Position numbers and translations under genes: made by a program. Below, one piece after another: positions 1 through 64,000 of a DNA stretch of 64,000 nucleotides. Numbering within the stretch: position 1 is the stretch's first letter; each line of letters begins with the position of its first letter. The DNA comes from Geobacter sp. UBA698. Its GTDB lineage: Bacteria > Desulfobacterota > Desulfuromonadia > Geobacterales > Pseudopelobacteraceae. The stretch spans positions 3,713-67,712 of the forward strand of contig DBMM01000028.1 of the NCBI GenBank assembly GCA_002298925.1, written 5' to 3'. The notes under the pieces are model-generated. The model worked only from the letters and a program-made list of their open reading frames with translations, made no database searches and had not been told where the DNA came from.

Positions 1-896
1 TGATCCATCGTCTCCCCTGGACGGCACCCCTCTTTCTGGTCGGATGTGTCTCCATCTCGGCCTTGCCACCTTTCAATGGCTTTGTTTCGGAGTGGCTGAC
101 ATTTCAGGCCTTTCTACTCTCGCCGGCACTGCCTCATCCGATCCTGAAGCTGCTGATCCCGCTCGGGGCTGCGCTGCTGGCACTGACCGGGGCGCTGGCC
201 GCTGCCTGTTTCGTCAAGGTATTCGGGGTGGTTTTTCTGGGACAGTGGCGCGGCCACCAGAAGCCGGACCACATCCATGAAGTCGTTTGGTCCATGCGAA
301 GCGGGATGCTGTTGGCAGCGATCACCTGCCTGCTGCTGGGGATTTTTCCGACCTGGGTCATCAGTTGGCTGGACACGATCCCCGAGCAGCTGTGCGGCGG
401 CCGTATTGCCGAATCCGCCGGCAGGTACGGCTGGATGTGGCTGACGCCGATCGCCCACCAGCGCGCCTCCTATTCCGGTCCGGTTGTATTTATCGGGATA
501 CTGACGGTGGTTGCCGTGACCTGGCTGCTGCTGCACGTGCGCGCAACCCGTGTCAGCAGAGTGCCGCTCTGGGATTGCGGCTTTGCGAAGCTGACCCCCC
601 GCATGCAGTACACGGCCAGTTCCTTCTCCATGCCGATCCGGCGGGTACTCGGTTTCCTGTTTGCGGTGCGCGAACAGGTTGAGATCGTGCCGCACACCAA
701 TCACCCAGCCATGCCGGGGAGCCTCCAGTACCGTTTGCGGGTCCGGGACCGCTTCTGGAACTGGCTCTACGCCCCGCAGGGGGATGCAGCCTACTGGTTG
801 GCGCGTCAGGCCGGCAAGCTGCAGCATGGGCATATCCAGGTCTACCTGCTCTACTCATTCATAACCCTGATCGTGCTGCTGGTGTTTCTAGGATGA
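1..896 (+). CDS. HyfB/HycC/NuoL-like membrane subunit of hydrogenase-related (Ehr-type) complex 1, C-terminal part (5' end lies outside the window)
   Basis: Frame 3 is open from the window edge. The translation IHRLPWTAPLFLVGCVSISALPPFNGFVSEWL aligns with the C-terminal thirds of the full-length paralogs at 7648-9654 and 11201-13246, including the shared WDCGF/WGCGY...MQY(T/S)ASSF tail. Its stop overlaps the next start (ATGA at 893-896). Confidence 0.85.
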   Translation, partial: IHRLPWTAPLFLVGCVSISALPPFNGFVSEWLTFQAFLLSPALPHPILKLLIPLGAALLALTGALAAACFVKVFGVVFLGQWRGHQKPDHIHEVVWSMRSGMLLAAITCLLLGIFPTWVISWLDTIPEQLCGGRIAESAGRYGWMWLTPIAHQRASYSGPVVFIGILTVVAVTWLLLHVRATRVSRVPLWDCGFAKLTPRMQYTASSFSMPIRRVLGFLFAVREQVEIVPHTNHPAMPGSLQYRLRVRDRFWNWLYAPQGDAAYWLARQAGKLQHGHIQVYLLYSFITLIVLLVFLG

Positions 897-1837
897 ACCT
901 CCACCCACTGGCCATAGAGCTGCTCCAATTCGTCCTGCTGCTTGCCCTGGCACCGGCCTTTGCCGGCTGGGTCAAGGTGCTCAAATGCCGCATGCAGGGC
1001 CGTAGTGCAGCTGGAATCATGCAACCATACCGCGATATCCGGCGACTGTTCGGCAAGGATGTCGTGCTAGCCGAAAACGCCTCGTGGCTCTTCCGTTTCA
1101 CCCCCTATCTGACCTTCGGAGTGACAACCATTGTGGCCGGGATTATCCCACTGATCTCAGTTGATCTCCCGCTGTCGGCCACCGCCGACGTGATTGCGTT
1201 GGTGATGCTGTTCGGGATCGTCCGTTTTTTTACCGCACTGGCAGGGATGGATATCGGCACCGCCTTTGGCGGCATGGGCTCCAGCCGCGAGATGACAATC
1301 GCCTCACTGGCTGAACCGGCCATGCTGATGGCGATCTTTACGGTATCGCTGGCCAGCAACTCCACTTCGCTGACTCAGATGGTGACGGTCATGGCGCACG
1401 CCGAGTTTGTGATCCGCCCGTCACTAGCCTTTGCCCTGGCGGCCTTTATCATGATCGCCCTAGCCGAGACCGGCCGTGTCCCGGTTGACAACCCGGCTAC
1501 CCACCTGGAGCTGACCATGATCCATGAGGCCATGATCCTGGAATATTCCGGGCGCCACCTGGCCCTGATCGAATGGGCCGGAATGATGAAACTGACCCTC
1601 TTATTCGCCCTCGGAATCGCCTCCTTCTGTCCCTGGGGAATTTCGGCTGGTGGTGATATCGGCTCGTTGGCGCTGGCGCTCGGTATACTGGCAGTCAAGC
1701 TCATGGTCGGAGCGCTGATCATGGTCTTGATCGAGACCGGTCTGGCCAAGATGCGTATTTTTCGCCTCCCCGAATATCTGGGGAGCGCCTTCCTGTTGGC
1801 GACACTCGGTATGATCGCCTTCTTTATCCTGGAGTAA
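893..1837 (+). CDS. HyfC/HycD/NuoH-like integral membrane subunit (cluster 1)
   Basis: 314-aa polytopic protein. The motif PVDNPATHLELTMIHEAMILEYSG is typical of the NuoH/HycD family and is shared with the paralog at 13291-14199. Translationally coupled to the upstream gene. Confidence 0.85.
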   Translation: MNLHPLAIELLQFVLLLALAPAFAGWVKVLKCRMQGRSAAGIMQPYRDIRRLFGKDVVLAENASWLFRFTPYLTFGVTTIVAGIIPLISVDLPLSATADVIALVMLFGIVRFFTALAGMDIGTAFGGMGSSREMTIASLAEPAMLMAIFTVSLASNSTSLTQMVTVMAHAEFVIRPSLAFALAAFIMIALAETGRVPVDNPATHLELTMIHEAMILEYSGRHLALIEWAGMMKLTLLFALGIASFCPWGISAGGDIGSLALALGILAVKLMVGALIMVLIETGLAKMRIFRLPEYLGSAFLLATLGMIAFFILE

Positions 1838-1841
1838 CGTC

Positions 1842-2507
1842 ATGGCCCACACCCTTGCAGCCCAGATAAACAGCTTGCTGGCAGCCCTGATTCTGCTGTC
1901 CGCCTTTGCCTTGCTGGCCCAGCGCAAGATCATGGGGTTGGTCCATATTTTTGCCTGGCAGGGTTTCTTTCTGGCGCTCAGTACCGCCGTGATCGGTTTC
2001 GCCAGCGGTGAACACCACCTCTACATCTCCTCGCTCCTGACGCTCGGCATGAAGGTTTTTCTGCTCCCCTACATCCTCTACAGCCTGGTACACAAGCTGA
2101 AGATACACCGCGATATCGAGGCGGTCGTCAATATTCCCACCACCATGCTGCTCGGGATAGTGCTGGTGGTCTTCAGCTACCATTTGACCGCACCGATCCG
2201 GGAACTCTCCAACCTGATGACCCGCTCTACCCTGGCGGTAGCGCTGGCCACAGTCATGCTGGGGCTGTTGATGATGGTCACCCGCCGCCATGCCGTGACG
2301 CAGATTCTGGGGTTTCTGGCCATGGAGAACGGCCTGTTCTTTGCCGCCACCAGCGCCACCTACGGCATGCCGATGGTGGTGGAGTTGGGGGTGGCGCTCG
2401 ACCTGTTGATTGCGGCCTTTATCTTCGGCATCTTCTTTTTCCATATCAACACCACCTTTGACAGCCTGGATGTGGATCAGATGGCAAAGCTCAAGGAAAC
2501 GGATTAG
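1842..2507 (+). CDS. HyfE-like (NuoK-related) membrane subunit (cluster 1)
   Basis: 221-aa hydrophobic protein. The segment LGFLAMENGLFF..PMVVELGVALDLL matches the paralog at 14204-14845 and the hydrogenase-4 component E family. 4-nt gap to the upstream gene. Confidence 0.8.
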   Translation: MAHTLAAQINSLLAALILLSAFALLAQRKIMGLVHIFAWQGFFLALSTAVIGFASGEHHLYISSLLTLGMKVFLLPYILYSLVHKLKIHRDIEAVVNIPTTMLLGIVLVVFSYHLTAPIRELSNLMTRSTLAVALATVMLGLLMMVTRRHAVTQILGFLAMENGLFFAATSATYGMPMVVELGVALDLLIAAFIFGIFFFHINTTFDSLDVDQMAKLKETD

Positions 2508-2510
2508 GCC

Positions 2511-3959
2511 ATGATTCTTCTCTCTCTCCTCGGCATATCGATCCTGGTGGCGCTGATCATGGCCTTTATCGGCGACTGGCGTTTTGCACCGGAGGTAAAT
2601 ATAGGCGGTTCCCTGCTGACCTTTATCGTGTCGCTGGTCCTGGCGCTGCAGGTCTACCACGAGGGGGGGAGCATTTCCGGCTCTACCTACTTCTTTGTCG
2701 ATTACCTGAATATCTCCCTGGTCGTACTGACCACCCTGGTATCCACCACGACCGCCGTCTTCAGCCGCCGCTACATGCGGGTCGAACGAGAACATGGCCG
2801 GGTCGGCCACTGGCGGATGCGTTTTTATCACGCCATGTTTCAGCTCTTCATCTTTGCCATGCTGATCGCCCTGGTGACCAATAATTTCGGCGTGCTCTGG
2901 ATCTCGATGGAGCTGGCGACGCTGGCGACCGTCCTGTTGGTGTCACTCTACCGGACCCCGACCGCAATCGAGGCGGCCTGGAAATATTTCATCCTCTGCG
3001 GTGTCGGGATTGCCCAGGCGCTCTTCGGCACGGTACTGCTCTACTTTGCCGCCGAGAGGGTACTGGGGGCCGGCGGCAATGCCCTGCTCTGGACAAACCT
3101 GAGCCGGGTCTGCGCCCAGCTGGATCCGACCGTCATGCGGCTGGCCTTTGTCTTTCTGATGGTCGGCTACGGCACCAAGGCCGGTCTGGTGCCGCTGCAC
3201 AACTGGCTTCCGGATGCGCACAGCGAGGGGCCGACCCCGGTTTCGGCCGTGCTCTCCGGTCTGCTGCTGAATATCGCCCTGTACGCCCTGATTCGCTGCA
3301 AGGCGCTGGTGGATGGTTCCCTCGGGAGCGGGTTTGCCGGCAACATCATGATGGGGTTCGGCCTCTTTTCCCTGCTGACGGCGGCCTTTTCCATGCTGCG
3401 CCAGAAGGATATCAAGCGCCTCTTTGCCTACTCCTCCATCGAACATATGGGAATCGCCACCTTTGCCTTTGGTCTGGGCGGGCCGATCGCCACCTTTGGA
3501 GGGGTGCTCCATATGATCGTCCATAGTCTGGCCAAATCTGCCACCTTTTTCAGCGTCGGCCATGCCGCCCAGATGCACGGGACCCAGGAAATGGCCCATA
3601 TCCGGGGCCTGATTCGGGGGAATCCGGCGGTCGGGTGGGGAATGTTTCTGGGGGTAATGGCGCTGGCCGGCATGCCCCCCTTCGGGATCTTTACCAGCGA
3701 ATTCCTGATCCTGACCGCCACCATGAAGGATGCGCCGTACCTCGCCCCGTTGCTGCTGCTGGGGCTGACGGTGGCTTTTGCCGCCCTGTTCCGCAAGGTA
3801 CAGCCGATGGTGGCGGGGTTGATCCCGTCAGGACAAAAACAGCTCTCAGCCGCCAATATCCCGGTGTTCCTGCATCTGGCGCTGGTGCTGATTCTCGGCA
3901 TTTACCTCCCCGGATTCCTGGCGAACTGGTTTCATCTGGCGGTGGAGATATTGAAGTGA
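2511..3959 (+). CDS. HyfF/NuoN/NuoM-like antiporter-type membrane subunit (cluster 1)
   Basis: 482 aa. Carries the PF00361-type core GTKAGLVPLHNWLPDAHSEGPTPVSAVLSG and KRLFAYSSIEHMG. Paralog at 14850-16286. Confidence 0.85.
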   Translation: MILLSLLGISILVALIMAFIGDWRFAPEVNIGGSLLTFIVSLVLALQVYHEGGSISGSTYFFVDYLNISLVVLTTLVSTTTAVFSRRYMRVEREHGRVGHWRMRFYHAMFQLFIFAMLIALVTNNFGVLWISMELATLATVLLVSLYRTPTAIEAAWKYFILCGVGIAQALFGTVLLYFAAERVLGAGGNALLWTNLSRVCAQLDPTVMRLAFVFLMVGYGTKAGLVPLHNWLPDAHSEGPTPVSAVLSGLLLNIALYALIRCKALVDGSLGSGFAGNIMMGFGLFSLLTAAFSMLRQKDIKRLFAYSSIEHMGIATFAFGLGGPIATFGGVLHMIVHSLAKSATFFSVGHAAQMHGTQEMAHIRGLIRGNPAVGWGMFLGVMALAGMPPFGIFTSEFLILTATMKDAPYLAPLLLLGLTVAFAALFRKVQPMVAGLIPSGQKQLSAANIPVFLHLALVLILGIYLPGFLANWFHLAVEILK

Positions 3960-3968
3960 ACGTAAAGG

Positions 3969-5555
3969 ATGGCCACTGTGAACTCGCTCCGCAATACAAT
4001 CATGACTCACTTCGGCACGACTGCCTCTCTCTGTCTGGGCACCTGTCCCTCCAGCGTCCCGCAGATACTGGTTCCGCGCGAGCAGTTTGAGGATGTCGGC
4101 TGGGTGATGAAGAAGGCCAGCGCACGGCTGGCGGCCGAATGGGGTGTCGATGAAACCCTGCTGGGTAGGCAGTATGCAGTGCTGGCCTGCTTTGCGCAGG
4201 ATGCCGAGTACCTGCTGGTGCGGTGCGATGTCCCGCTTGATGACCCGGCCTTTCCCAGCCTGTCAAAAAAACACCCCCCGGCCTTTCGCTTCGAGCGCCA
4301 GATTTTAAGCCTGCTGGGGTTGACTCCGACCGGTCATGTTCATTCCGACCTGCGCCCCTGGATCAAGCACGAGGATTGGCCGCCTGATGCCTGGCCGCTC
4401 AGAAAGTCCTTTGCCGCCGGTCAACAGATGTCCCGCGTGGAGGGAGAGTACAAGTGGGTCCGGGCTGAAGGGGAGGGGGTCTATGAGATTCCGGTCGGAC
4501 CGGTGCATGCCGGGATCATTGAGCCGGGGCATTTCCGTTTTCAGGCCATGGGCGAGGATATTCTCAATCTGGAGGAACGCTTGGGCTACACCCATAAAGG
4601 GATCGAGAAGCGCTTTGAACAGTTGTCCTGGAAAGACGGGGCACGGCTGGCCGGAAGGGTGTCGGGCGACTCGACCGTTGCTCACGCCCTGACCTACTGC
4701 CGGGCGGTTGAGGCGCTGGTCGAGGGGAATGTGCCTCCCAGGGCGGCCTGGCTGCGGGCGATCATGCTGGAGCGGGAACGGATTGCCAACCATCTTGGAG
4801 ATATCGGTGCCATTGCCAACGATGCCGCCTTTGCCTTCTTTTTTTACCAGTTCATGCTGCTGAAAGAGCATGTTTTACGCGGCAACAAGCGGCTGTTCGG
4901 TCACCGTTACCTGATGGACCGGATCGTGCCGGGCGGGGTTGCCGTTGATCTATCGGCTGATGGTCCCTCCTTGATCGAGGAGGAAATAATCAGCCTGCTG
5001 GCGGAGTTCGAACGGATTGTAAAGATCTACGACCTGAACGCGTCACTGGATGATCGTCTGCGCGGTACCGGGATCCTGCCGGCGGAAACGGCCCGCGAAC
5101 TCGGCACGGTCGGCTTCGTTGCCCGGGCCAGCGGCCAGCCGCTGGACTGCCGCCTGCAAGCGCCCTTTAGCCCCTATGACCGGTTTCCTCCCCGGATGAC
5201 CGTGCTCAACTCGTGCGACGTCCACGCCCGCGCCTGGGTGCGGATCGAAGAGATCCGCGACTCAATCCGCCTGATCCGCGAACTTCTGGCGACACTGCCG
5301 ACCGGAGAAACGTCGGCACCACTGAAGGATGTCCCGCCGGACCAAAGCGCGTTTGCCGTCGTGGAGGGGTGGCGTGGGGAGATCGTCTATTGGCTGCACT
5401 CCGGTCCAGAAGGGGAGATCAACCGCTGCGCGATCCGTGATCCGTCCAGCGTCAACTGGCTGGCGCTCGAACAGGCGATCCACGGCAACATCGTTCCCGA
5501 TTTTCCGCTCTGCAACAAGAGTTTTAACCAGTCCTATTCGGGACATGATTTGTAG
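3969..5555 (+). CDS. NuoC-NuoD fusion / HycE-HyfG-like 'large subunit' lacking the Ni-Fe ligand cysteines (Ehr-type, cluster 1)
   Basis: 528 aa with VGPVHAGIIEPGHFRF and LGYTHKGIEKRF. The position of the RxCGxCxxxH motif reads RVSGDSTVAH (nt 4656-4685). The C-terminus reads DFPLCNKSF instead of DPCxxC (nt 5499-5525). Confidence 0.85.
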   Translation: MATVNSLRNTIMTHFGTTASLCLGTCPSSVPQILVPREQFEDVGWVMKKASARLAAEWGVDETLLGRQYAVLACFAQDAEYLLVRCDVPLDDPAFPSLSKKHPPAFRFERQILSLLGLTPTGHVHSDLRPWIKHEDWPPDAWPLRKSFAAGQQMSRVEGEYKWVRAEGEGVYEIPVGPVHAGIIEPGHFRFQAMGEDILNLEERLGYTHKGIEKRFEQLSWKDGARLAGRVSGDSTVAHALTYCRAVEALVEGNVPPRAAWLRAIMLERERIANHLGDIGAIANDAAFAFFFYQFMLLKEHVLRGNKRLFGHRYLMDRIVPGGVAVDLSADGPSLIEEEIISLLAEFERIVKIYDLNASLDDRLRGTGILPAETARELGTVGFVARASGQPLDCRLQAPFSPYDRFPPRMTVLNSCDVHARAWVRIEEIRDSIRLIRELLATLPTGETSAPLKDVPPDQSAFAVVEGWRGEIVYWLHSGPEGEINRCAIRDPSSVNWLALEQAIHGNIVPDFPLCNKSFNQSYSGHDL

Positions 5556-5678
5556 GGGTGATTGCGAATACGGCATACGGGCAGATGATCAAAAGCAGCG
5601 TCCACAAGCGTCAGAGAGGCTGTTATCAACTTCTGACAGCGCCTACCTTCTTATCCGTGTGCCTATCTCTCAAGATGG

Positions 5679-5706
5679 TTGACAATATAATTATATGTCA
5701 TACAAT
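5679..5706 (+). promoter_or_regulatory. Candidate sigma-70 promoter for the inserted ATPase gene
   Basis: TTGACA (5679-5684), a 16-nt spacer, then TACAAT (5701-5706), in a locally AT-rich stretch. Followed by the inverted repeat GTTACCAT (5708-5715) / ATGGTAAC (5733-5740). Confidence 0.45.
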
Positions 5707-5751
5707 GGTTACCATCATGTAGTAATCATAGTATGGTAACAAAGATTGGGC

Positions 5752-6900
5752 ATGGCAAACCCCTTTTACATAAAGCAGTTACCGCTTGACGCTCCCTTTT
5801 GCAACCGACAGAAAGAGATTGCTGAACTGTGCCGATTGGCTGAATCAAAGAATGATGTTGTCATTCATTCACCCAGGCGTTTCGGTAAAACCTCTCTAGT
5901 CCGCAGAGTGCAGAAGGAACTGGCAGATCGGGGAGCGCTCACAATTTATGCCGACTTTTTCGGAGTTGGTTCAATAGATGATGTTGCGGCCCGAATGGCG
6001 GAAGCGGTCTTTCGTGTGACCCATAAGAAAGAGCCTCTGTGGAAAAGCGCGCTCAAATTTCTGACGACATTTCGTCCGGTGCTCCGTCCTGATGCTGATG
6101 GTGGAGTAGAATTGACCGTTGAGTCCTCATCTGCGGGCAGGACCGGCTTGCCGCTCCTCAATGAAACCATGGAGTCACTGCGGCAATTTATCGACAACAC
6201 AGGCGCATTGGTTCATATCGCGCTGGATGAATTCCAGGAAATAGTGGTTCTGCCGGATGCAGTGAAAATTGAAGCCGCTTTGCGGACTCATATTCAACAA
6301 TATAAGGCATCGCATTTTTTTGTCGGTAGTCGCCGCAGGCTTTTGCTCGGGATGTTTAACGAGCGTCAGAGGCCGTTTTTCCAAAGCGCATTCGATTATC
6401 CACTTAAGTCGCTGCCTCGGGAAGAGTTGGCGGAATTCCTGTCAAAGCAGTTTACCGATAGCGGCATTATCTGCTCAAAAGAGATGGCAATCCATCTGGC
6501 GGAACTCGTCGATTGCTATCCCTACTATGCCCAGAAATTTGCCCATCATGTCTATGACCTGGCCGGTTCCGAAGTTACCTGGGCTGAAATAAAAATGGCG
6601 ATGAGAAGTCTGATCTTTTCCGAAGGGACAGCGTTCGAATACGCCATTCAAGGTTTGGCGCCACAGCAGCGTCTATTGCTTCGTGCCATTGCCAGGGAAC
6701 CGGCAAAACAGATCATGGCGACAAAATTCATGCGCACGCACAATCTCGGATCGGTCAACGCCGTACGGAATTCGCTCAAACAGCTGGAACTGCTGGACTA
6801 CATTGAAAAAGACTCTGATAACGTCTGGCATGTTATTGACCCGGTTTTTACATGGTGGTTGACGGGGAGAGTCAGCGAGGAAGCGATGGACGGTATGTGA
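5752..6900 (+). CDS. AAA-type ATP-binding protein ('archaeal ATPase'/ATPase_2-like with a C-terminal winged-helix-like region)
   Basis: Walker A SPRRFGKTSL and Walker B-like HIALDEFQE. Overall look of orphan PF01637-type ATPases. Visibly lower GC than the flanking genes. TTG at 5746 is an alternative start. Confidence 0.7.
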   Translation: MANPFYIKQLPLDAPFCNRQKEIAELCRLAESKNDVVIHSPRRFGKTSLVRRVQKELADRGALTIYADFFGVGSIDDVAARMAEAVFRVTHKKEPLWKSALKFLTTFRPVLRPDADGGVELTVESSSAGRTGLPLLNETMESLRQFIDNTGALVHIALDEFQEIVVLPDAVKIEAALRTHIQQYKASHFFVGSRRRLLLGMFNERQRPFFQSAFDYPLKSLPREELAEFLSKQFTDSGIICSKEMAIHLAELVDCYPYYAQKFAHHVYDLAGSEVTWAEIKMAMRSLIFSEGTAFEYAIQGLAPQQRLLLRAIAREPAKQIMATKFMRTHNLGSVNAVRNSLKQLELLDYIEKDSDNVWHVIDPVFTWWLTGRVSEEAMDGM

Positions 6901-7096
6901 CGGAAAAAGGATTACTGCGACAAGGTGGAAAAGCGGATAAAAGTCACACCCCCTCCCCGCTGCTGGAGCTTGAGGAAAACGACGCGAAGGGGTTGGAGAA
7001 GGCGGGGGAGTGAGGCTTGATGATGGGAAAACAGGGGAGTGTCCCGCTTTATTCCCTCTTTATTCCCCATGGATATGTTAGGAGGGAATCTGACCT

Positions 7097-7615
7097 ATGC
7101 TGAGAATACTGCACCAGATATTTCGAACCGGGGTGGTGACCGAGCCGTTGCCGGAACAGGTGGAAGCGGAGCTGGCCCACGTGGGCGGCCGGCTCGAAGA
7201 GGCTATCAGGCGGCGCTTCCACCGCAGCCTCGTGATCCGCGAGGTGGATGCCGGCTCGTGCAACGGCTGCGAGCTGGAGATCATCGCCATGAACAACCCG
7301 ATCTACAACTGTGAACGTTATGGCATCCAGTTTACGGCGTCGCCCCGCTTTGCCGACTTGCTGCTCGTCACCGGGCCGGTATCGATCAATATGGAGATTG
7401 CCCTCAAACGCACCTACGACGCCACTCCCACCCCCAAACTGGTCGTAGCGGTTGGTGATTGTGGCTGCCATGGCGGGATCTTCGGCGAAAGCTATGCCTC
7501 ACTCGGGAGTGTAAGTAACGTCATACCGGTTGATGCCAGCATTCCCGGCTGTCCGCCGACACCGTTCGACCTGCTGAATGGCATCCTCCGACTGATTGAC
7601 GGGCATCAGCCTTGA
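7097..7615 (+). CDS. NuoB/HycG/HyfI-like 'small subunit' with [4Fe-4S] ligands (cluster 1)
   Basis: 172 aa. Cys motifs GSCNGCELE, GDCGCHGG and PGCPPTP are typical of the NuoB/hydrogenase small-subunit N2-type cluster. RBS AGGAGGG lies about 10 nt upstream. Confidence 0.85.
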   Translation: MLRILHQIFRTGVVTEPLPEQVEAELAHVGGRLEEAIRRRFHRSLVIREVDAGSCNGCELEIIAMNNPIYNCERYGIQFTASPRFADLLLVTGPVSINMEIALKRTYDATPTPKLVVAVGDCGCHGGIFGESYASLGSVSNVIPVDASIPGCPPTPFDLLNGILRLIDGHQP

Positions 7616-7647
7616 TAGCAGCATCAGCGGGAATTGGTAGCGGTTTA

Positions 7648-9654
7648 TTACTTTGAACCGACGATTATCAGAAGAATCAAGGTGAGTAAGGTGTACAGGA
7701 TGTAGAGGTGAAGTTGACCGTGCTGTAGTCTTCGTATGGGCAGGAATTTCTCATAGATGCGGGCGAGGAGGGGGAGATAGATCCTTTCAAGGACGGCTTC
7801 GGGCACATGGCTTTCAAAATGGGGTGTGGCAGGGAATGAACCGATGATGTGCGGTGCGTGACGCTCGGGTCGCAGAACACCCGCAAAGAGTTTTACCAGC
7901 ATGGCGGCAAAGGATGATGCACTGTATTGCATCTTGCTGGTCGGAGCAAGATAGCCGCATCCCCAGGTGGCGGATGTTGTGACGGCCGAGCGGTGAAGAC
8001 GACGGCGATACAACAACCAACTCAGCAGAGAGAGCATGAGAAGAGTAACTGCCAGGATTGTTATCCACCCTAGAGGCGCTACAGTACCTAATGTCGGTAC
8101 GTCAGCCGATGGGGGCAACCAGCTGGTAACTGCCGATTCGAGTAACGGTGCAACTGCTACAGGGAAACAGCCGATAACAAGGCAGACGAGTGACAGAATC
8201 ATCATGGGCAGCAGCATTGTCCACTTTGCCTCATGGATGGATGTCGGGAGAGGCGAGCGAGGGACTCCGAGAAAGACAATACCGACAACCTTGACGAAAC
8301 AAGCGACCGCCAGACCGCCGATCAGGGCCAGGGCCGGAGCGGCGAGGGCGGTTCCGATGGCTCCTGCACCACTGCCGGAAATAGTTCCGTTGAAGAATCC
8401 CAAGTAGATCAGGAATTCACTGACAAAACCGTTGAGTGGCGGCAGTCCGCAAATCGCCACGGCGCCGATAATGAACGATACGGTGGTCCAGGGCATGGGA
8501 CGAAGCAGTCCTCCCATGCGATCGATCTCCCGGGTTGCTGCCGAATGGATGGCAGAACCGGCGCCAAGAAAAAGAAGCGCCTTGAAGGTGGCATGGTTCA
8601 GCACGTGCAGGAGCGCGCCGGCCAATCCCAGCAGAATAAGGATTGATGAGCCGGTAGCCGCACCAATCAATGCCGTGCCGATCCCCATGGTGATAATACC
8701 GATGTTCTCTATACTGTGATAGGCCAACAGCCGCTTGAGGTCATGCTGACCCAGGGCAAAGAGCACTCCGACGATCCCCGACACCATGCCGAGGACCATC
8801 ATGACTATGCCCCACCAGAGCGGTATCCCCGTAAAAAACGATAAGGTGCGCACCAGACCGTAGATGCCGATCTTGAGGATGACACCGGACATGATGGCGG
8901 ATACGTGACTGGGGGCATTGGCGTGAGCAGACGGAAGCCAGATGTGAAGCGGCATGAGCCCGGCCTTGAAGCCGAACCCGAACAGGGCAACCAGAAATAT
9001 AACGGTGGCGAGCGGCATCGTTGCGGTCAGCGCGCCGGCATCAGGGAATATGAAGCTGCCGGAGATGTTCTTCAACAATGCGAACAGGGCAAACAGGGCC
9101 AGAGTTCCCGTATGGGTGCAGATCATGTAGAGAGTACCGGCGTCACGAACGTCGGGCATGTGGTCTTCTGTGGTGAGAACGAAATAGGCGGCAAGCGCCA
9201 TTATCTCCCAGGCCAGCAGAAACAGGCCGGCCGAGCGCGACATGATGACGAAGAGCATGGATGACACCAGCAGTCCGAAAAAAAAAGTCAATTTTCGGAC
9301 TGTGCGGGGATTGTTCGGGGCAGGCCAGTAATCCAGGGCATAGATGCTGCAACAGGCAGACACGATCAGTATCGGCAGGGCAAAGAAGGCGGTGAGCGGG
9401 TCTAATCCGCATTCAACCGGGCCGAAAGGGAACGGCCAGGCCAGCTGATAGGTTACGTTTCGACGATGGAGCAGCGTCATGACGGCACCGACAAGCCCTC
9501 CCGCAGCCGCGACAAGCATTGTCAGTGTCGCGATGCGCTGGCCAAGGGTCGGGTTCAGAAAGCGCACCAGGAGTGGGGCACCTGAAAGAGCAGACAATAG
9601 TGCCGCTCCTATGAGGAGCATGGCAGGCAGGTTTGCCGTCAGGTCAACGGTCAT
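7648..9654 (-). CDS. Orphan HyfB/HycC/NuoL-like antiporter-type membrane subunit
   Basis: 668 aa with GFKAGLMPLHIWLPSAHANAPSHVSAIMSG, KRLLAYHSIENIG and a WGCGY..KMQYSASSF tail. Closely resembles 11201-13246. Its start overlaps the stop of the upstream EIIA gene (ATGA at 9651-9654). Confidence 0.85.
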   Translation of the reverse strand: MTVDLTANLPAMLLIGAALLSALSGAPLLVRFLNPTLGQRIATLTMLVAAAGGLVGAVMTLLHRRNVTYQLAWPFPFGPVECGLDPLTAFFALPILIVSACCSIYALDYWPAPNNPRTVRKLTFFFGLLVSSMLFVIMSRSAGLFLLAWEIMALAAYFVLTTEDHMPDVRDAGTLYMICTHTGTLALFALFALLKNISGSFIFPDAGALTATMPLATVIFLVALFGFGFKAGLMPLHIWLPSAHANAPSHVSAIMSGVILKIGIYGLVRTLSFFTGIPLWWGIVMMVLGMVSGIVGVLFALGQHDLKRLLAYHSIENIGIITMGIGTALIGAATGSSILILLGLAGALLHVLNHATFKALLFLGAGSAIHSAATREIDRMGGLLRPMPWTTVSFIIGAVAICGLPPLNGFVSEFLIYLGFFNGTISGSGAGAIGTALAAPALALIGGLAVACFVKVVGIVFLGVPRSPLPTSIHEAKWTMLLPMMILSLVCLVIGCFPVAVAPLLESAVTSWLPPSADVPTLGTVAPLGWITILAVTLLMLSLLSWLLYRRRLHRSAVTTSATWGCGYLAPTSKMQYSASSFAAMLVKLFAGVLRPERHAPHIIGSFPATPHFESHVPEAVLERIYLPLLARIYEKFLPIRRLQHGQLHLYILYTLLTLILLIIVGSK

Positions 9655-10337
9655 GAGACGCCTTTGCCGATATCATTTTCAATTTCCAGAATGGCAGTCA
9701 TGATCGCCTCGGAGTTGCATTGCTTGCCGAGAATGTCACGCAAGCGTTGATCACGCAGACAGTAAGCCAGTTTTGAGAGCAGATGCAGATGCATCCTGAT
9801 GGTCGGCGAGATGATAGTGAACAGTATCTGTACCGGCTTGCCGTCTAGCGCCCCGAAGTCAACCGGCTCCGAGAGGAAGCAGAGGGCGATCTTCGGAACG
9901 GGCAACTGCACCAGGATCGGATTGCGCACATGTGGAATGGCGATACCATCGCCGACTGCAGTTGTTCCCATGGCTTCACGTGCCAGGAGCACCTGCAGGA
10001 TGAATTCGGGATCGATCTCCGGCGGCAGGTCCAGGATCGCCACGGTATTTCGCAGTACCGTTTCCTTGTCGTCACCAGGAAAACCACAATGGATGCCTCC
10101 GGCATGCAACGCCTGGCTCAAGGTCGGCAAGGGACAATTATCCGCATCAGGCATCTTGTACAGGGCCGGATTAACCTTTATTCCGCGCTCCGTTGCCCAT
10201 TCCAACAGGTCCACCGGGTTGATCCGGTAGTCTCCGTGGATAGACTCTGCTGGCAGATTGTCTTTTTTAATCCAGCGCACAACGGTTTTTTCATCAACAT
10301 TCAGAGCCAGTGCGGCCTCGGACGGTTCAAGCAGCAT
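9651..10337 (-). CDS. DNA-binding (excisionase/MerR-type HTH) protein fused to a PTS EIIA type-2 (PtsN-like) domain
   Basis: N-terminal LNVDEKTVVRWIKKDNLPA HTH. C-terminal EIIA-2 domain with the phospho-His motif GDGIAIPHVRNP. Confidence 0.8.
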   Translation of the reverse strand: MLLEPSEAALALNVDEKTVVRWIKKDNLPAESIHGDYRINPVDLLEWATERGIKVNPALYKMPDADNCPLPTLSQALHAGGIHCGFPGDDKETVLRNTVAILDLPPEIDPEFILQVLLAREAMGTTAVGDGIAIPHVRNPILVQLPVPKIALCFLSEPVDFGALDGKPVQILFTIISPTIRMHLHLLSKLAYCLRDQRLRDILGKQCNSEAIMTAILEIENDIGKGVS

Positions 10338-10400
10338 GATTTATCCTTATCCCTTTTATCGGGTATGTGCAAAATTGATGTTACTACCTTATCCAGTTTG

Positions 10401-10766
10401 TCAGGGCTTAGGGTATCCCGGTGTTTCTTCGATGCCGAGTTGCAGACAGAGGGTCTTATCCACCTGACTCATGAGTGATTTGTTGATAAAGCCGAGTCGC
10501 TCACCAATCACGTTGGTCTTGTCGATGGTAATGAGGATATGGGAACTGATCTTGGCATCTCTTCCCAAGCCATCATCCGATGCCGGCAAGAATGTCTCGA
10601 AATCATAGATCTTTTCCAGACGGGTAAAACTCAGGGGAATAATGGTCACGACCGGAGAATACTCGTTGCTGATATTATTGCTCACCACCAGGCAGGGGCA
10701 AACCTCCGGTTCCTGCACATCTGCATGGGGCAGATTGACCGCATAGATACCACCGCGCTTAAACAT
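10401..10766 (-). CDS. MazF/PemK-family type II toxin (mRNA interferase)
   Basis: 121 aa. GGIYAVNL....CPCLVVSNNISNEYSPVVTIIPLS is characteristic of the PemK/MazF fold. Overlaps the upstream antitoxin ORF by 8 nt. Lies in a low-GC patch. Confidence 0.8.
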   Translation of the reverse strand: MFKRGGIYAVNLPHADVQEPEVCPCLVVSNNISNEYSPVVTIIPLSFTRLEKIYDFETFLPASDDGLGRDAKISSHILITIDKTNVIGERLGFINKSLMSQVDKTLCLQLGIEETPGYPKP

Positions 10767-10995
10767 CCCGTTTCTCCGTTACCGTTGATTCGAATTTTTT
10801 GAGCACCTCTTTCGTTTCCTCCGCAGTCGAGGTATACCCTTCAATCAGCCCTTTGTACGCCTTCTTTTTCACTTCTTCAAGTTTTTCCCTGGCAGCTTCC
10901 TCAAGGAACTGGCTCAATCCCCGCTGCCCATACAGTGCCTTGATATCGTCCACGATCGGGGTTGGCAATGTGATATTCAATCGCGTGTTCGGCAT
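10759..10995 (-). CDS. Putative antitoxin (ribbon-helix-helix-like) of the MazF-type toxin
   Basis: 78 aa. The N-terminal TRLNITLPTPIVDDIKAL looks like an RHH beta-strand plus helix. Sits immediately upstream of the toxin and overlaps it. Confidence 0.6.
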   Translation of the reverse strand: MPNTRLNITLPTPIVDDIKALYGQRGLSQFLEEAAREKLEEVKKKAYKGLIEGYTSTAEETKEVLKKFESTVTEKRDV

Positions 10996-11010
10996 GACGG
11001 CACTCTCCCT

Positions 11011-11020
11011 TGCATATGCA
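11011..11020. promoter_or_regulatory. Perfect 10-bp palindrome TGCATATGCA, candidate TA operator
   Basis: Located 16 nt upstream of the antitoxin start codon, on the promoter side. Confidence 0.3.
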
Positions 11021-11200
11021 TGTGTCGCGAAATATTAGTAAGTAAGAATTGTTTTCTGCGACATTTGGCAAAAAAAAATTCGTTAATGCACTTTTCCTGC
11101 GTAGCAGGGTTGGATGTCTTCATAATTTTATTGACGTATGAGTATTTATACCATATTTTTATTGTAAGTGTTATAATTTTTTACAACGTATAGAGATTTT

Positions 11201-13246
11201 ATGCCGACCTGCAATCATATCTTACCTCGATATGAGCGAAAGGGTAGGTGTGAGGCATTCGTGTTTTTTTCCGTTGATCCGACAATATGCCTTCTGGCCG
11301 CAGCAACACTCATGGCGTTCTCAGGAGTACCAGGTCTTGTGATGAACCGTCCTGTCTGGGGGCAGCGGATTGCCGCTGTTTTCGTTGTTGCGGCATCCAT
11401 TGTCGGTGAGTTCGCCGTCATTTCTCTCCTTGGCGGCTCCCGGGGAGCTACCTTCCAGATTGACTGGCCACTGCCGTTCGGGCAGGCTCTTATGTCCGTC
11501 GATCTCCTCTCAACGATCTTCCTCCTGCCTCTCTTCCTGGTTTGCGGATGTGTCTCGGTATATTCAATCGCCTACTGGCCGGCCAGGGAACAGACCAGCG
11601 CCGGAAAACTTACGCTGTTTCTCGGGTTCTTTGCCGCAGCGATGGTCATGGTGGTCTTGGCCCGCCACGGCGTATTGTTTCTCATAGCCTGGGAGGTCAT
11701 GGCCCTGTCGGCCTATTTCCTGCTGACGGCGGAGCAGCAGAGTTCCGAGGTGCAGCGAGTCGGGACGATCTATCTCATTGCCACCCACACCGGCACCATG
11801 GCGCTGTTTGCAATGTTTTCGCTACTGCGCGGTGCAATCGGCACGTTCCAGTTTCCCGCATCACATTCTCTATCCCAGGCGGTGCCGGTTGCCTCGGTCA
11901 TTATCATAACTGCCCTGATCGGCTTTGGCGGCAAGGCCGGTCTTATGCCTTTGCACTTCTGGCTCCCCGGGGCCCATGCCAACGCCCCCAGCCATGTTTC
12001 AGCCATGATGTCCGGTTTGATGCTGAAGATGGGGGTCTATGGCATTCTGCGGACCATGTCGTTTTTTGACGCTCTGCCTGTCTGGCTGGGGTGGCTTATC
12101 CTCCTTTTGGGCACCTGGTCGGCGATAAACGGCATTGCCCTGGCAGCCGGCCAGCGTGACCTGAAACGACTCCTGGCCTGCAGCAGTATCGAGAATGTCG
12201 GTATTATCTTTATCGGCATCGGGCTGGCCGTTGTCGGCCTGCAGCTGCACGCTCCCTACCTCATCGTATGTGGTCTCTTTGGAGCCTTTATCCATATCAT
12301 CAATCATGGTCTGTTCAAATCGCTCCTCTTTCTGGGGAGCGGGGTGCTGATCCATGCTGCCGGAACCCGTGAAATAGACCGCATGGGCGGCCTGGCCCGG
12401 CGCATGCCGATCACGTCGCCGCTCTTCCTGATCGGCTCCCTTGCCATCTGCGGGCTGCCGCCGCTCAATGGTTTTGTGGGCGAACTGTTTCTCTACGTCG
12501 GGGCCATTACCGATGGCATCATCGCACCTTTGCCGCTGGCGGCCCTAGTGGCACCAGTGTTGGCGTTGGTCGGCGGATTGGCTGTCATTACCTTCGTCAA
12601 AATCTATGGGATCATCTTTCTTGGCGCTCCACGCTCTGTTGCAGCCGCTCACGGCCATGAAGCAACCAGGGCGATGACCGCTCCGATGGTTCTGCTGGCG
12701 CTCGGCTGTCTGGTTGCAGGCCTGGCGCCTGTGCTGCTGGTGCGATTGGTTACACCGGCGGTCGCTTTTTATGGTAACCTGGCCGCACCTGAAATTGCCC
12801 TGGTTACCGATCAGGTACCTCTTGTGCCACTCACGTTTGCCAATTGCCTGCTCATCATTCTTGTTCTGGTGATCGGAGCTGCATACCTGTTGCGGCTGCG
12901 CAGGTTGCCCCGCTCCCTGGGGGCCACCTGGGGATGCGGCTATCCTGAACCAACAGCCAGAATGCAATATACCGGCACATCGTTCAGTGAGATGGTGGTG
13001 AATCTGTTAGGGGCAATCGTTGCCCCCAACCGCCGGAAGCCCATACTTGTTACAGCCATTCCTCCTGCTGACGCACGTTTTCACTACACGGTGACTGAAA
13101 CAGTGCTTGACCGGATTCTGACACCGCTCTTTCAAGGGGTCGGCCTGGCCTTTTCCTATCTCAGAAGGGTGCAGCATGGCCAGCTTCATATCTATGTGCT
13201 GTATATCTTTGCCACGCTGTGCGTTCTGATGGCCTGGACGCATTGA
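11201..13246 (+). CDS. HyfB/HycC/NuoL-like membrane subunit (cluster 2)
   Basis: GGKAGLMPLHFWLPGAHANAPSHVSAMMSG, KRLLACSSIENVG and a WGCGYPEPTARMQYTGTSF tail. The in-frame GTG at 11261, preceded by GAGG, aligns better with the paralog N-terminus and may be the true start. Confidence 0.85.
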   Translation: MPTCNHILPRYERKGRCEAFVFFSVDPTICLLAAATLMAFSGVPGLVMNRPVWGQRIAAVFVVAASIVGEFAVISLLGGSRGATFQIDWPLPFGQALMSVDLLSTIFLLPLFLVCGCVSVYSIAYWPAREQTSAGKLTLFLGFFAAAMVMVVLARHGVLFLIAWEVMALSAYFLLTAEQQSSEVQRVGTIYLIATHTGTMALFAMFSLLRGAIGTFQFPASHSLSQAVPVASVIIITALIGFGGKAGLMPLHFWLPGAHANAPSHVSAMMSGLMLKMGVYGILRTMSFFDALPVWLGWLILLLGTWSAINGIALAAGQRDLKRLLACSSIENVGIIFIGIGLAVVGLQLHAPYLIVCGLFGAFIHIINHGLFKSLLFLGSGVLIHAAGTREIDRMGGLARRMPITSPLFLIGSLAICGLPPLNGFVGELFLYVGAITDGIIAPLPLAALVAPVLALVGGLAVITFVKIYGIIFLGAPRSVAAAHGHEATRAMTAPMVLLALGCLVAGLAPVLLVRLVTPAVAFYGNLAAPEIALVTDQVPLVPLTFANCLLIILVLVIGAAYLLRLRRLPRSLGATWGCGYPEPTARMQYTGTSFSEMVVNLLGAIVAPNRRKPILVTAIPPADARFHYTVTETVLDRILTPLFQGVGLAFSYLRRVQHGQLHIYVLYIFATLCVLMAWTH

Positions 13247-13290
13247 AGTATTGTTATGATCGTTTTCATCATCTGTGAGGATGACCTTTT

Positions 13291-14199
13291 ATGACTGACA
13301 TCATCATCCATTGTGCAGTGGCGCTGCTCTTCCCACCCCTTCTGCTGGGGGTAATCGGCAAGACCAAGGCGGCATTTGCCGGACGGGTCGGGGCGCCATA
13401 TTTCCAACCCTATTACGACCTGATCAAACTCTTCCGCAAAGGGTCGGTCTTCAGCGAGACCACCACCTGGGTCTTTCGAGCCGGTCCCGTGGTGACGCTG
13501 TCGGCAACGCTTATCGCCTGCCTGCTGATACCGCTGGGGCGCCATGCAGCGCCCATTTCTTTCAGCGGTGATCTGATTCTGTTTGCGTACCTGTTCGGGT
13601 TGTCACGCTTCTTCACTACCATCGCCGCCCTTGATACCGGCTCAAGCTTTGAAGGTATGGGCGCGGCCCGCGAGGTGACTTTTTCGTGCCTTGCTGAACC
13701 GACTCTATTTTTTACCCTGATCACGCTGGCGCGGATGAGTAAGTCCATCACCCTTTCGACCATTCTTACCCATCCCACACCCGCGACCTGGTTTGCTGCC
13801 GGAGCCAGCATGTTGCTGCTGGTAGGGGCACTCTTCATCATCCTCTTGGCGGAAAACTGCCGCATCCCCTTTGATGACCCCAACACACACCTGGAATTGA
13901 CCATGATCCACGAGGTAATGGTTCTGGATCACAGCGGACCCGCCTTTGGGATCATTCTCTATGGTGCAGCCTTGAAACTCTTTGTTCTCGGGGCGGTTTT
14001 CGTCAATGTCGCCCTGCCCATCGCCACTGGAAACGCTCTGGCGGACTGGGCAATCTTCATTGTCGCCATACTTGCCCTGGCGGTGACAATCGGCATTGTT
14101 GAGTCGGTCATGGCCAGATTGAGATTGGTGCGTATCCCGCAACTCCTGGTCGGGGCCACCATCCTGTCAGCCTTTGCCATGATGCTGGTTTTGAGGTAA
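13291..14199 (+). CDS. HyfC/HycD/NuoH-like integral membrane subunit (cluster 2)
   Basis: 302 aa. PFDDPNTHLELTMIHEVMVLDHSG parallels the paralog at 893-1837. Confidence 0.85.
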   Translation: MTDIIIHCAVALLFPPLLLGVIGKTKAAFAGRVGAPYFQPYYDLIKLFRKGSVFSETTTWVFRAGPVVTLSATLIACLLIPLGRHAAPISFSGDLILFAYLFGLSRFFTTIAALDTGSSFEGMGAAREVTFSCLAEPTLFFTLITLARMSKSITLSTILTHPTPATWFAAGASMLLLVGALFIILLAENCRIPFDDPNTHLELTMIHEVMVLDHSGPAFGIILYGAALKLFVLGAVFVNVALPIATGNALADWAIFIVAILALAVTIGIVESVMARLRLVRIPQLLVGATILSAFAMMLVLR

Positions 14200-14203
14200 C
14201 CCT

Positions 14204-14845
14204 ATGAGTCTATTAGCTGATCAACTGCTGGTACTGGTGATGCTGATCAATCTGGTCATGCTCGGGACGAGCCGACTGATCTTTTCCATCCGTGCCGTCG
14301 CAGTCCAAGGGGTCATACTCGGTATTTTGCCCGGATTGATTCACCCTTTTTCCTTTCATCTGGCCGGCATAACTGCCGGTATCATCCTGGCCAAAGGGAT
14401 TGTCATCCCGTATTTTATCAGTAATGCCGTCCGCAAGGCCCAGATCAGACGCGAAGTGGAGCCATTCATCGGCTATGTGCCGACCCTGCTTCTCGGCGCC
14501 GTATTCACAGCACTTTCATTCGCTTTTGCCGAAAAACTGCCGCTCGCGCCCGAACACAAGGACCTTCTGTTCGTTCCGGCCTCCATCGCTACCCTGTTGA
14601 CCGGCTTTTTGCTCCTCACAACACGGCGCAAGGCTATTTCCCAGGTTATTGGTTATCTGGTGATGGAAAACGGGATTTTCGTGTTCGGCCTGTTGTTGAC
14701 CGAGGCCATGCCGGTCATGGTGGAGGCTGGTGCACTGCTCGATCTTCTGGTGGGGATATTTGTCATGGGAATTGTCATCAACCATATCAGCCGGGAATTT
14801 TCATCCATCGATACATCCCGCCTGCAAACCCTCAAGGAGGAGTAG
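14204..14845 (+). CDS. HyfE-like (NuoK-related) membrane subunit (cluster 2)
   Basis: 213 aa. IGYLVMENGIFVFG..MPVMVEAGALLDLL parallels 1842-2507. Confidence 0.8.
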   Translation: MSLLADQLLVLVMLINLVMLGTSRLIFSIRAVAVQGVILGILPGLIHPFSFHLAGITAGIILAKGIVIPYFISNAVRKAQIRREVEPFIGYVPTLLLGAVFTALSFAFAEKLPLAPEHKDLLFVPASIATLLTGFLLLTTRRKAISQVIGYLVMENGIFVFGLLLTEAMPVMVEAGALLDLLVGIFVMGIVINHISREFSSIDTSRLQTLKEE

Positions 14846-14849
14846 CTGC

Positions 14850-16286
14850 ATGTTATATGCCCTTGTACTGCTGCCCCTGCTCGGAGCGTTATGCGCCTGG
14901 ATCGTACCGGACAACCGCTTGCGTCCCCTTGTTCTGCCGCTGATCGCAACAATCCATATCTGTCTGGCGGCCTTCCTGGTGGGAAATGCGCCGCCGCCAT
15001 CCCCCGGAGGCTGGATCTGGCTCGACCCGCTGGGGAAGGTCGTGCTTCTGTGCATCAGTCTTCTGTTCGCAGTCTGCGCCTTCTATGCGGTCGGCTATCT
15101 GTCCTACCGTCAGGAACGTTCCAACCGGGTTCTCTGCATGGGTCTGCTGGTCTGCCTGTCGGCCATGGGGATGGTGACCATGACCCAGCATCTGGGACTT
15201 CTCTGGGTCGCTCTGGAAACGACCACCGTCTCGATGGCACCGCTCATCTACTTCAATCACAACGCCCGTTCCATCGAAGCGACCTGGAAGTACCTCCTGC
15301 TCTGCTCCGTTGGGATCGGCCTGGCTTTGCTCGGGTTGCTGTTTCTGGCCTATTCAACCTACGTAGCGCATCATGATGCCACCCTGCTGCTCGGGCCGCT
15401 CATGTCCATAGCCCGTGAACTGAATCCGGCGTGGCTGCATGCGGCTGCGATTTTCCTCCTGGTTGGCTACGGAACCAAGATGGGACTGGCTCCATTGCAT
15501 GCCTGGAAACCTGATGCCTACGGCGAAGCGCCGGGACTGGTAGGCGCGTTGCTTGCCGGTGGATTGGTCAACTGCGCCTTTCTGGCGATCCTGCGGGTGT
15601 ACCAGATCTGTCTGGCATCCGGTACCGAGATCCGTTTTTTTCAACAGGCCCTGCTCGGTATGGGTCTGGTTTCCATGGCCTTTGCTGCCGTTTTCATGGC
15701 CCGCCAGGCCGACTTCAAAAGGATGCTGGCATATTCGAGCGTTGAACATGTGGGGATTCTCGCTATCGGTCTTGGACTCGGCAAAGGAGCGCTGTACGGG
15801 GCGCTCTTTCACCTGCTCAATAACGGACTGACCAAGGGGGTACTCTTCCTTTCATCCGGCAACATTCACCGCTCATATTCAAATAAGACGACCGTCGTGG
15901 TCAAGGGGGCCCTGACGCGTCTCCCCTGGTCGGGAGGGCTGTTTCTGGCCGGCTTCATAGCCATCACCGGATCACCTCCATTCTCGCCGTTCATCAGCGA
16001 GTATACCATCGTCAGCAGCGCCTTTATCGACGGGCGTTTTCTGGTGGGGAGTTTGTTTCTGCTCTTTCTGGTGGTTGTCTTCATCGGCATGGCCCTTACG
16101 GTACTGCCGATGGTCATGGGCGCCCCGCCGGCGGAAGTTGAAGCGAGCGACTACGAGGACCGTCTGTTGACGGTGGGGCCGCCGCTCTTCATGATGATGG
16201 TAATCCTGGTGCTGGGAGTTTGGCCGCCGGAATTCCTGGTTGCGTTACTCAAGGACGGCGCCGCCATGCTGGGGGTGCAACCGTGA
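14850..16286 (+). CDS. HyfF/NuoN/NuoM-like antiporter-type membrane subunit (cluster 2)
   Basis: ATG at 14850 follows RBS AAGGAGG (14834-14840). The N-terminus MLYALVLLPLLGA is membrane-like. Core motifs are GTKMGLAPLHAWKPDAYGEAPGLVGALLAG and KRMLAYSSVEHVG. The longer ORF starting at 14730 overlaps the upstream gene and was rejected. Confidence 0.85.
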   Translation: MLYALVLLPLLGALCAWIVPDNRLRPLVLPLIATIHICLAAFLVGNAPPPSPGGWIWLDPLGKVVLLCISLLFAVCAFYAVGYLSYRQERSNRVLCMGLLVCLSAMGMVTMTQHLGLLWVALETTTVSMAPLIYFNHNARSIEATWKYLLLCSVGIGLALLGLLFLAYSTYVAHHDATLLLGPLMSIARELNPAWLHAAAIFLLVGYGTKMGLAPLHAWKPDAYGEAPGLVGALLAGGLVNCAFLAILRVYQICLASGTEIRFFQQALLGMGLVSMAFAAVFMARQADFKRMLAYSSVEHVGILAIGLGLGKGALYGALFHLLNNGLTKGVLFLSSGNIHRSYSNKTTVVVKGALTRLPWSGGLFLAGFIAITGSPPFSPFISEYTIVSSAFIDGRFLVGSLFLLFLVVVFIGMALTVLPMVMGAPPAEVEASDYEDRLLTVGPPLFMMMVILVLGVWPPEFLVALLKDGAAMLGVQP

Positions 16287-17803
16287 ATGGCTCCCTGCGC
16301 ACCGTATACAACGGTTCCTCCGTTCCTATGGCGGACATACCAGCAGTCGGTTCCAGCCAGTTTTTACAGAACATTCTCGACACCGTTGACCAGGGCTGGC
16401 GCATTGTTTCTTACTTCGGGATTCCAGGCCCCGCAGGCGTTTCGCTGGTCTGCCTGCTTGCCGATAAAGGCGAGGGACAACTTGCCGTGACCCGTGCGGA
16501 TGTAACGGCTGACCACATCCCCTCGATCTCTTCCCTCTGCCCTCAGGCACAACTTTTTGAGCGCGAGATTGCCGAACAGTGCGGCCTGATCTTTGATGAC
16601 CATCCCTGGTTCAAGCCGGTGCGTTTCCACCATCCATTCGTCCCCGGACGCGATGCTTGGAACCGGTCTTCGGACGAGCCTATCCGCGCCGGGGTCATGA
16701 ACTACTTTCAGGTGGCCGGCGATGAGGTGCATGAAGTTGCCGTCGGTCCGGTACACGCCGGGATTATCGAACCGGGACATTTCCGTTTCCAGTGTCACGG
16801 TGAAGAGGTCTTTCATCTGGAAATTTCACTCGGGTATCAGCACCGGGGGATCGAAGCAGCACTATTCGGCGGGCCTCACCCTCGCACGCTGCAGGTGATG
16901 GAAACCGCCGCCGGAGATACCACCATTGGTCATAGTCAGGCCTACTGCATGGTCATGGAAACTTTGGCCGGGATCAAGGTGCCGCCGCGGGCAGAGGTCC
17001 TACGCGGCATTGCCCTTGAGCTGGAACGGCTGGCAAATCATACCGGCGACCTGGGGGCAATTGCAGGCGATGTCGGTTATCTTCCCACTGCGTCCTTCTG
17101 TGGCCGCATCAGGGGGGATTTCCTCAATATGACCGCTGTCCTCTGCGGCAGCCGCTTTGGTCGCGGACTCCTCACCCCCGGCGGTACGATCTTCGATCTC
17201 ACGACCGCCCAGTGTGAAGACCTGCTCAAACACCTGGCAGAGGCGCGAAGTGATCTGACTGATGCCGTTGAACTTCTCTGGAGCTCACCTTCGGTCATGG
17301 GACGTCTGGAGGAAACGGGTGCGCTGACACATGAGCAGGGGCTTGCACTCGGATTGGTAGGTCCAGCTGCCCGTGCCTGCGGAATCAAGCGGGATGTGCG
17401 CAATGATTATCCGTTCGGAATCTATCGCATGACCCATTTGCCGGTTGCCACTGCATTCCACGGAGACGTCTGCGCACGAACCATGATCAGATGGCAGGAA
17501 GCCCAGAAATCCATGGATTTCATCGAGGAACAGCTACGGCAGATCCCCGCTGGAGGACATCGTGTCACTGCATTACCCGGCAAAGGTCTGCGCCTGGCCG
17601 TAGCCCTGACAGAGGGGTGGCGCGGCGAGATATGTCACGTGGCGGTTACCGATGAGGCGGGGCAATTTTCCCGCTACAAGATTGTCGATCCCTCGTTTCA
17701 TAACTGGCCGGGACTCGCCATGGCGCTCCGGGGGCAGCAAATATCCGATTTTCCGCTCTGCAACAAGAGCTTCAACCTATCCTATTGCGGGTTTGATTTA
17801 TAG
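16283..17803 (+). CDS. NuoC-NuoD fusion / HycE-like 'large subunit' lacking the Ni-Fe ligand cysteines (Ehr-type, cluster 2)
   Basis: GTG start at 16283 overlaps the upstream stop (GTGA). Carries VGPVHAGIIEPGHFRF and LGYQHRGIEAAL. The L1 position reads ETAAGDTTIGH (16901-16933). The C-terminus reads DFPLCNKSFNLSYCGFDL (from 17747). Confidence 0.85.
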   Translation: MNGSLRTVYNGSSVPMADIPAVGSSQFLQNILDTVDQGWRIVSYFGIPGPAGVSLVCLLADKGEGQLAVTRADVTADHIPSISSLCPQAQLFEREIAEQCGLIFDDHPWFKPVRFHHPFVPGRDAWNRSSDEPIRAGVMNYFQVAGDEVHEVAVGPVHAGIIEPGHFRFQCHGEEVFHLEISLGYQHRGIEAALFGGPHPRTLQVMETAAGDTTIGHSQAYCMVMETLAGIKVPPRAEVLRGIALELERLANHTGDLGAIAGDVGYLPTASFCGRIRGDFLNMTAVLCGSRFGRGLLTPGGTIFDLTTAQCEDLLKHLAEARSDLTDAVELLWSSPSVMGRLEETGALTHEQGLALGLVGPAARACGIKRDVRNDYPFGIYRMTHLPVATAFHGDVCARTMIRWQEAQKSMDFIEEQLRQIPAGGHRVTALPGKGLRLAVALTEGWRGEICHVAVTDEAGQFSRYKIVDPSFHNWPGLAMALRGQQISDFPLCNKSFNLSYCGFDL

Positions 17804-17858
17804 TGTCACACCGATCAGGTTTTCAGACAGTACAAGGGTGTGCCGAAGGAGTTGCATC

Positions 17859-18596
17859 ATGATCAGAGCAATCGTTTCCCGCATCAAACAGGGGCATCGT
17901 ACCATGCCCTATCCCGCAGCACCATTGCAGATGCCGGAACGGTTTCGAGGCTACCCTGTTGCAGCATCGCTTGCAGATTCGGCCGATCGATCACCTGAAT
18001 GTCCCTATGGCGCCTTTTCCGCTGCGGAAGGTGGATGCCTTGATATGGGGAAATGCCTCTTCTGCGCCGAGTGTCCGGCAGGAAACATAGAATTCACCAC
18101 GGATCATCGACTTGCAGCCACAAAAAGAGAACATCTTCTGGTAACGCCGGGAGCTCCACGGCAGTTTGCACAGGCGCTTTCTAACGATCTGCTACGCATA
18201 TTGGGTCGCTCGCTCAAATTCCGTGAGGTCAGTGCAGGCGGTTGTAATGCTTGTGAGGCAGATACCAACGTGCTGTCAACCATAGGCTGGGATCTGGGAC
18301 GGTTTGGCATTCAATTTGTGGCGTCGCCACGCCACGCTGATGGGCTCTGGGTAACCGGTCCAGTCACCAATAACATGACCAAGGCTCTGCTCACTACATA
18401 TGATGCGATTCCTGAACCGAAGATCGTTGTTGCCTGTGGCGCCTGTGCCATCAACGGCGGACCGTACATTGATTCGCCCCAAGTTTGCAACGGCGCAGAT
18501 GGTCTCATTCCGGTAGATCTCTACATCCCCGGCTGTCCGCCACACCCCGGGACCATACTCGACGGTCTTTTACGAATTATTGATAAAATCAGATGA
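17859..18596 (+). CDS. NuoB/HycG-like 'small subunit' with an N-terminal single-cluster ferredoxin-like extension (cluster 2)
   Basis: ATG at 17859. The N-terminal part has ECPYGAF...GKCLFCAECPAG (CxxCxxCP plus a distal CP). The C-terminal part has GGCNACEAD, ACGACAINGG and PGCPPHP (NuoB-type). Confidence 0.8.
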   Translation: MIRAIVSRIKQGHRTMPYPAAPLQMPERFRGYPVAASLADSADRSPECPYGAFSAAEGGCLDMGKCLFCAECPAGNIEFTTDHRLAATKREHLLVTPGAPRQFAQALSNDLLRILGRSLKFREVSAGGCNACEADTNVLSTIGWDLGRFGIQFVASPRHADGLWVTGPVTNNMTKALLTTYDAIPEPKIVVACGACAINGGPYIDSPQVCNGADGLIPVDLYIPGCPPHPGTILDGLLRIIDKIR

Positions 18597-18740
18597 TCTC
18601 TTATGCCTTCATGTAATAAAGTGCGAAGTACGTCCGCCAGGTGACCGCTATGGCCGCCGATCCGGGTGCGGGCTCCCCAACGCTGAAATCAGAAGCCAGC
18701 GAGACATATCATATTCTCTTTTCTTGGGAATTATTTCTTT

Positions 18741-18825
18741 TTCAAATCAATGATGGAATCAAGATGGCGAGGATTGGGGCGAAAACGAGTCGGCGCAGAT
18801 AGCGCCTTGATTCTAAAATGGAATC
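18741..18825. repeat. Intergenic hairpin/iteron-like repeat, copy A (second copy at 47841-47968)
   Basis: The shared ends are TTCAAATCAA(T/G)GATG(G/A)AATCAAG ... GCGCAGAT(A/G)GCGCCTTGATT ... TGGAATC. The arms GAATCAAG and CTTGATTC can pair. Confidence 0.6.
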
Positions 18826-18828
18826 ACA

Positions 18829-19656
18829 TCAGCGCTTGTACCTGTTGGCAAGCTCAAGCGCATGTTTGACCCGGGAAACAACCCGCAGCGGCTGAACCGG
18901 TTTTGGTATGAAATCGATAAAACCGAGTTCAAGCGCCTTCTGTTCATCTTCGGTGGAGGCCTTGGAAGTAAGCATGATCATAGGGATGGAGGAAGTCATG
19001 GGATTGGCCTTGATGGCGCGCAAGAGCCCGAAGCCGTCCATGCGCGGCATGACCGAATCCGTAATGATCAGCTGGGGGCGTTCCGAAATGGCAATCTGCA
19101 GCCCTTCCAGCCCGTCATGGGCCAGCAGCACATTGAAGCCTTCCTTGGAGAGGGCCACCTGGATGACTGTGGCAATGGCGGTAGAGTCCTCGATAACCAG
19201 GATGGTTGTCGTTCCGGATGCAGTAGCGCTTCCCTTGAGATAATATCTGGAAATGGCTTCCTGGATTTCCCGGCGGGTGGAAATGACCGGAATGACCTGA
19301 AAGCCGGTGATGCGGGCCAGCTGCTCCATGGTTTCCATATCAAAGGGGTCGGTGATGGCGACTGCCAGCATGCTGTCCTTCTGCTTGAGAGGAAAGACCA
19401 GCTTATTCATGGCAAGATCGGAGGGGATCAGATTCAGCAGCTCCTTAGAGAAGTCGTGGTTGATGAAGTTTTTAACGGTTTTGAAGTTGAACTGCTTGGC
19501 CAGTGCTTCGGCCAGTTCATCTTCAGTGATCACTCCCATCTCTTCAAGAATGGCGCCCAATCGTTTTTTATCAACCTTCTGGCGCTCGAGAGCACGCTCC
19601 AGGGTTTTTCTGCTGATGATTTCAGCCTCGACCAGTATGTCACCCAAATGCTTCAT
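18829..19656 (-). CDS. Response regulator: N-terminal T2SSE_N/MshEN-type domain plus C-terminal receiver domain
   Basis: The N-terminus has two tandem RLGxxL..G.I....L...L..Q-like motifs (HLGDILVEAEIISRKTLERALERQ, KVDKK, RLGAILEEMGVITEDELAEALAKQ). The C-terminus ILVIEDS...IITDSVMPRMDG...MLTSK is CheY-like. Confidence 0.8.
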   Translation of the reverse strand: MKHLGDILVEAEIISRKTLERALERQKVDKKRLGAILEEMGVITEDELAEALAKQFNFKTVKNFINHDFSKELLNLIPSDLAMNKLVFPLKQKDSMLAVAITDPFDMETMEQLARITGFQVIPVISTRREIQEAISRYYLKGSATASGTTTILVIEDSTAIATVIQVALSKEGFNVLLAHDGLEGLQIAISERPQLIITDSVMPRMDGFGLLRAIKANPMTSSIPMIMLTSKASTEDEQKALELGFIDFIPKPVQPLRVVSRVKHALELANRYKR

Positions 19657-19943
19657 GTCATTTTTCCCCGTTTCTCAACGTATCGGACTATCGACTAATA
19701 CCATATAATCAAACTGTTTTACAGTAGATTCATTTTAAACCCATGTTGCACGCGATCGATGCCCGCCAGCTACGCTGGCCGGCTGACAAGTTATCCGATC
19801 GACACCAGAGAACCTGCCCGGATGCCCCCCTGGCTGTCGCTTATGGAAATAGGTTTAAATCAAATCAGTTAACAAAATCTTAGCTCTAATGAATGCAAAT
19901 CGCAACCATTAATGAGCACAGCATTACATTCATGGGCAAAACG

Positions 19944-19980
19944 AAAAAAGCCCGGGAGATCTGATCGCCCGGGCTTTTTA
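19944..19980 (-). terminator. Rho-independent terminator downstream of rpmA (bidirectional shape)
   Basis: AAGCCCGGG and CCCGGGCTT arms with an 11-nt loop, flanked by an A-run and a T-run. Confidence 0.75.
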
Positions 19981-20001
19981 GTGATTATGTTTGAAAAAAA
20001 A

Positions 20002-20256
20002 TCAGTTGGGATATACGGATACTTTCTTGCGATCGCGTCCCATACGCTCGAAGGTGACGATACCCTCGATCAGTGCGAACAGCGTGTGGTCCTTGCCGCA
20101 GCCGACATTATTGCCGGGGTGGATCTGGGTACCGCGCTGACGATAGATGATGTTGCCGGCCTTGACCGACTCACCGCCGAATTTTTTGCAGCCAAGTCGC
20201 TGACCGTCCGAATCCCTGCCGTTGCGTGAGCTTCCGCCCGCTTTCTTATGTGCCAT
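20002..20256 (-). CDS. rpmA: 50S ribosomal protein L27
   Basis: [29 protein letters not shown]... is the canonical L27 N-terminus. 84 aa. Confidence 0.95.
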
Positions 20257-20283
20257 TTCCTTTGCTCCTCGGAAAGAATTTTA

Positions 20284-20592
20284 TTATGCGCTGATTTTTT
20301 CGATCTTGAGAACTGTCTTGTGCTGACGGTGACCGCGCAGCTTCCGGGTACCCTTGCGGCGCTTTGACTTGAAAACGAGAATTTTCTTGTCCTTGCCCTG
20401 AACTGCGATTTTGGCTGTTACGGTTGCGCCGGCCACGTGGGGTGCACCCACAACGGTTTTTTCGCCGCCAACCATCAGAACTTCAGCGAATTCGATCTTG
20501 TCGCCGATTTCCCCATCGAGTTTTTCGACCTTGAGGAACTCGCCTTCGCTTACCTTGTATTGTTTGCCACCTGTCTTGATAACTGCGTACAT
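20284..20592 (-). CDS. rplU: 50S ribosomal protein L21
   Basis: MYAVIKTGGKQYKVSEGEFLKVEKL is the canonical L21 start. The upstream in-frame Met codons up to 20613 are unlikely starts. Confidence 0.93.
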   Translation of the reverse strand: MYAVIKTGGKQYKVSEGEFLKVEKLDGEIGDKIEFAEVLMVGGEKTVVGAPHVAGATVTAKIAVQGKDKKILVFKSKRRKGTRKLRGHRQHKTVLKIEKISA

Positions 20593-20990
20593 AGCCATCT
20601 CCATATGCATCATTTTTAAAAGAGTTTTGGAATATAGAGAAATGATCGCCGCAAGTCAAGCTTAAATTTAACAGCAAAAAATGGCGGGATTTTTGCTTTG
20701 TGTTTAATGAAGCTAAAACATACCGTGTGCATAGCCATATGACTAGTTTTAGCCCAAGCACGGTTTCAATACGGATACCGTCTCTAATTGGGTTTTACGG
20801 TTATTTACCATCACCTACTATGTGCCAAAAAACGTAACATGCTTTATCACTATCCAGAGTTTATTGACAAATTTTGTCATTCCGTTGCCGTTCAAATGTC
20901 TGTCTTTGCTGTTTTAAGTGTGAAGCTGGCGAACTATTTATAAAACCGCAAAAAGCCTCGCTCAGGCTGGCTGCGCAAAGGAGGTGCAGA

Positions 20991-21278
20991 TTGGTGGTCT
21001 TTGCAAGGATCTTGATTGGAGCGTTAGTGCTTGGGCTCACCCCCGTGATGGATGCCCGGGCAGTCGCAATCAAACACAAATCGCTGCAACGTCGCAGCAA
21101 GGCTGTAAACGCAAAAAATATTCAGACAAAAAATACGATTTCAACACAGCGTGCCGAAGCTGACTATAAACAACATGAATTAGAGATGCGTCATCGCCAG
21201 TATCAGCAGATGCAGCAGTCACAGCAACGCGGTTATCAGATGCAGCGGCAGCAGCAATCGCAGGGCCCGCATCAATAA
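20991..21278 (+). CDS. Hypothetical small secreted Gln-rich protein
   Basis: TTG at 20991 lies 6 nt after RBS AAGGAGG (20978-20984). The signal-peptide-like VVFARILIGALVLGLTPVMDARA is followed by a Q/R-rich tail (QYQQMQQSQQRGYQMQRQQQSQ). No recognisable family. Confidence 0.35.
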   Translation: MVVFARILIGALVLGLTPVMDARAVAIKHKSLQRRSKAVNAKNIQTKNTISTQRAEADYKQHELEMRHRQYQQMQQSQQRGYQMQRQQQSQGPHQ

Positions 21279-21391
21279 TAAGAAAAAATCCAAGAGAGGG
21301 GGGGGCGGCAGACACAAGGCATAACTTACAGGGAGATGGAGTAAGTATAGCACCAGAACATAAACATACTGCGTGAAAAGGGAGGAACAGC

Positions 21392-23866
21392 ATGAATCTG
21401 CGTAATTTGTGTCTCGCATCACTCGCAGCGGCCACCTTGGCCGGGTGCAGCAGCGGAGGAGGCGGTGGGACCGCCGGAACAGCCGAAACAGCCGGATCGA
21501 CCGGTGTGGCGGCAGCGGTTACGGCGGGATCCAGCTCGGTTGTCGCCGACAAGGTCAGCATTATCGATACCAGCAGCAATAGTGCCGGCAAGGCAGTGGC
21601 AATGGCCGCATCCCAGTTTGCTTCCACAGCCGACTGGAACAAGGACAAGTCTTCCACTTACATCAATGACCGTGCGACCGGCGCCTTCAACAATGTCAAC
21701 GAAATTCTCTGCATGATGTCCCAGACCGGTTATGTCGCCATGGCCGCCTCAAGCGAAGCGGCTGCCGTTCCCTACAAAGCGCTGGTCAACAAGAACCTCT
21801 GCAAGGGGAACGACAGCACCAGCAACGCCAGCCAGAGCCAGCAAGGCGATACTTCGGCCTCCTCAGCTCCGGACTATACCACCTGGACGGTCAAATCATT
21901 CCTGAATGCCTCGAAACAGCTGGAAGCCCACATCTGGATCTTCGAGAAAAAGAGTAGCGACCCCCAGTCCCAGGGGCCGGACGCCTTCGATAAGATCATC
22001 ACCGCCAAGCTTGTGGTTACCAGCACCAAGGATGAGGTGCCACCCAACGGTGTCTTCAGGATCGACTTCAAGGGCTATCAGGCCACTGCAGCCGGACAGC
22101 CCGATACGAACAAGCCGGTTTTCGCCGGCCTGCTGGAGAGCAAGATCAATGCAAGTACCGGCAAGCCTGAGATACGATTCGCCGATGCCGAAATCAGCGG
22201 CAAGTTCAGCGAGGCAGCCACGGTGATCAAGACCAGCGACACCACCGGCTACGGAAAGGTATCGGAAAGTGACTCGTTCAATGGCGGCAGCGCCAGAACC
22301 TTCACAGCCGATTTCGGCTTTGACGCCAACTTCTTCCGCCGCAGAACCGATGACAACGGCACGACCAAGGACCTCTGCTTCGACCGCGCAAAATTCGAAA
22401 CCTCCACCTGGCGTTATGGCCTTTACAGTGATGCCGAAGGCAGCCGTTATGTGAAGAATTCCGGAATTCCCTTCAACACCGCGGCAGACGGCAGCGGCAT
22501 GTATGGCTGGGCCGGATACTACGGCGTCTGGGCGCCTGACAACAGCAAGATCACGGACGGCATGTCGCTCTACAGCAAGGACCCGGCCACCAACAGCAGC
22601 GTGACCTACACCCTCAACCTCTTCAAAGGCAAACTGAAGAAACATAGCCAGCACACCACTACCCTGGGGGCTATCCAGAACATACCGCTCGAGGGGTACA
22701 TGGAAGGATCGATGCAGTACCGCGTTATCTGGGATGGCACCAAACTGGCGAAAACGGCTTCGGCCCTCCAGAGCATGGGCGGACCGCCGGTCTGGACACA
22801 ACTTAACCCGGCGGTTGAGCTCTCATACGGCAACATGCAGTTTGGCGGCGACCTGAATTTCTGGTCTCAAGCACTGGGCGGACAAGTCCGGATACCGCTC
22901 CAGAATTGCAGCTTTGCACAGGGTGGGGCCAGTTGCTCTGCACCGACCGGCAGTAGCAACGTGATTTTCTACACTGAGGACGCTGTCTATCCCGGAGATT
23001 CTGTGCCGGCCACCCTGACCTGCTTCAATAATTGTCCCCAGGCGCCTACCACTGCCGGCATGGACCCCACCTCCCCCACCACCATGACCTATGCCGATAA
23101 TTACAGTCCCGGTTTTGCCGGTCATACCTACACGTTTGCCAGCTCGGTTCTCAAGGACAGCGGCAACGCCGGCAACCCTGTCCTGCTGACGACTGCACCG
23201 ACCAACCAATCCTGGGGCTTCAACAGCGGTCCATTGGTTGATATGGCTTCCTACGGAGCACAACTCGACTGCGGCAACAACTCCGGCCAAGTATGCGGCT
23301 GGAAAGCCTGGTCCGTGCCGGAGTTCTACACCTGGGAAACCGGCCCCAACAACTGGAACCAGCTGACAGTGGTAAAAAACGGTACGGCGGTCGTCAAATT
23401 CGATCCTCCTGCCCGGGTCACCTATGTACACAAACAGAGCGACCCCACCGCACCCGATTACAAGTACAACAATGTCTCCTTCTTCATGGATTACAACGGC
23501 TTCGGTCAGTTGAACGGCATCCCCGGCAAGTGCTTTGATCCCATTACCGGTACCGAGACGTTAGATTGCAGCGGTAACAAGCGTTGGGTTCCGGAGTTCA
23601 CCATCCCCAGCGGCAGCACGGTAAGCGAGGGCAGCGCTACCTATTATGTCAAGGCGCTCGAATCAGAGCAGCGCATGAAGCCGGTCTCGAACGGTTGTAC
23701 GGCCACTCTGCCTGCTACAGCGCTGACCCTGCCATCAGTCAGCGAGGCCGTCGACCCCGGGCTGGGTGCAGTTCCGTCTGCTTCCGAAGTGAAATATATC
23801 GGTGGCGTCAAGCAGGGCGCCAAAACAACTCCAAAGACCCTCAGTTCTTGGCTTCTAGGTTTCTGA
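21392..23866 (+). CDS. Large hypothetical lipoprotein (824 aa)
   Basis: Lipobox LAAATLAGC followed by a Gly/Ser/Thr/Ala linker. RBS GGGAGGA upstream. Long open frame with GC3-rich codons. Paired cysteines but no CXXCH heme motifs. No family recognised. Confidence 0.75.
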   Translation: MNLRNLCLASLAAATLAGCSSGGGGGTAGTAETAGSTGVAAAVTAGSSSVVADKVSIIDTSSNSAGKAVAMAASQFASTADWNKDKSSTYINDRATGAFNNVNEILCMMSQTGYVAMAASSEAAAVPYKALVNKNLCKGNDSTSNASQSQQGDTSASSAPDYTTWTVKSFLNASKQLEAHIWIFEKKSSDPQSQGPDAFDKIITAKLVVTSTKDEVPPNGVFRIDFKGYQATAAGQPDTNKPVFAGLLESKINASTGKPEIRFADAEISGKFSEAATVIKTSDTTGYGKVSESDSFNGGSARTFTADFGFDANFFRRRTDDNGTTKDLCFDRAKFETSTWRYGLYSDAEGSRYVKNSGIPFNTAADGSGMYGWAGYYGVWAPDNSKITDGMSLYSKDPATNSSVTYTLNLFKGKLKKHSQHTTTLGAIQNIPLEGYMEGSMQYRVIWDGTKLAKTASALQSMGGPPVWTQLNPAVELSYGNMQFGGDLNFWSQALGGQVRIPLQNCSFAQGGASCSAPTGSSNVIFYTEDAVYPGDSVPATLTCFNNCPQAPTTAGMDPTSPTTMTYADNYSPGFAGHTYTFASSVLKDSGNAGNPVLLTTAPTNQSWGFNSGPLVDMASYGAQLDCGNNSGQVCGWKAWSVPEFYTWETGPNNWNQLTVVKNGTAVVKFDPPARVTYVHKQSDPTAPDYKYNNVSFFMDYNGFGQLNGIPGKCFDPITGTETLDCSGNKRWVPEFTIPSGSTVSEGSATYYVKALESEQRMKPVSNGCTATLPATALTLPSVSEAVDPGLGAVPSASEVKYIGGVKQGAKTTPKTLSSWLLGF

Positions 23867-23898
23867 GGCCAGCACATTTGCAATGTTATGCGAATCCA

Positions 23899-23923
23899 CG
23901 GGGCCCTCGGGCCCCGTTTTTTT
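23899..23923 (+). terminator. Rho-independent terminator after the lipoprotein gene
   Basis: CGGGGCCC and GGGCCCCG arms followed by TTTTTTT. Confidence 0.75.
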
Positions 23924-24015
23924 GTGTTTACCGACATGTGCCATCCGTGGCACAATACACCAACACGAAATAAGTGAACTACCTATATCAGCAGGTATTC
24001 TGCTGCAGGGGCAAA

Positions 24016-26277
24016 ATGGAACCGATCACCACCTACAAAGAACGCTGTCGCCGCTGTTATTCCTGTGTCCGCACCTGCCCGGTCAAGGCCATCAAGGTCG
24101 ACCAGGGCTTTGCCCAGATCATCTACGACCGCTGCATCGGCTGCGGCAAGTGCCTGGCCTGCCCCCAGAACGCCAAGGTCGTGGTGGACAGGATGGTCAG
24201 GACCCAGGAGCTGCTGGCTTCGGGCGCCCCGGTGGTGGCGGTGCTGGGCTGCTCTTTCCCGGCCTACTTCCACAGCATCACCCCCGGCCAGCTGGTGTCC
24301 GGCCTGAAGAGCCTCGGCTTCCTCGAAGTCCATGAAGGCGCCTACGGAGCCCGCATAATCTCCGGTGGCTACCAGGAGGCGCTGACTAAATCCAGACAAG
24401 CACTGATCTCGTCCCATTGCCCGACCGTGGTCGATCTGATCGAACGACACTTTCCCAAACTGCTGCCCAACCTGGTCGGCGTGGTTTCGCCGATGATCGC
24501 CATGGGGCGTTTTATCAAAGGAGTGCTGGGCCAGGAAACCAAGGTGGTCTATGTCAGCAGCTGCATCGCCGCCAAGTTCGAGGTACAGTCCGCTGAATCA
24601 GCCGGGGCCATCGACGTTGTGCTGACCTACCAGGAGATCGAAAAACTCTTCAAAAGCCGCGGCATTAATCCGGCCGCGCAGAGCGAGGCAAACTTCGACG
24701 GCATCAGCCCCGGCGTGGGTCGACTCTTTTCGCTGACCGGTGGCGCCATGAAGGTCTTCGGAATCGAAGCCGACTTTCTGGATACGGATGTCATCTCCGC
24801 CGAGGGGGAGTCCCACACCATCGACATCATCCGCGATCTCGCCGCGGGCACCATAGCGCCGGCCTACGTCGATCTGCGCTTCTGTGACGGCGGCTGTGTC
24901 GACGGCCCGGCCCGCGACCGCCAGCTGAACCACTTCTTCAAGCGCAAGCTGATCGTCGGCCACAACAAGAAAACCGACTCCTGCGAACCGGCGCGCCACT
25001 ACCGTTCCACAGCGCTGCTGCCCGATCTGGAGCGAGCCTATGCCGACCGGTCGCTCAAGCTGCCCAGCCCGGGCAAGGATGACGTCAAGCGCATCCTGCA
25101 CTCAACCAATAAATTCACCCAAGGTGACGAGCTCAACTGTCGCGCCTGCGGCTACAACACCTGCCGGGAACATGCCGTGGCCGTCAGCCAGGGACTGGCC
25201 GATATCGAGATGTGCCTGCCCCACAACATGCAGCAGATCGAGGAGGACCGCGGACGCCTGATGCAGCGCTACGAGCTCGTCCGGCGCGAACTGGACCGAC
25301 AGATGGGCGATGACCCCATTGTCGGGGATGATCCCGGCATCCAGGAAGTGCTCGAATTGATCCGCCAGGTTGGACCAACGCCGACCACGGTCCTGATCAG
25401 AGGAGAAACCGGAACCGGCAAAGAGCTCACGGCGCGTGCCATCCAGCGCCTCAGCCTGCGCAACGACAAACCGCTGGTGACGGTCAACTGCACCACCATA
25501 ACCGATTCACTGCTGGAAAGTGAGCTGTTCGGCCATAAAAAGGGGTCTTTCACCGGGGCGGTAGCCGACAAGAAAGGGCTCTTCGAGGCGGCCGACGGCG
25601 GCACGATTTTCATGGACGAGATCGGTGATATCACCCCGAAACTGCAGGCCGAGCTCCTGCGTCTGCTGGACCTGGGCGAGGTACGTCCGGTGGGTGGCAC
25701 CAAGGCTAAAAAGGTGGATGTGCGCCTGATTGCGGCCACCAACCGGGACCTGGAACTGGGCATCCGCGAGGGATGGTTTCGCGAGGACCTTTATTACCGT
25801 CTGAATGTTTTCAATATCGTCCTGCCGCCACTCAGGGAACGGCTGGACTCCATCCCGCTCCTGGCCCAGCACTTCCTGGAAAAGGCCCGCAAAAAGCTGA
25901 ACAAGAACATCGTCGGCATCGAGGAACGGGCGGTCAAGGCCATGCAGCAGTACGGCTGGCCCGGCAATATCCGCGAGATGCAGAACATCATCGAGAGGTC
26001 ATCGGTACTGGCCAAAGACGGTATCATCAGACTCGAAAACCTGCCGACGATCTTTGCCAGCACCTACGAACGCTGCGTAGACAATGAAGTGGGTCGTCGC
26101 CGGGTTTCATTCAAGGCCGAGCGGGAGCTGCATGTCAGCCGGACAGAAAAGAACATCATCGCACGCTATCTTGAGGAAACCGGCGGCAACGTGGCCAAGG
26201 CAGCCCGCCTGGCCAATATCCCCCGCCGCAGCTTTTACCGGCTGCTCGGCAAGTACGGCATCGAGGTGGCGCGCTAG
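24016..26277 (+). CDS. Sigma-54-dependent transcriptional activator with N-terminal 2x[4Fe-4S] ferredoxin plus [FeFe]-hydrogenase-like sensor domain
   Basis: Ferredoxin motifs CRRCYSCVRTCP and CIGCGKCLACP. H-cluster-like motifs SSHCP, SSCIAAKFE and FCDGGCVDG. Also CRACGYNTC. AAA+ features are Walker A GETGTGKE, GSFTGA loop and FMDEIG. C-terminal Fis-type HTH AARLANIPRRSFYRLL. GTG at 23974 is an alternative start. Confidence 0.85.
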   Translation: MEPITTYKERCRRCYSCVRTCPVKAIKVDQGFAQIIYDRCIGCGKCLACPQNAKVVVDRMVRTQELLASGAPVVAVLGCSFPAYFHSITPGQLVSGLKSLGFLEVHEGAYGARIISGGYQEALTKSRQALISSHCPTVVDLIERHFPKLLPNLVGVVSPMIAMGRFIKGVLGQETKVVYVSSCIAAKFEVQSAESAGAIDVVLTYQEIEKLFKSRGINPAAQSEANFDGISPGVGRLFSLTGGAMKVFGIEADFLDTDVISAEGESHTIDIIRDLAAGTIAPAYVDLRFCDGGCVDGPARDRQLNHFFKRKLIVGHNKKTDSCEPARHYRSTALLPDLERAYADRSLKLPSPGKDDVKRILHSTNKFTQGDELNCRACGYNTCREHAVAVSQGLADIEMCLPHNMQQIEEDRGRLMQRYELVRRELDRQMGDDPIVGDDPGIQEVLELIRQVGPTPTTVLIRGETGTGKELTARAIQRLSLRNDKPLVTVNCTTITDSLLESELFGHKKGSFTGAVADKKGLFEAADGGTIFMDEIGDITPKLQAELLRLLDLGEVRPVGGTKAKKVDVRLIAATNRDLELGIREGWFREDLYYRLNVFNIVLPPLRERLDSIPLLAQHFLEKARKKLNKNIVGIEERAVKAMQQYGWPGNIREMQNIIERSSVLAKDGIIRLENLPTIFASTYERCVDNEVGRRRVSFKAERELHVSRTEKNIIARYLEETGGNVAKAARLANIPRRSFYRLLGKYGIEVAR

Positions 26278-26430
26278 CGGGTTGCCGGAAAACTGCCGCA
26301 GCAAGCCGCCTGAGTCGCTCCATGACAGCGGCAGCGCCAATCCCGACATATCCGACTCACCACAACACCTAACACCTCAAAATTTCACGGTTTTATTCAA
26401 GTGACGGATTGTGTATACTTTTGGCCAACA

Positions 26431-26450
26431 GTGTGCCAATTTGAGCACAC
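26431..26450. promoter_or_regulatory. Inverted repeat GTGTGC-N8-GCACAC, candidate enhancer (UAS) for the adjacent sigma-54 promoter
   Basis: Lies about 100 bp upstream of the -24/-12 element, with an AT-rich tract (26510-26528) between them. Confidence 0.3.
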
Positions 26451-26533
26451 ATTTTCCGCACCCCCAACAAGATTAACATGATCTCATTTTGCAACATACC
26501 GGAATAGCACGATAATTTATTTTTTTACGAACT

Positions 26534-26549
26534 TGGCACGGAAATGGCT
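26534..26549 (+). promoter_or_regulatory. Sigma-54 (-24/-12) promoter
   Basis: TGGCACGGAAATGGCT compared with the consensus TGGCACG-N4-TTGCW has one mismatch. Lies 72 nt upstream of the small ORF at 26621. Confidence 0.6.
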
Positions 26550-26620
26550 TTGTATACGTCATCAACGTTCACACACGAACCGTCTGACAAAATACAAAAC
26601 CATTACGGGAGGAAGAAATC

Positions 26621-26806
26621 ATGGGTAAAATGAGAGAGAATCCGAGGTACAATGTCATTTCGATGAGGATCAGCGACGAGGAGCGCGAGCACCTCGAAAA
26701 CATCATGGAAAGAACGCAGCTGAGCATCTCCGATATCATGCGCGAGGCCATGGAGTACTTTGCAGCCAACTACGAACAGATTGAACAGCACAGCAAGGCG
26801 GCCTGA
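26621..26806 (+). CDS. Small (61 aa) ribbon-helix-helix-like regulator, possibly the Geobacter HgtR type
   Basis: RBS GGGAGGAAG. NVISMRISDEEREHLENIMERTQLSISDIMREAMEYF looks like an RHH/CopG fold. Downstream of a sigma-54 promoter and next to the hydrogenase-like EBP. Confidence 0.6.
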   Translation: MGKMRENPRYNVISMRISDEEREHLENIMERTQLSISDIMREAMEYFAANYEQIEQHSKAA

Positions 26807-26837
26807 TCGACGCCTTTTTGATACATCACGCAGCAAA

Positions 26838-26876
26838 AAAGGCGGGGGGATAATTCCCCTCGCCTTTCATTTTTCC
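26838..26876. terminator. Bidirectional terminator between the small regulator gene and rng
   Basis: AAAGGCGGGGGGA and CCCCTCGCCTTT arms followed by TCATTTTT. Confidence 0.55.
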
Positions 26877-26908
26877 GACAGTAGCAACTGGTTACAGCCG
26901 GCCAGCCT

Positions 26909-28432
26909 TCAGTTGATCAGAATCTCGAACTGTTCCTGATGAAAACCGGGCTTGGCCCGGACAGTAATGCGTTTCTTGAACTTCTTTTCCAGCTCCTCCA
27001 GCCCGCGGCGCTCCTCGTCGTATAGCAGGTCCGCAACCTGCGGATGCACTGACACCATGGCCTTGGTGCCGCGGATGTCCAGCATCTCCCGGCGCAGTTC
27101 CCGAAAAATTTCGTGACAGACCGTGGTCTTGGACTTGATGTAGCCGCGCCCCTCGCAATAGGGACAGGGTTCGCACATCATGCGGCCGATGCTCTCCCGC
27201 ACCCGCTTGCGGGTCATCTCAACCAGACCCAGCTCCGATATCTTCAGTATATTGGTCTTGGATTTATCACTCTTGAGAGCTTCGTCCAGGGCGCCGAAGA
27301 CCTTTTCGCGGTTGACCTCTTTTTCCATGTCGATGAAGTCGATGATGATGATGCCGCCGATATTGCGCAGACGCAGCTGATAGGCGATCTCCTTGACCGC
27401 TTCCAGGTTGGTTTTGAGGATGGTATCCTCCAGGTTGTGCTTGCCCACGAAACGGCCGGTATTGACATCGATGGCGGTCAGCGCCTCGGTCTGCTCGATG
27501 ATGATATAACCGCCGGACTTGAGCCACACCTTGCGTCCCAGGGCGCGGCTGATCTCCACCTCCAGGCCGAAATGATCAAAGATCGGCTCCTCCTCGTCGT
27601 ACAGTTCGATGGAGTACTTCATCTTGGGCATGAAAGTGGTGATGAACTGCACGATACGGTCATGGTCCGGCTTGGAATCCACGATGATCTTGTCAACCTG
27701 CTCGGTGACGATATCCCGTACCACCTTCTGGATCACATCCAGGTCGGAGTGGATCAGGGAAGGCACTGAGGCCTTTTCCTTGCGCTTGGCGATTTCACCC
27801 CACAGAGTGGAAAGGTACTGCATGTCCGAAAGCAGGTCTTCTTCGCTTTTCCCTTCGGAAACGGTACGGACGATGTAGCCGGAGCCGGGCTGCTTGAGGC
27901 GTTCAACCGCTTCCCGCAGACGTTCGCGCTCCGCTTCGTCCTCGATACGGCGGGAGATGCCGACGTGATCCACGGTCGGCATATACACCAGATGGCGACC
28001 CGGCAGGGAGATATGGGAGGTGATCCGGGCGCCCTTGGTGCCGATCGGCTCCTTGGAGATCTGCACCAGCAGCTCCTGCCCCTCCTGGAGCAGCTCCTCA
28101 ATGGGGTGCAGCGGCTTGAAATCGGGATGGCTGGCCGGCTGCTGCTCGCCGTTGGGCTCGTGCTCCTTCTTGCCGTCGTACAGCAGCGACTCGTACTCTT
28201 CCAGGGCGTCGAACACGTCGGCCACATACAGAAAAGCGGCCTTCTCAAGGCCGATGTCCACGAAGGCGGCCTGCATGCCGGGCAACACCCGAATGACGCG
28301 CCCCTTGTAAATGTTGCCGACAATGCCCTTTTCCCGGGTCCGCTCGATATACAACTCGGCGATTGTGCCGTTCTCGATCAACGCGATGCGCGTTTCATGA
28401 GAAGTGGCGTTGATAACCAGTTCTGTGCCCAT
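26909..28432 (-). CDS. rng: Ribonuclease G (Rne/Rng family)
   Basis: 507 aa with an S1 domain, GNIYKGRVIRVLPGMQAAFVDIG and TAIDVNTGRFVG, typical of RNase E/G. Confidence 0.88.
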   Translation of the reverse strand: MGTELVINATSHETRIALIENGTIAELYIERTREKGIVGNIYKGRVIRVLPGMQAAFVDIGLEKAAFLYVADVFDALEEYESLLYDGKKEHEPNGEQQPASHPDFKPLHPIEELLQEGQELLVQISKEPIGTKGARITSHISLPGRHLVYMPTVDHVGISRRIEDEAERERLREAVERLKQPGSGYIVRTVSEGKSEEDLLSDMQYLSTLWGEIAKRKEKASVPSLIHSDLDVIQKVVRDIVTEQVDKIIVDSKPDHDRIVQFITTFMPKMKYSIELYDEEEPIFDHFGLEVEISRALGRKVWLKSGGYIIIEQTEALTAIDVNTGRFVGKHNLEDTILKTNLEAVKEIAYQLRLRNIGGIIIIDFIDMEKEVNREKVFGALDEALKSDKSKTNILKISELGLVEMTRKRVRESIGRMMCEPCPYCEGRGYIKSKTTVCHEIFRELRREMLDIRGTKAMVSVHPQVADLLYDEERRGLEELEKKFKKRITVRAKPGFHQEQFEILIN

Positions 28433-28481
28433 GCTATAAACCCCTGTATCTGAAGTAAATCTGGAAAATTGAAAATTATTG

Positions 28482-30956
28482 TTACGTGATGAAAATCACG
28501 TCACATTTTTCGATGCGAACGTCATCGGCCTGCAGGTCATCCCGGCCGGTGATGGCACGAGCGAACTCCAGCGGCTTGCCACGGCCAGCCACCAAGTCCA
28601 GGGTTGCGCCGGAAGCGGAAAGAGAGACCACCTCGCGCCGCAGATCGATGGCCTGGGTCTCCCCTTTTTTCTTTGTACGCTGAATGACGAAATCGCTATG
28701 TGCCAAAAATTGCACACACCGTTCAACCAGGCTGCCAGCCCAGCTTTCAGCGAGGGTCATGCGATAATGCGTGCTCTCGATCAGGGTTGAAAGTGAGGGC
28801 GCCTTCATATCCACCAGCTCCGCCTCCAGGATCCGCAGCCCCGCGGGCAATGCCGCGTTAAGACGTCTTTGGATTTCGACCGCCGGAACACCGGCAGCCA
28901 CCACCATGTCCATATACTCGGCCTGCGATTCCACACCGACCGAGGTCGCGGTTGCAAAAGAAAAACGGGGATGGGGATGGAACCCCTGGGAGAACAGGAT
29001 CGGCACCCCGCCGCGACTGACGGCACGGGTGAATACGGTCAGCAGCTCCAGGTGACTCAGGAAGCGCATGGCGCCTTGCTTGGCGAACCTCAGGCGAACG
29101 CGGGCCGCCGCATCGTCAGCATGGGCAACCTCGCTCCGGGGCGGAATGGCAGCTTCAGTCGCCAGCCGATTGGTGACATCCTTGAAGTCGCAGACACCGC
29201 AGGCGCTGCAGTGGCCATGGCGGCAGTCGGGAGTGGCCGCTTCCACCATGGCGCGCTCCCGCTCCTCAAGCAGAAAATCCCGTGTCACACCGCAATCCAG
29301 GTGCTCCCAGGGCAGCACCTCATCCAGCTCCCGGCGACGCAGATACCATTCCGGCTGGATTCCGCATTCCCGGAAGGCCTGCTGCCAGCGCTCCAGGGAG
29401 AAGTGCTCGCGCCAACCGTCGAAGCGGCATCCCAGCTCGACAGCCCGCACCAGAACCGGCGCCAGCCGGCGGTCACCACGGGCAAAGACCCCTTCCATGA
29501 AGGTCAGCGGCGCATCCTGCCACTTGAATTTCAGTTTGCGCTTTTTCAGCTCGGTATGCAGCTGGTACTGACGCTCCAGAATCTCCTCAGTTGAAATCTG
29601 CGGCTCCCACTGAAAGGGGGTATGGGCCTTGGGCACAAAACTGCCGACCGCCACATTGACCTCGCCCGGATTGCCGGAACGCTTGCCCTGATCCTTAACC
29701 TGACGAGAGAGAACGGAGATCTGGGTCACATCCTCGGCCGTTTCGCCCGGCAGTCCGATCATGAAATAAAGCTTGATCGTTCGCCAGCCGGCTCGATAGA
29801 CATTGAAGGCCGTTTCCAGCAGGTCTTCCTCGGTAATGCCCTTGTTGATCACCCGGCGCATCCGCTCGCTGCCCGCCTCCGGGGCCAGGGTAAAACCGGT
29901 CTTGCGCACTTTTTTGATGTCGTCGATCAGCCCCTCGGTCAGGGTGCCGACCCGCAGCGACGGCAGTGACACGGCAATCCGGTCATGGGCGTAGCGGGTC
30001 ATCAACTCCGAGATCAACGGCGCGACGCAGGAGTAGTCGCCGGTGGAAAGGGACAACAGTGAGATCTCGTCATAGCCGGTGGCTTGCAGGGACTTCCGGA
30101 CCAGATCCAGAACCGTGGCCGGTGACCGCTCCCGCAGCGGCCGGTAGATATAGCCGGCCTGACAGAAACGGCAGCCCCGGGTACACCCCCGGGCAATCTC
30201 CACCGCAACCCGGTCATGCACGGTCTTCATGAAAGGCACCACCGGTTCGTCGGCATAGACAGCCGTATCCAGATTGCCGAGAAAGCGCCGCCGCACACGG
30301 CTGCGGCCACCCTTGAGCGGCGCGATTGCGGCAATCGAACCGTCCGGATTGTAGCTCGGCCCGAAAAAAGCGGGAATATAGACGCCTTCAATGGCGGATA
30401 GGCGCTCCAACTGGGCCGGGCGCCCCTCGCCCAGCCGTTTGGCCTCCCGCAGCGCTTCGGCGATCTCCACAATCGCCTCCTCGCCATCCCCCAGCAGAAC
30501 AGCATCGAAAAAAGGGGCCAGCGGTTCGGGGTTATAAGCGCACGGGCCGCCTGCAATCACTAGCGGGAAGTTCTCGTCCCGTTCAGCCGCCATCAGCGGG
30601 ATGCCAGCCAGGCGCAGCATGTTGAGGATGTTGGTGTAGGAAAGCTCGTACTGCAGGGTAAAGCCGATCAGGTCGCAATCAGCCAGCGGCGTGGAGGTTT
30701 CCAGGGTCGCCAGCCGGACGTCGTCAGCCTTAAGCTGCTGCTCCATGTCGGGCCAGGGCGCAAAAACACGTTCGGCAGCGATTCCGTCAACCTGGTTGAG
30801 GATCTGATAAAGTATGCGCAGACCGAGGTGGCTCATGCCCACCTCATAGACATCGGGGAAGGCCAGGGCAACGCGCAGTTCGGCAACATCCTTGCGGATG
30901 GAGCCCATTTCGCCTCCCATGTAGCGGGCTGGTTTTTCAACGGCAAGAAGATTCAA
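28482..30956 (-). CDS. B12-binding-domain radical SAM protein fused to a DUF2344-type C-terminal domain
   Basis: 824 aa with an EKPARYMGGE start and the radical SAM cluster motif CTRGCRFCQAG. The long C-terminal domain is of the type commonly found next to rng/rne. Confidence 0.8.
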   Translation of the reverse strand: MNLLAVEKPARYMGGEMGSIRKDVAELRVALAFPDVYEVGMSHLGLRILYQILNQVDGIAAERVFAPWPDMEQQLKADDVRLATLETSTPLADCDLIGFTLQYELSYTNILNMLRLAGIPLMAAERDENFPLVIAGGPCAYNPEPLAPFFDAVLLGDGEEAIVEIAEALREAKRLGEGRPAQLERLSAIEGVYIPAFFGPSYNPDGSIAAIAPLKGGRSRVRRRFLGNLDTAVYADEPVVPFMKTVHDRVAVEIARGCTRGCRFCQAGYIYRPLRERSPATVLDLVRKSLQATGYDEISLLSLSTGDYSCVAPLISELMTRYAHDRIAVSLPSLRVGTLTEGLIDDIKKVRKTGFTLAPEAGSERMRRVINKGITEEDLLETAFNVYRAGWRTIKLYFMIGLPGETAEDVTQISVLSRQVKDQGKRSGNPGEVNVAVGSFVPKAHTPFQWEPQISTEEILERQYQLHTELKKRKLKFKWQDAPLTFMEGVFARGDRRLAPVLVRAVELGCRFDGWREHFSLERWQQAFRECGIQPEWYLRRRELDEVLPWEHLDCGVTRDFLLEERERAMVEAATPDCRHGHCSACGVCDFKDVTNRLATEAAIPPRSEVAHADDAAARVRLRFAKQGAMRFLSHLELLTVFTRAVSRGGVPILFSQGFHPHPRFSFATATSVGVESQAEYMDMVVAAGVPAVEIQRRLNAALPAGLRILEAELVDMKAPSLSTLIESTHYRMTLAESWAGSLVERCVQFLAHSDFVIQRTKKKGETQAIDLRREVVSLSASGATLDLVAGRGKPLEFARAITGRDDLQADDVRIEKCDVIFIT

Positions 30957-31046
30957 GGGTCGACAGTCCTTATCAATATTAAATGGAAGCTTATGACTCT
31001 AACAAATCAGGCCTGAATATGGCAAGGGAAATACCCAATTTTTTTC

Positions 31047-31075
31047 TTGCATATCGATGTCAGTGATGATATAAA
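31047..31075 (+). promoter_or_regulatory. Candidate sigma-70 promoter for tRNA-Leu
   Basis: TTGCAT (31047-31052), 17 nt, then TATAAA (31070-31075). The tRNA starts 13 nt downstream. Confidence 0.4.
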
Positions 31076-31087
31076 TTTTGTCCTGTT

Positions 31088-31174
31088 GCCGAGGTGGCGG
31101 AATTGGTAGACGCGCCAGATTCAGGTTCTGGTACTCGCAAGGGTGTGCTGGTTCGATTCCAGTTCTCGGCACCA
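31088..31174 (+). tRNA. tRNA-Leu (anticodon CAG), CCA encoded
   Basis: Cloverleaf readable by eye: acceptor GCCGAGG/TCTCGGC, anticodon arm CCAGA-TTCAGGT-TCTGG, long variable arm, T-arm GCTGG-TTCGATT-CCAGT. Confidence 0.9.
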
Positions 31175-31187
31175 AAAAGAAAAATTA

Positions 31188-31219
31188 GGGGTTGACCTTC
31201 ACGGTCAGCCCCTTTTTTA
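31188..31219 (+). terminator. Rho-independent terminator after tRNA-Leu
   Basis: GGGGTTGACC and GGTCAGCCCC arms (10 bp, one G-U pair) followed by TTTTTT. Confidence 0.75.
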
Positions 31220-31250
31220 TTCGCGTCTTTTCTTCAGTTCGGAAGCACCG

Positions 31251-31409
31251 TCAATAGATGACGATGTAGTCATGCTCCTGGGCGATCTTCGAGATCTCGA
31301 GCGTATCCTTGATATGGTAGGTTTTGCCCTCCAGCTTGAAGATGTAGCCCCCTTCGCCGTCCGGGACAGCATCTTCCAGAAGCGCTTCAAAGGTTGCCGT
31401 CTTTACCAT
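31251..31409 (-). CDS. Hypothetical small protein (52 aa)
   Basis: ATG at 31409 preceded by RBS AAGGAG. Sequence MVKTATFEALLEDAVPDGEGGYIFKLEGKTYHIKDTLEISKIAQEHDYIVIY. The longer ORF up to 31586 overlaps ltaE and was rejected. Confidence 0.4.
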   Translation of the reverse strand: MVKTATFEALLEDAVPDGEGGYIFKLEGKTYHIKDTLEISKIAQEHDYIVIY

Positions 31410-31449
31410 GATCCGATCTCCTTTCCCCGGCACTCCGCCGGATTCTGCC

Positions 31450-32514
31450 TTATTCTCTGAAAGCCTTACGCACCGCCTCCACCAAATGCCGCACATCCTC
31501 CTCCGTTGTCTGCCATGAGCACATGAAGCGGGCACCGCCGGCGCCGATGAAGGAGTAAAAACGCCAGCCCTCTGCGCGCAGCGCATTTACAGCCAATTCC
31601 GGCATCTCCACAAACACCGAATTGGCCTGGCAGGTATGCATGATGCGCACCCCGTCGATGCTGGACAGTTCCTGCGCCAGCAGCCGGGCGCAGCTGTTGG
31701 CTTGCCGGGCATTGCTCAGCCAGGCACCGCTCTCCAGCATGCCGATCCAGGGGGCGGACATGAAACGCATCTTGGAGGCCAGTTGTCCGGCCTGCTTGCA
31801 GCGGAATTCGAACTCGTCGGCCAGTTTCTGGTCGAAAAAAACCACCGCCTCCCCCAGAGCCATACCGTTCTTGGCCCCCCCCAGACAGAGCACATCAACG
31901 CCGGCCTTCCAACTGATTTCGGAAGGATGGATATCCAGTGCCGCCACCGCATTGAAAAAACGTGCTCCATCCATATGCACCCTGAGACCATGTTGACGGG
32001 CCAGCCTGCTGGCAGCAGCGATCTCTTGGGGAGTGTAGACCGTACCCAGTTCCGTGGCCTGGGTCAGGCTGAGTACGCGCGGTTTCGGATAGTGAATATC
32101 GGAACGGCGAATGATGGCCTGCTCCACCGCCCCCAGATCCAGCTTGCCATGTTCGCCATGTACCAGCAGGATTTTGGTGCCGTTGGAAAAAAACTCCGGC
32201 GCCCCGCACTCATCGGTCTCGATATGGGCCACCTCGTGACAGATTACGCTATGGTAGGAGTGGCAGAGCGCTGCCAAAGCCAGAGAATTGGCGGCGGTAC
32301 CGTTGAATACGAAAAAAACCTGGCAATCGGTGGCAAAGAATTCGCGGATGCTCTGACAGGCCTGCTCGGTCCAGGCATCATCCCCGTAAGAGGGAACAAA
32401 GCCGCGGTTGGCATCCTGCATGGCCTGCCAGGCTTCCGGACAGATACCGGCATAGTTGTCGCTGGCAAATTGATTGAAATCCGGCACAGCCGGAATTGTC
32501 GTGATGCTGCTCAT
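31450..32514 (-). CDS. ltaE: Low-specificity L-threonine aldolase (beta-eliminating lyase family, PLP)
   Basis: ATG at 32514 preceded by GGAGGAG. Contains FASDNYAGICPE...YGDD...NGTAANSLA... and GGAKNG. Confidence 0.8.
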   Translation of the reverse strand: MSSITTIPAVPDFNQFASDNYAGICPEAWQAMQDANRGFVPSYGDDAWTEQACQSIREFFATDCQVFFVFNGTAANSLALAALCHSYHSVICHEVAHIETDECGAPEFFSNGTKILLVHGEHGKLDLGAVEQAIIRRSDIHYPKPRVLSLTQATELGTVYTPQEIAAASRLARQHGLRVHMDGARFFNAVAALDIHPSEISWKAGVDVLCLGGAKNGMALGEAVVFFDQKLADEFEFRCKQAGQLASKMRFMSAPWIGMLESGAWLSNARQANSCARLLAQELSSIDGVRIMHTCQANSVFVEMPELAVNALRAEGWRFYSFIGAGGARFMCSWQTTEEDVRHLVEAVRKAFRE

Positions 32515-32699
32515 GATCTCCTCCACAAATTTAGTCACACCATACTGCCGTTGATCGATTTCAGTACGAAGTCCGGCGCAGCAGGGCTGGCCCCTCAAGC
32601 GTCTCCGGTTGACAATTATAGCGACTAGTGCTTGAACAAAGTGCAATTAATGCCTAGTATATACCGTTTCTTCAATGTTTTTGAAAAGGGATATTTCCG

Positions 32700-33596
32700 A
32701 TGATCGATAGTCGGGTGAGACTTTCTCACAAAATCATGCTGGCCCTGCTGATCACCTGTCTGCTGTTGGCGTTCACCGTCCTGAGGGTGCCGTCCGAGAC
32801 CTCCGAACCGGGCGCATCGCCGCTTGACAAGGCCAGAGAGGATCTTTCCCGCGTGGAGTATCCCAGCCTGGCCAGCGTTCGCTGGCATGCCCATTTCGTG
32901 GAGCCGCACGAAACATTGGAATCCCTGTTTGGCCCGGACTGGGTCTGGGTGGCGCGCCTGAACCGCATCGACCGGCGCCATGTCTATCCGGGCATGACCA
33001 TCAAGGTGCCCGACTCCATGGCCGATATCCGCGGCTATTCACCGCTGCCGCTTACCTATGAACCGGCCCGGCAGCACGAAAAATATATCCTGGTGGATAT
33101 CAGCGAGCAGTGGCTGGGCGCTTACGAGCAAGGCCGGCTTGTATTTTCGGCACCGGCCGCCACCGGCAAGGCCGGGACCGAGACCCCCACCGGCATATTC
33201 CGCATCGATGCACGTCATCTGACCCATAGCTCGTCACTCTACAAGACCGCCAACGACGAGGAGCAGTATCCGATGGACAACGCACTTCGTTTTCACATCG
33301 GCCCGGACAACGTTTCCTACTGGCTGCATGCCCGTGACCTTCCCGGCCGCCCCGCGTCCCATGGCTGCATCGGCCTGTACGACGAGGAGATGCAGAACCG
33401 GGTCTTCGGTACACCGCCGATGCCGGAGTTGCTGGACTCGCATAAACTTTACGAATGGGCCGCCGGCGAAGACGATTACGGCGATGATTACGGAGAACTG
33501 GAGGAACTGGAGGATGGTCCGGTGGTCGAGGTGCGCGGCAGTCTGCCCCGTTACCTGCCCCGAAGCAGGCCTCAGGCCGAACAGGCAAAACGGTAA
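32700..33596 (+). CDS. L,D-transpeptidase (YkuD) with a LysM domain
   Basis: LysM-like HETLESLFGPDWVWVARLNRIDRRHVYPGMTIKVP. YkuD catalytic motif SHGCIGLY. Confidence 0.8.
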   Translation: MIDSRVRLSHKIMLALLITCLLLAFTVLRVPSETSEPGASPLDKAREDLSRVEYPSLASVRWHAHFVEPHETLESLFGPDWVWVARLNRIDRRHVYPGMTIKVPDSMADIRGYSPLPLTYEPARQHEKYILVDISEQWLGAYEQGRLVFSAPAATGKAGTETPTGIFRIDARHLTHSSSLYKTANDEEQYPMDNALRFHIGPDNVSYWLHARDLPGRPASHGCIGLYDEEMQNRVFGTPPMPELLDSHKLYEWAAGEDDYGDDYGELEELEDGPVVEVRGSLPRYLPRSRPQAEQAKR

Positions 33597-33617
33597 CACC
33601 ATAAACAGGAGGTAATC

Positions 33618-34052
33618 ATGAAACGGATACTGATTGCGGGCGCACTGGCATGTGCCCTGTCAGCCCCGGCCAGCGCCGCCAGACAGGTATACCTCAAGGA
33701 TGGCGGCATCATCCGGGCCAGATCGGTCTGGCATTCCCAAGGCAGGGTGCATGTACTGATTAATCGGGATACCCTGACTGACTTCAACCCGAATGAAATC
33801 GACATGAAGCGCACCTTTCCGAAGCGCCAACGGCCGAGAGTCAAAAAGCCCGCTACGGCCGTTATTTCCCGAACAACAACATCTGCTTCGGCTGATGCCG
33901 ACGATCAGCAGAAACCGGGGGACAGGAAGCTTTCCGTGTCGCTGCCCAGCCTGCCATCTCTGCCGCAGAAAAGCCCCCCATCACTGGCGGACAAGGACGA
34001 AGTCAGCATCAGAAAGCATAAAAAGGAAATGGCGGAAAAACTAGGGGAGTAA
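33618..34052 (+). CDS. Hypothetical secreted protein
   Basis: RBS AGGAGG. Signal peptide MKRILIAGALACALSAPASAA. No family recognised. Confidence 0.5.
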   Translation: MKRILIAGALACALSAPASAARQVYLKDGGIIRARSVWHSQGRVHVLINRDTLTDFNPNEIDMKRTFPKRQRPRVKKPATAVISRTTTSASADADDQQKPGDRKLSVSLPSLPSLPQKSPPSLADKDEVSIRKHKKEMAEKLGE

Positions 34053-34109
34053 AGCAAGGAATCATGCTTCTGGCAGCCTACCGATCTGTAAGCCGCCAGA
34101 CGCAGTTAG

Positions 34110-35081
34110 CTAGGCAAGCCAGCGGGCAACATCTTTGGCATGATAGGTGATGATGATATCGGCGCCGGCCCGTTTGAAGGCCAGCATGGTTTCCAGCACA
34201 ACCCGCTGCTCATCGATCCAGCCGTTGGCGGCAGCGGCCTTGATCATACTGTATTCACCCGACACGTTGTAGACCGCCAGCGGCAGATTGTGCTCGTTGC
34301 GCAGGTCGCGCAGGATATCCAGATAAGGCAGGCCCGGCTTGACCATAATGATGTCGGCGCCTTCTTCGATATCCGCGGCTGCTTCGCGCAGCGCCTCCAG
34401 CCGGTTGGCCGGATCCATCTGGTAGCTGCGCCGGTCGCCGAACTGGGGGGTTGACTCGGCCGCCTCGCGGAAGGGGCCATAATAACCCGAAGCATATTTG
34501 ACCGCATAACTCATGATCGGAACGGCATCGTAACCGTTATCGTCCAGTTCCTCGCGAATGGCCGCCACCCGACCATCCATCATATCCGATGGTGCAACCA
34601 TGTCAGCCCCGGCCTTGACATGGGAGAGCGCCTCCTTCGCCAGCAGATCCAACGTCGAATCATTATCCACATCACCATCGATGATCAGGCCGCAGTGACC
34701 GTGATCGGTATATTCGCACAGGCAGACATCGGTTATGACCGCCAGGCCGGGAACCTCGCGCTTGATGGCACGGATCGTCTCCTGGATGATGCCGGTGTCC
34801 GAATAGGCGTCACTGCCGACAGCGTCCTTGGTCTCGGGGATACCGAACAGCAGCACAGCCGGAATGCCCAGGGCGTGGACCTCTTTGGCCTCTGCAACGA
34901 TGAACTCGATTGACTGCTGATAGATGCCCGGCATGGAGGAGACTTCCTTCTTGATGCCGCTGCCGAAGGCCGAAAACATTGGATAAACCAGATCATTGAC
35001 CGACAGGCTGGTCTCGCGGACCATCCGTCGGAAGACTTCGTTTCCACGGATCCTGCGCGCCCTGAATTGCGGGAAAAACAT
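34110..35081 (-). CDS. hemB: Porphobilinogen synthase (delta-aminolevulinate dehydratase)
   Basis: 323 aa with [30 protein letters not shown] and [10 protein letters not shown], typical of HemB. Confidence 0.92.
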
Positions 35082-35356
35082 AGTGCCTCCTCATGCCAAA
35101 CTTGAAATCACCGAAAAATTGTAATGCAAGCACGGGTAAAAATGCAAGGACCATGGGACAAATTGCATGCAAAACGCTATAAATTTCGCTGAGCGTGGTT
35201 GCATTCGATATACATGGTGGTAGAGTTTCTTTACTAATTGATAGAGAATAAGAAGACTAGAACTGTCTTTTTTGTTGCGTTAGACCAAAGATGGTGGTAA
35301 AAGAAGTCTAATCTTGGCTATTTTTTAATGACAAAATCACAAAGGAGAACACGCGC

Positions 35357-36640
35357 ATGAAAAAGAGAATCACCGCACTTGTAGCTTGTTCGCTGTTGGC
35401 CATGGCAACTGCCGCGTCAGCGGCCAACAAGGCAGAGACATTCTCACTGACACCAGTGGCCGGCGGCATCACCTTCGACGGCTCACAGCACCTGGAAACC
35501 CATCCGGTGTACGGCTTGCGGGCCGGCTACAACTTCACCAAGGCACTGGGCATCGAGGCGGTCTTTGATTACGCCCACACCAAATCCACTCTTGACGGCA
35601 GCAAAAAATTTGACTTCTTCCGTTACGGCGGTGATCTGCTCTACCATTTCATGCCCGACAACAATTTTGTACCCTACATTGCTGCAGGCTTTGCCGGCGC
35701 CAACTTCAAGGGAGCTGCCAACCCTCTTCCCAACAGCAACAAAATCAGAGGCGTATTTGATTACGGCTTGGGATTTAAATATTTCCTGGCAGAAAATTTC
35801 GCCCTGCGCGGCGACGTTCGCGGCTTGATGTACGCAAATAAATACGACAAAGTTGAAGATCTCTTGCACGCCGTTGAATATACCGCAGGCCTCTACCTTC
35901 CGTTCGGCGGTGTTGCTCCGGCACCCGTGCCGGTAGCCAAACCGGTTGAGCCGGAACCGGCACCGCCAGCCAAAATCGTCGAGACTCCGGCCGACAGCGA
36001 TGGCGACGGCGTACCAGACGCACTTGACAAATGCCCCAACACTCCTGCCGGCGTGAAGGTCGACAAAGACGGCTGCCCGCTTGACTCCGACGGCGACGGC
36101 GTACCCGACTACCTCGACAAGTGCCCCGACACCCCGACCGGCGTGAAAGTCGACAAGGACGGCTGCCCGCTTGACTCCGACGGCGACGGCGTACCCGACT
36201 ACCTCGACAAGTGCCCCAATACCCCGGCCGGCGTGAAGGTAGACAAAGACGGCTGTCCCCCTCCTGCCATGGCGGCTGCCATTGAAAAGTACTGCAGCAA
36301 GCCGGCTGTTGTTTTTGTTGAATTCGACACCGACAAGGCCGTCATCAAGACCAAATATGACAGCGACCTCAATAAGCTCGGCGATTTCCTCAAGGAATTC
36401 ACCAAGGCTAAAGGCGAGATTTCCGGCCACACCGACAGCGTTGGCACCCAGAAATACAACCAGAAGCTGTCCGAGCGCCGTGCCGCCAGCGTCAAGAAAT
36501 ATCTCGTCGACAAGTACGGCATTGATACCCAGCGTATCACCACCAAAGGTTATGGCGAACTGAAGCCGGTTGCCAGCAACAAAACCAAGGAAGGCAGAGC
36601 CAAGAACCGCCGCATCGAAACCAACTTCACCTGCGATTAA
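35357..36640 (+). CDS. OmpA-family outer membrane protein with three thrombospondin type-3 repeats
   Basis: Signal peptide, an N-terminal beta-barrel-like region, three copies of DSDGDGVPDxLDKCPxTPxGVKVDKDGCP, and a C-terminal OmpA domain (GHTDSVGTQKYNQKLSERRA). Confidence 0.88.
   Translation: MKKRITALVACSLLAMATAASAANKAETFSLTPVAGGITFDGSQHLETHPVYGLRAGYNFTKALGIEAVFDYAHTKSTLDGSKKFDFFRYGGDLLYHFMPDNNFVPYIAAGFAGANFKGAANPLPNSNKIRGVFDYGLGFKYFLAENFALRGDVRGLMYANKYDKVEDLLHAVEYTAGLYLPFGGVAPAPVPVAKPVEPEPAPPAKIVETPADSDGDGVPDALDKCPNTPAGVKVDKDGCPLDSDGDGVPDYLDKCPDTPTGVKVDKDGCPLDSDGDGVPDYLDKCPNTPAGVKVDKDGCPPPAMAAAIEKYCSKPAVVFVEFDTDKAVIKTKYDSDLNKLGDFLKEFTKAKGEISGHTDSVGTQKYNQKLSERRAASVKKYLVDKYGIDTQRITTKGYGELKPVASNKTKEGRAKNRRIETNFTCD
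35993..36262 (+). repeat. Three tandem 90-nt coding repeats (TSP3 modules) inside the OmpA gene
   Basis: Units at 35993-36082, 36083-36172 and 36173-36262. Units 2 and 3 are nearly identical at the DNA level. Confidence 0.85.
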
Positions 36641-36670
36641 CACGAAGCAGCTGACAACGGTATGAACGAC

Positions 36671-36703
36671 AAAGGCCCTTCCGGATTCCGGAAGGGCCTT
36701 TGT
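36671..36703. terminator. Bidirectional terminator between the OmpA and LarA-like genes
   Basis: AAAGGCCCTTCCGG, ATT loop, CCGGAAGGGCCTTT: a perfect 14-bp stem. Confidence 0.7.
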
Positions 36704-36730
36704 CGTAGTATGGATACCTATTGTTCCAAT

Positions 36731-37993
36731 TCAGCCGGCGCTTACCGGCAGCAGGCTGCCCCCCTCCGGCATGACCAAAGCCCGCCACTCCGCGGGCAAC
36801 AACCTCTCCGCGATTCCAAGCGCGGCATCAAGTGATTCGGCCGGGATCATCCCCATGGCCTCCACCTGCTGGGCACTGAAACGGGACACCAGTATGATCC
36901 GGAAACGGAGCGCCTTGTGCAGGATGGAATAGGCTGTCTGTCCGTTGATCTCATACTGGTCGCGCAGCGCCGCTTCAAATTCCTCCAAGCGCTTATGGCG
37001 AAACCAGCTGAAAAAGGTGTCATTGCCGAAACCATCGCGACACTCCGCCAAAAAAATCATCACCCCGCCCTCCCTGAGGGCCTGGGAGGCATATTCCATC
37101 GACTTGTGGGCCTGGATCAGATTGATGTCCTTGGGATAGCCGCCGCAGGAAACAATTACCAGATCAGCCTTAGCTGAGATCGGAAAGGAAAAGCGCTCCC
37201 GGTAATAGCGACAGCCCTCCTCGTGGGCTGTGCGCCAATGGCCGCCAAAGGCGGCCATGATGCTCTTGTCCGCGGCGAGCACGGTATTGAGGATGAAATC
37301 CGGCTCAGCCATGGCACACGCTTCCAGCATGGCCTGATGCACCGGATTACCTTCCAGATTGCCGGTGGTTGCCAGGGGGTTTTTACCGCTGCCCGGTCGG
37401 GGATTGAGTACGGCAAAATGGCTGGCCATGCAGGACTGGCGGCTGGCTATGCCCGGCAGAACGGATTTGCGGCCACCGCCGAAACCGGCAAAGTAATGGA
37501 AACCAATCACTCCGGTCAGGATCAGACGGTCAGCTTCCACTGCATGCCGATTGATATTGACCTCGATCCCGTTGGAGGTTTTGCCGATGTAGGCCAGCCC
37601 GGGCTGGTGATCGCAGTCGTGATCAAAGACGCGCACCCGCTTGTGGAGGGGCCCGACTATCTTCTGGTGTTCATGATCGCTCTGCTTGCGGTGGATACCA
37701 AGTGCGATCAGGATCTCAATCGCACTGTCCGGAATGCCCTGCCGGTTGAGTCGCTCCACCAGCAATGGAAGATAGATCTCGCTGGCTGTGTAGCGGGTGA
37801 TGTCGGAGGTGACTATGACCACCTTGTCCCCCGCGGCAAAGTCCGAAATGGTTGACTGGCAGTCATCGAGCACTCCGGCAACGATCTCGTGCGGGGACTG
37901 CAGCGAAGTGGGGTTGGCCGATTCGATTATACCGGCCAGGCGCTCCGGGGGAAGGGAGAGGGAAAATGAGGTTGATCCGTACTTGAGATCCAC
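36731..37993 (-). CDS. LarA-like nickel-pincer-cofactor-dependent racemase/epimerase family protein (DUF2088)
   Basis: 420 aa with a GTG start. GFHYFAGFGGGRKSVLPG and IQAHKSMEYA resemble the LarA family. Confidence 0.7.
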   Translation of the reverse strand: MDLKYGSTSFSLSLPPERLAGIIESANPTSLQSPHEIVAGVLDDCQSTISDFAAGDKVVIVTSDITRYTASEIYLPLLVERLNRQGIPDSAIEILIALGIHRKQSDHEHQKIVGPLHKRVRVFDHDCDHQPGLAYIGKTSNGIEVNINRHAVEADRLILTGVIGFHYFAGFGGGRKSVLPGIASRQSCMASHFAVLNPRPGSGKNPLATTGNLEGNPVHQAMLEACAMAEPDFILNTVLAADKSIMAAFGGHWRTAHEEGCRYYRERFSFPISAKADLVIVSCGGYPKDINLIQAHKSMEYASQALREGGVMIFLAECRDGFGNDTFFSWFRHKRLEEFEAALRDQYEINGQTAYSILHKALRFRIILVSRFSAQQVEAMGMIPAESLDAALGIAERLLPAEWRALVMPEGGSLLPVSAG

Positions 37994-38049
37994 GATGTGT
38001 ACCCGCCTTTATGGTGCGACACAAGATCGAACATGCAAGAAAACACAAA

Positions 38050-38120
38050 TAAACAGGGATGCAACAGGAATAACTGGATGTAATCTAGCAGACATCCTGT
38101 CGATTCTGTGCATCCCTGTT
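38050..38120 (-). terminator. Nested stem-loop, probable terminator of the gdh-ytxH transcript
   Basis: 13-bp outer stem AAACAGGGATGCA/TGCATCCCTGTTT with an inner GGATGT/ACATCC hairpin. The minus-strand reading is followed by a T-rich tract. Confidence 0.5.
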
Positions 38121-38182
38121 TAAACCGGATTTACCTCCGGAGTTCTTTGAGGCCGCTAAGGAACAAGGCCTTGAGACGGTGA

Positions 38183-38428
38183 CTATATCCAGGCATCTCC
38201 GCCGTCGTACTGGAATTCATCGCCTTTGCTCTTGCAGCGCGCCCTGAATTTGGCCTCACGGGCCAACCGCTTCATCTTATCTGCGGCGTTTTCCTTGATA
38301 TCACTCAACTTTTCACGAACTTCGCGGCCTGGCGCGGGTGCGAGAAGAAGCGCTGCGGCCGCACCGATCACGGCACCGGAGACGAAGGCGATGACTGCTG
38401 CTGCGGCGTTATCATTGCTGGAAGACAT
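38183..38428 (-). CDS. YtxH-domain protein (small membrane-anchored stress-type protein)
   Basis: ATG at 38428 preceded by AAGGAG. AAAAVIAFVSGAVIGAAAALLLAPAPGREVREKL is typical of YtxH. Confidence 0.65.
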   Translation of the reverse strand: MSSSNDNAAAAVIAFVSGAVIGAAAALLLAPAPGREVREKLSDIKENAADKMKRLAREAKFRARCKSKGDEFQYDGGDAWI

Positions 38429-38535
38429 GACGAACTCCTTTATCTGCGTAGTATTCTTTACACATGCATATACCAAAACTACTTCTAGCACAGCCGGCAG
38501 CTGAAATAAAAGCAGTTTTTTCATCAAACCCGCGC

Positions 38536-41511
38536 TCAAAAAATTCGTGCCAGATGCCTCCTGACCATATCCTCGAAATCCGCATCACGACTGCCGCTGT
38601 AGACCAGGGATGAGCCGATCTCCGCCGCCGCTATGGCGCACAGATATTTCACCGGCAGCCGGCGGATCCGTTTTCTGAAAGCCGGCGTTCCGGTGAGCAG
38701 TAACGGCAGATGCCTCAGCAGCGCCAGGCGGAAGGGGTGCTGCAGACAGAGCTCCGGCCTGGCCGAAAAAAACTCGAACAGACGGGTATAGTAACTGTTG
38801 ATATTCTGGCTGATGGTATCGGAAATCTCGGTAAACAGCAGGCTGCCCCCTGATTCGCGCTGCCGCCGCAGAATCAGCCGGGCCTCATCAACGGCCCGTT
38901 TCTCCAGGATGACCAGCACGTCCCGCACATAGGCCTCCTTGTGCTCCAGAAACTCCCGCTCGGACAACAGCAGATTGGCGATGATCTCGTAGGAGGAGGA
39001 GATCACGCCGCACTTGTTGGCCGAAGCGTCACGCATGATGACAACCCCCTTTTTCTGCAGCTGGACCCTGGCCTCGGGAGTGATGAAGGAATTGGCCCCT
39101 TCCACGATGACCCCTGACGAGGGGCGCCCGTCTGCATCCAGGAACTGGGACCAGTTCTGGGCGTCAATGGTCTCCGGCCGGCCGCCGGCCGGGATGAACA
39201 GGTCCGCCGCTACCGTGAACACCAGGTTGTTGTATTCGCGGTAGAAATCGTCCATGTCCAGCCACTCTTCCACCAGACCATCGGCCGTGCGGCTGACCTT
39301 GCGATGGGTTTCCTTGAGCCCCTCCAAACGCCGGCCGGTACGGTAGATGATGAAAGCTCCCACCCCCAGACATTCGGGATCAAAGGTATTCAGATCGTGA
39401 GCCAGCACCAGACGTCCCAGCTCCGCACGCTGGATGCCGTTCGGATCACAGAGGGCCGCGGTACCGTCCAGGATCAGTCGCACCCGCATGCCGGGGCACT
39501 CTGCCAGCATGAGCCGCAGTGAGTTGCCGGCCACGTCGCCGTTTGGTCCTCCAGTCATTTTCAGCGTGAAGGTGTCGCGGGAAATGTCGATGCCGGCCGA
39601 CTCGGCCATGGTGATGCGGGCAAAGGCGACCACACCGGTGGAGGTAACTCCGTACTCCTTGTGGTTGATGCCGACCCGCTTGCTGGACATGATGCCGATG
39701 CCCAGCAGATATCCCCGTTTTTTGGACAGGCTGGCAATGGCCTCGATCATCCCATCGTGCATGTTCTCATCCGGTCCGATCTCGATCGGCTCGTCGTCAC
39801 CATAGTAGTCGACCACCCGCCGGTCTCTGACCCGGCCGTTTTCCGTTACGAAAATATCCAGAAAGGCATTGGCAATGCCGTACTGGAGCTTGTAGAGACG
39901 GCTGTTCTCCTCTTCCCCGCCAGGCTGATCCAGGTCCGAGGCATCCAGCACCAGGGCCATCTTGGAACCACCCTCGTAAATATCCTTGTTCTTGAAGTGC
40001 TGGGTATTGGCCAGCACATACACCTCGCGGAAGATGGTGTTGGCGGCGGTGATAAAATCATCGGCGCTGCGGGCGATGACAGTGCGCCACCCTCCCCGGG
40101 CGATATCGGAAAAACCGATATGGTAGCCGCAACCGAAGCGGCTGAAGAAGAAGGTGACCCGGAAGGGGCGCGTCTCGGGCAGGTCGGAGGTGAATTCACG
40201 ATCCAGAGCCTGCAGATAGGCCGGATCAAGGCGGAAAGCCAGGGCCTGCTTTTCAACCACGAAGAAGTTGGTCTTTAAGGTGTGGGTTATCAGCAGCAGA
40301 CAGCAGCGATAGACGGCCCGGCGGATGTCATCCAGCCAGCGGTGGCCGGTGGTATAGCCTTCAGCCGCCTCACTGGTCTCAGCCAACATGGTGCCATAGA
40401 GCGTCTGCCGGTCATCCAGGGCAGGATCGAAACGTGTCCGGAACAAGCGCAGCATCATCTGGGCCATCTCCGGGTGATCATAGAAGGCCCGCTGGACATC
40501 CTCCAGACCGAAACGGTCAGGCTGGTTATGGGCCAGACTGGTGTGGCAGAAAGCGATAAAGGCGTTGATCAGGGCCGCATCCTCGCCGGACATGACCCCC
40601 TCGGTAACGAAATCGCGGTAAATGGCCGAGGTGGTGGATATCAGCTGGGTTGTACAGAGTTCGCCCATCAGCTGAGCGGCCAGTTCGCTGTCCGGCGCTA
40701 CAGCGCCCCCTTTGCGGTTCACGACGAAAAACGAACCGAGAAAATAGGGATGGATGCCATTGGAGATGGTCAGACAGTAGGCCCGGCGGATCCCCACGCC
40801 CAGCCGGTTGAAAACCTCCAGAACCTGCAGCAGAAAATCCTGCTGGTGCGGATTGCCCACGGCAAACAGCACCCGCGTCTCAGGGCTGCCGCTGTGATTT
40901 ACCTCGCTGACATCCAGAAACAGCCCCCCGGCGGCATTGCCTCGCTCAAACAGCCAGACCAGCCAGGCCATGCGCGACGGCTGTGACATGCGGATGAAAT
41001 TTTCGTTGTTGAGCCAGAGGATCTTCAGCAGAGAGTCGAGTTTTTTAAGATTGAAATCAGGGAAGGAGCTGCGCAGTTCGGCCCGGATCCTGTGTACCAG
41101 CGCGGCCGGAATGTCCACAGCGCGTTTCAGGTCGATGGCGCTGTTGGGGCGACGGTCAAACTCGAAACGCTGCACCTCCAGTTCCTCCTCCATGCCCGGC
41201 ATGGCAACATTGGAATGGGAAAACATGGCATAGGATATCTCCCGCTCTCCGACCCTCCGCAGGGTCTCGTAGAGCGAGCCGGCCCGGTTGACGCAGGCCA
41301 GCACCAGCAGCTTTTCACGGTCCACCAGGATCACCCGCTGATTGATGCGCAGCCGCGACATGTCCCGGGCCAGCCAGGCCAGGGCCTCCTGTTCGTCCTC
41401 CATGGCCTGGAAAAAGTAAGGGCTCATGTGCTGCTGGAGCCAGGCCGCGTTTGCTTCGGCGCGTTCCTGCTCTTTTCGGGCGGTTTTACGGATGATGGCC
41501 GGCAGATTCAT
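38536..41511 (-). CDS. Large NAD-specific glutamate dehydrogenase (about 110 kDa class)
   Basis: ATG at 41511 preceded by AAGGAGG. 991 aa with GGSKMALVLD, GPDENMHDGMIE, KEYGVTSTGV and MTGGPNGDVAGN, as in the large bacterial NAD-GDH family. Confidence 0.75.
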   Translation of the reverse strand: MNLPAIIRKTARKEQERAEANAAWLQQHMSPYFFQAMEDEQEALAWLARDMSRLRINQRVILVDREKLLVLACVNRAGSLYETLRRVGEREISYAMFSHSNVAMPGMEEELEVQRFEFDRRPNSAIDLKRAVDIPAALVHRIRAELRSSFPDFNLKKLDSLLKILWLNNENFIRMSQPSRMAWLVWLFERGNAAGGLFLDVSEVNHSGSPETRVLFAVGNPHQQDFLLQVLEVFNRLGVGIRRAYCLTISNGIHPYFLGSFFVVNRKGGAVAPDSELAAQLMGELCTTQLISTTSAIYRDFVTEGVMSGEDAALINAFIAFCHTSLAHNQPDRFGLEDVQRAFYDHPEMAQMMLRLFRTRFDPALDDRQTLYGTMLAETSEAAEGYTTGHRWLDDIRRAVYRCCLLLITHTLKTNFFVVEKQALAFRLDPAYLQALDREFTSDLPETRPFRVTFFFSRFGCGYHIGFSDIARGGWRTVIARSADDFITAANTIFREVYVLANTQHFKNKDIYEGGSKMALVLDASDLDQPGGEEENSRLYKLQYGIANAFLDIFVTENGRVRDRRVVDYYGDDEPIEIGPDENMHDGMIEAIASLSKKRGYLLGIGIMSSKRVGINHKEYGVTSTGVVAFARITMAESAGIDISRDTFTLKMTGGPNGDVAGNSLRLMLAECPGMRVRLILDGTAALCDPNGIQRAELGRLVLAHDLNTFDPECLGVGAFIIYRTGRRLEGLKETHRKVSRTADGLVEEWLDMDDFYREYNNLVFTVAADLFIPAGGRPETIDAQNWSQFLDADGRPSSGVIVEGANSFITPEARVQLQKKGVVIMRDASANKCGVISSSYEIIANLLLSEREFLEHKEAYVRDVLVILEKRAVDEARLILRRQRESGGSLLFTEISDTISQNINSYYTRLFEFFSARPELCLQHPFRLALLRHLPLLLTGTPAFRKRIRRLPVKYLCAIAAAEIGSSLVYSGSRDADFEDMVRRHLARIF

Positions 41512-41676
41512 TAAAAGCCTCCTTGTAAGCCGGAATGGCGATGGACGCATCATATACCGGCAAAGCCCACCCGGCAATGCCGTATTGACAGATTTAACCC
41601 ACTGACAAAAGGCGCTTTCTTCCTTGCAATTGCCAGATGACTCTGGTAGGCTTTTCAGTCTTCATTTTTCCGATAG

Positions 41677-42744
<1,068 letters not shown>

Positions 42745-42758
42745 CATACCGAGACAGC

Positions 42759-42864
42759 GAGGCACAGAGGCAATGACAGACGTCTGCATCCCATCGACGT
42801 TCAGCGACAAGCAATCTAGCCGGACGTCATGCATTTTCGTCTGCCTGCAGTTGCTCTGTGCCTC
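42759..42864. repeat. Long imperfect inverted repeat (about 105-nt stem-loop) downstream of mreB
   Basis: GAGGCACAGAGGCAA (42759-42773) pairs with TTGCTCTGTGCCTC (42851-42864). An additional inner CAGACG/CGTCTG pairing is possible. Confidence 0.5.
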
Positions 42865-42901
42865 CCTGCCTCAGTGACAGTAACTTCACCCTGCCGCTGA
42901 T

Positions 42902-43960
42902 ATGCAAACTCCCTCTGTCGACATAATCGTTCCGGTCTGGAACAATCCCTTTGTAACCCGCGCCTGTCTGGCCTCGATTCTGACCCATTCGCCCGAAGCA
43001 CGGCTGATCATTGTCGCCAGCGGCAGCAGCCGCGAAACCGAGCTGATGCTGGAGGAGTTTTCCGAGCCCCTGGGCGAACGGGGCCTGTTCATCATCTCCG
43101 ACCGCAATGTGGGCCTGGTGCCATCCATCAACATGGGGCTGTCCCGCTCCGACAGCGACTACGCCGTCATCCTGCGGCCCCAGGTCCAGGTTCCGGCCGG
43201 CTGGCTGGCCGGACTGCTGGAAGCGGCCCAGGACGGAATTGGCACGCCGCTTCTTAGCGGCAATGGCGCCCCGCAGCTGCCCGCCATGACCCGCGGCTGC
43301 AGCCAGATGGAAACCTTCAGCGCATCTTTTTTCGCACTGGCACTCAAGGGAGAGATGCACATGCTTTTGGGCGGCCTGGACGAGCGGCTGGACAACGCTG
43401 AATGGTGCCTGAAGGATTATCTGCGCCGCGCCTGGAGCAAAGGTTACCGCACCAGCATCAGCGCCCGCACCACCCTGGAATGCCAGCCCGTACAGGTCTT
43501 CGGCTCAAAAGAACGGCTGTCGGAAATTGCCCGGGCCAGCCAGGCTATCTACCGCCAGCGCTGGGGTAGCTTCCGGCATTACGGCATCTATTTCGGTCGC
43601 AGCACCGAAGCCGCCAGCCTGGCCGAAGCCATCGAAACCATCCTGGAAGGCGCCCGCCAGGGACACAGGTTCACCCTGCTGCTGCATCGACGCCAGATCG
43701 CAGATTTTCGCCGCCTGGGGTGGAGCGGCCTGCACACCGGCATTGAACTGCAGTCGCTGTCGCTGCTGGCTCCCCGCCGCGATCTGCACAGAAAGCTGGC
43801 GGCGCTGCAAACCGCTTTCCCGGACATGGTCATGGTGCGCGGGGCCGAAGGGATCGAGTTGCCCGGATCCGTTCCGGCCCCCCTCTTCAGCGAGGTGGCC
43901 GCCGTCCTGGGACGGACCAGCCCTACATCCAACCAAAACGGAGACCACTATGCTCAATGA
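42902..43960 (+). CDS. Family 2 glycosyltransferase
   Basis: [22 protein letters not shown] is a GT2 N-terminal signature. Its stop overlaps the gmhA start by 11 nt. Confidence 0.72.
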
Positions 43961-44519
43961 AATCCAGAGACAACTCCAGGCCCACCAGCAGGTCATGACA
44001 CTGATCGAACGGGAACTATCGGTGCAGATCGCCGAGATGACAGCGCTGCTGACGGAAGCCTTCAGAAACGGCAAAAAACTGCTGGTGATGGGTAACGGCG
44101 GTTCCGCCGCCGATTCGCAGCATTTCGTGGCCGAAATCGTGGGGCGATTCAAGCTGGAACGCCCGGCCCTACCGGCGGTGGCGCTCTCCACCGACACCTC
44201 CATCCTGACCGCCATCGGCAACGATTACGGCTTCGATTCCATCTTCAGCCGCCAGGTCGAGGCACTGGCTACGGCCGGGGATGTGGTGGTCGGCATCTCC
44301 ACCAGCGGCAATTCCCCCAACGTAAAAAAAGCCCTGGAACTGGCCCGGCAGCGCGGCTGCCATACGGTCGGGCTGCTGGGCAAGGACGGCGGCAGCATCA
44401 AGCCGGTCTGCGACCTGGCTCTGGTCGTCCCCACCAACGACACGCCCCGCGTGCAGGAGGGGCATATCACCATCATCCATATCGTCTGCGACCTGGTTGA
44501 AAAAGGGTTATTCCAATGA
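43950..44519 (+). CDS. gmhA: D-sedoheptulose-7-phosphate isomerase
   Basis: SIS domain with [15 protein letters not shown] and [14 protein letters not shown] at 43950. The longer ORF from 43527 overlaps the GT2 gene and was rejected. Confidence 0.9.
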
Positions 44520-45466
44520 AAATACAGCCCATCGATCTGGCCGGCGTCCACACCTTTCCGATTGCCGAGCGCAAAAACAAGGTCTCCCTGGAACGTGATT
44601 TTGCCGGTGAGATCACACCGGGCATGACCGTTTCCGCCCTGCTGGCAGCCCTGCCCAACCAGCTGGGGGGCGAAAGCCTGAATGCCGTCATCAGTGCCGT
44701 GGTCAAGGCCCGCGAAAAGGGCAAGCCGGTGGTGCTCGCCATTGGCGGCCATGTCATCAAATGCGGTCTGCAGCCGGTGCTGAAGAAACTGATTGAGGCC
44801 GATATCGTCACGGCGGTGGCCATGAACGGTTCCGCCAGTATCCACGACTACGAGATCTCCCTGATCGGCGCGACCAGTGAGGATGTGGGTGCCGTGCTGC
44901 ATTGCGGCACCTTCGGCATGGCCGAGGAGACCGGGCGTGACATCAACCGGGCTCTGAAGAGCGGCGCAACCGAGGGGATCGGTTACGGAGAAGCTCTGGG
45001 CAGATTCATCATTCAAAACAACAATCCCCAGGCCGCCTCCAGTCTCTTGGCAGTCTGTTTCGACAAAGGCATCCCGGCCACGGTCCACGTGGCTGTCGGC
45101 ACCGACATCATCCACCAGCACCCCGAATGCGACGGCGCCGTGCTAGGCCAGGCCACGTTCACGGATTTCCGCCTGTTCACCGCGGTGGTCGCCACCCTGG
45201 GCAACGGCGGCGTCTTCATCAACATCGGCAGCGCCGTGATCATGCCGGAAGTCTTCCTCAAGGCCCTGTCCATCGCCCAGAACATGGGTTTCCATGTGGA
45301 CGGCTTCACCACCGCCAATTTCGACATGACCCAGCATTACCGTCCCCTGCAGAATGTGGTCAAACGCCCTACGGCCGGCGACAGCCGCGGCCTGACCATC
45401 ACCGGACACCATGAAATCATGATCCCGCTGCTGGCAGCCGGGATTCTGGACAAGATCGGAGCCTAG
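44516..45466 (+). CDS. Conserved hypothetical protein embedded in the heptose operon
   Basis: 316 aa. Its start overlaps the gmhA stop (ATGA), and hldE starts 2 nt after its stop. No family assigned with confidence. Confidence 0.6.
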
Positions 45467-45467
45467 C

Positions 45468-46934
45468 ATGGATAGAAAAAGCGCTGAATCCCTCTTCAAC
45501 CGCATCGGCGAGATCCGCTGTCTGGTAATCGGCGACCTGATGCTGGACGAATACCTGTGGGGCAAGGCCGAACGCATCTCGCCCGAGGCGCCGGTGCAGG
45601 TGGTGGATGTACTGCGGGAGGAATTGCGCCTGGGGGGCGCCGGAAACGTGGTCAACAACCTGGTGGCGCTGGGGGCCCAGGTCTCGGTCTGCTCGGTGGT
45701 GGGGGAGGACGACAACGGCTGGTCACTGCTCAAGATCTTCAACCGCCAGAATGTGGCCACCGATGCCATCTTCCGCGACCCGGCCCGCCAGACCAGCCGC
45801 AAGACGCGGGTGGTGGCCGCCCATCAGCAGATCGTCAGGATCGACCGCGAATCACGGGATCCGCTCTATCCCGAAATCGAACAGTCGGTCTGCGCCTGGG
45901 TCAGCAGCCATGCCGGCCGTTTCGACGTGATCCTGCTGTCTGACTACCTCAAGGGGGTCTTGACGCCCACCGTGATCGCCACGGTGATCGCAGCGGCGGC
46001 CTCCGCCGGCATCCCGGTACTGGTTGACCCCAAGGGGAGCGACTACGGCCGCTACCAGGGCGCCACCCTGCTGACCCCCAACCGCAAGGAAGCCGAAACT
46101 GCCGCCGGCATCGCCATCCGCGACAACGCATCCCTCGAGCGCGCGGCCGGAGCGATCATGGCGGCAGCCGGCCTGCAGCACCTGCTGATCACCCGCAGCG
46201 AGGAAGGCATGTCGCTCTTTTCAAGCTCGGCCCCTGCCATTCACATCCCGACCGTGGCCCGGGAAGTGTTCGACGTTTCCGGTGCCGGGGACACGGTGCT
46301 GGCATCGCTGGCCATCGGCCTGGCCAGCGGACTGGGCATGGCCGAGGCCGCCGTTCTGGCCAACATCGCCGCCGGCATCGCCGTGGCCAAACTGGGCACC
46401 TCCACCGTCAGCCCCTCCGAGATCATCAACGCCGTGGCCATGACCCACAGTGACAGCGATTCCAAGATCAAGAACCGTGATGTGCTGTCGGCCGTGATCG
46501 CATCTGAAAGAGCCCGTGGCAAGCGGGTGGTCTTCACCAACGGCTGCTTCGACCTTTTACATGCCGGACATGTCAAATACCTGCAGAAAGCCCGCAGCAT
46601 GGGGGACCTGCTGATCCTTGGGCTGAACAGCGACGCTTCCGTGCGGCGCCTGAAAGGCGAAAACCGGCCCCTGATCAACGAGGACGAACGGGCCCACATC
46701 ATGGCAGCACTGGACTGCGTCGACTACGTGGTGATTTTCGACGAGGATACCCCGCTGGAACTGATCACAGCCATGAAACCGCATATCCTGGTCAAGGGGG
46801 GCGACTATACGCCGGACGGCATTGTCGGCAAGGATCTGGTCGAATCCTACGGCGGCCGGGTGGAGGTGGTCTCATTTGTGGACGGCAAATCCACCACCAA
46901 TATCATCGAGCGCATCCTGGAGCGCTACAGCTGA
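45468..46934 (+). CDS. hldE: Bifunctional D-beta-D-heptose 7-phosphate kinase / D-beta-D-heptose 1-phosphate adenylyltransferase
   Basis: 488 aa. N-terminal ribokinase-like domain (DVSGAGDTV) and C-terminal cytidylyltransferase domain ([16 protein letters not shown]). Confidence 0.9.
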
Positions 46935-47012
46935 TGCCGTTGCCCGCTAATTTTGGTGGTTTTTCATCGTAAAATCTGCTACAGCAGTTACATTTCTTGA
47001 ACTGGAGCGGTC

Positions 47013-47750
47013 ATGACGAGGGAAATCAACGACAGGGAATTGTGGATATTGGGTGTCAAGGCGGACAGCGGTCGGGATGAATTGATCCGTTCCTACCTGA
47101 GTGCCGGCGGCTATTCGAGCCGGGTCGAACAGTTTGAACAGCTTTCAGCCGGCCGCCCCCTGGGTATCGTGCTGGATATCTCTCCGTTTGCCGATGACGG
47201 CTGGGGCCAGCTGCTGAAGATCAAGGCCGATCCCGCCACCCGCAATATCCCGGTACTGCCGGTCTTTTTGAGCGCCACCGGCAAAGTGGGCGGCGTTTTT
47301 CCGGTGGGCGGCTTCTTCACCCTGCCGGTGGACGACCACTATCTGCTGGAGCGCCTGGCGGTCTACGGTCTGACCGAAGAGGCTGAAACCTGGGATCTGC
47401 AGGCCATGATCGTCTCACGCAGCGGCGAGGAACGGCTGGCCAAAGCAACCGAATCGGTCGGATTCGAGATTATCAAGGCCTATACCGGCAAGGAGGCCCT
47501 GGCGCTGACCTCCATCCATCCGGCCTACATGGCTTTTTCCAGCCTGATGCTGCCGGACATGTCCGCCTTGGAGCTGCTGGAAAAGATGCGGCTCTACCCC
47601 TACAGCCGGAACATCCCGATGTTCGTGCTTTTGAAAGAGGATATGAAAGAGGGAGAAAAGGCGGCCATGAGCAGGGAGGTGGCCCACCTGGTCAGCAAGA
47701 AACAGCTCTCCTGTACCGAGTTCCTCAGTTATCTGCGGCGCAGGGAATAG
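47013..47750 (+). CDS. Hypothetical protein with two degenerate receiver-like (pseudo-receiver) domains
   Basis: Two CheY-like halves (IVLDISPFADDGW..., SSLMLPDMSALELL...) lack the N-terminal acidic pair. RBS GGAG. Confidence 0.5.
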   Translation: MTREINDRELWILGVKADSGRDELIRSYLSAGGYSSRVEQFEQLSAGRPLGIVLDISPFADDGWGQLLKIKADPATRNIPVLPVFLSATGKVGGVFPVGGFFTLPVDDHYLLERLAVYGLTEEAETWDLQAMIVSRSGEERLAKATESVGFEIIKAYTGKEALALTSIHPAYMAFSSLMLPDMSALELLEKMRLYPYSRNIPMFVLLKEDMKEGEKAAMSREVAHLVSKKQLSCTEFLSYLRRRE

Positions 47751-47770
47751 TCAGACAACAACTACAAACG

Positions 47771-47820
47771 GAAACGGCCGTTCACCTTGACCAATCAAGG
47801 GAACGGCCGTTTTCAGTTTT
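47771..47820 (+). terminator. Rho-independent terminator
   Basis: GAAACGGCCGTTC and GAACGGCCGTTTC form a 13-bp perfect stem. An inner CCTTGA/TCAAGG pairing is possible. Followed by a T-rich tail. Confidence 0.7.
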
Positions 47821-47840
47821 GGTTGATCAGTTATGCCGAT

Positions 47841-47968
47841 TTCAAATCAAGGATGAAATCAAGGAGGATGAAATCAAGGCGGCGAAGATTTCGGCGATGG
47901 AGGCGTACAGGGTAGTACGTTGAGGAGCCTAAGATGAGCCAACGCAGATGGCGCCTTGATTTGGAATC
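47841..47968. repeat. Intergenic hairpin/iteron-like repeat, copy B (copy A at 18741-18825)
   Basis: Three direct AAATCAAGG units (47844, 47856, 47871) and one inverted CCTTGATTT (47954-47962). The 11-bp stem AAATCAAGGCG/CGCCTTGATTT encloses about 70 nt. Confidence 0.6.
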
Positions 47969-47972
47969 GGAG

Positions 47973-49037
47973 CTACAACAGTCCGGTCAGATCCTTCATT
48001 TCGATACTGGCCTTGCCGCGCAACTCCTTGGCCCACTGGCTGAAGCGCTCCTCCGACTTCTTGCGGTAGAGAGTCTCCTCGATTTCGCCCTTGACGCTCT
48101 CGAACGATTTCATCTTGCCACTGACCCGCTCTTCCAGCTTGATGATGTGGAACCCGGAGGGGGTGTAAACCAGTTCGCTGACCTCTCCCGGCTTGAGGGA
48201 CATGATGGCCTGCTCCAGTTCGGGCAGCATGTCCCCCTTCTTGAAGCGTCCCAGATCGCCGCCATCCTTGCGGGCCGCGGGATCCTCGGAATAGGTCTTG
48301 GCCAGTTCGGCAAAATCCTTGCCGCTCTTGGCCTCGGCCAGCACCATCAGCGCCGTGGTCATGCTGCGCTTGATATCGTCGGAGGGAGTCTTCTCGCTGG
48401 TCTTGAAAAATATGTGCCGGGCGCGGAACGTTTCATCCTCGGTATATTTCAGCCGGTTGGCCTCGAAATACTCGCGCATCTCGCTTTCGCCGACCTGGAT
48501 CTTCGAACGGACCTCCATGCTGACCAGCTTCAGCTTTTCAAGCTGTTCCTGCAGTTGGCTGCGGTACTGATCAAATGAGAGCCCCTGATTGGCAAGGGCC
48601 GCCACCAAGGCCTCCTGGGTCAGATTATTCTGCTTTTTTACATCGTCGATGGACTGGCGGATCTCTTCTTCACTGACCTTGATGTTCAGTTCCTTGATCT
48701 TCTGTTCCACCAGCTTTTTTTCCACCAGACTATCCAGCGCCAGGCGGCGGATCTTGCTGCGGGCAGCATCATCCAGAGCACCTTTTTTCTCGTTCTCACG
48801 GATAACGGGCTGGGCCTCGCGGTTTACTTCGAACAGCGTGATGATCTCGTCGTTTACCACGGCAGCCACGGTATTGATGACCGCGCCCGTGGCAACTATC
48901 CTGGCCAGAGCCTCTTTGGGCTGATCGGCCTTGACCGTTGCAACGGCCGGCTCACTCTTGGCTATCACTTGATTCTTCGCGCAGCCGCCGGCCAGAAGCA
49001 GGCAGACCGGCAGCAGGGCTGCAATCCGTAGGTTCAT
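47973..49037 (-). CDS. SurA-like periplasmic chaperone / PpiC-type peptidyl-prolyl isomerase (lipoprotein)
   Basis: ATG at 49037. Lipobox LLAGGC. PpiC domain FRARHIFF...GGDLGRFKKGDMLPELE...SGFHIIK. Confidence 0.75.
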   Translation of the reverse strand: MNLRIAALLPVCLLLAGGCAKNQVIAKSEPAVATVKADQPKEALARIVATGAVINTVAAVVNDEIITLFEVNREAQPVIRENEKKGALDDAARSKIRRLALDSLVEKKLVEQKIKELNIKVSEEEIRQSIDDVKKQNNLTQEALVAALANQGLSFDQYRSQLQEQLEKLKLVSMEVRSKIQVGESEMREYFEANRLKYTEDETFRARHIFFKTSEKTPSDDIKRSMTTALMVLAEAKSGKDFAELAKTYSEDPAARKDGGDLGRFKKGDMLPELEQAIMSLKPGEVSELVYTPSGFHIIKLEERVSGKMKSFESVKGEIEETLYRKKSEERFSQWAKELRGKASIEMKDLTGLL

Positions 49038-49143
49038 AGTCTTACTCGTTTCTTCCTGGGTTAAAATACGCAAAGGGTGGGCTTAAAGCCCACCCTTTCG
49101 GGCAGTCAAGCATATCCGTTATGCGGGGCGACTCCCCCCACAG

Positions 49144-50079
49144 TTATTTCTTCTCGGCAGCCGGCTTGGCCGTTTCAGCAGGTTTGCCTTCTTCTTTCTT
49201 GGTGCCCATGGCATTCAGGACATCTTCCTTGACGGTGATCTTGGCGGTCTTTTTAAGCTCTTCCTTGATCTTCTGGAAGACCTCCTGTTGCTTGGTCGGC
49301 ATGATGGCGGCCTTGATCTGCTCCTTGACCTCTTCGAAAGGACGCGTACCGGCCGGACGCTTGCCGGTCAGCTTGATGATGTGAAAGCCGAAGTCGGACT
49401 TGACCACATCGGAGACCTGGCCCTCTTTCAGAGCCAGAGCTGCTTTTTCAAAAGCCGGCACCATGCTTCCCTTGCCGAACCAGCCCAGGTCGCCCCCCTT
49501 GGCGGAGGAGGAGTCGACCGAGTGTTTCTTGGCCAGTTCCTCAAAATTGCCGCCCCCCTTGATCTGGGCCAGAATATCCTTGGCCTCCTTCTCGGTCTTC
49601 ACCAGGATGTGGCTGGCCTTGACCTGCTCACCGGCCTTAAATTTGTCGATATTCTGGTCGTAGAATTTCTTCAGATCGGCATCGGAAACCTGTGACTCGC
49701 TCTCAACCTTTTTCTTGAGAAAGGACTCCACGATCAGACGCTTTTTCAGATCCTGAAGTTTCTCCTCGATTTCCGGCCCCTTGTCCACGCCGTCTTTGGA
49801 TGCCTGCTGCAGGATCAGCTCACGGATCACCATGGTGTCCAGCATTTCCTTACGCCCCTGGGGGGTGTCGGCCATGGACTTGAGGTACTCCGGCAGGTTT
49901 TTAAGTTCGCGATTGAAATCGCCGGTTGTGATGGAACCACTGTTGACCTCGGCCAGCACCTGCCCCCCTCCCTTTGATTCCGTCTTGGAACCGGAGGAAG
50001 GTGTGCCGCCCTGACAGCCAAAGAGTGCAGCCGCGCACAAGACCACGGCGATACATTTTGCATTTGATGTGACTTTCAC
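49144..50079 (-). CDS. PpiC/PrsA-type peptidyl-prolyl cis-trans isomerase (lipoprotein)
   Basis: GTG start preceded by AAGGAG. Lipobox ALFGC. PpiC domain VKASHILV...GGDLGWFGKGSMVPAFE...FGFHIIK. Confidence 0.75.
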   Translation of the reverse strand: MKVTSNAKCIAVVLCAAALFGCQGGTPSSGSKTESKGGGQVLAEVNSGSITTGDFNRELKNLPEYLKSMADTPQGRKEMLDTMVIRELILQQASKDGVDKGPEIEEKLQDLKKRLIVESFLKKKVESESQVSDADLKKFYDQNIDKFKAGEQVKASHILVKTEKEAKDILAQIKGGGNFEELAKKHSVDSSSAKGGDLGWFGKGSMVPAFEKAALALKEGQVSDVVKSDFGFHIIKLTGKRPAGTRPFEEVKEQIKAAIMPTKQQEVFQKIKEELKKTAKITVKEDVLNAMGTKKEEGKPAETAKPAAEKK

Positions 50080-50184
50080 GAAATCTCCTTTTGTGATGCT
50101 TGGTTAAATTGCCAAAATCTTTAAAAAACTATCATAACGACACACCCATTTCAAGTGCTTTCTGGCCCCGGGCCTGGTCGGCAA

Positions 50185-51525
50185 CTACCGGCTGAATCCG
50201 GCCTGCTTGACCGCTTTTCGCCCCTGCCGCAACGGGGATTCTCCGAAAACCGTGCGCGGCAACCCCAACTGGTCAAGTTCTCCTTCCCCAAAGAGCCGAA
50301 TCACACCGAACTGGCCATCATAGCCTGACTGTCGCAAGACTCGACCGGCACGCATGCGTGCCACGGCCTCACCCAGCACAGGCGACCAGCTGACGATCTC
50401 TTCCAGGGGAACGTGCAACAGCAGGTTGAATTCCGAACCGAAACGCCCGATGACCCGAGCGTACTGGCCCAGAACCTCCTTTGAGGAAGGCCCGACACCG
50501 GCAATATCACTGATCACTTCCGGCAGCGGCAGCAGGCTGAAAACCTGCGGCGCCTGCGGCCCGTACAACGGTTGCCGGCGATCGGCCAATTCCATGACGC
50601 GGTGCTGCACACCCACGGTCAGCGCCTTGCCGCACAGCGGACAGAGCGCCCCCAGGCGCCTCGTTTCCTCGGGGTCGAGACAGAGCTGGCAGGCGCGGTG
50701 TCCGTCCAAGTGGTATTTGCCCTCCTCCGGGAAAAATTCCACCGTTCCGCGGAAGGTCTCCAGGTGATTGCCGCGAATGGCATCCCGCAGCGAAAAAAAA
50801 TCCAGTTCGGCGGAGAACAGATTGGCTTCCCGCCCCAGCTTGGAAGGTGAATGGCAGTCGGAATTGGAGATCAGGCTGAAGCGGTCCAGGGCCGAAATCA
50901 GGCGGTTCATGTCCGGGTCCGACGAGAGGCCGGTCTCCAAGGCGAAAACCTGGTCGGTCAGGTCGCCGAAACACTCCTCGATATGATTGAAGCCGGAACG
51001 GGAGCCGAACAGCGAAAACCAGGGGGTCCAGATGTGGGCCGGCACCAGGTAACCGCCCGGCGCCAACTCCAGCACCAGCTCCAGCAGATCCCGGCTGTCC
51101 AGCCCCAGGATGGGACGGCCGTCGGAAACGATATTGCCGATACCGGCCAGCCTGGTATTGATCCGCTCGGCACTGGCGAAGTCCGGAACATAGAGCAGAT
51201 TGTGGACCTTGCGCAGGGCGCCGTGGCGCTTGTAGATGCAGCTGATCTCGGCCGAGAGCATGAAACGGACCGGGCCGGGAGCCGCTGTCACGCCCGGCAG
51301 CACCGCTGGTATGCCAGCCTCGTCTTTGAGACGGAACAGCCCAGCTTCAGCCGGCAGCAGCTGCTCCCGCAGCTGTCGCAACCAGAGCGGGTGGGTAAAA
51401 TCACCGCTGGCCAGCACCTGAATGCCCTTGACCCGCGCCCAGGCGACCAGGCCGGCCAGGGTACTTTCCCGGCTGGTGGCACGGGAATAGGGCGAGTGGA
51501 TATGCAGATCGGCAATGTAGTCCAT
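50185..51525 (-). CDS. PHP-domain protein of the endonuclease Q (TIGR00375) family
   Basis: MDYIADLHIHSPYSRATS...GDFTHPLW at the N-terminus and a Cys cluster CQLC..CPLCG (zinc-finger-like). Confidence 0.6.
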   Translation of the reverse strand: MDYIADLHIHSPYSRATSRESTLAGLVAWARVKGIQVLASGDFTHPLWLRQLREQLLPAEAGLFRLKDEAGIPAVLPGVTAAPGPVRFMLSAEISCIYKRHGALRKVHNLLYVPDFASAERINTRLAGIGNIVSDGRPILGLDSRDLLELVLELAPGGYLVPAHIWTPWFSLFGSRSGFNHIEECFGDLTDQVFALETGLSSDPDMNRLISALDRFSLISNSDCHSPSKLGREANLFSAELDFFSLRDAIRGNHLETFRGTVEFFPEEGKYHLDGHRACQLCLDPEETRRLGALCPLCGKALTVGVQHRVMELADRRQPLYGPQAPQVFSLLPLPEVISDIAGVGPSSKEVLGQYARVIGRFGSEFNLLLHVPLEEIVSWSPVLGEAVARMRAGRVLRQSGYDGQFGVIRLFGEGELDQLGLPRTVFGESPLRQGRKAVKQAGFSR

Positions 51526-51615
51526 GGGTGACGCTATCCTAACAGAATAAGCAACTGCGGTGAAGCCTAATCCGTTGACAAACTGAGGGGATAGACCGTA
51601 AACTCTTAAACTCCT

Positions 51616-52098
51616 ATGATCAGTAAAGAGAAACTAAAACAAAAATTCAAAACCATCATGTCCCTGGACAGCCATCCGGGGCATATCGCGGCCGGCTTTG
51701 CCGTGGGCACCTTCATCAGTTTCACCCCCTTTTTCGGCCTGCATACCCCCCTGGCAATTGCCGCGGCATTCATCTTCCGACTCAACAAGGTCACCTGCAT
51801 CACCGGAGCCTGGATCAACACCCCTTTTACGGTGGTTCCAGCCCTGGTGGCCAGCTACAATATCGGCCGTTTTTTGCGAGGTAAACCGACCAGGGATCTG
51901 GTATTAAAGAATCTGGATTGGCATTCTCTCCAGCCCTATGCCAAATCACTTCTGCTGGGGAGCTCGATTGTCGGATTCGTGGCTGCCGTGGCTGCCTATT
52001 TCATCTGCTACTGGCTGGTGGTGGCCTTCAGGCGCAAGGATGTTGCCTTGAAGGAGATCACGCGGGAGATGGAAGAGGTCGGGGAAGAGCTGGATTAA
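51616..52098 (+). CDS. DUF2062-family membrane protein
   Basis: HIAAGFAVGTFISFTPFFGLHTPLAIAAAFIFRLNKVTCITGAWINTPFT is typical of DUF2062. Confidence 0.7.
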   Translation: MISKEKLKQKFKTIMSLDSHPGHIAAGFAVGTFISFTPFFGLHTPLAIAAAFIFRLNKVTCITGAWINTPFTVVPALVASYNIGRFLRGKPTRDLVLKNLDWHSLQPYAKSLLLGSSIVGFVAAVAAYFICYWLVVAFRRKDVALKEITREMEEVGEELD

Positions 52099-52115
52099 AA
52101 CAAGACAGGATACAC

Positions 52116-52153
52116 AAAAAGAAGGGCGGGTTGCGCAACCCGCCCTTCTTTTT
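52116..52153. terminator. Bidirectional rho-independent terminator
   Basis: GAAGGGCGGGTT, GCGC loop, AACCCGCCCTTC, flanked by an A-run and a T-run. Lies between convergent genes. Confidence 0.78.
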
Positions 52154-52156
52154 GTG

Positions 52157-53158
52157 TTATTTACCCAGAAGCGGGCTCAAGACCTGATAGGTCAGATAGG
52201 CCATCAGGGCCGATGCGGGGATGGTCAGAATCCAGGCCACCAGGATACGCTTGGCCACGTTCCAGTTGACGGCGTTCAAACGCTTGGAAAGGCCGACTCC
52301 CAGGATGGCGGAGGTGATGACATGGGTGGTGCTGGTGGGCATGCCCATGGCCGAAGCCCCCAGAATGACGCCGGCCGAGGCGGTTTCCACGCAAAAACCG
52401 TGTACCGGCTGCAGCTTGACAAAATCACTGCCGACAGTCTTGATGATCCGCCAGCCCCCGGCGGCAGTACCCAGCGCCATGGCCGTGGCGCAGGCCACCA
52501 TTACCTCCCAGGGCACGACAAATGTTTTCAGGAATCCGTAACTGACCAGGGCCAGGGTGATGACACCCATGGATTTCTGGGCATCGGCGGTTCCGTGGGA
52601 AAAAGCCATGAAAGCCGCCGAAACAACCTGCAGTCGCCGGAAATTCTTGTTAAGGGGGCCCGGTGACTTATTGCCGAAAACCCGGTAGATGATCATCATG
52701 AAGATGAAGCCGATCAGTGTTCCCAGCAACGGAGAGATCAGCAGGGCCAGAATGATTTTTTTGAGTCCGGCCCACTTCAGGGCACTCAGACCGGCATGGG
52801 CAAAGACCGACCCCATGATGCCGCCGATGATGGCGTGGGAGGAGGAAGACGGCAGGCCGTAATACCAGGTCACCAGGTCCCAGATAATTGCGCCGCTGAC
52901 GCCGGCCAATACCACCATCTGGGTGATATTGGAGCTGTCCACGATCCCCTTGCCGATTGTGCCGGCCACTTTGGTCGATATCATGGCGCCGGCAAAATTG
53001 AGCCCGGCCGCCATGATGATGGCGCCCCTGACGGAGATTGCCCGGGTTGAAACGCAGGTGGCGATGGCGTTGGCCGTGTCGTGGAAACCGTTGATATAGT
53101 CGAAGAGAAGCGCCGCCAGGATGACCAGGCAGAGCATCACAAGGGCCGGATCAAGCAT
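52157..53158 (-). CDS. Inorganic phosphate transporter, PiT family
   Basis: 333 aa with GFHDTANAIAT and SHGTADAQK, the duplicated PiT signature motifs. Confidence 0.9.
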   Translation of the reverse strand: MLDPALVMLCLVILAALLFDYINGFHDTANAIATCVSTRAISVRGAIIMAAGLNFAGAMISTKVAGTIGKGIVDSSNITQMVVLAGVSGAIIWDLVTWYYGLPSSSSHAIIGGIMGSVFAHAGLSALKWAGLKKIILALLISPLLGTLIGFIFMMIIYRVFGNKSPGPLNKNFRRLQVVSAAFMAFSHGTADAQKSMGVITLALVSYGFLKTFVVPWEVMVACATAMALGTAAGGWRIIKTVGSDFVKLQPVHGFCVETASAGVILGASAMGMPTSTTHVITSAILGVGLSKRLNAVNWNVAKRILVAWILTIPASALMAYLTYQVLSPLLGK

Positions 53159-53771
53159 TTTTCACCACCACGCTTTCAAGAATATTGGCCGCGTCTTCGC
53201 ACTTGTCGGTGGCCCTTTCCAGCGTCTCATAGATCTCTTTCCACTTGATCAGCTGGATCGGATCCTTTTCCTCATCAAAAAGACGGCTGATGGCCTCGCG
53301 GGACACGCGGTCCGCTTCGTTTTCCAGGGCATTGATCTCGACGCAGGCCGCGAAGATCTGGTCGTTGGTCTTTTTGCCCAGCATGGCCACCGCCTTATCG
53401 ACCGCATAGCAGGACTGCAGAATGATGAAGCCCAGTGACTTGGCTTCGGGCGGAATGGACTCCACGTTGTACATGATGACCCGTGCGGCACAGGCGTCGA
53501 TCAGATCAAGGATATCGTCCAGCTTGGAGGCCAGGGCATAGATGTCTTCCCGGTCCAGCGGCGTGACAAAAGTCTTGTTAAGTTTCTGGATGATTTCGTG
53601 GGTAATGGAATCCCCCTTGTGCTCCACATCCTTGATCTTGCGCTGGCTTTCAGCCGGATCAGCAAAGTCGTCAAGCATTGCCTTGAGCAGCTTGGCCCCT
53701 TCAATAATGTTGCTGGTCATATCCTTGAACAGCAGAAAGAATTTTTCTTCTTTGGGCATAAGTCCAAACAT
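53151..53771 (-). CDS. DUF47 (PhoU-like) phosphate-transport accessory protein
   Basis: ATG at 53771 preceded by GGAGG. FFLLFKDMTSNIIEGAKLL...EHKGDSITHEI is typical of DUF47. Overlaps the PiT start by 8 nt. Confidence 0.8.
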   Translation of the reverse strand: MFGLMPKEEKFFLLFKDMTSNIIEGAKLLKAMLDDFADPAESQRKIKDVEHKGDSITHEIIQKLNKTFVTPLDREDIYALASKLDDILDLIDACAARVIMYNVESIPPEAKSLGFIILQSCYAVDKAVAMLGKKTNDQIFAACVEINALENEADRVSREAISRLFDEEKDPIQLIKWKEIYETLERATDKCEDAANILESVVVKNA

Positions 53772-53840
53772 GCGGTCCTCCGAGTGATGCAATTTATGAT
53801 ATTGGAATAAACTGCACATTAATAACATACTTTTCAAAGC

Positions 53841-53859
53841 CTGTCACAGAAATGTGACC
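53841..53859. promoter_or_regulatory. CTGTCACAGAAATGTGACC: Pho-box-like element / 6-bp inverted repeat in the divergent promoter region
   Basis: Lies between the DUF47-PiT operon (minus strand) and uppP (plus strand). Contains GTCACA-N4-TGTGAC and two TGT(C/G)AC half-sites about 11 bp apart. Confidence 0.3.
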
Positions 53860-53971
53860 TTTCTGCCACCTGACTGAGGGCAACGTTTTCTGCCGTAAGG
53901 TTTTATGCCGTATTGCCTTTGCCGCTTTCTTGCAGTATCTTCAGCCATCCCAATTGAAAGAGGAAGTACCC

Positions 53972-54793
53972 ATGAATCTGCTTCACGCCCTGGTGCTCGG
54001 CGCCGTTCAGGGCTTCACCGAAGTCCTCCCCATCAGCAGTTCCGCCCACCTGATCCTGATCCCCTGGCTGCTGAAATGGCCCGAATCCGGGCTGACCTTT
54101 GACGTGGCCCTGCACCTGGGCACCTTCCTCGCCCTGGCAGCCTATTTCCGACAAGACATCATTGAAATGTTCTCCTCATTCTTCGAGGCCCTTGCCAGCC
54201 GTTCTCTGAACACCCCTGCCAAACGGCTGCCGTTCCTGATCATTGCCGCCACCGTACCGGCGGCCATAGTGGGCAAGCTGTTCGAGCACCAGGTTGAAGA
54301 CATCTTCCGATCCAACCCGCTGCTGATCGCCGTTTTCCTGATCGTGTTCGGCATCCTGCTGGGGGTCGTCGATATCGCCGGCCGCAAACGAAAGGGCCTG
54401 GACGAAATTCAGCCGGCAAGCGCCATGACCATCGGCCTGATGCAGTGCCTGGCCCTGATTCCGGGCGTATCCCGCTCGGGCATCACCATCACCGCCGGCC
54501 TGATGTTGGGCTTCACCCGCGAGAGCGGGGCCCGCTTCTCGTTTCTGATGTCGCTGCCGATCGTGGCCGGGGCAGCCCTGCTCAAGATGCTGCACCTGCT
54601 GAAGCACGGCATCCCGGCCGGCGAAGGGGTGCCGATGCTGGTCGGCATCGTCACCTCGGCCGTGACCGGCTATATCAGCGTGGCCTTCCTGCTGAAATTT
54701 GTGCAGAAGCGGAGCCTCTCCCCCTTTGTCTGGTATCGGGTCATCGCGGGGGGAGTCGTGATTTCGGCCATCTTGTCGGGCTTCAAGGGGTAA
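53972..54793 (+). CDS. uppP: Undecaprenyl-diphosphate phosphatase
   Basis: MNLLHALVLGAVQGFTEVLPISSSAHL is the canonical BacA/UppP start. ATG at 53972. Confidence 0.9.
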   Translation: MNLLHALVLGAVQGFTEVLPISSSAHLILIPWLLKWPESGLTFDVALHLGTFLALAAYFRQDIIEMFSSFFEALASRSLNTPAKRLPFLIIAATVPAAIVGKLFEHQVEDIFRSNPLLIAVFLIVFGILLGVVDIAGRKRKGLDEIQPASAMTIGLMQCLALIPGVSRSGITITAGLMLGFTRESGARFSFLMSLPIVAGAALLKMLHLLKHGIPAGEGVPMLVGIVTSAVTGYISVAFLLKFVQKRSLSPFVWYRVIAGGVVISAILSGFKG

Positions 54794-54830
54794 GATTCAG
54801 GCATACCAGCAGGTTGTTCAGGGGGGATCT

Positions 54831-55526
54831 ATGACGGGCGGCATCAGGGAGTGGCCGGAGGATGAGAGACCGCGGGAAAAGATGCACAGGCAGGGCGCGG
54901 CCAACCTGACCAACGCCGAGCTGCTGGCGCTGATCATCCGCACCGGCGACACCGCCACCGGGAAGAGCGCCATTGACCTGGGCCGGGACCTCATCAGCCA
55001 TTTCGGCGAAAACCTGCGTGAGCTGGGCAGCGCCGATATATCCGAGATCACAGCCATCAAGGGTATCGGGCCGGCCAAGGCAACCGGCATCAAGGCGGCC
55101 TTCACCCTGTCAGCGCGTTTCCAGGCCCGCAAACTGGAGCTGCTGGACCGCTTCACCTCACCCCGCCAGGTCTTCGACTACTTCCACCACGAATTCCGCG
55201 ACAGCCGCAAGGAATATTTTCTGGTACTGCTCTTGGACGGCAAGAACCGCATCATCCGCCGGGTACAGGTCTCGGAAGGCTCCCTCAACCAGAGCATCGT
55301 CCACCCCAGAGAAGTATTCATCCCGGCGGTCAAGGAATCGGCCGCCGCCATGATCCTGGTCCACAACCATCCCACCGGCGACCCGGCCCCCAGCCCGGAG
55401 GACATCGCCATCACCCGCCGCCTGAAGGAAGCCGGCGAGATCATGGGGATCAAGGTGCTGGATCACATCATCATCGGGGATGGGGAGGACGCCTATCTCA
55501 GTTTCGTGGAGCGGGGTTTGCTGTAG
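54831..55526 (+). CDS. radC: RadC-family (JAB/MPN domain) protein
   Basis: ERPREKM...LTNAELLALIIRTG... and HNHPTGDPAPSPEDI (the JAMM motif). Confidence 0.88.
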   Translation: MTGGIREWPEDERPREKMHRQGAANLTNAELLALIIRTGDTATGKSAIDLGRDLISHFGENLRELGSADISEITAIKGIGPAKATGIKAAFTLSARFQARKLELLDRFTSPRQVFDYFHHEFRDSRKEYFLVLLLDGKNRIIRRVQVSEGSLNQSIVHPREVFIPAVKESAAAMILVHNHPTGDPAPSPEDIAITRRLKEAGEIMGIKVLDHIIIGDGEDAYLSFVERGLL

Positions 55527-55528
55527 GG

Positions 55529-56938
55529 TCAGCCAAGTACCACCAGCGCCTCGTCCGCGGCTTTTTGTGCCGCAGCCACACAGTCGTTCAGGCCGATGCC
55601 GCGGTAGGAGTTGCCGGTCAGGATCAGGCCGGGGTGAGACTTCAGCAGCTCAGCCAGCGCCTCCAGCCGTTTGCCGTGGCCGACGGTGTACTGCGGGATG
55701 GCCTGCGGGTGCCGGAAGATCCTGACAAAGGACGGCTCGGCAGTTATATGCATAGTCGCTTTCAGATCCTTTTTGACCCGCGCAGTAACCTCATCATCAC
55801 TCAGTTTGACATACTCCGGAAAACAGGCGCCCCCCATCATGCTGCGCAACAGCACCTTGCCGGTCGGGGCCCGGTTCTCGAACATGCTGGAATCCCACAG
55901 GGTCCCGAGGGTACTGCACCCCTCCTTCTTCGGAATCAGGTAGCCGAAGCCATCCAGCGGGTGGGTGATACGGTCGCGCTCGTAACCGAAACAGATCACC
56001 GTCATGCTGGCGTAGGGGATCTGCCGCAGAACGCCGGAAATTCCGCCATCCAGCCCGGCCAGCATCTCCGCTGCCGCAAAGGCCGGCGAGGCTACAATCA
56101 CCAGATCGGCCTCCTGCTGGGAGCCGTCGGAGCATTTTACGCGGTAGCCGCCACTGCCAGGCTTTTCAACCGCCGTAACCGCAATCCCCGGCTTGACGAT
56201 GCCCCCCAGCGAATCGGCCAGAGCATCCGCAAGATACTGGATCCCCTCGCGGAACGAGGTCAGCACGCCACCCGGTCCGGCGGCGCTGGAAACCACCTTG
56301 CCCGCGGCCATATCCCTTTTCTTCTGCTTGGCCAGCATGATCATGGCCCTGACCAGCCCGCCGTACTCGCTTTCCAGTTCGGCGATACGCGGAAAGCAGG
56401 AGACCAGCGACATGGTTTCGGGATCGCCGGCAAAGATGCCGGAAACCATCGGCGCGATCAACTTGTCCAGCGCCTCCTGGCCCAGGCGGCGGCGGCCGAA
56501 ATCGGCCAGGGTCTCGTCAATTCCAGCCGGCGCAGAGGCGATAAAGGGTGTCGGCTCCAGGGCCAGGCGCAGCTTGCCGGGCCAGGAGATCAGGCGGCTC
56601 TTGAGGAAAGACGGAGCGCCTTCCGGCAGTCGGTGCAGTTCGCCACCGGAATAGATAAAGCGCTTGCGGGCGTTGTCATTGCTGCGGTGCAGGTTCTGCT
56701 CGACTCCGATGGCGCGGCACAGGTCGAGGGTCTGGGGCTTGCTGTCCAGAAAGCCGTTGGGCCCCCATTCGCAGGTATAGCCATCCGCTTTAATGCTCCA
56801 GATCTTGCCCCCCAGCCGCTGTTCCTTTTCCAGCAGAACCAACTCCAGCTCGACACCGGCCTGACGGGCCTTATCCCGCAACAGCCAGGCCGTGGACAGT
56901 CCCGAAATGCCGCCACCGACAACGACCACCTTTTTCAT
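55529..56938 (-). CDS. hemY: FAD-dependent protoporphyrinogen/coproporphyrinogen oxidase (HemY type)
   Basis: MKKVVVVGGGISGLSTAW dinucleotide-binding start. 469 aa. C-terminal GNSYRGIGLNDC. Confidence 0.8.
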   Translation of the reverse strand: MKKVVVVGGGISGLSTAWLLRDKARQAGVELELVLLEKEQRLGGKIWSIKADGYTCEWGPNGFLDSKPQTLDLCRAIGVEQNLHRSNDNARKRFIYSGGELHRLPEGAPSFLKSRLISWPGKLRLALEPTPFIASAPAGIDETLADFGRRRLGQEALDKLIAPMVSGIFAGDPETMSLVSCFPRIAELESEYGGLVRAMIMLAKQKKRDMAAGKVVSSAAGPGGVLTSFREGIQYLADALADSLGGIVKPGIAVTAVEKPGSGGYRVKCSDGSQQEADLVIVASPAFAAAEMLAGLDGGISGVLRQIPYASMTVICFGYERDRITHPLDGFGYLIPKKEGCSTLGTLWDSSMFENRAPTGKVLLRSMMGGACFPEYVKLSDDEVTARVKKDLKATMHITAEPSFVRIFRHPQAIPQYTVGHGKRLEALAELLKSHPGLILTGNSYRGIGLNDCVAAAQKAADEALVVLG

Positions 56939-57100
56939 GCGATATCCTCTCTGGTATCCATTCTGTTATCGGGTCGATACTACGTTCGCCACATGCGGCT
57001 GTCAAGGCATACGCCGTCCACGACCTTGATAACATCCTTGCTTTGGAATCGGAATTACATTACAACCAAACCGTTAATCCGTTACTGAAAGGTGAACATC

Positions 57101-58024
57101 ATGGCCCAGAGTGATTATTACAAGATCCTCGGCGTGGACAAGAAAGCCACAGCCGAAGATATCAAGAAAGCCTTCCGCAAGCTGGCGGTCAAGTACCACC
57201 CCGACCGGAATCCGAACGACAAATCCGCAGAGGACAAGTTCAAGGAGATCAACGAGGCCTACGCCGTGCTGTCCGATCCCCAGAAGAAAGAGCAGTACGA
57301 CACCTTCGGCTCCAGCGGCTTTCATAAACAGTACAGCCAGGAAGACATCTTCCGGAATTTTGACTTCGGCAACGCCTACAAGGATATGGGGGGCGGCTTT
57401 GGAGGGGGTGGGGCCGAGGACATCTTTTCGCGCCTGTTCGGCGGAGGCTTCGGTGGGGGATTCGGACGGGGCGCCGGACGGGGCGGTTTCCGGGCCGGTC
57501 CCCAGAAGGGAAGCGACCTGGAGATGGAAACCGATATCAGTTTCCGCGACGCGGTGCTGGGGGCCGAAAAGGTGGTGGCCTTCCGCCGCAACGGCCAGCG
57601 CGAGGAGCTCAAGGTCAGGATTCCGGCCGGCGTGGACAACGGCAGCAAGGTGCGCATCAGCGGCAAGGGGGGCCAAGGGGAGGGGGGCGGACCGGCCGGC
57701 GACCTGTTCCTGATCATCCGGGTTCTGCCTGACCCGGTCTTCAGCCGCGACGGCGGCGACCTGTTCGTGGAACGCCCGATCCCGTTTTCAGCCGCCTGTC
57801 TGGGCACCTCCCTGGATGTGCCGACGCTGGAGGGGGACAAGCGCATCAAGGTTCCGGCCGGCATCCAGCCCGGCACGAAGATCAGGCTGAAAGGGTACGG
57901 GGTGAAACCGCCGGGATCAAATGCCAAGGGCGATCTCTACGTGAAGATCAACGTGCATGTTCCGGAATCCCTGAACGGGGAGCAAAAGAAACTGGTGGAA
58001 GAGTTGGCGAAAAAGGGGATCTGA
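57101..58024 (+). CDS. cbpA: DnaJ-class co-chaperone without zinc finger (CbpA-like)
   Basis: J domain DYYKILGV...YHPDRNP, a G/F-rich linker, a C-terminal substrate-binding domain, and no CxxCxGxG repeats. GTG at 57092 is an alternative start. Confidence 0.8.
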
Positions 58025-58033
58025 ATCAGAACC

Positions 58034-58059
58034 GCTCCCCTCCCGCCGGGGAGGGGAGC
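58034..58059. terminator. Perfect 11-bp GC-rich hairpin between convergent cbpA and ispF
   Basis: GCTCCCCTCCC, GCCG loop, GGGAGGGGAGC. There is no adjacent U-run, so terminator function is uncertain. Confidence 0.4.
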
Positions 58060-58090
58060 TAACGCGATGGAACGTCACTAATTTTTTTTA

Positions 58091-58564
58091 TTATTTCTTG
58101 ACCAGCAGCACCACGGCGTGGGCCGCGATCCCTTCGCCCCGGCCGCTGAATCCAAGCCCCTCCTCGGTGGTGGCCTTGACATTTACCTGTTCCACCACCG
58201 CATTCAACACCCGGGCGATGTTCGCGCGCATTGTTTGGATATGGGGCGCCATCTTCGGTTTTTGGGCGATGATGGTCGCATCCAGGTTGCCCAGACAGTA
58301 GCCGCGGCTGTCGGCCACCCCCATGACGTGGGCCAGCAGATGCATGCTGTCGGCCCCCTTGAAGGCCGGATCGCTATCCGGGAAATGCTTGCCGATATCA
58401 CCTTCGCCAATGGCTCCCAGAATGGCATCGGCAACGGCATGCAGCAGAACGTCGGCGTCCGAGTGCCCCAGCAGTCCCTGCTCCCAGGGGATATCCACCC
58501 CCCCCATGATCAGTTTTCTCCCCTCCACCAGCCGGTGCACGTCATAACCGTGTCCTATGCGCAT
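58091..58564 (-). CDS. ispF: 2-C-methyl-D-erythritol 2,4-cyclodiphosphate synthase
   Basis: [12 protein letters not shown]...[11 protein letters not shown] is canonical IspF. 157 aa. Confidence 0.93.
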
Positions 58565-58593
58565 ATCCAGACTCCTTCCTGTTGACGGTTATT

Positions 58594-59703
58594 TTAAAAC
58601 AGATCCAGATTTTCCAGGGCCTTGAGCGGCTGATTGCAGAAGTGCGCTTTTTCCTGGCGCTGCGCCGGTCGAGATTCCGGGCGCGCTTCTACGGACTGTT
58701 TCTGGGGCGGAAGCTCCTCGGGCAGGGTCTGCACCTCCAGCTGCTCCTCCATGCCGTTGGACTTGAAGAAATAACGGTCATACAGACGGTGGTACATGCT
58801 CCAACGGGAGCTGCTGGCGCTCTCCTTGGCAATGTGGGCGCGGATCCCGTTGATCTTGGAGTCCATGTCGTCCAGGTAGTTGAGGATGGTGGCCTCGATG
58901 GTCTTGGGGCGCTTGGGGGAGCCGTATTCGTACTGGCCGTGATGGGAGAGCAGCATATGCTTCAGCAGTATGCCCAGCTCCCGAGGAAAGCCTGCGACCT
59001 GGCGGATGCGCTCCTCCACCAGTTCCACGCCGATGGAGATGTGCCCAAGCAGCTTGCCGGCATCGGTGTAGTCGAAGGCGCGTTCAAAGCTCATTTCATG
59101 GATCTTGCCCACATCATGCAGCAGTGCCCCGACCACCAGCAGTTCTTCATTGATGCCGGCCCCGTAGAGCGGCACGATCGCCCTGACCAGCTTGACCAGG
59201 GCCAGGGAGTGTTCCAGCAGTCCCCCCAGATAGACATGGTGCATCCCCTTGGCGGCCGGGGCCATGCAGTAAAGCTCCATGAAGGCCTGATCACCCAGAA
59301 ACAGATCCATCAGCCCACGCAGAAATGGGTTGCCAAGGCCAGCCACCACCTGCTCCAGCTCCTGGCGCATTTCGGCGATCGGGCGTGGCGATTCAGGCAG
59401 GAAGTCGGCCAGGTTGACCTGCTCCTCCGGAATTTTGGCGATCTCGGCCACCACTACCTGCATCTTGTTCATGTAGACCGAGGCCTTGCCGCGCACCTGT
59501 ACGAAGTCGTCCTTATCGAACATCTTGTCCAGCACATCGGTATTGTCCCAGATCTTGGCATCCACCTCGCCGCTTTTGTCCATGAAACGCAGATTCATGT
59601 AGGGTTTGCCGTTCTTTGCCATGGCCATGATCTTGTCCTTGACCAGAAAAACACTGTTGACCGTATCGCGGTCCTTGATATCAGCTACGAACTGTTTTGC
59701 CAC
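58594..59703 (-). CDS. YhaM-like 3'-5' exoribonuclease (OB-fold plus HD domain)
   Basis: GTG start preceded by AAGGAG. N-terminal OB fold (FLVKDKIMAMAKNGKPYMNLRFMDKSG). HD motif LLHDVGK. Confidence 0.72.
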   Translation of the reverse strand: MAKQFVADIKDRDTVNSVFLVKDKIMAMAKNGKPYMNLRFMDKSGEVDAKIWDNTDVLDKMFDKDDFVQVRGKASVYMNKMQVVVAEIAKIPEEQVNLADFLPESPRPIAEMRQELEQVVAGLGNPFLRGLMDLFLGDQAFMELYCMAPAAKGMHHVYLGGLLEHSLALVKLVRAIVPLYGAGINEELLVVGALLHDVGKIHEMSFERAFDYTDAGKLLGHISIGVELVEERIRQVAGFPRELGILLKHMLLSHHGQYEYGSPKRPKTIEATILNYLDDMDSKINGIRAHIAKESASSSRWSMYHRLYDRYFFKSNGMEEQLEVQTLPEELPPQKQSVEARPESRPAQRQEKAHFCNQPLKALENLDLF

Positions 59704-59729
59704 GTTCTGCTCCTTTTATAGATCTGATC

Positions 59730-61319
59730 TTATGCTGGGTGTGACAAACGGGCGGCGATCGAGTCGGCGATCTTGACCCCATCCACGGCTGAACTCATGA
59801 TGCCGCCGGCATAGCCGGCCCCTTCTCCGGCCGGATAGAGCCCGGCCAGGGAGGGTGACTCAAAGTGCCCATTGCGCAGGATCCGCACCGGGGCCGAGGT
59901 GCGCGACTCGATGCCGATCAAGGTGGCCTCGGCCGTGACAAACCCCCGCAGACGACGGCCGAAGTCGGCGATCCCTTCCCGCAGGGTCGTGATGATGTAG
60001 GCGGGCAGCACCCCGTCCAGCTCGCTCTCGACTACGCCGGGGCGGTAGGTGGTGCTGGCCCCCCCTTTGCCCGGCAGCTTCAGGAACGCCAGCAGGTTCT
60101 GGGCCGGGGCCCGGTAGCCGCCCCCCCCCTGCTGGAAGGCCTGGCGCTCCCACCGGCGCTGGAAGTGAACCCCGGCCAGGGGACCGTTGCCGCCAAAGTC
60201 ATCCACCCCCACATTGACCACCAGAGCGCTGTTGGCAAAGGGGGAATTGCGCTTCTGGCCGCTCATGCCGTTGGTGACAACGCCGCCCGCTTCGGAAGCC
60301 CCGGCTATGACCACGCCCCCCGGACACATGCAGAAGGAATAGGCGCTGCGGCCGGTGGCGGAGTTGTTCCAGGCGACGGCATAGTCCGCGGCCGGGAGGT
60401 TGGGATGACGCGCTCCGCCGTACTGGATGCGGTCGATCAGTTCCTGGGGATGCTCCACCCGCAGCCCCATGGCGAAAGCCTTGCGCTCCAGCGCCACGCC
60501 GCGCCGCTCCATCAGCTCATAGGTGTCCCGGGCGCTGTGACCGGTGGCCAGGATCAGCAGGTCGCAAGGCAGCTCCTGGCTGTCGTTGACCGTGACAGCA
60601 ACCAGGCGCCCCTCTCTGGCAATGATGTCGGTCAGGCGGCTGGCAAAGCGGATCTGGAAACCTTTTGCCAGCAGATGCTCACGGATGGCGATCACGACCC
60701 GCCGCAGACGATCGGTGCCGATGTGCGGCTTGGCCAGATAGCGCACTTCGGGCGGTGCGCCGAATGCGGCCAGCTGTTCCAGCACCCAGGGCACCAGCGG
60801 GTCTTTTGAGCGGCTGGTCAGTTTGCCGTCGGAAAAGGTCCCGGCCCCCCCCTCGCCGAACTGGACGTTGCTCTCCGGATTCAGCTGACCGTTTCTCCAG
60901 AACTGCTGCACGTCCAGGGCGCGCTGCTCCACCGGCTGGCCCCGTTCGATCAGCGTGGCGGTCAGCCCGTATTCGGCCAGGCGCAACGCCGTGAACAGCC
61001 CGGCCGGACCGCTGCCGGCAATCACAATCTGCTGCCGGGAGCGAATCGGGATGAAGCGGGGTGCCGGCTGCTCCGGCTGCCATTCCAGGGATGGATTGCC
61101 GGCGGTCTGACGCCGCAGAGCGGCTTCGTCGGCAACGGAAAATGCCACGGTATAGACCAGCTTGACCCGCCCTTTGCGACGGGCGTCAACCCCTTTGCGC
61201 AGGATGCGCAAATCCCGCAGCGCCTGGGGCGGCAGGCCAAGTTCGGTCGCCGCCAGGGTGCGGAGAGAGTCCTCGCTCTCCTCGGGCAAAAGGGTCAGAT
61301 TACGATAGATAAAAGGCAT
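59730..61319 (-). CDS. FAD-dependent oxidoreductase (COG2509-type)
   Basis: 529 aa with IVIAGSGPAGLF dinucleotide motif and C-terminal YPAGEGAGYAGGI. Confidence 0.72.
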   Translation of the reverse strand: MPFIYRNLTLLPEESEDSLRTLAATELGLPPQALRDLRILRKGVDARRKGRVKLVYTVAFSVADEAALRRQTAGNPSLEWQPEQPAPRFIPIRSRQQIVIAGSGPAGLFTALRLAEYGLTATLIERGQPVEQRALDVQQFWRNGQLNPESNVQFGEGGAGTFSDGKLTSRSKDPLVPWVLEQLAAFGAPPEVRYLAKPHIGTDRLRRVVIAIREHLLAKGFQIRFASRLTDIIAREGRLVAVTVNDSQELPCDLLILATGHSARDTYELMERRGVALERKAFAMGLRVEHPQELIDRIQYGGARHPNLPAADYAVAWNNSATGRSAYSFCMCPGGVVIAGASEAGGVVTNGMSGQKRNSPFANSALVVNVGVDDFGGNGPLAGVHFQRRWERQAFQQGGGGYRAPAQNLLAFLKLPGKGGASTTYRPGVVESELDGVLPAYIITTLREGIADFGRRLRGFVTAEATLIGIESRTSAPVRILRNGHFESPSLAGLYPAGEGAGYAGGIMSSAVDGVKIADSIAARLSHPA

Positions 61320-61323
61320 GGGT

Positions 61324-61722
61324 TCAGGCCTGTTCCAGCTTTCGACGATTCAGAAACTGTTCGACGATGATGACGATATCCAGTGGCGGGGTGGATTTGG
61401 GGATATGCACCTGAGCACCCATGTCCGGCGGTTCGTGCTCGTGGGGCTCTTCATGGATCATGGAGGTTAAAAGAACTATCAGCGGCGGGGCAGCCCCGGC
61501 CAGGCGCCTGATCTCTACGCAGGTGGAAACGCCTCCCTTGCGGGGCATGACCAGATCGGAGATGACCGCATCCGACCCGGTCTCCAGAAAAGCCCTGACC
61601 CCCTCGATACCGTCATTGGCGGTGAGGACGGTGAAACCGCTTTCGCGGAAGGCATTGGAGAGAACCTTCAGAAAAAAGGGGTCGTCGTCGATGAGCAGGA
61701 TATTACCGCGGGATTCGTTCAT
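61324..61722 (-). CDS. Single-domain response regulator (receiver)
   Basis: ILLIDDDPFF...ISDLVMPRKGG is CheY-like. 132 aa. Confidence 0.8.
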   Translation of the reverse strand: MNESRGNILLIDDDPFFLKVLSNAFRESGFTVLTANDGIEGVRAFLETGSDAVISDLVMPRKGGVSTCVEIRRLAGAAPPLIVLLTSMIHEEPHEHEPPDMGAQVHIPKSTPPLDIVIIVEQFLNRRKLEQA

Positions 61723-61798
61723 TCATGGTCTCATATGCAGGAATGTCCCGATACTACACCAGTTTCGTTGAAAAAGAAAAGGGGAATGAGGATGCCGC

Positions 61799-62986
61799 TT
61801 AATGAAAGGCGGGGAACTCTACGCGAAAAACCGTCCCTTCACTGGTTGATTTCTCGACGGAAATGCTCCCTTCGTACATGCGCGCAATGCGCTGGATAAC
61901 CGGCAGTCCCATGCCGGTGCCACGGCTTTTGGTCGTGAAGAACGGTTCGAAGATATTGGGAAGCGCCTCGGCCGGGATGCCCTGGCCGCTGTCCCCTACC
62001 CTGACGACAACCCGGTCATCTTCAAGGCAGATGCCGATCTCCAGTCGGCCGCCGTTGGTCATCTCTTCCAGGGCGTTTAAAAACAGGTTGGTAAAGATCT
62101 GCTCCAATTCCGCCGGATCGGCCTTGATGGGTGGCGGCGTGACCTGATAGTTCCGTACCACCTGAATCTTGCCGGCTTCAATCTGAGGCGAGAACGCCTC
62201 CAGTGCGTTCTCGACGACCCGGTCGATCCGCACGTCGCTGGTGATGTTTCGGGTCCGCCGGGAAGCATCCAGCAGCATGCGGATGATGGAGTCAATCCGG
62301 TCGATCTCCTTGAGGATCTTAGCCATGTAGTCCAGCTTTTCAGGATCCTTCGAGTTCTGGCGCATGAGCTGGACGAACAGGGATATGGAGTTGAGCGGGT
62401 TGCGGATCTCATGGGCCATGCCGGCCGACAGGTAGCCGAGAGTGGCCAGCTTTTCCGACTGGGCCGTTTCGGCGTGGGCCTTCTGGAGCGCCTCGCTTTT
62501 TTCCCGAACCCGCTGCTGCAGCTCCTGATTCCACTTGTCGATTTCCTGTAGCAGGCGCTCATGTTCCTGCTGCAGAGCCTTGTTGTGCAGCTCGATCTCG
62601 CGCATATGCAGGACATTATCCAGGCGCTTCACCAGATCGTGGTTGTTGAAGGGCTTGAGGATGTATTCGGAGGCGCCCGCCTTCATCAGCTCGACGGCAA
62701 TCTCTTCGTTACCCTTGCCGGTGAACATCACCACATAGGTATGCGGGAATCGGGTCTTGATCTCGCGCAGGGCGGAAAGGCCGTCAAGCTCGGGCATCAT
62801 GTAGTCCATAAGCACCAGCTCGGGAGATCTGACGGCAATGATCTCCAGCCCCTCGCGGGCGGTGGTCGACGTATAAACCTGATACCCGCGGCGCGAAAGG
62901 ATCAGCGCGGCCAGTTCAAGGATCTGCGGGTCGTCGTCAATGATTACAACCGACGCCTTTATCTTGGGGAGATTGCTGGGGGACAT
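61799..62986 (-). CDS. Hybrid sensor: N-terminal receiver domain plus HisKA/HATPase_c histidine kinase
   Basis: VVIIDDDP...LMDYMMPELDG (receiver), H-box SAGMAHEIRNPL, N/G boxes FLNALEE and GDSGQGI..FFTTK..GTGMGL. Confidence 0.85.
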   Translation of the reverse strand: MSPSNLPKIKASVVIIDDDPQILELAALILSRRGYQVYTSTTAREGLEIIAVRSPELVLMDYMMPELDGLSALREIKTRFPHTYVVMFTGKGNEEIAVELMKAGASEYILKPFNNHDLVKRLDNVLHMREIELHNKALQQEHERLLQEIDKWNQELQQRVREKSEALQKAHAETAQSEKLATLGYLSAGMAHEIRNPLNSISLFVQLMRQNSKDPEKLDYMAKILKEIDRIDSIIRMLLDASRRTRNITSDVRIDRVVENALEAFSPQIEAGKIQVVRNYQVTPPPIKADPAELEQIFTNLFLNALEEMTNGGRLEIGICLEDDRVVVRVGDSGQGIPAEALPNIFEPFFTTKSRGTGMGLPVIQRIARMYEGSISVEKSTSEGTVFRVEFPAFH

Positions 62987-63026
62987 AGTGGATAGGCCGC
63001 CGGGATGGGCGCGGTTACTGTTGCAT

Positions 63027-63479
63027 CTACTGATCGGCCGGCAGGCGGATGGTCAGAACCGGGCAGGCGGCAGCCCGCACGACGCGCTCGGCGGTGCTGC
63101 CGAAGATGATGTGATCAAGACCGGTGCGGCCATGGGTGCCCAATATGATCAGAGATGCTCCGATCTCCTGGGCTTTGCGGGTGATTTCCTCATAGGGGAT
63201 GCCGGTGACGATGGCGGTCTTGTAGTTGCTGAAGCCCCCCATTTTTTCCCGGCAGAATTTTTCCATCATGGTGACGGCACCGGCCTCGATCTCGCGCTCC
63301 AGCTGCTCGAACGAAATATGGGGGACATAAAAGCCGCGCAGATCAACCGGTTCATTGATTACATGCATGATGGTCAGTTCGGAGTTGAACTGACGGGCCA
63401 GCGTCAGGGCGTAATCGAAGGCGAAGTCCGAATTTTCTGAAAAATCGATGGCGGTCAATATCTTGTCAAACGATTTCAT
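63027..63479 (-). CDS. Universal stress protein (UspA family)
   Basis: 150 aa with ILTAIDFSENS and LIILGTHGRTGLDHIIFGSTAERVV. Confidence 0.85.
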   Translation of the reverse strand: MKSFDKILTAIDFSENSDFAFDYALTLARQFNSELTIMHVINEPVDLRGFYVPHISFEQLEREIEAGAVTMMEKFCREKMGGFSNYKTAIVTGIPYEEITRKAQEIGASLIILGTHGRTGLDHIIFGSTAERVVRAAACPVLTIRLPADQ

Positions 63480-63504
63480 GACAGGCTCTCCTCATGGTCG
63501 GAAA

Positions 63505-63867
63505 TCAGGCTTCCCTGAATATCTTGGTGATGATTTTATTGAGTTCCTCGATTTTGACCGGCTTGTTGACATACTCGAACGCCCCCAGGTTCATGGCTTC
63601 GATGTAGGTCTCGACCTCGCCGTATGCGGTGATCATGATGACATTGCTGGCCGGTCGGATCTTGTTCAGTTCGCGCAGAAAAGCCATGCCATTCATTTCG
63701 GGCATATTGATGTCGGTAATGATCAGCTCCACCTCCTTGCCGCGCAGATAGTTGAGCGCTTCGTAGCCGTTTCCGGCCGAAGTCACCTCGTACCCTTCAC
63801 GGACGAGGATCTTGGAAAGAGCAAGGCGGGCGTTCTCCTCATCATCGACCACCAGTATGCGTTTCAT
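63505..63867 (-). CDS. Single-domain response regulator (receiver)
   Basis: ATG at 63867. MKRILVVDDEENARL...IITDINMPEMNG...MITAYG. The longer ORF up to 63936 is unsupported. Confidence 0.8.
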   Translation of the reverse strand: MKRILVVDDEENARLALSKILVREGYEVTSAGNGYEALNYLRGKEVELIITDINMPEMNGMAFLRELNKIRPASNVIMITAYGEVETYIEAMNLGAFEYVNKPVKIEELNKIITKIFREA

Positions 63868-64000
63868 TTTTTTGGACACAGGGTGCTCCCCGCTTGAATA
63901 TACTTCGAAGTCTAACACGAGGTACCCGGCTGTCAAGGAGTGGAATCCTACAGGGCGGCTTTTTTGGTTGACGCCACCCTCTGGCGCAGCTTTATGGCCG

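Follow-up and report, generated by a model that had tools for sequence, protein, structure and literature searches.

The window analysed here is a stretch of 64,000 nucleotides from Geobacter sp. UBA698, the first 18,596 of which carry the genes and features listed in Table 1. Judged from the sequence, this Geobacter-type locus holds two old paralogous copies of Ehr, a known "hydrogenase-related" membrane complex. Both clusters share the gene order HyfB-, HyfC-, HyfE- and HyfF-like, large and small subunit (Pfam and NCBIfam E-values from 1e-30 to 1e-224), as given in a preliminary description made from the sequence, and the third HyfB/NuoL-like gene reported there was found between them on the opposite strand. 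The "two complete modules" of that description hold as two six-gene sets; however, the first gene of module 1 runs past the window edge, and an insertion breaks up the module. Likewise, the tight junctions were recovered as overlaps at 893 (ATGA) and 16283 (GTGA) and four gaps of 3-9 nt, but two junctions are wider, 44 nt (13246 to 13291) and 55 nt (17803 to 17859).

Table 1. Genes and features at positions 1-18596 of the window.
Feature	Position	Strand	Description and supporting matches
Module 1 subunit A (HyfB/NuoL-like)	1-896	+	C-terminal 297 of 679 aa in window; NF005086 'hydrogenase 4 subunit B', E 6e-92, profile positions 378-666
Module 1 subunit B (HyfC/NuoH-like)	893-1837	+	PF00146, E 1.4e-33; ATGA overlap with A
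Module 1 subunit C (HyfE-like, NuoK-like C-terminus)	1842-2507	+	NF008556 'hydrogenase 4 membrane subunit', E 8e-29
Module 1 subunit D (HyfF/NuoN-like, antiporter-like)	2511-3959	+	NF005045 'hydrogenase 4 subunit F', E 1.5e-224, score above curated cut-off
Module 1 large subunit (EhrL-type; NuoC-NuoD/HycE-like, without Ni-Fe site)	3969-5555	+	PF00346, PF00329
Lineage-specific insertion, large/small junction	5559-7092	+	carries AAA ATPase gene
Sigma70-like promoter of AAA gene	5679-5706		TTGACA-16-TACAAT, 11/12 consensus positions
AAA ATPase gene, unrelated to module	5746-6900	+	PF01637
Module 1 small subunit (EhrS-type; NuoB/HycG-like)	7097-7615	+	PF01058, E 2.5e-30
Extra A subunit (EhrA-1-like, antiporter-like, HyfB/HycC-like)	7648-9654	-	668 aa; NF005086, E 1e-172
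HTH_17 + PtsN-like EIIA (PTS_EIIA_2)	9651-10337	-	PF12728, PF00359
PemK/MazF-type toxin	10401-10766	-	PF02452, E 3e-20; upstream of EIIA gene, co-directional
Antitoxin-like gene	10759-10995	-	78 aa; gene call in L003
Divergent intergenic region	10996-11200		between module-2 operon and minus-strand antitoxin-PemK-EIIA-A operon
Module 2 subunit A (HyfB/NuoL-like)	11201-13246	+	PF00361, E 6e-47; start uncertain (gene caller in L003: window 11342)
Module 2 subunit B (HyfC/NuoH-like)	13291-14199	+	PF00146, E 2e-34
Module 2 subunit C (HyfE-like)	14204-14845	+	PF00420, E 4e-5, under curated cut-off
Module 2 subunit D (HyfF-like)	14850-16286	+	PF00361, E 6e-39; ATG start 14850
Module 2 large subunit (EhrL-type, without Ni-Fe site)	16283-17803	+	PF00346; GTG start overlaps D stop
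Module 2 small subunit	17859-18596	+	245 aa; HycF-derived N-domain fused to NuoB/HycG-like domain; NF009053, PF01058

The metagenome contig L003, which shares 15,555 nt with the window at 100% identity, reaches 2.25 kb before window nt 1, where it ends. It contains the full module-1 A gene (L003:1108-3147), starting 1,144 nt before nt 1. Maturation or electron-input genes co-transcribed from upstream were not found as far as this sequence reaches, the neighbour being a divergent PF02594 gene on the minus strand across a 265-nt intergenic gap. Within the 64 kb, Pfam scans of candidate genes of at least ~100 aa (a few presumed-spurious ORFs and all ORFs <90 aa left out) detected no HypA-F, HycI, formate dehydrogenase, CO dehydrogenase or NuoE/F/G, in agreement with the preliminary description. 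Module-1 A shares 90% identity with the second antiporter gene in a seven-gene operon of locus L001 and corresponds to the second EhrA of such operons. The spacer between the large and small subunit genes of module 1 measures 1,541 nt, versus 11-12 nt in L001 and L035, and other cargo occupies the same junction in L004 (1,497 nt) and L019 (2,739 nt). With the AAA gene in between, the module-1 small subunit may no longer be expressed in step with the other subunits. Between the divergent operons, a single sigma70-like match was found (11131-11159, + strand) and no sigma54-type match.

Corresponding subunits of the two modules are 31-49% identical (33% for the C subunits), and the modules are ancient paralogues, not a recent duplication. 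Each provides a core like that of complex I and formate hydrogenlyase, built from a NuoH-like, a HyfE-like, two antiporter-like, a NuoCD/HycE-like and a NuoB/HycG-like subunit. The Glu/Lys proton-relay residues are intact in the two antiporter-like subunits of each module; the TM5 Glu, TM7 Lys and TM12 Lys, retained in module-1 D, are invariant across all five antiporter-like subunits of the locus.

The assignment to the Ehr type was right. All four positions that hold the Ni-Fe cysteines are occupied by other residues in both large subunits, and also across their 13 (module 1) and 47 (module 2) homologues. The best solved-structure match of the module-1 large subunit was HycE (7z0s_E, E 1e-58), in whose alignment RVCGICGFAH and DPCYSC of HycE correspond to RVSGDSTVAH and NQSYSG; these replacements are invariant or nearly so in the 13 homologues. 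The module-2 equivalents are TAAGDTTIGH and DFPLCNKSFNLSYCGFDL, conserved among the 47 homologues. Both large subunits share the patterns [S/A]-G-D-[S/T]-T-x-[A/G]-H and, at the extreme C-terminus, DFPLCNKSFNxSY[S/C]GxDL, conserved although the paralogues are only ~36% identical. The residues lining what was the Ni-Fe pocket are now Asp, Ser/Thr, Asn and Lys in place of redox-metal ligands. The hydrogenase-type EPGHFR motif is kept, and neither large subunit carries a cleavable C-terminal extension. At the positions of Thermus thermophilus Nqo4 Tyr87 and His38, which we take to be the quinone ligand positions of complex I, the aligned residues are Gly and Ile; a quinone acceptor is therefore unsupported.

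Both small subunits retain the four [4Fe-4S] cysteines of the NuoB/HycG type, as previously noted, with 100% conservation. In module 1 these are Cys55, 58, 122 and 152 (10 homologues), forming one N2-like ligand set; there is no ferredoxin domain, the first ~20 aa showing a weak likeness to the HycF N-terminus (hhalign E 0.054). The module-2 small subunit carries two ligand sets, one at the N6b position of NuoI/HycF and one at N2 (Cys48, 66, 69, 72, 129, 132, 196 and 226, conserved 100% in 43 homologues). It matched the HycF family NF009053 (E 7e-7), and the profile of its N-domain matched HycF (7z0s_F, E 9e-21) and NuoI (~1e-15). The earlier statement that no separate HycF/NuoI-type ferredoxin exists is thus correct for a separate gene, but a HycF-derived domain is fused here. 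In 22 of the 43 homologues this domain has the full eight cysteines; in the clade of the window exactly CI-CIII and CVIII are missing, which by the standard 2x[4Fe-4S] ligation pattern are the four ligands of one cluster. The N-domain retains exactly one [4Fe-4S] ligand set, and the N6b-type set is kept wherever the domain is present. Both modules thus have a shortened Fe-S wire, and the graded loss, from three ligand sets to two to one, is a new lead. The view that the redox nature of the complexes cannot be read from context was too pessimistic, given the HycF-derived cluster and the eight-Cys relatives. With a single cluster and no ferredoxin-like domain, module 1 may have lost through-electron transfer.

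The extra A subunit had been regarded as an orphan. Instead, it is part of a conserved two-gene unit in which the HTH-EIIA gene precedes it, the EIIA stop and the A start overlapping by 4 nt. It is 59% identical to the first gene of the L001 seven-gene operon, 47.5% to module-2 A and 37% to module-1 A, and it matches HycC (7z0s_C, E 1e-75) as well as Mrp MrpA/MrpD structures. Of 84 homologues, 83-84 retain Glu150, Lys230, Lys261, Lys358 and Glu413. Among solved structures, the EIIA protein best matched E. coli PtsN (1a6j, E 2e-13), and the alignment pairs GDGIAIPH with GNGIAIPH at the phospho-His motif, which is conserved among 77 homologues. The pairing recurs in at least 70 of 80 related loci chosen via the A subunit and, in the reverse direction, in every contig chosen via three EIIA homologues. 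In ~30 of the 80 loci a module-2-type operon immediately follows the unit in the same orientation, and in 10 a module-1-type operon does. In relatives the pair usually stands at the head of an Ehr operon, with seven genes and of either type. The PemK/antitoxin pair holds the same position in ~25 loci, and in L088 a P-type cation ATPase adjoins the EIIA-A unit. Possible control of Ehr by a PtsN-type protein is a new lead.

Taken together, the locus is best explained by two anciently diverged Ehr complexes and an extra EhrA-1-type antiporter-like subunit whose gene is translationally coupled to an HTH-PtsN-like EIIA gene, a reading that, mechanism included, we hold at roughly 55%. Fe-S-wired, ion-translocating coupling without H2 chemistry is the most likely mode of action.

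As a first alternative, the modules could be Mrp-like secondary cation/proton transporters or ion-homeostasis devices that have lost their oxidoreductase role, with the Fe-S clusters being structural or serving as a redox sensor or gate and the PtsN-like protein regulating flux. E. coli PtsN regulates K+ systems, and the conserved PtsN-like partner, the likeness of extra A to MrpA/MrpD, the stepwise Fe-S loss, the pocket devoid of redox-metal ligands and the cation ATPase in L088 are consistent with this. So is the failure to find a redox partner gene, either in the window or among the neighbour families common to at least 4 of the 80 loci. However, the invariant N2-type cysteines in both module types, the N6b-type set kept with its domain, the loss of the distal-cluster ligands as a coherent set, unlike random decay, and the strongly constrained peripheral arm of large and small subunits with its EPGHFR motif argue against it, and Pfam scans detected no MrpB, C, E, F or G homologues. 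We consider it unlikely.

More doubtful is that extra A and the PtsN-like protein provide the energy coupling in a system for vectorial CO2 hydration or carbon assimilation, comparable to DAB or cyanobacterial NDH-1MS, with Ehr as its complex-I-like engine. A ~360-aa protein lies directly 3' of the A gene in 16-17 of the 80 loci; it scores 34.8 bits against Pfam CsoSCA_cat (cut-off 21.5), matches CsoSCA structures (E 4e-6) and has the motifs CMDGR (16/16 copies) and HRGC (14/16). Four of these loci have the EIIA-A-CA arrangement without any Ehr gene in the 3.7-10 kb examined downstream, and the association with a GAPDH-like gene (~480 aa) survives rearrangements. In DAB, the NuoL-like DabB is coupled to DabA, whose nearest structural homologue is CsoSCA (bioRxiv 10.64898/2026.05.01.722082). 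In the window, however, tblastn found neither CA-like nor GAPDH-like homologues, the window's clade (A-subunit identity of at least 63%) has no CA gene, and DabA (PF10070) is not present; on this reading the carbonic-anhydrase component would be encoded elsewhere in this genome or have been lost. Moreover, extra A keeps the ion-pair motifs that DabB2 reportedly lacks, and adjacency of genes is no proof of a physical complex. The CsoSCA-like carbonic anhydrase and GAPDH-like neighbours of relatives constitute a new lead.

It is very improbable that the clusters are decaying, non-functional remnants, with insertion and inversion as signs of erosion. Module 1 is indeed broken by foreign cargo here, in L004 and in L019, and operon order is rearranged, but every ORF is intact and the active-site and Fe-S motifs are invariant. 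With dN/dS of 0.03-0.20 against four relatives, all 14 genes are under purifying selection, which also argues against the silent pseudo-operons considered in the preliminary description. Ehr subunits of Geobacter sulfurreducens have moreover been seen by proteomics (PMC7894505). Genuine group-4 [NiFe] hydrogenases (Hyf/Ech-type) evolving or oxidising H2, suggested by the subunit order, the nearest sequence relatives Hyf/Hyc and the EPGHFR motif, are contradicted already by the loss of the Ni-Fe cysteines in the large subunits and their homologues, besides the missing C-terminal extension and the hyp and hycI genes not found in 64 kb, and are least probable of all.

Ehr was named in G. sulfurreducens (GSU0739-0745, one subunit being EhrA-1), where the protein was detected and all subunits were reported at higher abundance on formate than in hydrogen-containing conditions (PMC7894505); its function was still stated as unknown in 2023 papers. 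Under the preferred Fe-S-wired reading, the two complexes would perform no H2 chemistry and would not need Hyp or HycI maturation. Their electrons would pass to or from a soluble low-potential carrier, ferredoxin being the most plausible, which would dock directly onto the small subunit. Chemistry or conformational change at the former Ni-Fe pocket would be coupled to passage of H+ or Na+ through two antiporter-like subunits, or three if extra A is attached as the distal one; the window has one extra A gene for two modules. Inversion of the module-1 operon, compared with relatives such as L017, would be the sole reason why the extra A gene stands alone here. The PtsN-like protein may link expression or activity to carbon/nitrogen status by PEP-dependent phosphorylation. 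The complexes could work in either direction, pumping ions or spending membrane potential on ferredoxin reduction.

ORF listing and family scans placed two six-gene modules on the forward strand of window 1-18596, with an extra A gene between them on the reverse strand (see table). Matches to PF01058, PF00146 and PF00361 in both modules correspond to NuoB/HycG-like, NuoH-like and Mrp/NuoL-type subunits within one cluster. The ATGA (893) and GTGA (16283) overlaps listed in the preliminary description are both real. Its claim of two complete modules held for the gene order but not for the completeness of module 1, since the window edge cuts the A gene of that module and only the last 297 residues lie inside. 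In L003, a JGI metagenome contig with 100% identity to window 1-15555 that reaches 2,251 nt further upstream, the full gene encodes 679 aa. It is preceded there by a 265-nt gap and a divergent PF02594 gene, which flank synteny found elsewhere only in the related locus L058. Therefore, as far as L003 reaches, no electron-input or hyp gene is co-transcribed upstream of nucleotide 1. Across the 64 kb, Pfam scans of candidate genes from about 100 aa upwards, which excluded ORFs below 90 aa and a few considered spurious, detected no Hyp protein, HycI, formate dehydrogenase, CO dehydrogenase or NuoEFG. Gene order, overlaps and the missing maturation and electron-input genes thus leave the core of the earlier observation standing. 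An Rfam scan of the whole window revealed a single tRNA and nothing else.

Features of the window and of related loci (L handles), with positions on the respective sequence
Sequence	Feature	Position	Strand	Remark
Window	Module 1 A, HyfB-like	1-896	+	
Window	Module 1 B, HyfC/NuoH-like	893-1837	+	
Window	Module 1 C, HyfE-like	1842-2507	+	
Window	Module 1 D, HyfF-like	2511-3959	+	
Window	Module 1 large, NuoCD/HycE-like	3969-5555	+	
Window	Insert, module 1 large-small	5559-7092		
Window	AAA ATPase gene	5746-6900		PF01637
Window	Module 1 small, NuoB/HycG-like	7097-7615	+	
Window	Extra A, HyfB/HycC-like	7648-9654	-	668 aa; between modules
Window	EIIA gene	9651-10337	-	228 aa
Window	PemK/MazF and antitoxin-like genes	10401-10995	-	antitoxin-like protein, 78 aa
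Window	Module 2 A, HyfB-like	11201-13246	+	
Window	Module 2 B, HyfC/NuoH-like	13291-14199	+	
Window	Module 2 C, HyfE-like	14204-14845	+	
Window	Module 2 D, HyfF-like	14850-16286	+	
Window	Module 2 large, NuoCD/HycE-like	16283-17803	+	
Window	Module 2 small, NuoB/HycG-like	17859-18596	+	
Window	ORF with lipoprotein-like N-terminus	21392-23866	+	824 aa
Window	Sigma54 activator	23974-26277	+	767 aa
Window	LarA-type lactate racemase homologue	36731-37993	-	Lar_N, E = 3e-68
L004	Insert	12507-14000		
L019	Inserts	12554-15292; 18322-20521		
L046	CsoSCA-like gene	11984-13102		13 more loci besides L046, L050 and L061
L050	CsoSCA-like gene	11975-13126		
L061	CsoSCA-like gene	11998-13092		
L045	GAPDH-like gene	13194-14639		others besides L045, L086 and L087
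L086	GAPDH-like gene	13448-14890		
L087	GAPDH-like gene	11051-12493		
L001	DUF815 ATPase gene	15036-15866		

Subunit by subunit, the two modules share 31-49% identity and are ancient paralogues. In comparison to four relatives, dN/dS was 0.03-0.20 for all 14 genes, including extra A, EIIA and PemK. Silent pseudo-operons, which the preliminary description had allowed for, are therefore very unlikely.

By their published definition, Ehr complexes have no CxxC motifs, no known function and a relationship to group-4 hydrogenases (PMC4378227, PMC6349859, PMC10284858, PMC10432482). The modules of the window match this definition, and their identity as Ehr complexes is close to certain. Both large subunits contain PF00346 and PF00329. 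The closest solved structure to that of module 1 was E. coli HycE (7z0s_E, E = 1e-58); other matches were 6cfw_L (E = 6e-33) and 6u8y_L (E = 7e-21). Group-4 enzymes carry four cysteines in an L1 motif, RxCGxCxxxH, and an L2 motif, DPCxxCxxH/R (PMC4378227). The N-terminal motif reads RVCGICGFAH in HycE, RVSGDSTVAH in module 1 and TAAGDTTIGH in module 2, and the C-terminal motif DPCYSC, NQSYSG and NLSYCG, respectively, so that none of the four Ni-Fe ligand positions is a cysteine in either large subunit. The replacement motifs, [S/A]-G-D-[S/T]-T-x-[A/G]-H and DFPLCNKSFNxSY[S/C]GxDL, vary little or not at all among 13 module-1-type and 47 module-2-type homologues, and are common to both types despite an overall identity of only about 36%. 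Judged from this alignment, the former Ni-Fe positions have not decayed. The hydrogenase-type EPGHFR motif is retained. Both large subunits stop 2 residues past the C-terminal motif and therefore have no HycI-type tail. In an alignment to 2fug_4, the positions of the complex-I quinone ligands, Tyr87 and His38 of T. thermophilus Nqo4, are occupied by Gly and Ile.

Conservation of the NuoB-type cysteines is 100% for each of the two small subunits. The small subunit of module 2 carries about 105 additional N-terminal residues with a match to HycF (NCBIfam NF009053, E = 7e-7). An N-domain profile derived from module-2-type small subunits matched HycF of the solved formate hydrogenlyase over residues 1-109 (E = 9e-21) and NuoI at about 1e-15. 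It is correct, as described earlier, that there is no separate HycF/NuoI gene, but a HycF-derived domain with four of the eight cysteines is fused to the module 2 small subunit. All eight cysteines expected of a 2x[4Fe-4S] ferredoxin were present in the N-domain of 22 of the 43 homologues. In the clade of the window and in the related loci L026, L069 and L079, motif 1 lacks exactly its first three cysteines and motif 2 its last one; conservation is 100% for the CP cysteine of motif 1 and for cysteines 1-3 of motif 2. Cysteines were assigned to clusters by the standard ligation pattern of 2x[4Fe-4S] ferredoxins; by this pattern the losses would remove one whole cluster, the distal N6a equivalent, and the cluster adjoining the NuoB-type one is predicted to stay in the clade of the window. 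The HycF-derived domain is absent from module-1 small subunits. Profile comparison gave a weak match of the module 1 N-terminus to the HycF-like domain (E = 0.054 over 22 residues), and this N-terminus is tentatively a HycF-like stub of about 20 residues at most. Within the family, small subunits carry three, two or one [4Fe-4S] ligand sets; the window combines the two-set (module 2) and the one-set (module 1) form. This pattern argues for a functional, partner-specific shortening of the electron-input wire, and leaves room for a loss of redox function in module 1. In L026, a locus from a Desulfobacteraceae MAG, EIIA-A is flanked by two module-2-type operons with a second EIIA-like gene between; the small-subunit N-domain has four cysteines in one operon and eight in the other.

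TM5 Glu, TM7 Lys and TM12 Lys are present in all five antiporter-like subunits, and TM8 Lys also in all three A-type subunits. The TM Glu/Lys residues of extra A are conserved in 83-84 of 84 homologues, and its identity is 47.5% to the A subunit of module 2 versus 37% to that of module 1. The start of extra A is overlapped by 4 nt by the stop of the EIIA gene. Upstream of EIIA on the same strand lie the genes for a PemK toxin and a 78-aa antitoxin-like protein, and antitoxin-PemK-EIIA-A is a probable operon divergent from module 2. One genome per species was scanned for relatives of extra A, and 80 loci were annotated with 10-kb flanks. A gene for an HTH-EIIA protein was found directly upstream of the A gene and co-directional with it in at least 70 of the 80 loci. 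EIIA-A is followed by a co-directional module-2-type operon in 30 loci, which belong to Geobacteraceae, Desulfuromonadaceae, Planctomycetota, Myxococcota and Spirochaetota, and by a module-1-type operon in 10. Among the latter is L001, in which six of seven operon genes are 83-97% identical to those of the window, the first gene 59% and EIIA 49%. About 23 loci resemble the window in that the module-2 operon is divergent from PemK-EIIA-A. In such loci, module 1 lies downstream of A, either convergent with it (L004, L009, L011, L019, L020 and the window) or co-directional (L014, L016 and L017). No Ehr module is present within 10 kb in five or six loci whose flanks are complete. A reverse search with three EIIA homologues recovered five contigs, and in each of them EIIA has a 4-nt overlap with a Proton_antipo_M gene; this gene is complete (661-668 aa) in four of them and cut by the contig end in the fifth (L085). 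The four longer ones of these five contigs also carry a divergent module-2-type operon. Together, the surveys from A and from EIIA therefore define EIIA followed by A as the invariant unit. Consequently, the middle gene is not the stray "orphan" for which it had been taken, but an EhrA-1-type seventh subunit in a conserved EIIA-A unit, which looks orphaned in the window probably because of local rearrangement.

The EIIA protein matched PF00359 (PTS_EIIA_2, E = 1.6e-23), and the best solved match of its C-terminal domain was PtsN (E. coli 1a6j, E = 2e-13). Its GDGIAIPH sequence aligned to the phospho-histidine motif of PtsN, and the motif is kept in 77 homologues as GxGIAIPH. Differences to PtsN are the fused N-terminal HTH_17 domain, which suggests DNA binding, and the translational coupling of the gene to that of an antiporter-like subunit. 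The protein would presumably be regulated by the PEP-dependent nitrogen PTS. The PemK/MazF and antitoxin-like genes are kept directly upstream of EIIA-A, in the same direction, in about 25 loci with 69-94% identity; other relatives have PemK between the A gene and module 2, pointing the opposite way. In PADLOC, only the HTH domain of the EIIA protein gave a match; no defense system was recognized for PemK, the antitoxin, the 824-aa protein or the AAA ATPase.

The spacer between the large and small genes of module 1 is 1,541 nt long and contains an AAA ATPase gene with a near-consensus sigma70-type promoter. Five relatives have 11-37 nt at this junction, and L017 has 160 nt. L004 contains an insert of 1.5 kb with a 163-aa membrane ORF, and L019 one of 2.7 kb with a RelE/ParE-like pair and two ORFs. 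Thus, with three different inserts of 1.5-2.7 kb, the large-small junction is a variable-cargo site. The inserts of the window and L019 have about 25 nt of left flank in common, and the right flank as well; a further insert of L019 separates its D and C genes. No convincing terminal repeats emerged when the ends of the AAA insertion were searched, and no integrase was seen at these inserts.

Further downstream, 5.4 kb from module 2, the window encodes a sigma54 activator with an [FeFe]-hydrogenase-like sensor part (Fe_hyd_lg_C, E = 4e-44), 4Fe-4S motifs and a "Putative Fe-S cluster" domain. A search for sigma54 promoters (TGGCAC-N5-TTGCW, up to 2 mismatches) gave 39 matches versus 39.6 expected and none upstream of the ehr operons; control by this activator is therefore not supported. 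The 824-aa ORF with the lipoprotein-like N-terminus (LAGCSS) had no Pfam or PADLOC match. LarA is a nickel-pincer enzyme, and its homologue is the only nickel-related gene seen in the window, which has no hyp genes.

When all unassigned ORFs of the 80 loci were clustered, no conserved redox partner or maturation gene emerged. A CsoSCA-like protein of about 360 aa is encoded directly after the A gene in 16-17 of the 80 loci; it passed the curated cut-off of Pfam CsoSCA_cat and matched CsoSCA structures at E = 4e-6. Of the beta-carbonic-anhydrase motifs, CxDxR (CMDGR) was present in 16 of 16 and HxxC (HRGC) in 14 of 16. No Ehr gene follows the CsoSCA-like gene in L051, L055, L059 and L067, for which 3.7-10 kb of downstream sequence was available. 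In at least 13 loci the small-subunit gene is followed by one for a GAPDH-like protein of about 480 aa with an N-terminal extension of about 130 aa; in L086 and L087 this gene comes after A-DUF3124, and it stays near the system through rearrangements. The window contains neither gene. In addition, a DUF815 AAA-type ATPase gene occurs near the Ehr modules of 17 relatives, accompanied by EamA, NUDIX and DUF2786 genes, which may be simple synteny of related genomes.

The Ehr complex of G. sulfurreducens is encoded by GSU0739-0745, including the NuoL-like EhrA-1. Reportedly, each of its subunits was more abundant on formate than under hydrogen-containing conditions, and according to the authors its role has never been investigated (PMC7894505). 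It shares with the window the same or a close taxon group, a membrane arm with large and small subunits, a large subunit without CxxC Ni-Fe motifs and an unknown function. Compared by names and gene count only, the seven genes correspond to extra A plus the six genes of L001 and L034. In contrast, the window has two modules side by side with one extra A, which is detached and convergent with module 1, and module 1 is broken by the AAA-ATPase insertion. The G. sulfurreducens archetype was absent from the retrieved loci and from the best 120 matches, which were closer metagenomic relatives.

FHL-1 (HycB-G and FdhF, 7Z0S) provided the best solved matches for the large subunit (HycE), the module-2 N-domain (HycF) and extra A (HycC, E = 1e-75), and the genes are arranged like hyfB, C, E, F, G, I of Hyf (FHL-2). 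Unlike FHL and Hyf, the window lacks a Ni-Fe site, a separate HycF/HyfH, HycB/HyfA, FdhF and a HycI-cleavable tail. As a fusion to the small subunit, the HycF-like part is down to one cluster in module 2 and to none in module 1. MBS/Mbx (6U8Y) and MBH (6CFW) of P. furiosus are likewise complex-I-like and derived from group-4 hydrogenases, and MBS also has no working Ni-Fe site. They are set apart by a separate NuoI-like subunit, an Mrp-type module of many small subunits and an established use of ferredoxin with a known acceptor (polysulfide or H+). Membership of the group-4 [NiFe] hydrogenases was rejected, as the L1/L2 cysteines are gone, a separate 2x[4Fe-4S] subunit and a cleavable large-subunit tail are missing and no hyp/hycI was found in 64 kb. 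Complex I/NDH-1 was rejected on the Gly/Ile at the quinone-ligand positions and the absence of a NuoE/F/G Pfam match in the window, and Mrp antiporters because only PF00361-type subunits and the NuoK-like HyfE are present, with no MrpE/F/G families.

We propose that one or two [4Fe-4S] clusters of the Ehr complexes would pass electrons to or from a soluble low-potential carrier, that two or three antiporter-like subunits would move H+/Na+, coupled to events at the remodeled former Ni-Fe pocket, and that control would be of the PtsN type; the direction could be either way. For this model as a whole we estimate a probability of about 55%. A non-redox ion transporter is unlikely, though to be taken seriously: the stepwise loss of Fe-S ligand sets and the absence of a conserved redox partner gene from the 80 loci fit it, and the invariant NuoB-type cysteines of both small subunits speak against it. 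More doubtful is that Ehr and the PtsN-like/EhrA-1 unit form a carbon- and nitrogen-status-controlled, membrane-potential-coupled carbon-assimilation device, serving ferredoxin reduction or vectorial CO2 hydration for reductive carboxylations. DAB (DabA/DabB) and cyanobacterial NDH-1MS (CupA) pair a NuoL-like proton-conducting subunit with a beta-carbonic-anhydrase-like protein, and the closest structural homologue of DabA is CsoSCA (bioRxiv 10.64898/2026.05.01.722082). The NuoL-like subunit beside a CsoSCA-like enzyme in relatives may recall DAB, as a lead rather than a finding on the window locus. However, the window has no CsoSCA-like (or other carbonic anhydrase) and no GAPDH-like gene, the CsoSCA_cat protein of the relatives is not DabA (no PF10070), and the Glu/Lys ion-pair residues, reportedly missing in DabB2, are retained by the A subunit; membership of the DAB inorganic-carbon pumps was rejected accordingly. 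If such a device did exist, it would be a third independent lineage of complex-I-like inorganic-carbon/low-potential-electron machines beside NDH-1MS and DAB, the stepwise Fe-S loss (3, 2, 1) would be a change of electron partner, and the CsoSCA-like and GAPDH-like neighbors would be metabolic clients. Decaying, non-functional remnants are highly improbable given the purifying range of dN/dS in all 14 genes, and a true hydrogenase, with none of the four Ni-Fe cysteines left beside the retained EPGHFR, is even less credible.

Ehr was named about twenty years ago and is widespread, being known from Geobacter, Nitrospira, ammonia-oxidizing archaea, Sulfobacillus and candidate phyla; in evolutionary terms it stands between group-4 hydrogenases and complex I, and its function was still called unknown in papers of 2023. 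The two modules are further members of this known, uncharacterized family, and their layout also occurs in Geobacter argillaceus, L004 and L019. In the searchable literature, which is incomplete and in which the original Ehr descriptions (Coppi et al. 2004) did not turn up, we found no description of the conserved PtsN-like/EhrA-1 unit; nor did the same literature yield one of the fused HycF-HycG protein and its cluster-specific loss, of conserved motifs in place of the Ni-Fe site or of the variable-cargo large-small junction. While the locus leaves the function of Ehr unsolved, it offers a compact test bed, with paralogous modules, two versus one ligand sets and a single, presumably shared extra A. 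The PtsN-like regulator, the fused HycF-derived docking domain, the polar motifs replacing the Ni-Fe site and the carbonic-anhydrase-like and GAPDH-like neighbors provide new handles, which are open to mutation and pull-down in genetically tractable Geobacter.

Follow-up and report, generated by a model that had tools for sequence, protein, structure and literature searches.

The open reading frame (ORF) at positions 3969-5555 encodes EhrL, the large subunit of a complex of the Ehr/Hyq type, and this member of the Ehr type almost certainly lacks a [NiFe] site. We favor the view that the complex performs FeS-dependent, redox-coupled ion translocation with a substrate other than H2; this function is predicted, and we put its probability at roughly 0.6. 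The window referred to below is the whole 64-kb stretch of DNA that was analyzed. The Ehr/Hyq class was known before, and the window adds one more member. Ehr (Ech- or energy-converting-hydrogenase-related) comprises group-4-hydrogenase-like complexes whose large subunit is devoid of Ni-Fe ligands (Coppi 2005 and Marreiros 2013, as quoted in PMC6349859, PMC10284858, PMC4758237). In G. sulfurreducens, GSU0739-45 are annotated as ehrA-1, A-2, B, C, D, L, and S (PMC7894505).

EhrL is a NuoC-NuoD fusion related to HycE

3969..5555, + strand: EhrL (type 1), NuoC-NuoD fusion, Cys-free large subunit (profile, structure, and homologue searches)

The reading frame is unbroken over 528 aa, as the sequence-only reading had stated; database homologues start at the position of GTG 3978, which gives 525 aa. 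Pfam assigned Complex1_30kDa to residues 34-151 and additionally Complex1_49kDa (1.4e-37), while a NiFeSe_Hases match was below threshold. The closest solved relative is E. coli HycE (chain 7z0s_E, HMMER, E=1.2e-58), and a Foldseek comparison with HycE gave a TM of 0.80. These results agree with the HycE-like fusion proposed earlier, and the motifs VGPVHAGIIEPGHFRF and LGYTHKGIEKRF were both found in EhrL. An AlphaFold2 model built on a 35-sequence alignment reached a mean pLDDT of 76.6, with values <50 at residues 126-210 and 494-528, which correspond to the pocket and the EhrS/EhrB interface. Because the model is unreliable at the pocket, that D234, D285, and D491 cluster in space is taken from homology, and nothing on pocket geometry from the model was used.

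All four Ni-Fe ligand columns have lost their cysteine

4656..4685, + strand: former L1 motif R230-H239, RVSGDSTVAH, with ligand columns S232 and S235 (alignment)
5526..5552, + strand: true former L2 motif N520-L528, NQSYSGHDL, with ligand columns S522 and G525 (alignment)

We aligned 114 representatives together with HycE, MbhL, and Nqo4 using MAFFT; the register is validated by the recovery of the known Nqo4 numbering (H38, Y87, D139). HMMER paired RVSGDSTVAH column for column with RVCGICGFAH of HycE and RMCGICSFSH of MbhL, the Nqo4 counterpart being RMDYLHSFAH. The catalytic group-4 L1 motif RxCGxCxxxH is absent from EhrL, and the earlier claim that both L1 cysteines are replaced by serine is correct (S232 and S235).

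For L2, the register had to be revised. It had been placed at DFPLCNKSF (nt 5499-5525), leaving at most one ligand cysteine. DFPLCNKSF is real sequence, but both HMMER and MAFFT pair it with DAPLIIGSL of HycE, and its cysteine sits opposite an isoleucine. The residues NQSYSG pair instead with DPCYSC of HycE and with ELCYxCxDR of 16 sister hydrogenases; as these Cys-containing sisters have DFPLINKSF plus the downstream ELCYxCxDR, the register is fixed. In EhrL, NQSYSGHDL followed by the stop codon stands where catalytic enzymes have [DE][PL]CxxCxx[HR]. The ligand columns thus read S232, S235, S522, and G525 in EhrL versus C, C, C, and C in HycE and the 16 sisters. With 0/4 ligands left, the conclusion that no binuclear Ni-Fe site can be built is strengthened by the alignments with HycE, MbhL, and Nqo4: as all four ligand cysteines are replaced, a canonical [NiFe] centre cannot be held. 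Ligand loss, HycE-like fusion, and intact ORF therefore stand from the initial observation, whereas its L2 register does not.

The replacements follow a pattern. Among the 85 Ehr-type representatives that carry S/A-G-D-S/T...S-Y-x-G, D234 and G525 each occur in 98% and S522 in 93%. D234 is Ehr-specific, the sister hydrogenases having V/A at that column, and D285, the equivalent of Nqo4 D139, is found in 92% of Ehr-type representatives compared to Gly in the sisters. The Ehr-specific residues D234, D285, and D491 are predicted to line the former Ni-Fe site. The hydrogenase second-sphere residues E185 (MbhL E21), R469 (the APRG arginine), and H239 are kept in at least 90% of the Ehr-type representatives, and the best-conserved Cys column among them reaches at most 49%. 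The Nqo4 quinone ligands Tyr87 and His38 are replaced by G233 and I184 in EhrL. To judge from these alignments, Ehr-type proteins form a coherent family rather than a case of sporadic decay.

The Cys-containing sisters are 4f-like group-4 [NiFe] hydrogenases (for example the Desulfotomaculum and Planctomycetota sequences P0131 and P0137) with 35-41% identity to EhrL. Both groups have the NuoC-D fusion, the β1-β2 loop IIEPGHFRF, DFPL(I/V)NKSF, and the C-terminal Y523 and D527; the sisters keep RxCGxCxxxH and ELCYxCxDR, whereas Ehr has D234, D285, D491-P492, N520, S522, G525, and L528. A neighbor-joining tree unites the Ehr types and these sisters in a single clade that excludes HycE and MbhL; its internal branches are short and without bootstrap, and it is compatible with one loss of the cysteines as well as with several.

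Subunits and layout of the first cluster

1..896, + strand: EhrA-1, HyfB/NuoL-like antiporter subunit, C-terminal 277+ aa (NCBIfam hydrogenase-4 subunit B)
893..1837, + strand: EhrB, NuoH/HycD-like membrane subunit (Pfam NADHdh, 1.4e-33)
1842..2507, + strand: EhrC, HyfE-like membrane subunit with NuoK-like C-terminal half (NCBIfam hydrogenase 4 membrane subunit, 7.8e-29)
2511..3959, + strand: EhrD, HyfF/NuoM/N-like antiporter subunit (NCBIfam hydrogenase 4 subunit F)
5627..6900, + strand: ATPase_2/AAA_16 cassette, ORF 5746-6900, 384 aa (Pfam)
7097..7615, + strand: EhrS (type 1), NuoB-like small subunit (Pfam Oxidored_q6, 2.5e-30)
7648..9654, - strand: second HyfB/NuoL-like subunit (EhrA-2-like), in opposite orientation to the first cluster (NCBIfam)
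9651..10337, - strand: regulator with HTH_17 and PTS EIIA(Ntr)-like domains (Pfam HTH_17, PTS_EIIA_2)

EhrA-1 is partial because its gene is cut by the start of the window; it covers positions 398-666 of its profile. Window positions 1-3955 are collinear with 5874-9828 of the related locus L085, in which the counterpart of EhrA-1 has 680 aa. The nearest solved chains of EhrB are HycD (7z0s_D, 1.8e-47) and then MbhM (1.9e-17), and no complex I NuoH was among the solved chains matching at E<=1e-8. EhrC shows a weak Oxidored_q2 match (Pfam) at residues 131-218. EhrD scores 746 bits, above the model cut-off; its TM5 E134, TM7 K223, and TM12 E397 are conserved in 43-44/44 homologues, and the TM8 Lys is replaced by Asn (N254), likewise in 40/44. 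The proximal [4Fe-4S] cysteines of EhrS (C55, C58, C122, and C152) are conserved in 40-41/41 aligned homologues.

A-B-C-D-L are tightly packed, with a 4-nt overlap at 893/896 followed by gaps of 4, 3, and 9 nt. This packing fits the coupled operon described earlier; EhrS does not directly follow EhrL. In close relatives from Geobacter and Desulfuromonadaceae, including Geobacter sp. with EhrL homologues of 71-73% identity, the order is regulator-A2-A1-B-C-D-L-S, and the published 7-gene ehr order (PMC7894505) was matched in four of them (L081, L083, L085, and L086). Comparison with the published annotation of the G. sulfurreducens Ehr revealed the same subunit set, including a Cys-free large and a Cys-complete small subunit. 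The window differs in that the ATPase gene lies between L and S, that the A-2/regulator module stands downstream in inverted orientation, and that another Ehr cluster, of type 2, comes next. The six-subunit plan EhrA/B/C/D/L/S, the gene order of relatives, the four non-Cys ligand columns, and the published class all support the earlier assignment to Ehr.

The EhrA-2-like gene reaches 576 bits against NCBIfam hydrogenase 4 subunit B, below the 667-bit cut-off of the model; in relatives, EhrA-2 precedes A-1 in the same orientation, and the window copy is ~68% identical to these at the nucleotide level. The regulator gene heads the ehr operon in the four close relatives, and a homologue lies upstream of the operon in a Nitrospirae locus (L005). 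The HTH_17/EIIA(Ntr)-like protein is thus probably the ehr operon regulator. Sigma-54 control of the clusters was unsupported: with one mismatch allowed, TGGCAC-N5-TTGC had 6 matches in the window compared to 7 expected, none of them upstream of the clusters.

The ATPase cassette, with a promoter-like site at 5679-5706 (11/12 positions matching), separates L from S in the window. In related loci, S directly follows L (80/80, and 4/4 close relatives), and the cassette is absent from this junction in all 84. Positions 5627-6866 are 91% identical to L085 13254-14487, which there lie 1.1 kb downstream of EhrS. The ATPase could not be identified as a defence gene, as PADLOC matches were insignificant and NCBIfam gave none.

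A second, type-2 Ehr cluster

The second Ehr cluster (type 2) has the order A-B-C-D-L2-S2 (11201..18596, + strand, Pfam):

11201-13246, + strand: type-2 A (Pfam)
13291-14199, + strand: type-2 B (Pfam)
14204-14845, + strand: type-2 C (Pfam)
14850-16286, + strand: type-2 D (Pfam)
16283-17803, + strand: type-2 large subunit gene L2, EhrL2 (Pfam)
17856-18596, + strand: type-2 small subunit gene S2, EhrS2 (Pfam)

EhrL2 has A, T, S, and G in the ligand columns and ends in DFPLCNKSFNLSYCGFDL. It is 34% identical to EhrL (EhrL1) and was placed in a separate 'ATSG' clade; both Ehr subtypes hence lie side by side in one genome. The Cys-rich N-terminal extension of EhrS2, a candidate remnant of a NuoI/HycF ferredoxin, gave no Fer4 match in Pfam even at E<=5.

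Family spread and purifying selection

At least 598 species-representative genomes carry the Ehr/Hyq family. Among the hosts are iron and sulfur oxidizers, nitrifiers, methanotrophs, diazotrophs, and relatives of Geobacter, and they are mostly respiring, quinone-containing aerobes or microaerophiles. The order A-B-C-D-L-S occurs in 80 loci from Nitrospirota, Beta-, Gamma-, and Alphaproteobacteria, Acidobacteriota, Methylomirabilota, and Chloroflexota. Clustering of the flanking ORFs at these loci revealed no co-conserved genes beyond the six subunits, and the Ehr operon is self-contained. Some apparent flanking families were antisense ORF artefacts of high-GC DNA.

A dead hydrogenase operon drifting under relaxed selection, a status assumed for G. 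sulfurreducens KN400 (PMC13194489), would account for the loss of every catalytic ligand, the ATPase cassette that breaks the L-S junction, and the rearranged A-2/regulator module. However, dN/dS of EhrL was 0.12-0.17 (compared to L081 and L083) and that of the other subunits 0.05-0.13 (five genes tested), and such purifying selection implies that EhrL is not a decaying relic. All ORFs are intact, identical substitutions have become fixed in different phyla among the at least 598 species genomes, and Ehr proteins have been seen by proteomics (PMC7894505). Decay is thus scarcely conceivable as an explanation.

Can a Cys-free pocket act on H2?

The earlier conclusion that the complex is probably not a hydrogenase has to be weighed against published work on A. 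caulinodans, in which H2 uptake and evolution by HyqBCEFGI in vivo were reported from deletion genetics (PMC2650096, PMC3357923). Hyq of A. caulinodans and other diazotrophs (hyqRBCEFGI) has the same six structural subunits as the window cluster. HyqG, the rhizobial protein with which EhrL groups, also lacks both CxxC motifs (PMC2650096, PMC3357923), and HyqI has the same four cysteines as EhrS (PMC3357923). Alphaproteobacterial members such as the P0129 cluster and the loci L054 and L058 show 48% identity to EhrL1 and share SGD...DFPLCNKSFNxSYSGxDL; P0129-type proteins have 504 aa and the SGD...SYSG pattern, with cysteines 13 and 7 residues from the C-terminal end, as C491/C497 of HyqG. There are differences: Hyq operons encode a sigma-54-type activator, HyqR, compared to the HTH-EIIA regulator in the window, Hyq has one EhrA-type subunit compared to two, and its extra conserved cysteines (C258 and at the position of Q521) are both absent from EhrL. 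The H2 phenotype was reported for Azorhizobium only.

On this basis, Ehr might be a non-canonical hydrogenase, for example an H2:quinone oxidoreductase, whose Cys-free pocket acts on H2, perhaps with another metal held by Asp/Ser/Glu. Deletion of hyq in a hupSL background abolished ~80% of microaerobic H2 evolution and the effect persisted in a nifK mutant (PMC3357923), H2 uptake data had been published before (PMC2650096, PMC2930871), and the conserved second-sphere residues E185, R469, and H239 would fit as well. This reported nifK-independent H2 uptake and evolution is the main caveat to the view that Ehr does not act on H2. Nevertheless, the evidence is whole-cell genetics with an operon-scale deletion that included the regulator, ~20% of H2 evolution remained, and H2 uptake in G. 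sulfurreducens requires Hyb alone, as cited in PMC7894505. Neither hyp maturation nor endopeptidase genes were found among the ORFs scanned in the 64-kb window. No metal-ligating cysteine is left in EhrL, and no Cys column exceeds 49% conservation in the Ehr-type representatives. To our knowledge, there is no Cys-free H2 catalyst of the hydrogenase large-subunit fold. We therefore consider a non-canonical hydrogenase very unlikely. Highly improbable, too, is the broader notion that the pocket (the near-invariant D234, D285, D491, S232/S522, and E185) is not dead but a new catalytic site for a different metal or substrate, with which the whole Ehr/Hyq family would turn over H2 or another small molecule in an ion-coupled manner. 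The Azorhizobium genetics makes such a claim. The earlier statement that Ehr has no known biochemical function agrees with the literature found, in which no purified enzyme is described.

Relation to formate hydrogenlyase and complex I

The core architecture of Ehr is also that of E. coli formate hydrogenlyase (HycE/HycD/HycG, PDB 7Z0S), which is the best match of EhrL and EhrB. Formate hydrogenlyase contains a [NiFe] site, HycB, HycF, and FdhF, none of which occurs in Ehr, and one antiporter-like subunit compared to three. Ehr might accordingly serve as membrane partner to a formate dehydrogenase whose genes lie elsewhere, an 'FDH-Ehr' derived from formate hydrogenlyase. Such a module has been proposed for Margulisbacteria and Saganbacteria (PMC6349859), and in G. 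sulfurreducens all Ehr subunits were detected, each more abundant with formate (PMC7894505). In contrast, no formate dehydrogenase or HycB/HycF-like gene was present in the window or conserved beside any of the 80 loci, and the formate dehydrogenase of G. sulfurreducens is periplasmic (PMC7894505), across the membrane from where it would have to dock to Ehr. A formate-linked module, which is a special case of the redox-coupled pump with a different donor, is thus quite unlikely.

The Q-module of complex I (NuoB/C/D/H; Nqo4/5/6/8 in T. thermophilus) likewise lacks Ni-Fe ligands, has an N2-type cluster in the NuoB homologue, and shares with Ehr the Asp139 equivalent D285 and the RxPS motif after β-strand 490. 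Unlike complex I, Ehr has neither Tyr87 nor His38, NuoI, NuoA, or NuoEFG; its β1-β2 loop is of the hydrogenase type, and EhrB is not detectably closer to NuoH. The operon of the window and those of 84 related loci encode no NuoI, NuoA, or NADH- or Fd-input module.

The lack of an electron-input module in any of these operons and the dominance of three antiporter-like subunits would also suit redox-independent ion homeostasis, in which Ehr would be an Mrp-like cation/proton antiporter, EhrL/EhrS would form a structural or regulatory lid, and the FeS cluster would act as a sensor. The probable operon regulator has an EIIA(Ntr) domain, a domain that controls K+ transport in E. coli. A role in pH homeostasis was suggested for ehrABCDLS of Methylacidiphilum (PMC6688271). 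However, few positions in the family are as well conserved as those predicted to line the EhrL pocket, which is unexpected for a mere lid, and the FeS cysteines of EhrS are conserved almost throughout. Bona fide Mrp systems are not known to need an EhrL/EhrS-like cap. MrpE, MrpF, and MrpG were not seen among the ORFs scanned, and the cluster has NuoB-, NuoC-, and NuoD-like subunits rather than an Mrp-type set without FeS peripheral subunits. We regard ion homeostasis as unlikely.

Proposed mechanism

We therefore return to redox-coupled translocation as the preferred reading. Ehr is a membrane machine of six to seven subunits that follows the plan of formate hydrogenlyase and complex I, with their membrane arm and NuoB/C/D core, and we propose that it still works as a redox-coupled ion translocator. 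The proximal [4Fe-4S] cluster of EhrS is its only predicted redox cofactor. Electrons would move between a partner docking at the HycF/NuoI site and a substrate in the remodelled EhrL pocket; the partner would be encoded outside the operon, as no such subunit was present in any operon examined. The pocket is predicted to be lined by D234, D285, D491, and S232/S522, plus the hydrogenase-type E185, H239, and R469. Charge changes in the pocket might reach the antiporter-like subunits by way of the conserved β1-β2 loop (GPVHAGIIEPGHFRF) and of EhrB; these subunits retain TM5 Glu, TM7 Lys, and TM12 Glu. The complex may run in the direction that consumes proton-motive force and yields low-potential reductant.

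A membrane quinone, menaquinone in this lineage, would be the most likely substrate rather than H+/H2, although we rate quinone as the redox partner at clearly less than an even chance. Hints are D285 as a complex I/Mbh-type Asp, the quinone-containing hosts, and the quinone site that the Hyq authors inferred (PMC3357923). Against quinone, the alignments indicate that Tyr87 and His38 are absent, and EhrB is far more similar to HycD and MbhM of quinone-independent hydrogenases than to NuoH of complex I. Two observations from sequence speak against the redox pump itself: no electron-input subunit was found in or near any operon, and the central TM8 Lys of EhrD is lost.

Overall, Ehr/Hyq is among the largest complex-I-like families without an assigned reaction, and its evolutionary position lies between H2-evolving hydrogenases and complex I. 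The window supplies the correct ligand register, evidence of strong purifying selection against a relic, both Ehr subtypes together, and a list of Ehr-specific pocket residues (D234, D285, D491, N520, S522, G525, and L528). Knowing the Ehr substrate would inform ideas on how quinone chemistry took the place of proton reduction, as well as on the low-potential electron balance in lithotrophs and diazotrophs.

Ni-Fe ligand columns of EhrL

The large-subunit gene of Ehr cluster 1, ehrL (window 3969-5555, plus strand), is an uninterrupted frame encoding 528 aa; its database homologues have 525 aa and start at the GTG at 3978, nine bases downstream of the window ORF start. A NuoC-type Complex1_30kDa domain (residues 34-151) precedes a NuoD-type Complex1_49kDa domain (Pfam), and the match to the nickel-dependent hydrogenase Pfam family is under threshold. 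Among all PDB sequences, the top match was HycE of E. coli formate hydrogenlyase (7z0s_E, E=1.2e-58), followed by T. thermophilus Nqo4 and P. furiosus MbhL. The AlphaFold2 model of EhrL likewise superposed best on 7z0s_E (TM 0.80). These results bear out the sequence-only reading of an intact, HycE-like NuoC-NuoD fusion, the motifs and nucleotide coordinates of which were exact.

That reading had also proposed that both cysteines of the N-terminal ligand motif (L1) are serines and that at most one cysteine survives in the C-terminal motif (L2), placed at DFPLCNKSF. The first proposal was confirmed by HMMER alignment, in which RVSGDSTVAH (R230-H239, nt 4656-4685) matches RVCGICGFAH of HycE and RMCGICSFSH of MbhL column by column. 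The placement of L2 was off register: DFPLCNKSF pairs with DAPLIIGSL of HycE, its cysteine opposite an isoleucine, and DPCYSC of HycE pairs with NQSYSG. The register was settled by searching 1.84 billion cluster representatives exhaustively, which yielded 7173 relatives; the alignment of 114 full-length ones reproduced the textbook Nqo4 numbering (H38, Y87, D139) and is thereby validated. Sixteen of the 114 carry four cysteines, with RxCGxCxxxH as L1 and DFPL(I/V)NKSF-ELCYxCxDR at the C-terminus, and DFPLxNKSF is therefore a common upstream motif rather than L2. The true L2 of EhrL is N520-L528 (nt 5526-5552). The four ligand columns thus read S232, S235, S522, and G525, and none of the four ligand cysteines is retained. 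The substance of the earlier observation, ligand loss, holds after this correction, while its possible surviving L2 cysteine falls away; the alignment shows a protein that lacks the canonical [NiFe] site.

Ehr and Hyq form one constrained family

PMC6349859, PMC10284858, and PMC4758237 describe Ehr as group-4-like complexes without Ni-Fe ligands and of unknown function, and trace the definition to Coppi 2005 and Marreiros 2013. This class definition, the complete ligand loss, and the gene order of the closest relatives, like that of GSU0739-45, support the earlier assignment of the cluster to Ehr.

The sequence-only reading made no mention of the Hyq "endo-hydrogenase" of Azorhizobium caulinodans, which has six subunits, HyqBCEFGI; HyqG (504 aa) is without either CxxC motif, and HyqI has the same four cysteines as the small subunit EhrS (PMC3357923). 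Alphaproteobacterial sequences in our alignment are 504 aa long, have cysteines 13 and 7 residues before the C-terminus like C491/C497 of HyqG, have SGD...DFPLCNKSFNCSYSGxDL in common, and show 48% identity to EhrL1. Since length, C-terminal cysteine positions, motif, and identity agree, Ehr and Hyq are one family. Deletion genetics in A. caulinodans ascribed H2 uptake and low-O2 H2 evolution, independent of nifK, to Hyq (PMC3357923), which would favour a non-canonical hydrogenase. This evidence comes from whole cells and not from an enzyme assay, and by the authors' own account the catalytic site is speculative (PMC3357923). We regard such an activity as very improbable. The earlier view that the complex is probably not a hydrogenase is upheld as to ligand loss, with the Hyq genetics the sole experimental claim against it (PMC3357923).

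Ligand columns among the 85 Ehr-type representatives read SSSG, STSG, ATSG, SESG, SNSG, and similar patterns, and further positions separate them from the Cys-containing sister group-4 hydrogenases.

Residues at EhrL positions in Ehr types and Cys-containing sisters
234: D (98%) in Ehr types; V or A in sisters
285: D (92%); G
491-492: D-P; S-A
520: N; E
522: S (93%); C
525: G (98%); C
528: L; R

Kept in both groups are H239, R469, Y523, D527, and the beta1-beta2 loop IIEPGHFRF with E185 (opposite MbhL E21). Conservation of any cysteine column reaches at most 49% among the Ehr-type sequences, so an alternative thiolate site is absent. Compared with two relatives, EhrL has dN/dS values of 0.12 and 0.17, and four other subunits tested have 0.05-0.13. 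These values contradict the reading of Ehr in PMC13194489 as already non-functional and under relaxed selection; with dN/dS low in all five genes (0.05-0.17), a decayed relic is extremely improbable. EhrL is part of a coherent family and not a decayed gene.

Organization and distribution of the Ehr clusters

Cluster 1 genes other than ehrL
1-896: HyfB/NuoL-like gene, end only, upstream of ehrL
893-1837: NuoH/HycD-like gene (EhrB), upstream of ehrL
1842-2507: HyfE-like gene (EhrC), upstream of ehrL
2511-3959: HyfF/NuoM/N-like gene (EhrD), upstream of ehrL
7097-7615: NuoB-like small subunit (EhrS)

The first two genes overlap by 4 nt, and the subsequent gaps are 4, 3, and 9 nt. C55, C58, C122, and C152 of EhrS, conserved in 40-41 of 41 aligned homologues, show a conserved putative [4Fe-4S] site. 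The similarity of EhrB to HycD (1.8e-47) and MbhM far exceeds its similarity to any NuoH of complex I. EhrD keeps the antiporter-type TM5 Glu, TM7 Lys, and TM12 Glu; N254 (Asn in 40 of 44 homologues) replaces the central TM8 Lys of antiporter-like subunits (E. coli NuoM K265). Antiporter residues are thus shown by alignment to be conserved in the predicted complex. That it works as an antiporter independently of redox chemistry is unlikely.

Scanning 185,579 species genomes gave at least 598 confirmed Ehr loci. Hosts of the best 80 are Nitrospirota; Gallionella, Thiobacillus, Acidithiobacillus, and Mariprofundus; Methylobacter; Bradyrhizobium, Azospirillum, and Mesorhizobium; and Acidobacteriota, Methylomirabilota, and Chloroflexota. 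Every locus with sufficient flank has the order A-B-C-D-L-S, except that S is shifted ahead of A in a few. The order S-A-B-C-D-L was seen in L043, L046, L057, L067, and L075 (Methylomirabilota, Rokubacteria, Chloroflexia, Binatia). Clustering of ORFs flanking the best 80 loci revealed no additional conserved neighbour and, specifically, no conserved ferredoxin-like subunit, formate dehydrogenase, or hyp genes; Ehr operons are thus shown to encode no input module. A module linked to formate dehydrogenase is quite unlikely, with no such enzyme conserved beside these loci.

The closest relatives, Desulfuromonadaceae and Geobacter MAGs (73-87% identity), have the order HTH_17/EIIA regulator-A2-A1-B-C-D-L-S, with which the seven-gene G. 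sulfurreducens cluster GSU0739-45 agrees (PMC7894505). In the window, ehrL and ehrS are separated by a cassette (5627-6900) with a 384-aa ATPase_2/AAA_16 gene, which has its own promoter-like site at 5679-5706 (11/12 positions) and matches neither a defence system nor an NCBIfam model. In the close relative L085, a cassette sharing 91% identity with window 5627-6866 lies downstream of ehrS, at a distance of 1.1 kb. None of 84 other loci has the cassette at the L-S junction; its position in the window reflects either relocation or an assembly artefact. The HTH_17-EIIA(Ntr) regulator and second EhrA-like gene are inverted downstream of cluster 1 (7648-10337, minus strand), whereas in four close relatives they come first in the operon and share its strand, and they show ~68% nucleotide identity to their counterparts versus 84-89% for the remaining cluster. 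Two small ORFs between the regulator and cluster 2 (10401-10995, minus strand) match a PemK-type toxin/antitoxin pair of the close relative L081 (14115-14717; 79% nucleotide identity).

A second Ehr cluster lies beside the first (11201-18596). Its large subunit, 34% identical to EhrL1, has A, T, S, and G in the ligand columns, the pattern AGDT...SYCG, and the ending SYCGFDL, and belongs to a separate Ehr subtype. Both subtypes also stand in tandem in Nitrospirota (L003), Methylibium (L060), Aquabacterium (L076), and Desulfuromonadaceae relatives (L081, L085), which suggests that the subtypes are complementary, not redundant.

Cluster 2 EhrS has a ~135-aa N-terminal extension (17856-18260) with ECP...C-x5-CLFCAECP, resembling a degenerate remnant of NuoI or of a single-cluster ferredoxin; Pfam gave no Fer4 match there. 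Immediately downstream of cluster 2, a response regulator with an MshEN domain (18829-19656, minus strand) gave weak, receiver-domain-length tblastn matches (28-36% identity) at up to 10 kb from a number of unrelated Ehr loci (L002, L029, L035, L040, L045, L048, L080). Further on are an 824-aa protein (21392-23866) without a Pfam match and with a putative lipoprotein signal at its N-terminus, judged by eye, and a 767-aa sigma-54 activator (23974-26277), whose N-terminal sensor module combines Fer4, an [FeFe]-hydrogenase large-subunit C-terminal domain, and a putative FeS domain.

A possible function of Ehr

The alignments show a putative pocket that is strongly constrained and acid-rich. We infer that Ehr is probably a redox-coupled ion translocator (probability roughly 0.6). 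A partner encoded elsewhere would exchange electrons with the EhrS cluster, docking on the surface freed by the missing HycF/NuoI, and the pocket would turn over a substrate other than H+/H2. Quinone may be the likeliest candidate, tentatively, because D285 is equivalent to Asp139 of complex I and was gained relative to the sister hydrogenases, and because most of the hosts respire; the case is weak, since EhrL lacks Tyr87 and His38 and EhrB is HycD-like. Cluster 1 adds a new, slightly rearranged member to a known, functionally unsolved family. The window makes the question of Ehr function more testable in one respect only, by contributing a list of mutation targets.

Follow-up and report, generated by a model that had tools for sequence, protein, structure and literature searches.

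The Ehr (Ech-hydrogenase-related or energy-converting-hydrogenase-related) complex of Geobacter sulfurreducens was reportedly described by Coppi in 2005, the year in which Ehr is said to have been named, and again by Marreiros et al. in 2013. It is encoded by GSU0739-0745 (PMC7894505, PMC4758237, PMC13194489). Ehr complexes lack the NiFe ligands and lie close to group 4f hydrogenases (PMC10284858, PMC6349859), and in formate-grown G. sulfurreducens all Ehr subunits are more abundant (PMC7894505). We analyzed a 64,000-nucleotide stretch of DNA from Geobacter sp. UBA698 (GCA_002298925.1 DBMM01000028.1:3713-67712), referred to here as the window, which carries two Ehr clusters. Comparison with the G. 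sulfurreducens system revealed the same EhrA, B, C, D, L, and S subunits, the same loss of the NiFe cysteines, and the same genus-level neighborhood, with an extra ehrA-2-like gene upstream. Nothing essential differs between the two, and the window also carries a cluster of a second subfamily, subfamily B.

The open reading frame at 16283..17803 (plus strand, as are all features below) encodes 506 amino acids followed by a stop codon, and its product is identical to a 506-residue database protein (P0001). Translation, Pfam domains (PF00329 + PF00346; NuoC + NuoD), solved relatives, and AlphaFold/Foldseek comparisons identify it as a fused NuoC/NuoD-like protein, and we conclude that it is EhrL, the large subunit of the Ehr membrane complex, encoded in a canonical Geobacter-type cluster (cluster 2). 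Its closest named relatives, with 82-83% identity, are from Geobacter grbiciae and Geobacter sp. AOG1, and its best solved relatives are HycE (7z0s_E), MbhL (6cfw_L), and Nqo4 (2fug_4). HycE is the best PDB relative, at 26% identity in the Foldseek structural alignment, and no chain closer than HycE was found among the PDB matches of EhrL sequence and profile searches. The AlphaFold model (pLDDT 89.5) superposes on HycE and NuoCD, with 7z0s_E as the top Foldseek match (TM 0.83). Because model confidence is low at residues 156-161 (pLDDT <50) and at residues 503-506, and distances were taken by homology, the position of the pocket discussed below and the spatial proximity of Asp212, Asp263, Asp469, and the C-terminal tail are predictions from homology. 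Database entries name EhrL proteins either "NADH-quinone oxidoreductase subunit C" or "Ni,Fe-hydrogenase III large subunit." Both names are wrong, and the tail motif described below is a simple diagnostic.

Alongside EhrL, neighboring genes encode a small subunit resembling NuoB, single subunits of the NuoH-like and HyfE-like kinds, and two antiporter-like ones. Within cluster 2, open reading frames and Pfam domains mark membrane subunits of the HyfB-like (11201-13246), NuoH/HyfC-like (13291-14199), and HyfE-like (14204-14845) kinds. They are followed by an antiporter-like subunit whose listed open reading frame begins at 14730 and ends at 16286, overlapping the start of EhrL by 4 nt; this gene probably starts at about 14842, abutting the HyfE-like gene. 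Downstream lies the small-subunit gene ehrS (17859..18596; 245 aa, NuoB-like domain), whose product keeps all four proximal [4Fe-4S] cysteines (GGCNAC, ACGAC, PGCPP) and has at its N terminus a one-cluster ferredoxin-like remnant (ECP…CLFCAECP, CxxCxxC…CP). By translation and Pfam, cluster 1 encodes a paralogous EhrL (3969..5555; a 528-aa open reading frame, annotated as 525 aa) and a NuoB-like small subunit (7097..7615; 172 aa) that has all four proximal-cluster cysteines and no ferredoxin-like N terminus. The six-gene Ehr operon is conserved across phyla, with the same order in 80 related loci, and a gene for a PTS-EIIA-type regulatory domain is conserved at its head.

The first-pass annotation of this DNA had claimed that cluster-2 EhrL has lost its ligands at the RxCGxCxxxH position, reading ETAAGDTTIGH at nt 16901-16933, and both the coordinates and the frame proved right. 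Sequence and alignments show that the former L1 NiFe motif is E-T-A-A210-G211-D212-T213-T-I-G-H217 (residues 207-217; 16901..16933), in which Cys1 has become Ala210 and Cys2 has become Thr213. The former L2 motif lies in the C-terminal tail (17747..17803), which consists of DFPLCNKSFNLSYCGFDL (nt 17747-17800) and the stop codon (17801-17803); here Cys3 is Ser500, Cys4 is Gly503, and the terminal Arg is replaced by Leu506. A HMMER alignment to HycE 7z0s_E and our own HycE/MbhL/Nqo4 alignment placed the N-terminal NiFe cysteines at residues 210 and 213 and the C-terminal pair at 500 and 503. These four positions read A/T/S/G in cluster 2 and S/S/S/G in cluster 1, so that all four NiFe cysteines are absent. 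Searching cluster-2 EhrL for the hydrogenase L1 pattern RxCGxCxxxH with its two cysteines and for the L2 pattern [DEN][PL]CxxCxx[RH] revealed neither; at L2 it has N-L-S-Y-C-G-F-D-L, with a sole cysteine, Cys502, at a nonligand position. The presence of the tail at nt 17747 and of a motif pair common to both paralogs was likewise borne out, the cluster-1 counterparts being RVSGDSTVAH (4656-4685) and the tail DFPLCNKSFNQSYSGHDL (5499-5552), in proteins that are otherwise diverged, as had been noted (36-37% identity).

Alignments drew attention to three further segments of cluster-2 EhrL. The β1-β2 loop segment VGPVHAGIIEPGHFRF (residues 154-169; 16742..16789) is identical in both paralogs and common to cysteine-bearing relatives, and Nqo4 His38 aligns inside it. 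Asp263 (17069..17071) aligns with Thermus Nqo4 Asp139 and with the Asp of MbhL "GHDIGY," at a position that is mostly Gly in cysteine-bearing 4f-like relatives. Asp469-Pro470 ("VDPSF"; 17687..17692) aligns with Nqo4 "APSF" and MbhL "EPTF" and is Ser-Ala in cysteine-bearing 4f-like relatives.

Comparison with relatives that still carry the ligands separated inherited residues from true replacements. Seventeen representatives of the CCCC type, such as a HyfG/HycE-like protein of Desulfitobacterium hafniense, keep all four cysteines and read ER[IV]CG[VA]C..SH and DFPLINKSFELCY[AS]CxDR. G211, H217, D489-F490-P491, N494-K495-S496-F497, L499, Y501, and D505 are as conserved in these 17 proteins as in EhrL and are therefore inherited scaffold, as is the rest of DFPLxNKSF. 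Among columns conserved in at least 80% of Ehr-type proteins, only D212, D263, D469, P470, S500, G503, and L506 differ from the 17 all-cysteine relatives. We rejected D263 and D469-P470 as Ehr-specific novelties, since Mbh and/or complex I carry the same residues. This left D212, S500, G503, and L506 as the only well-conserved columns that differ from all of the cysteine-bearing or solved relatives compared, and positions 210 and 213 are variable in Ehr-type proteins yet polar or small. The genuine replacements number about six: Cys1 to Ser/Ala, a hydrophobic residue to Asp212, Cys2 to Ser/Thr, Cys3 to Ser500, Cys4 to Gly503, and the terminal Arg to Leu. The earlier claim that replacement residues are conserved thus held for D212, S500, G503, L506, and the polar positions 210 and 213 but not for most of the motif, which is scaffold. 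Residue 212 is acidic near-universally in Ehr, whereas it is nonacidic and mostly hydrophobic in every cysteine-bearing or solved relative compared. Packing alone might account for the conservation of Ser and Gly where Cys3 and Cys4 once stood.

Cluster-2 EhrL belongs to subfamily A, with the tail pattern "…ISDFPLCNKSFNLSYCGxDL," and cluster-1 EhrL to a second, anciently separated Ehr subfamily, B, with the pattern "…IVPDFPLCNKSFNQSYSGHDL." Synonymous sites are saturated between the paralogs (pS 0.71), and several contigs, among them L004, carry EhrL of both subfamilies. Subfamily A typically has Cys493 and Cys502, but some members have only one of the two, and an obligatory thiol pair was rejected for that reason. 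In a neighbor-joining tree built without the motif columns and rooted with HycE, MbhL, and Nqo4, subfamily A formed a clade in all 200 bootstraps, whereas Ehr monophyly was recovered in only 39 of 200. Published work places Ehr beside the group 4f hydrogenases as a separate lineage (PMC10284858). The cysteine-bearing relatives stand no farther from subfamily B than its own members do from one another (about 38% identity outside the motifs), and a search for group-diagnostic indels found none. To compare single with multiple cysteine loss, we also considered nearest neighbors and the character states at 263, 469, 470, and 506; the cysteines may have been lost once, or else independently in the two subfamilies, which would then have converged on G-D-[ST] and S-Y-x-G.

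Both motifs are held throughout the family. The tails vary little or not at all among 120 orthologs of the cluster-2 type and 120 of the cluster-1 type. Both motifs also persist across about 17 phyla in 80 GTDB loci, which come from Geobacterales, Planctomycetota, Verrucomicrobiota, Acidobacteriota, Spirochaetota, Gemmatimonadota, Omnitrophota, Chlamydiota, Actinomycetota, and others, and they are nearly invariant when Ehr-type proteins are clustered at 50% identity into 126 representatives. In these representatives, whose mean pairwise identity is about 35-43%, D212, S500, and G503 are conserved in 92-94%. The absence of the motifs from orthologs in other genomes, which would have spoken against the first-pass annotation, was looked for, and across all three sets both motifs were present as family signatures. 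The similarity is far beyond chance. At least about 600 species-level genomes, from many bacterial phyla, encode Ehr. Furthermore, dN/dS between cluster-2 EhrL and its orthologs was 0.07-0.18, indicating strong purifying selection, and the invariant tail codons show abundant synonymous variation, such that the residues stay invariant despite saturated synonymous divergence. Given family-wide motifs and purifying selection, EhrL is not decaying, and its former NiFe pocket is selected and remodeled. Of the earlier proposal of a new functional site rather than decay, the second half stands; a new functional site at the former pocket, with Asp212 above all, is a plausible prediction.

The small subunits bear on what such a site could do. 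We aligned about 76 complete sequences at the four proximal-cluster positions, at which both small subunits of the window read CCCC. All four cysteines are kept in 69, most of which also keep the extra ferredoxin-like cluster, whereas six, from Planctomycetota, Verrucomicrobiota, and Actinomycetota, lack two to four of them. The adjacent EhrL in those six lineages keeps every motif, which argues against a strictly redox-catalytic role; at least there, the pocket must be independent of any electron supply from that cluster.

Our preferred reading, to which we assign a probability of roughly 0.6, is that each motif is one half of what used to be the [NiFe] pocket of Ehr, that the substitutions were fixed early and have been held by purifying selection, and that the pocket may be a redox-coupling site. 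The electron path and the coupling role that we infer are as follows. The cofactor-free pocket would be lined by hydroxyl and carboxylate groups and the free C terminus, at the point where the [4Fe-4S] cluster of the small subunit meets the NuoH-like membrane subunit and the fully conserved β1-β2 loop. This is where Mbh, FHL, and complex I couple chemistry to ion translocation. Electrons in both clusters of the window would most likely arrive via the proximal [4Fe-4S] cluster of the small subunit, in cluster 2 after passing the N-terminal ferredoxin-like cluster of EhrS, and would reach a non-H2 acceptor or a protonatable group in the pocket, with Asp212, His217, and Asp263 as candidate acid/base groups. 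The resulting charge change would then drive the antiporter-like subunits.

The near-identical tails had raised the alternative of local gene conversion, a recent event of which we consider very improbable. The reported identity of the first 23 nt of the tail was confirmed and extends to 25 nt (CC plus the 23 nt). The two genes have no longer identical stretch in common (the next is 11 nt), and the best-matching DNA shared by the clusters is the 59-nt tail, at 83%. The run exceeds 99.2% of simulations (P = 0.008) in which codons were redrawn from the codon usage of the window, but this test is overly strict, since it takes no account of the AGY serine codon fixed in the family. Moreover, the 23-mer is the commonest codon string for the invariant peptide, and 6 of the 80 orthologs carry it (from Pelobacter and Geobacter MAGs, Verrucomicrobia, Gemmatimonadetes, and one unclassified bacterium); the identity stops abruptly at both sides; and in L004, a second genome that carries both paralogs, the tails differ at 5 of 23 nt. 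Conversion cannot explain conservation in other genomes, let alone amino acid invariance across phyla, so the tail is not merely its product. Simulated run lengths, L004, orthologous DNA, the repeat search between clusters, and the saturated synonymous sites together led us to reject conversion as the cause of the shared conservation; a 25-nt microconversion in this genome could have occurred but is unnecessary. Scarcely credible is the view, stated for G. sulfurreducens KN400 (PMC13194489), that Ehr is a decaying, nonfunctional hydrogenase relic. All four NiFe ligands are gone and the function of Ehr has not been demonstrated (PMC10284858), but the dN/dS of 0.07-0.18, the intact reading frames and operon order in loci of about 17 phyla, and the persistence of invariant residues at saturated synonymous divergence run counter to decay, as does the detection of all Ehr subunits, more abundant with formate than under hydrogen-containing conditions (PMC7894505). 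For the family as a whole, the selection data already refute decay.

Conservation might also be purely structural, with small or polar replacements keeping an empty pocket folded and Mrp-like transport proceeding without chemistry there; Ser, Gly, and Asp212, the last pairing with a basic neighbor, would tie the N- and C-terminal segments together, a task formerly done by the metal center, in a redox-independent or redox-regulated cation/proton transporter. The six lineages without a full set of proximal cysteines, the large share of inherited scaffold, and the EIIA-type gene at the head of the operon fit such a transporter, and EIIA(Ntr)-type proteins regulate ion transport. We nevertheless hold it to be rather unlikely: 69 of about 76 small subunits keep all four cysteines and mostly an extra cluster, which would be costly without electron transfer, and a near-universally acidic residue 212, set against nonacidic relatives, looks more like a functional group than packing. 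Also unlikely is a new coupling site built on an invariant Asp212 with His217, Asp263, and the free C terminus, whose ligand would be a proton, a cation, or some small polar molecule and which could work even without the adjacent cluster, as in the six lineages above; Ehr would then resemble complex I as a machine but have no redox trigger at the N2-equivalent cluster. More doubtful is a complex-I-like quinone reduction site, which would make Ehr a small ferredoxin:menaquinone oxidoreductase. Asp263 aligns exactly with Nqo4 Asp139 and "DPSF" with complex-I "APSF," the change of the terminal Arg to Leu makes the pocket less basic, and NuoH-like and antiporter-like subunits are present. However, every member has Gly211 at the position of the quinone-ligating Tyr87, the β1-β2 loop follows the HycE type, being two residues longer and with an ambiguous His38 equivalent, and D263 and E/D-P are not quinone specific, as the true hydrogenase Mbh carries them. 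In addition, Riflemargulisbacteria with Ehr yielded no complete pathway for making ubiquinone or menaquinone (PMC6349859).

Ehr stands evolutionarily between energy-converting hydrogenases and complex I and is spread over many phyla. The substituted residues (Asp212, Ser500, Gly503, the terminal Leu, and polar 210/213) make a short target list for mutagenesis in tractable Geobacter, and loss of the Fe-S cluster with retention of the pocket places a new constraint on proposals for the Ehr mechanism. The strong selection seen here contrasts with the treatment of Ehr as dead genes in a recent paper (PMC13194489), and the EhrL tail motif can be used to correct current annotation names. The residue-level signature (Asp212, Ser500, Gly503, and Leu506 against the scaffold) was worked out here; it may already stand in Marreiros et al. 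2013.

Among solved systems, HycE of E. coli formate hydrogenlyase (7z0s chain E), with its fused NuoC-like N-terminal domain, is the best relative of EhrL by both sequence and fold; it keeps the NiFe cysteines (RVCGIC, DPCYSC) and has the tail DAPLIIGSLDPCYSCTDR, Phe at 263, and Ala-Ala at 469-470. Complex I NuoD/Nqo4 (Thermus thermophilus 2fug chain 4; E. coli NuoCD) matches EhrL in overall fold (TM 0.8), also lacks the NiFe cysteines, and has "PSF" in common with it; its Asp139 corresponds to Asp263, but it has Leu where EhrL has Asp212. An equivalent of complex I Tyr87 was not found in EhrL, the position being Gly211, invariant in the family; Nqo4 His38 falls on Pro164, with His166 nearby, in a loop that is two residues longer in EhrL. 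EhrL also scores below the NuoD cutoffs (NF004739, 185 versus 360 bits; TIGR01962, 149 versus 459). The Pyrococcus furiosus Mbh and Mbs/Mbx large subunits (6cfw_L and 6u8y_L) are of the same superfamily and membrane-arm kind; Mbh shares Asp at 263, has Glu-Pro at 469-470, and keeps the NiFe site. Both are more distant than HycE with the family profile (E values of 5e-72 and 2e-47 versus 2e-112) and lack the DFPLxNKSF tail, and the Mbx/Mbs-type sulfane reductase subunit MbsL is not the closest relative, 6u8y_L matching far more weakly than HycE, MbhL, and Nqo4. Cysteine-bearing 4f-like hydrogenases, putative members of HydDB group 4f going by PMC10284858, include D. hafniense HyfG/HycE-like WP_015945149.1 and proteins of Desulfotomaculum sp. 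and "Ca. Wujingus." They share DFPLxNKSF, Y501, D505, G211, H217, and the whole β1-β2 loop with EhrL and end at the same position, without a C-terminal extension, but they keep ER[IV]CG[VA]C..SH and [EN]LCY[AS]CxDR, with Val or Ala at 212.

The large subunit gene of cluster 2, EhrL (16283 to 17803, plus strand), is an intact open reading frame of 506 codons plus a stop codon, and its translation is identical, and equal in length, to database entry P0001. The protein combines a NuoC-like (PF00329) and a NuoD-like (PF00346) domain, and none of the NCBIfam NuoD and hydrogenase models attained its curated cutoff against it. The operon comprises six genes in the order HyfB-like, NuoH-like, HyfE-like, antiporter-like, large subunit, and NuoB-like small subunit (EhrS), with EhrL fifth. 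These genes encode an Ehr (energy-converting-hydrogenase-related) complex like the one specified by GSU0739 to GSU0745 in Geobacter sulfurreducens, the organism in which it was reportedly first described by Coppi in 2005 and Marreiros et al. in 2013. The cluster 2 EhrL belongs to a family already known and on record since 2005, and the nearest named relatives come from Geobacter and the Desulfuromonadaceae. Database names for Ehr large subunits vary and include "NADH-quinone oxidoreductase subunit C," "Ni,Fe-hydrogenase III large subunit," "carbon monoxide-induced hydrogenase," and "formate hydrogenlyase subunit 5." PMC7894505, PMC4758237, and PMC13194489 also refer to the Ehr complex of G. 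sulfurreducens, and PMC7894505 reports a higher abundance of Ehr with formate.

The solved-structure relatives that ranked best for EhrL were HycE of Escherichia coli formate hydrogenlyase (7z0s_E), MbhL of Pyrococcus furiosus (6cfw_L), and Nqo4 of Thermus complex I (2fug_4). An AlphaFold model made from a 40-sequence alignment (mean pLDDT, 89.5; pTM, 0.92; confident except at residues 156 to 161 and 503 to 506) superposed best on HycE and E. coli NuoCD, with a TM score of about 0.8. By HMMER against HycE and by alignment with HycE, MbhL, and Nqo4, residues 210 and 213 fell on the N-terminal NiFe-ligating cysteines and residues 500 and 503 on the C-terminal ones, which bears out the ligand loss noticed in the first-pass annotation. 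The motif at the L1 position is ETAAGDTTIGH (nucleotides [nt] 16901 to 16933) and the C-terminal tail is DFPLCNKSFNLSYCGFDL (nt 17747 to 17800), both as first read; the cluster 1 paralog (3969 to 5555, plus strand) carries RVSGDSTVAH at 4656 to 4685 and the tail DFPLCNKSFNQSYSGHDL at 5499 to 5552. The two proteins had been described as clearly diverged elsewhere, and we found them to be 36 to 37% identical. The 23-nt identity seen between their tails is in fact 25 nt, with two further C's ahead of it, and is the longest identical run between the two genes, the runners-up being 11 nt.

Family-wide conservation was the main test of the proposal that these motifs mark a new site, and orthologs from other genomes do keep the motifs. 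In each paralog's set of 120 best homologs, where identity fell as low as about 65%, the tails were essentially invariant, and D212 and H217 were 100% conserved in both sets. A profile search over 1.84 billion 50%-cluster representatives returned 1955 proteins at E < 1e-30, and almost all complete proteins among the best 150 had the ending DFP[LIV]xNKSF…D[LR]. Scanning GTDB with one genome for each species turned up at least 593 Ehr loci. The best 80 of these came from the Geobacterales, Planctomycetota, Verrucomicrobiota, Lentisphaerota, Acidobacteriota, Spirochaetota, Gemmatimonadota, Riflebacteria, Fibrobacterota, Omnitrophota, Chlamydiota, Cloacimonadota, Zixibacteria, Actinomycetota, Myxococcota, Desulfovibrionaceae, and Alphaproteobacteria; across them, G211, D212, H217, D263, D469, N494-K495-S496-F497, S500, Y501, G503, and D505 were 100% conserved, and the operon gene order was likewise kept. 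Judged from these alignments, both motifs are family signatures.

The 150 representatives include 17 proteins with all four NiFe cysteines and two with three. These Cys-bearing relatives, whose named members (from Desulfitobacterium hafniense, Desulfotomaculum, and a planctomycete) have hydrogenase large subunit or HyfG/HycE-like annotations, carry the motifs ER[IV]CG[VA]C..SH and DFPL[IV]NKSF[EN]LCY[AS]CxDR; in published trees, Ehr and the group 4f hydrogenases are neighbors (PMC10284858). When every column with at least 80% conservation across the 126 Ehr-type representatives was compared with these relatives, only seven differed: D212 (V/A in the Cys type), D263 (G), D469-P470 (S-A), S500 (C), G503 (C), and L506 (R). 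G211, DFP, NKSF, L499, Y501, D505, and the whole β1-β2 loop VGPVHAGIIEPGHFRF are common to both types, and H217, which fell under the 80% threshold, is His in most Cys-bearing relatives too. The first-pass view that replacement residues are conserved at the former active site therefore holds for about six positions, which are strongly selected, but not for most of the shared sequence, which is inherited hydrogenase scaffold. This split supplies an exact residue list for mutagenesis. The Ehr signature reads Ser/Ala, occasionally Cys, at 210; Asp at 212, a position that is nonacidic and mostly hydrophobic in every Cys-bearing or solved relative compared; Ser/Thr, sometimes Asn or Glu, at 213; and Ser500, Gly503, and a Leu replacing the terminal Arg. 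The Arg is kept in four intermediate Ehr-type forms ending in SYSGxDR (P0252, P0280, P0299, and P0345), and a "Ca. Wujingus"-type protein (P0273) has all four cysteines, Pro470, and the ending CYSCTDL, with terminal Leu. Such mosaics would be informative on the order of substitution.

We built a neighbor-joining tree of the representatives with the motif columns left out (200 bootstraps). Subfamily A, with the cluster 2 gene, has ISDFPLCNKSF..SYCG and [ST]xAGD[TS]; subfamily B, with the cluster 1 gene, has IVPDFPLxNKSF..SY[SA]G and RxSGD[ST]; the Cys-bearing proteins form a third group. The subfamily A clade was recovered in 200 of 200 bootstraps, Ehr monophyly in 39, and a common ancestor of the window paralogs that leaves out the Cys group in 112. 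Mean identities were 0.35 between A and B, 0.38 between B and the Cys group, and 0.39 within B, and a search for indels diagnostic of the three groups found none. On these results, the paralogy is ancient. Genomes with both paralogs include those with contigs of 1,013,060, 470,691, 377,772, and 143,469 nt. Subfamily A commonly has two extra cysteines in the former L2 region, Cys493 (17759 to 17761, PLCNKS) and Cys502 (17786 to 17788, SYCG), at nonligand positions that are Ile/Val and Ser/Ala in Cys-bearing relatives; one may occur without the other.

Local gene conversion had been offered as an alternative explanation for the matching tails. When codons were redrawn from the window's codon usage with the protein alignment held fixed, the longest identical run was 12.7 ± 3.5 nt and reached 25 nt or more in just 0.8% of simulations, which favors conversion, but the simulation ignores the family's AGY-only Ser496 and the fact that the codons concerned are preferred ones. 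However, the exact 23-mer occurs in 6 of 80 orthologs (Pelobacter and Geobacter metagenome-assembled genomes, two Verrucomicrobia, one Gemmatimonadetes bacterium, and one unclassified bacterium); in another genome with both paralogs (L004), the tails differ at 5 of 23 positions; synonymous substitution between the two EhrL genes of the window has reached saturation (pS, 0.71); and the other DNA repeats between the clusters (22 to 115 nt) do not exceed about 91% identity, with no further identical stretch of more than 11 nt between the EhrL genes. Conversion is therefore unnecessary, and conservation in other phyla lies beyond its reach. A different reading, that Ehr is a nonfunctional relic evolving under relaxed selection (PMC13194489), is contradicted, at least at the family level, where the selection data refute a "dead gene" view: dN/dS of the whole cluster 2 gene against seven orthologs was 0.07 to 0.18, and the amino acids of the tail are fixed while their codons vary freely (GAT/GAC, 36:27; TTC/TTT, 34:29; six Leu codons). 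Given the strong selection on the replacement positions, the former NiFe site of EhrL has been remodeled rather than decayed.

The second, partial Ehr cluster lies at 63 to 7615. A gene for a 384-amino-acid (aa) ATPase_2/AAA_16-type ATPase (5746 to 6900, plus strand) splits the usual adjacency of large and small subunit genes, lying between EhrL and the small subunit gene (7097 to 7615); in L004, the cluster 1-type pair appears adjacent. Between the clusters lies an extra HyfB/NuoL-like membrane gene (7648 to 9654, minus strand, 668 aa), which probably corresponds to the gene that Geobacter annotations call "ehrA-2" (PMC13194489). It overlaps by 4 nt a gene that fuses an HTH_17 DNA-binding domain to a PTS EIIA-2 domain (9651 to 10337, minus strand), an arrangement also seen at three related loci (L001, L003, and L004). 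The HTH-EIIA gene adjoins Ehr operons across phyla, upstream (L005 to L076); it is the first same-strand gene at most planctomycete, verrucomicrobial, spirochete, acidobacterial, and actinomycete loci and is divergent in the Geobacterales. From its conservation, Ehr operons may be under PTS(Ntr)-type control or be connected with ion homeostasis.

Both small subunits of the window have the four proximal [4Fe-4S] cysteines. EhrS of cluster 2 (17859 to 18596, plus strand) also has, at residues 47 to 73, an N-terminal HycF/NuoI-type ferredoxin remnant with cysteines for one cluster (ECP … CLFCAECP); the cluster 1 protein (172 aa) lacks this ferredoxin-like domain. In complex I, Mbh, and FHL, the β1-β2 loop forms the link between active site and membrane arm, and it is identical in both window paralogs and in Cys-bearing relatives. 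The cofactor-free pocket of EhrL has probably been kept to serve as a coupling chamber in a complex that translocates ions, and its lining would now consist of Asp212, Ser/Thr213, His217, Ser500, Tyr501, Asp505, Asp263, and the free C terminus; in most members, electrons would pass from the small subunit to the pocket and then to some non-H2 acceptor or protonatable group. A complex I-like quinone site in the pocket is not well supported: the position of Nqo4 Tyr87 is Gly211 in EhrL, and Ehr also occurs in bacteria where no complete quinone biosynthesis pathway has been identified (PMC6349859). A structural or non-redox ion-coupling role is a live alternative in view of 6 of about 76 complete small subunits (L009, L027, L044, L056, L060, and L076) in which two to four proximal-cluster cysteines are replaced (for example, SGAEE/GAEA/GWPP for CxxC/GxC/GCPP) beside motif-complete EhrL; the same six retain the N-terminal CxxCxxCxxxCP motif. 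Because these lineages keep the EhrL motifs, the conserved pocket has a role that does not depend strictly on the proximal cluster, and they place a new constraint on the Ehr mechanism.

D263 and D469-P470, which also differ from the Cys-bearing relatives, were considered as Ehr inventions and rejected because both have equivalents in solved structures: D263 aligns with Asp139 of Thermus Nqo4 and with the Asp of GHDIGY in MbhL, and D469-P470 aligns with AP in Nqo4 and EP in MbhL.
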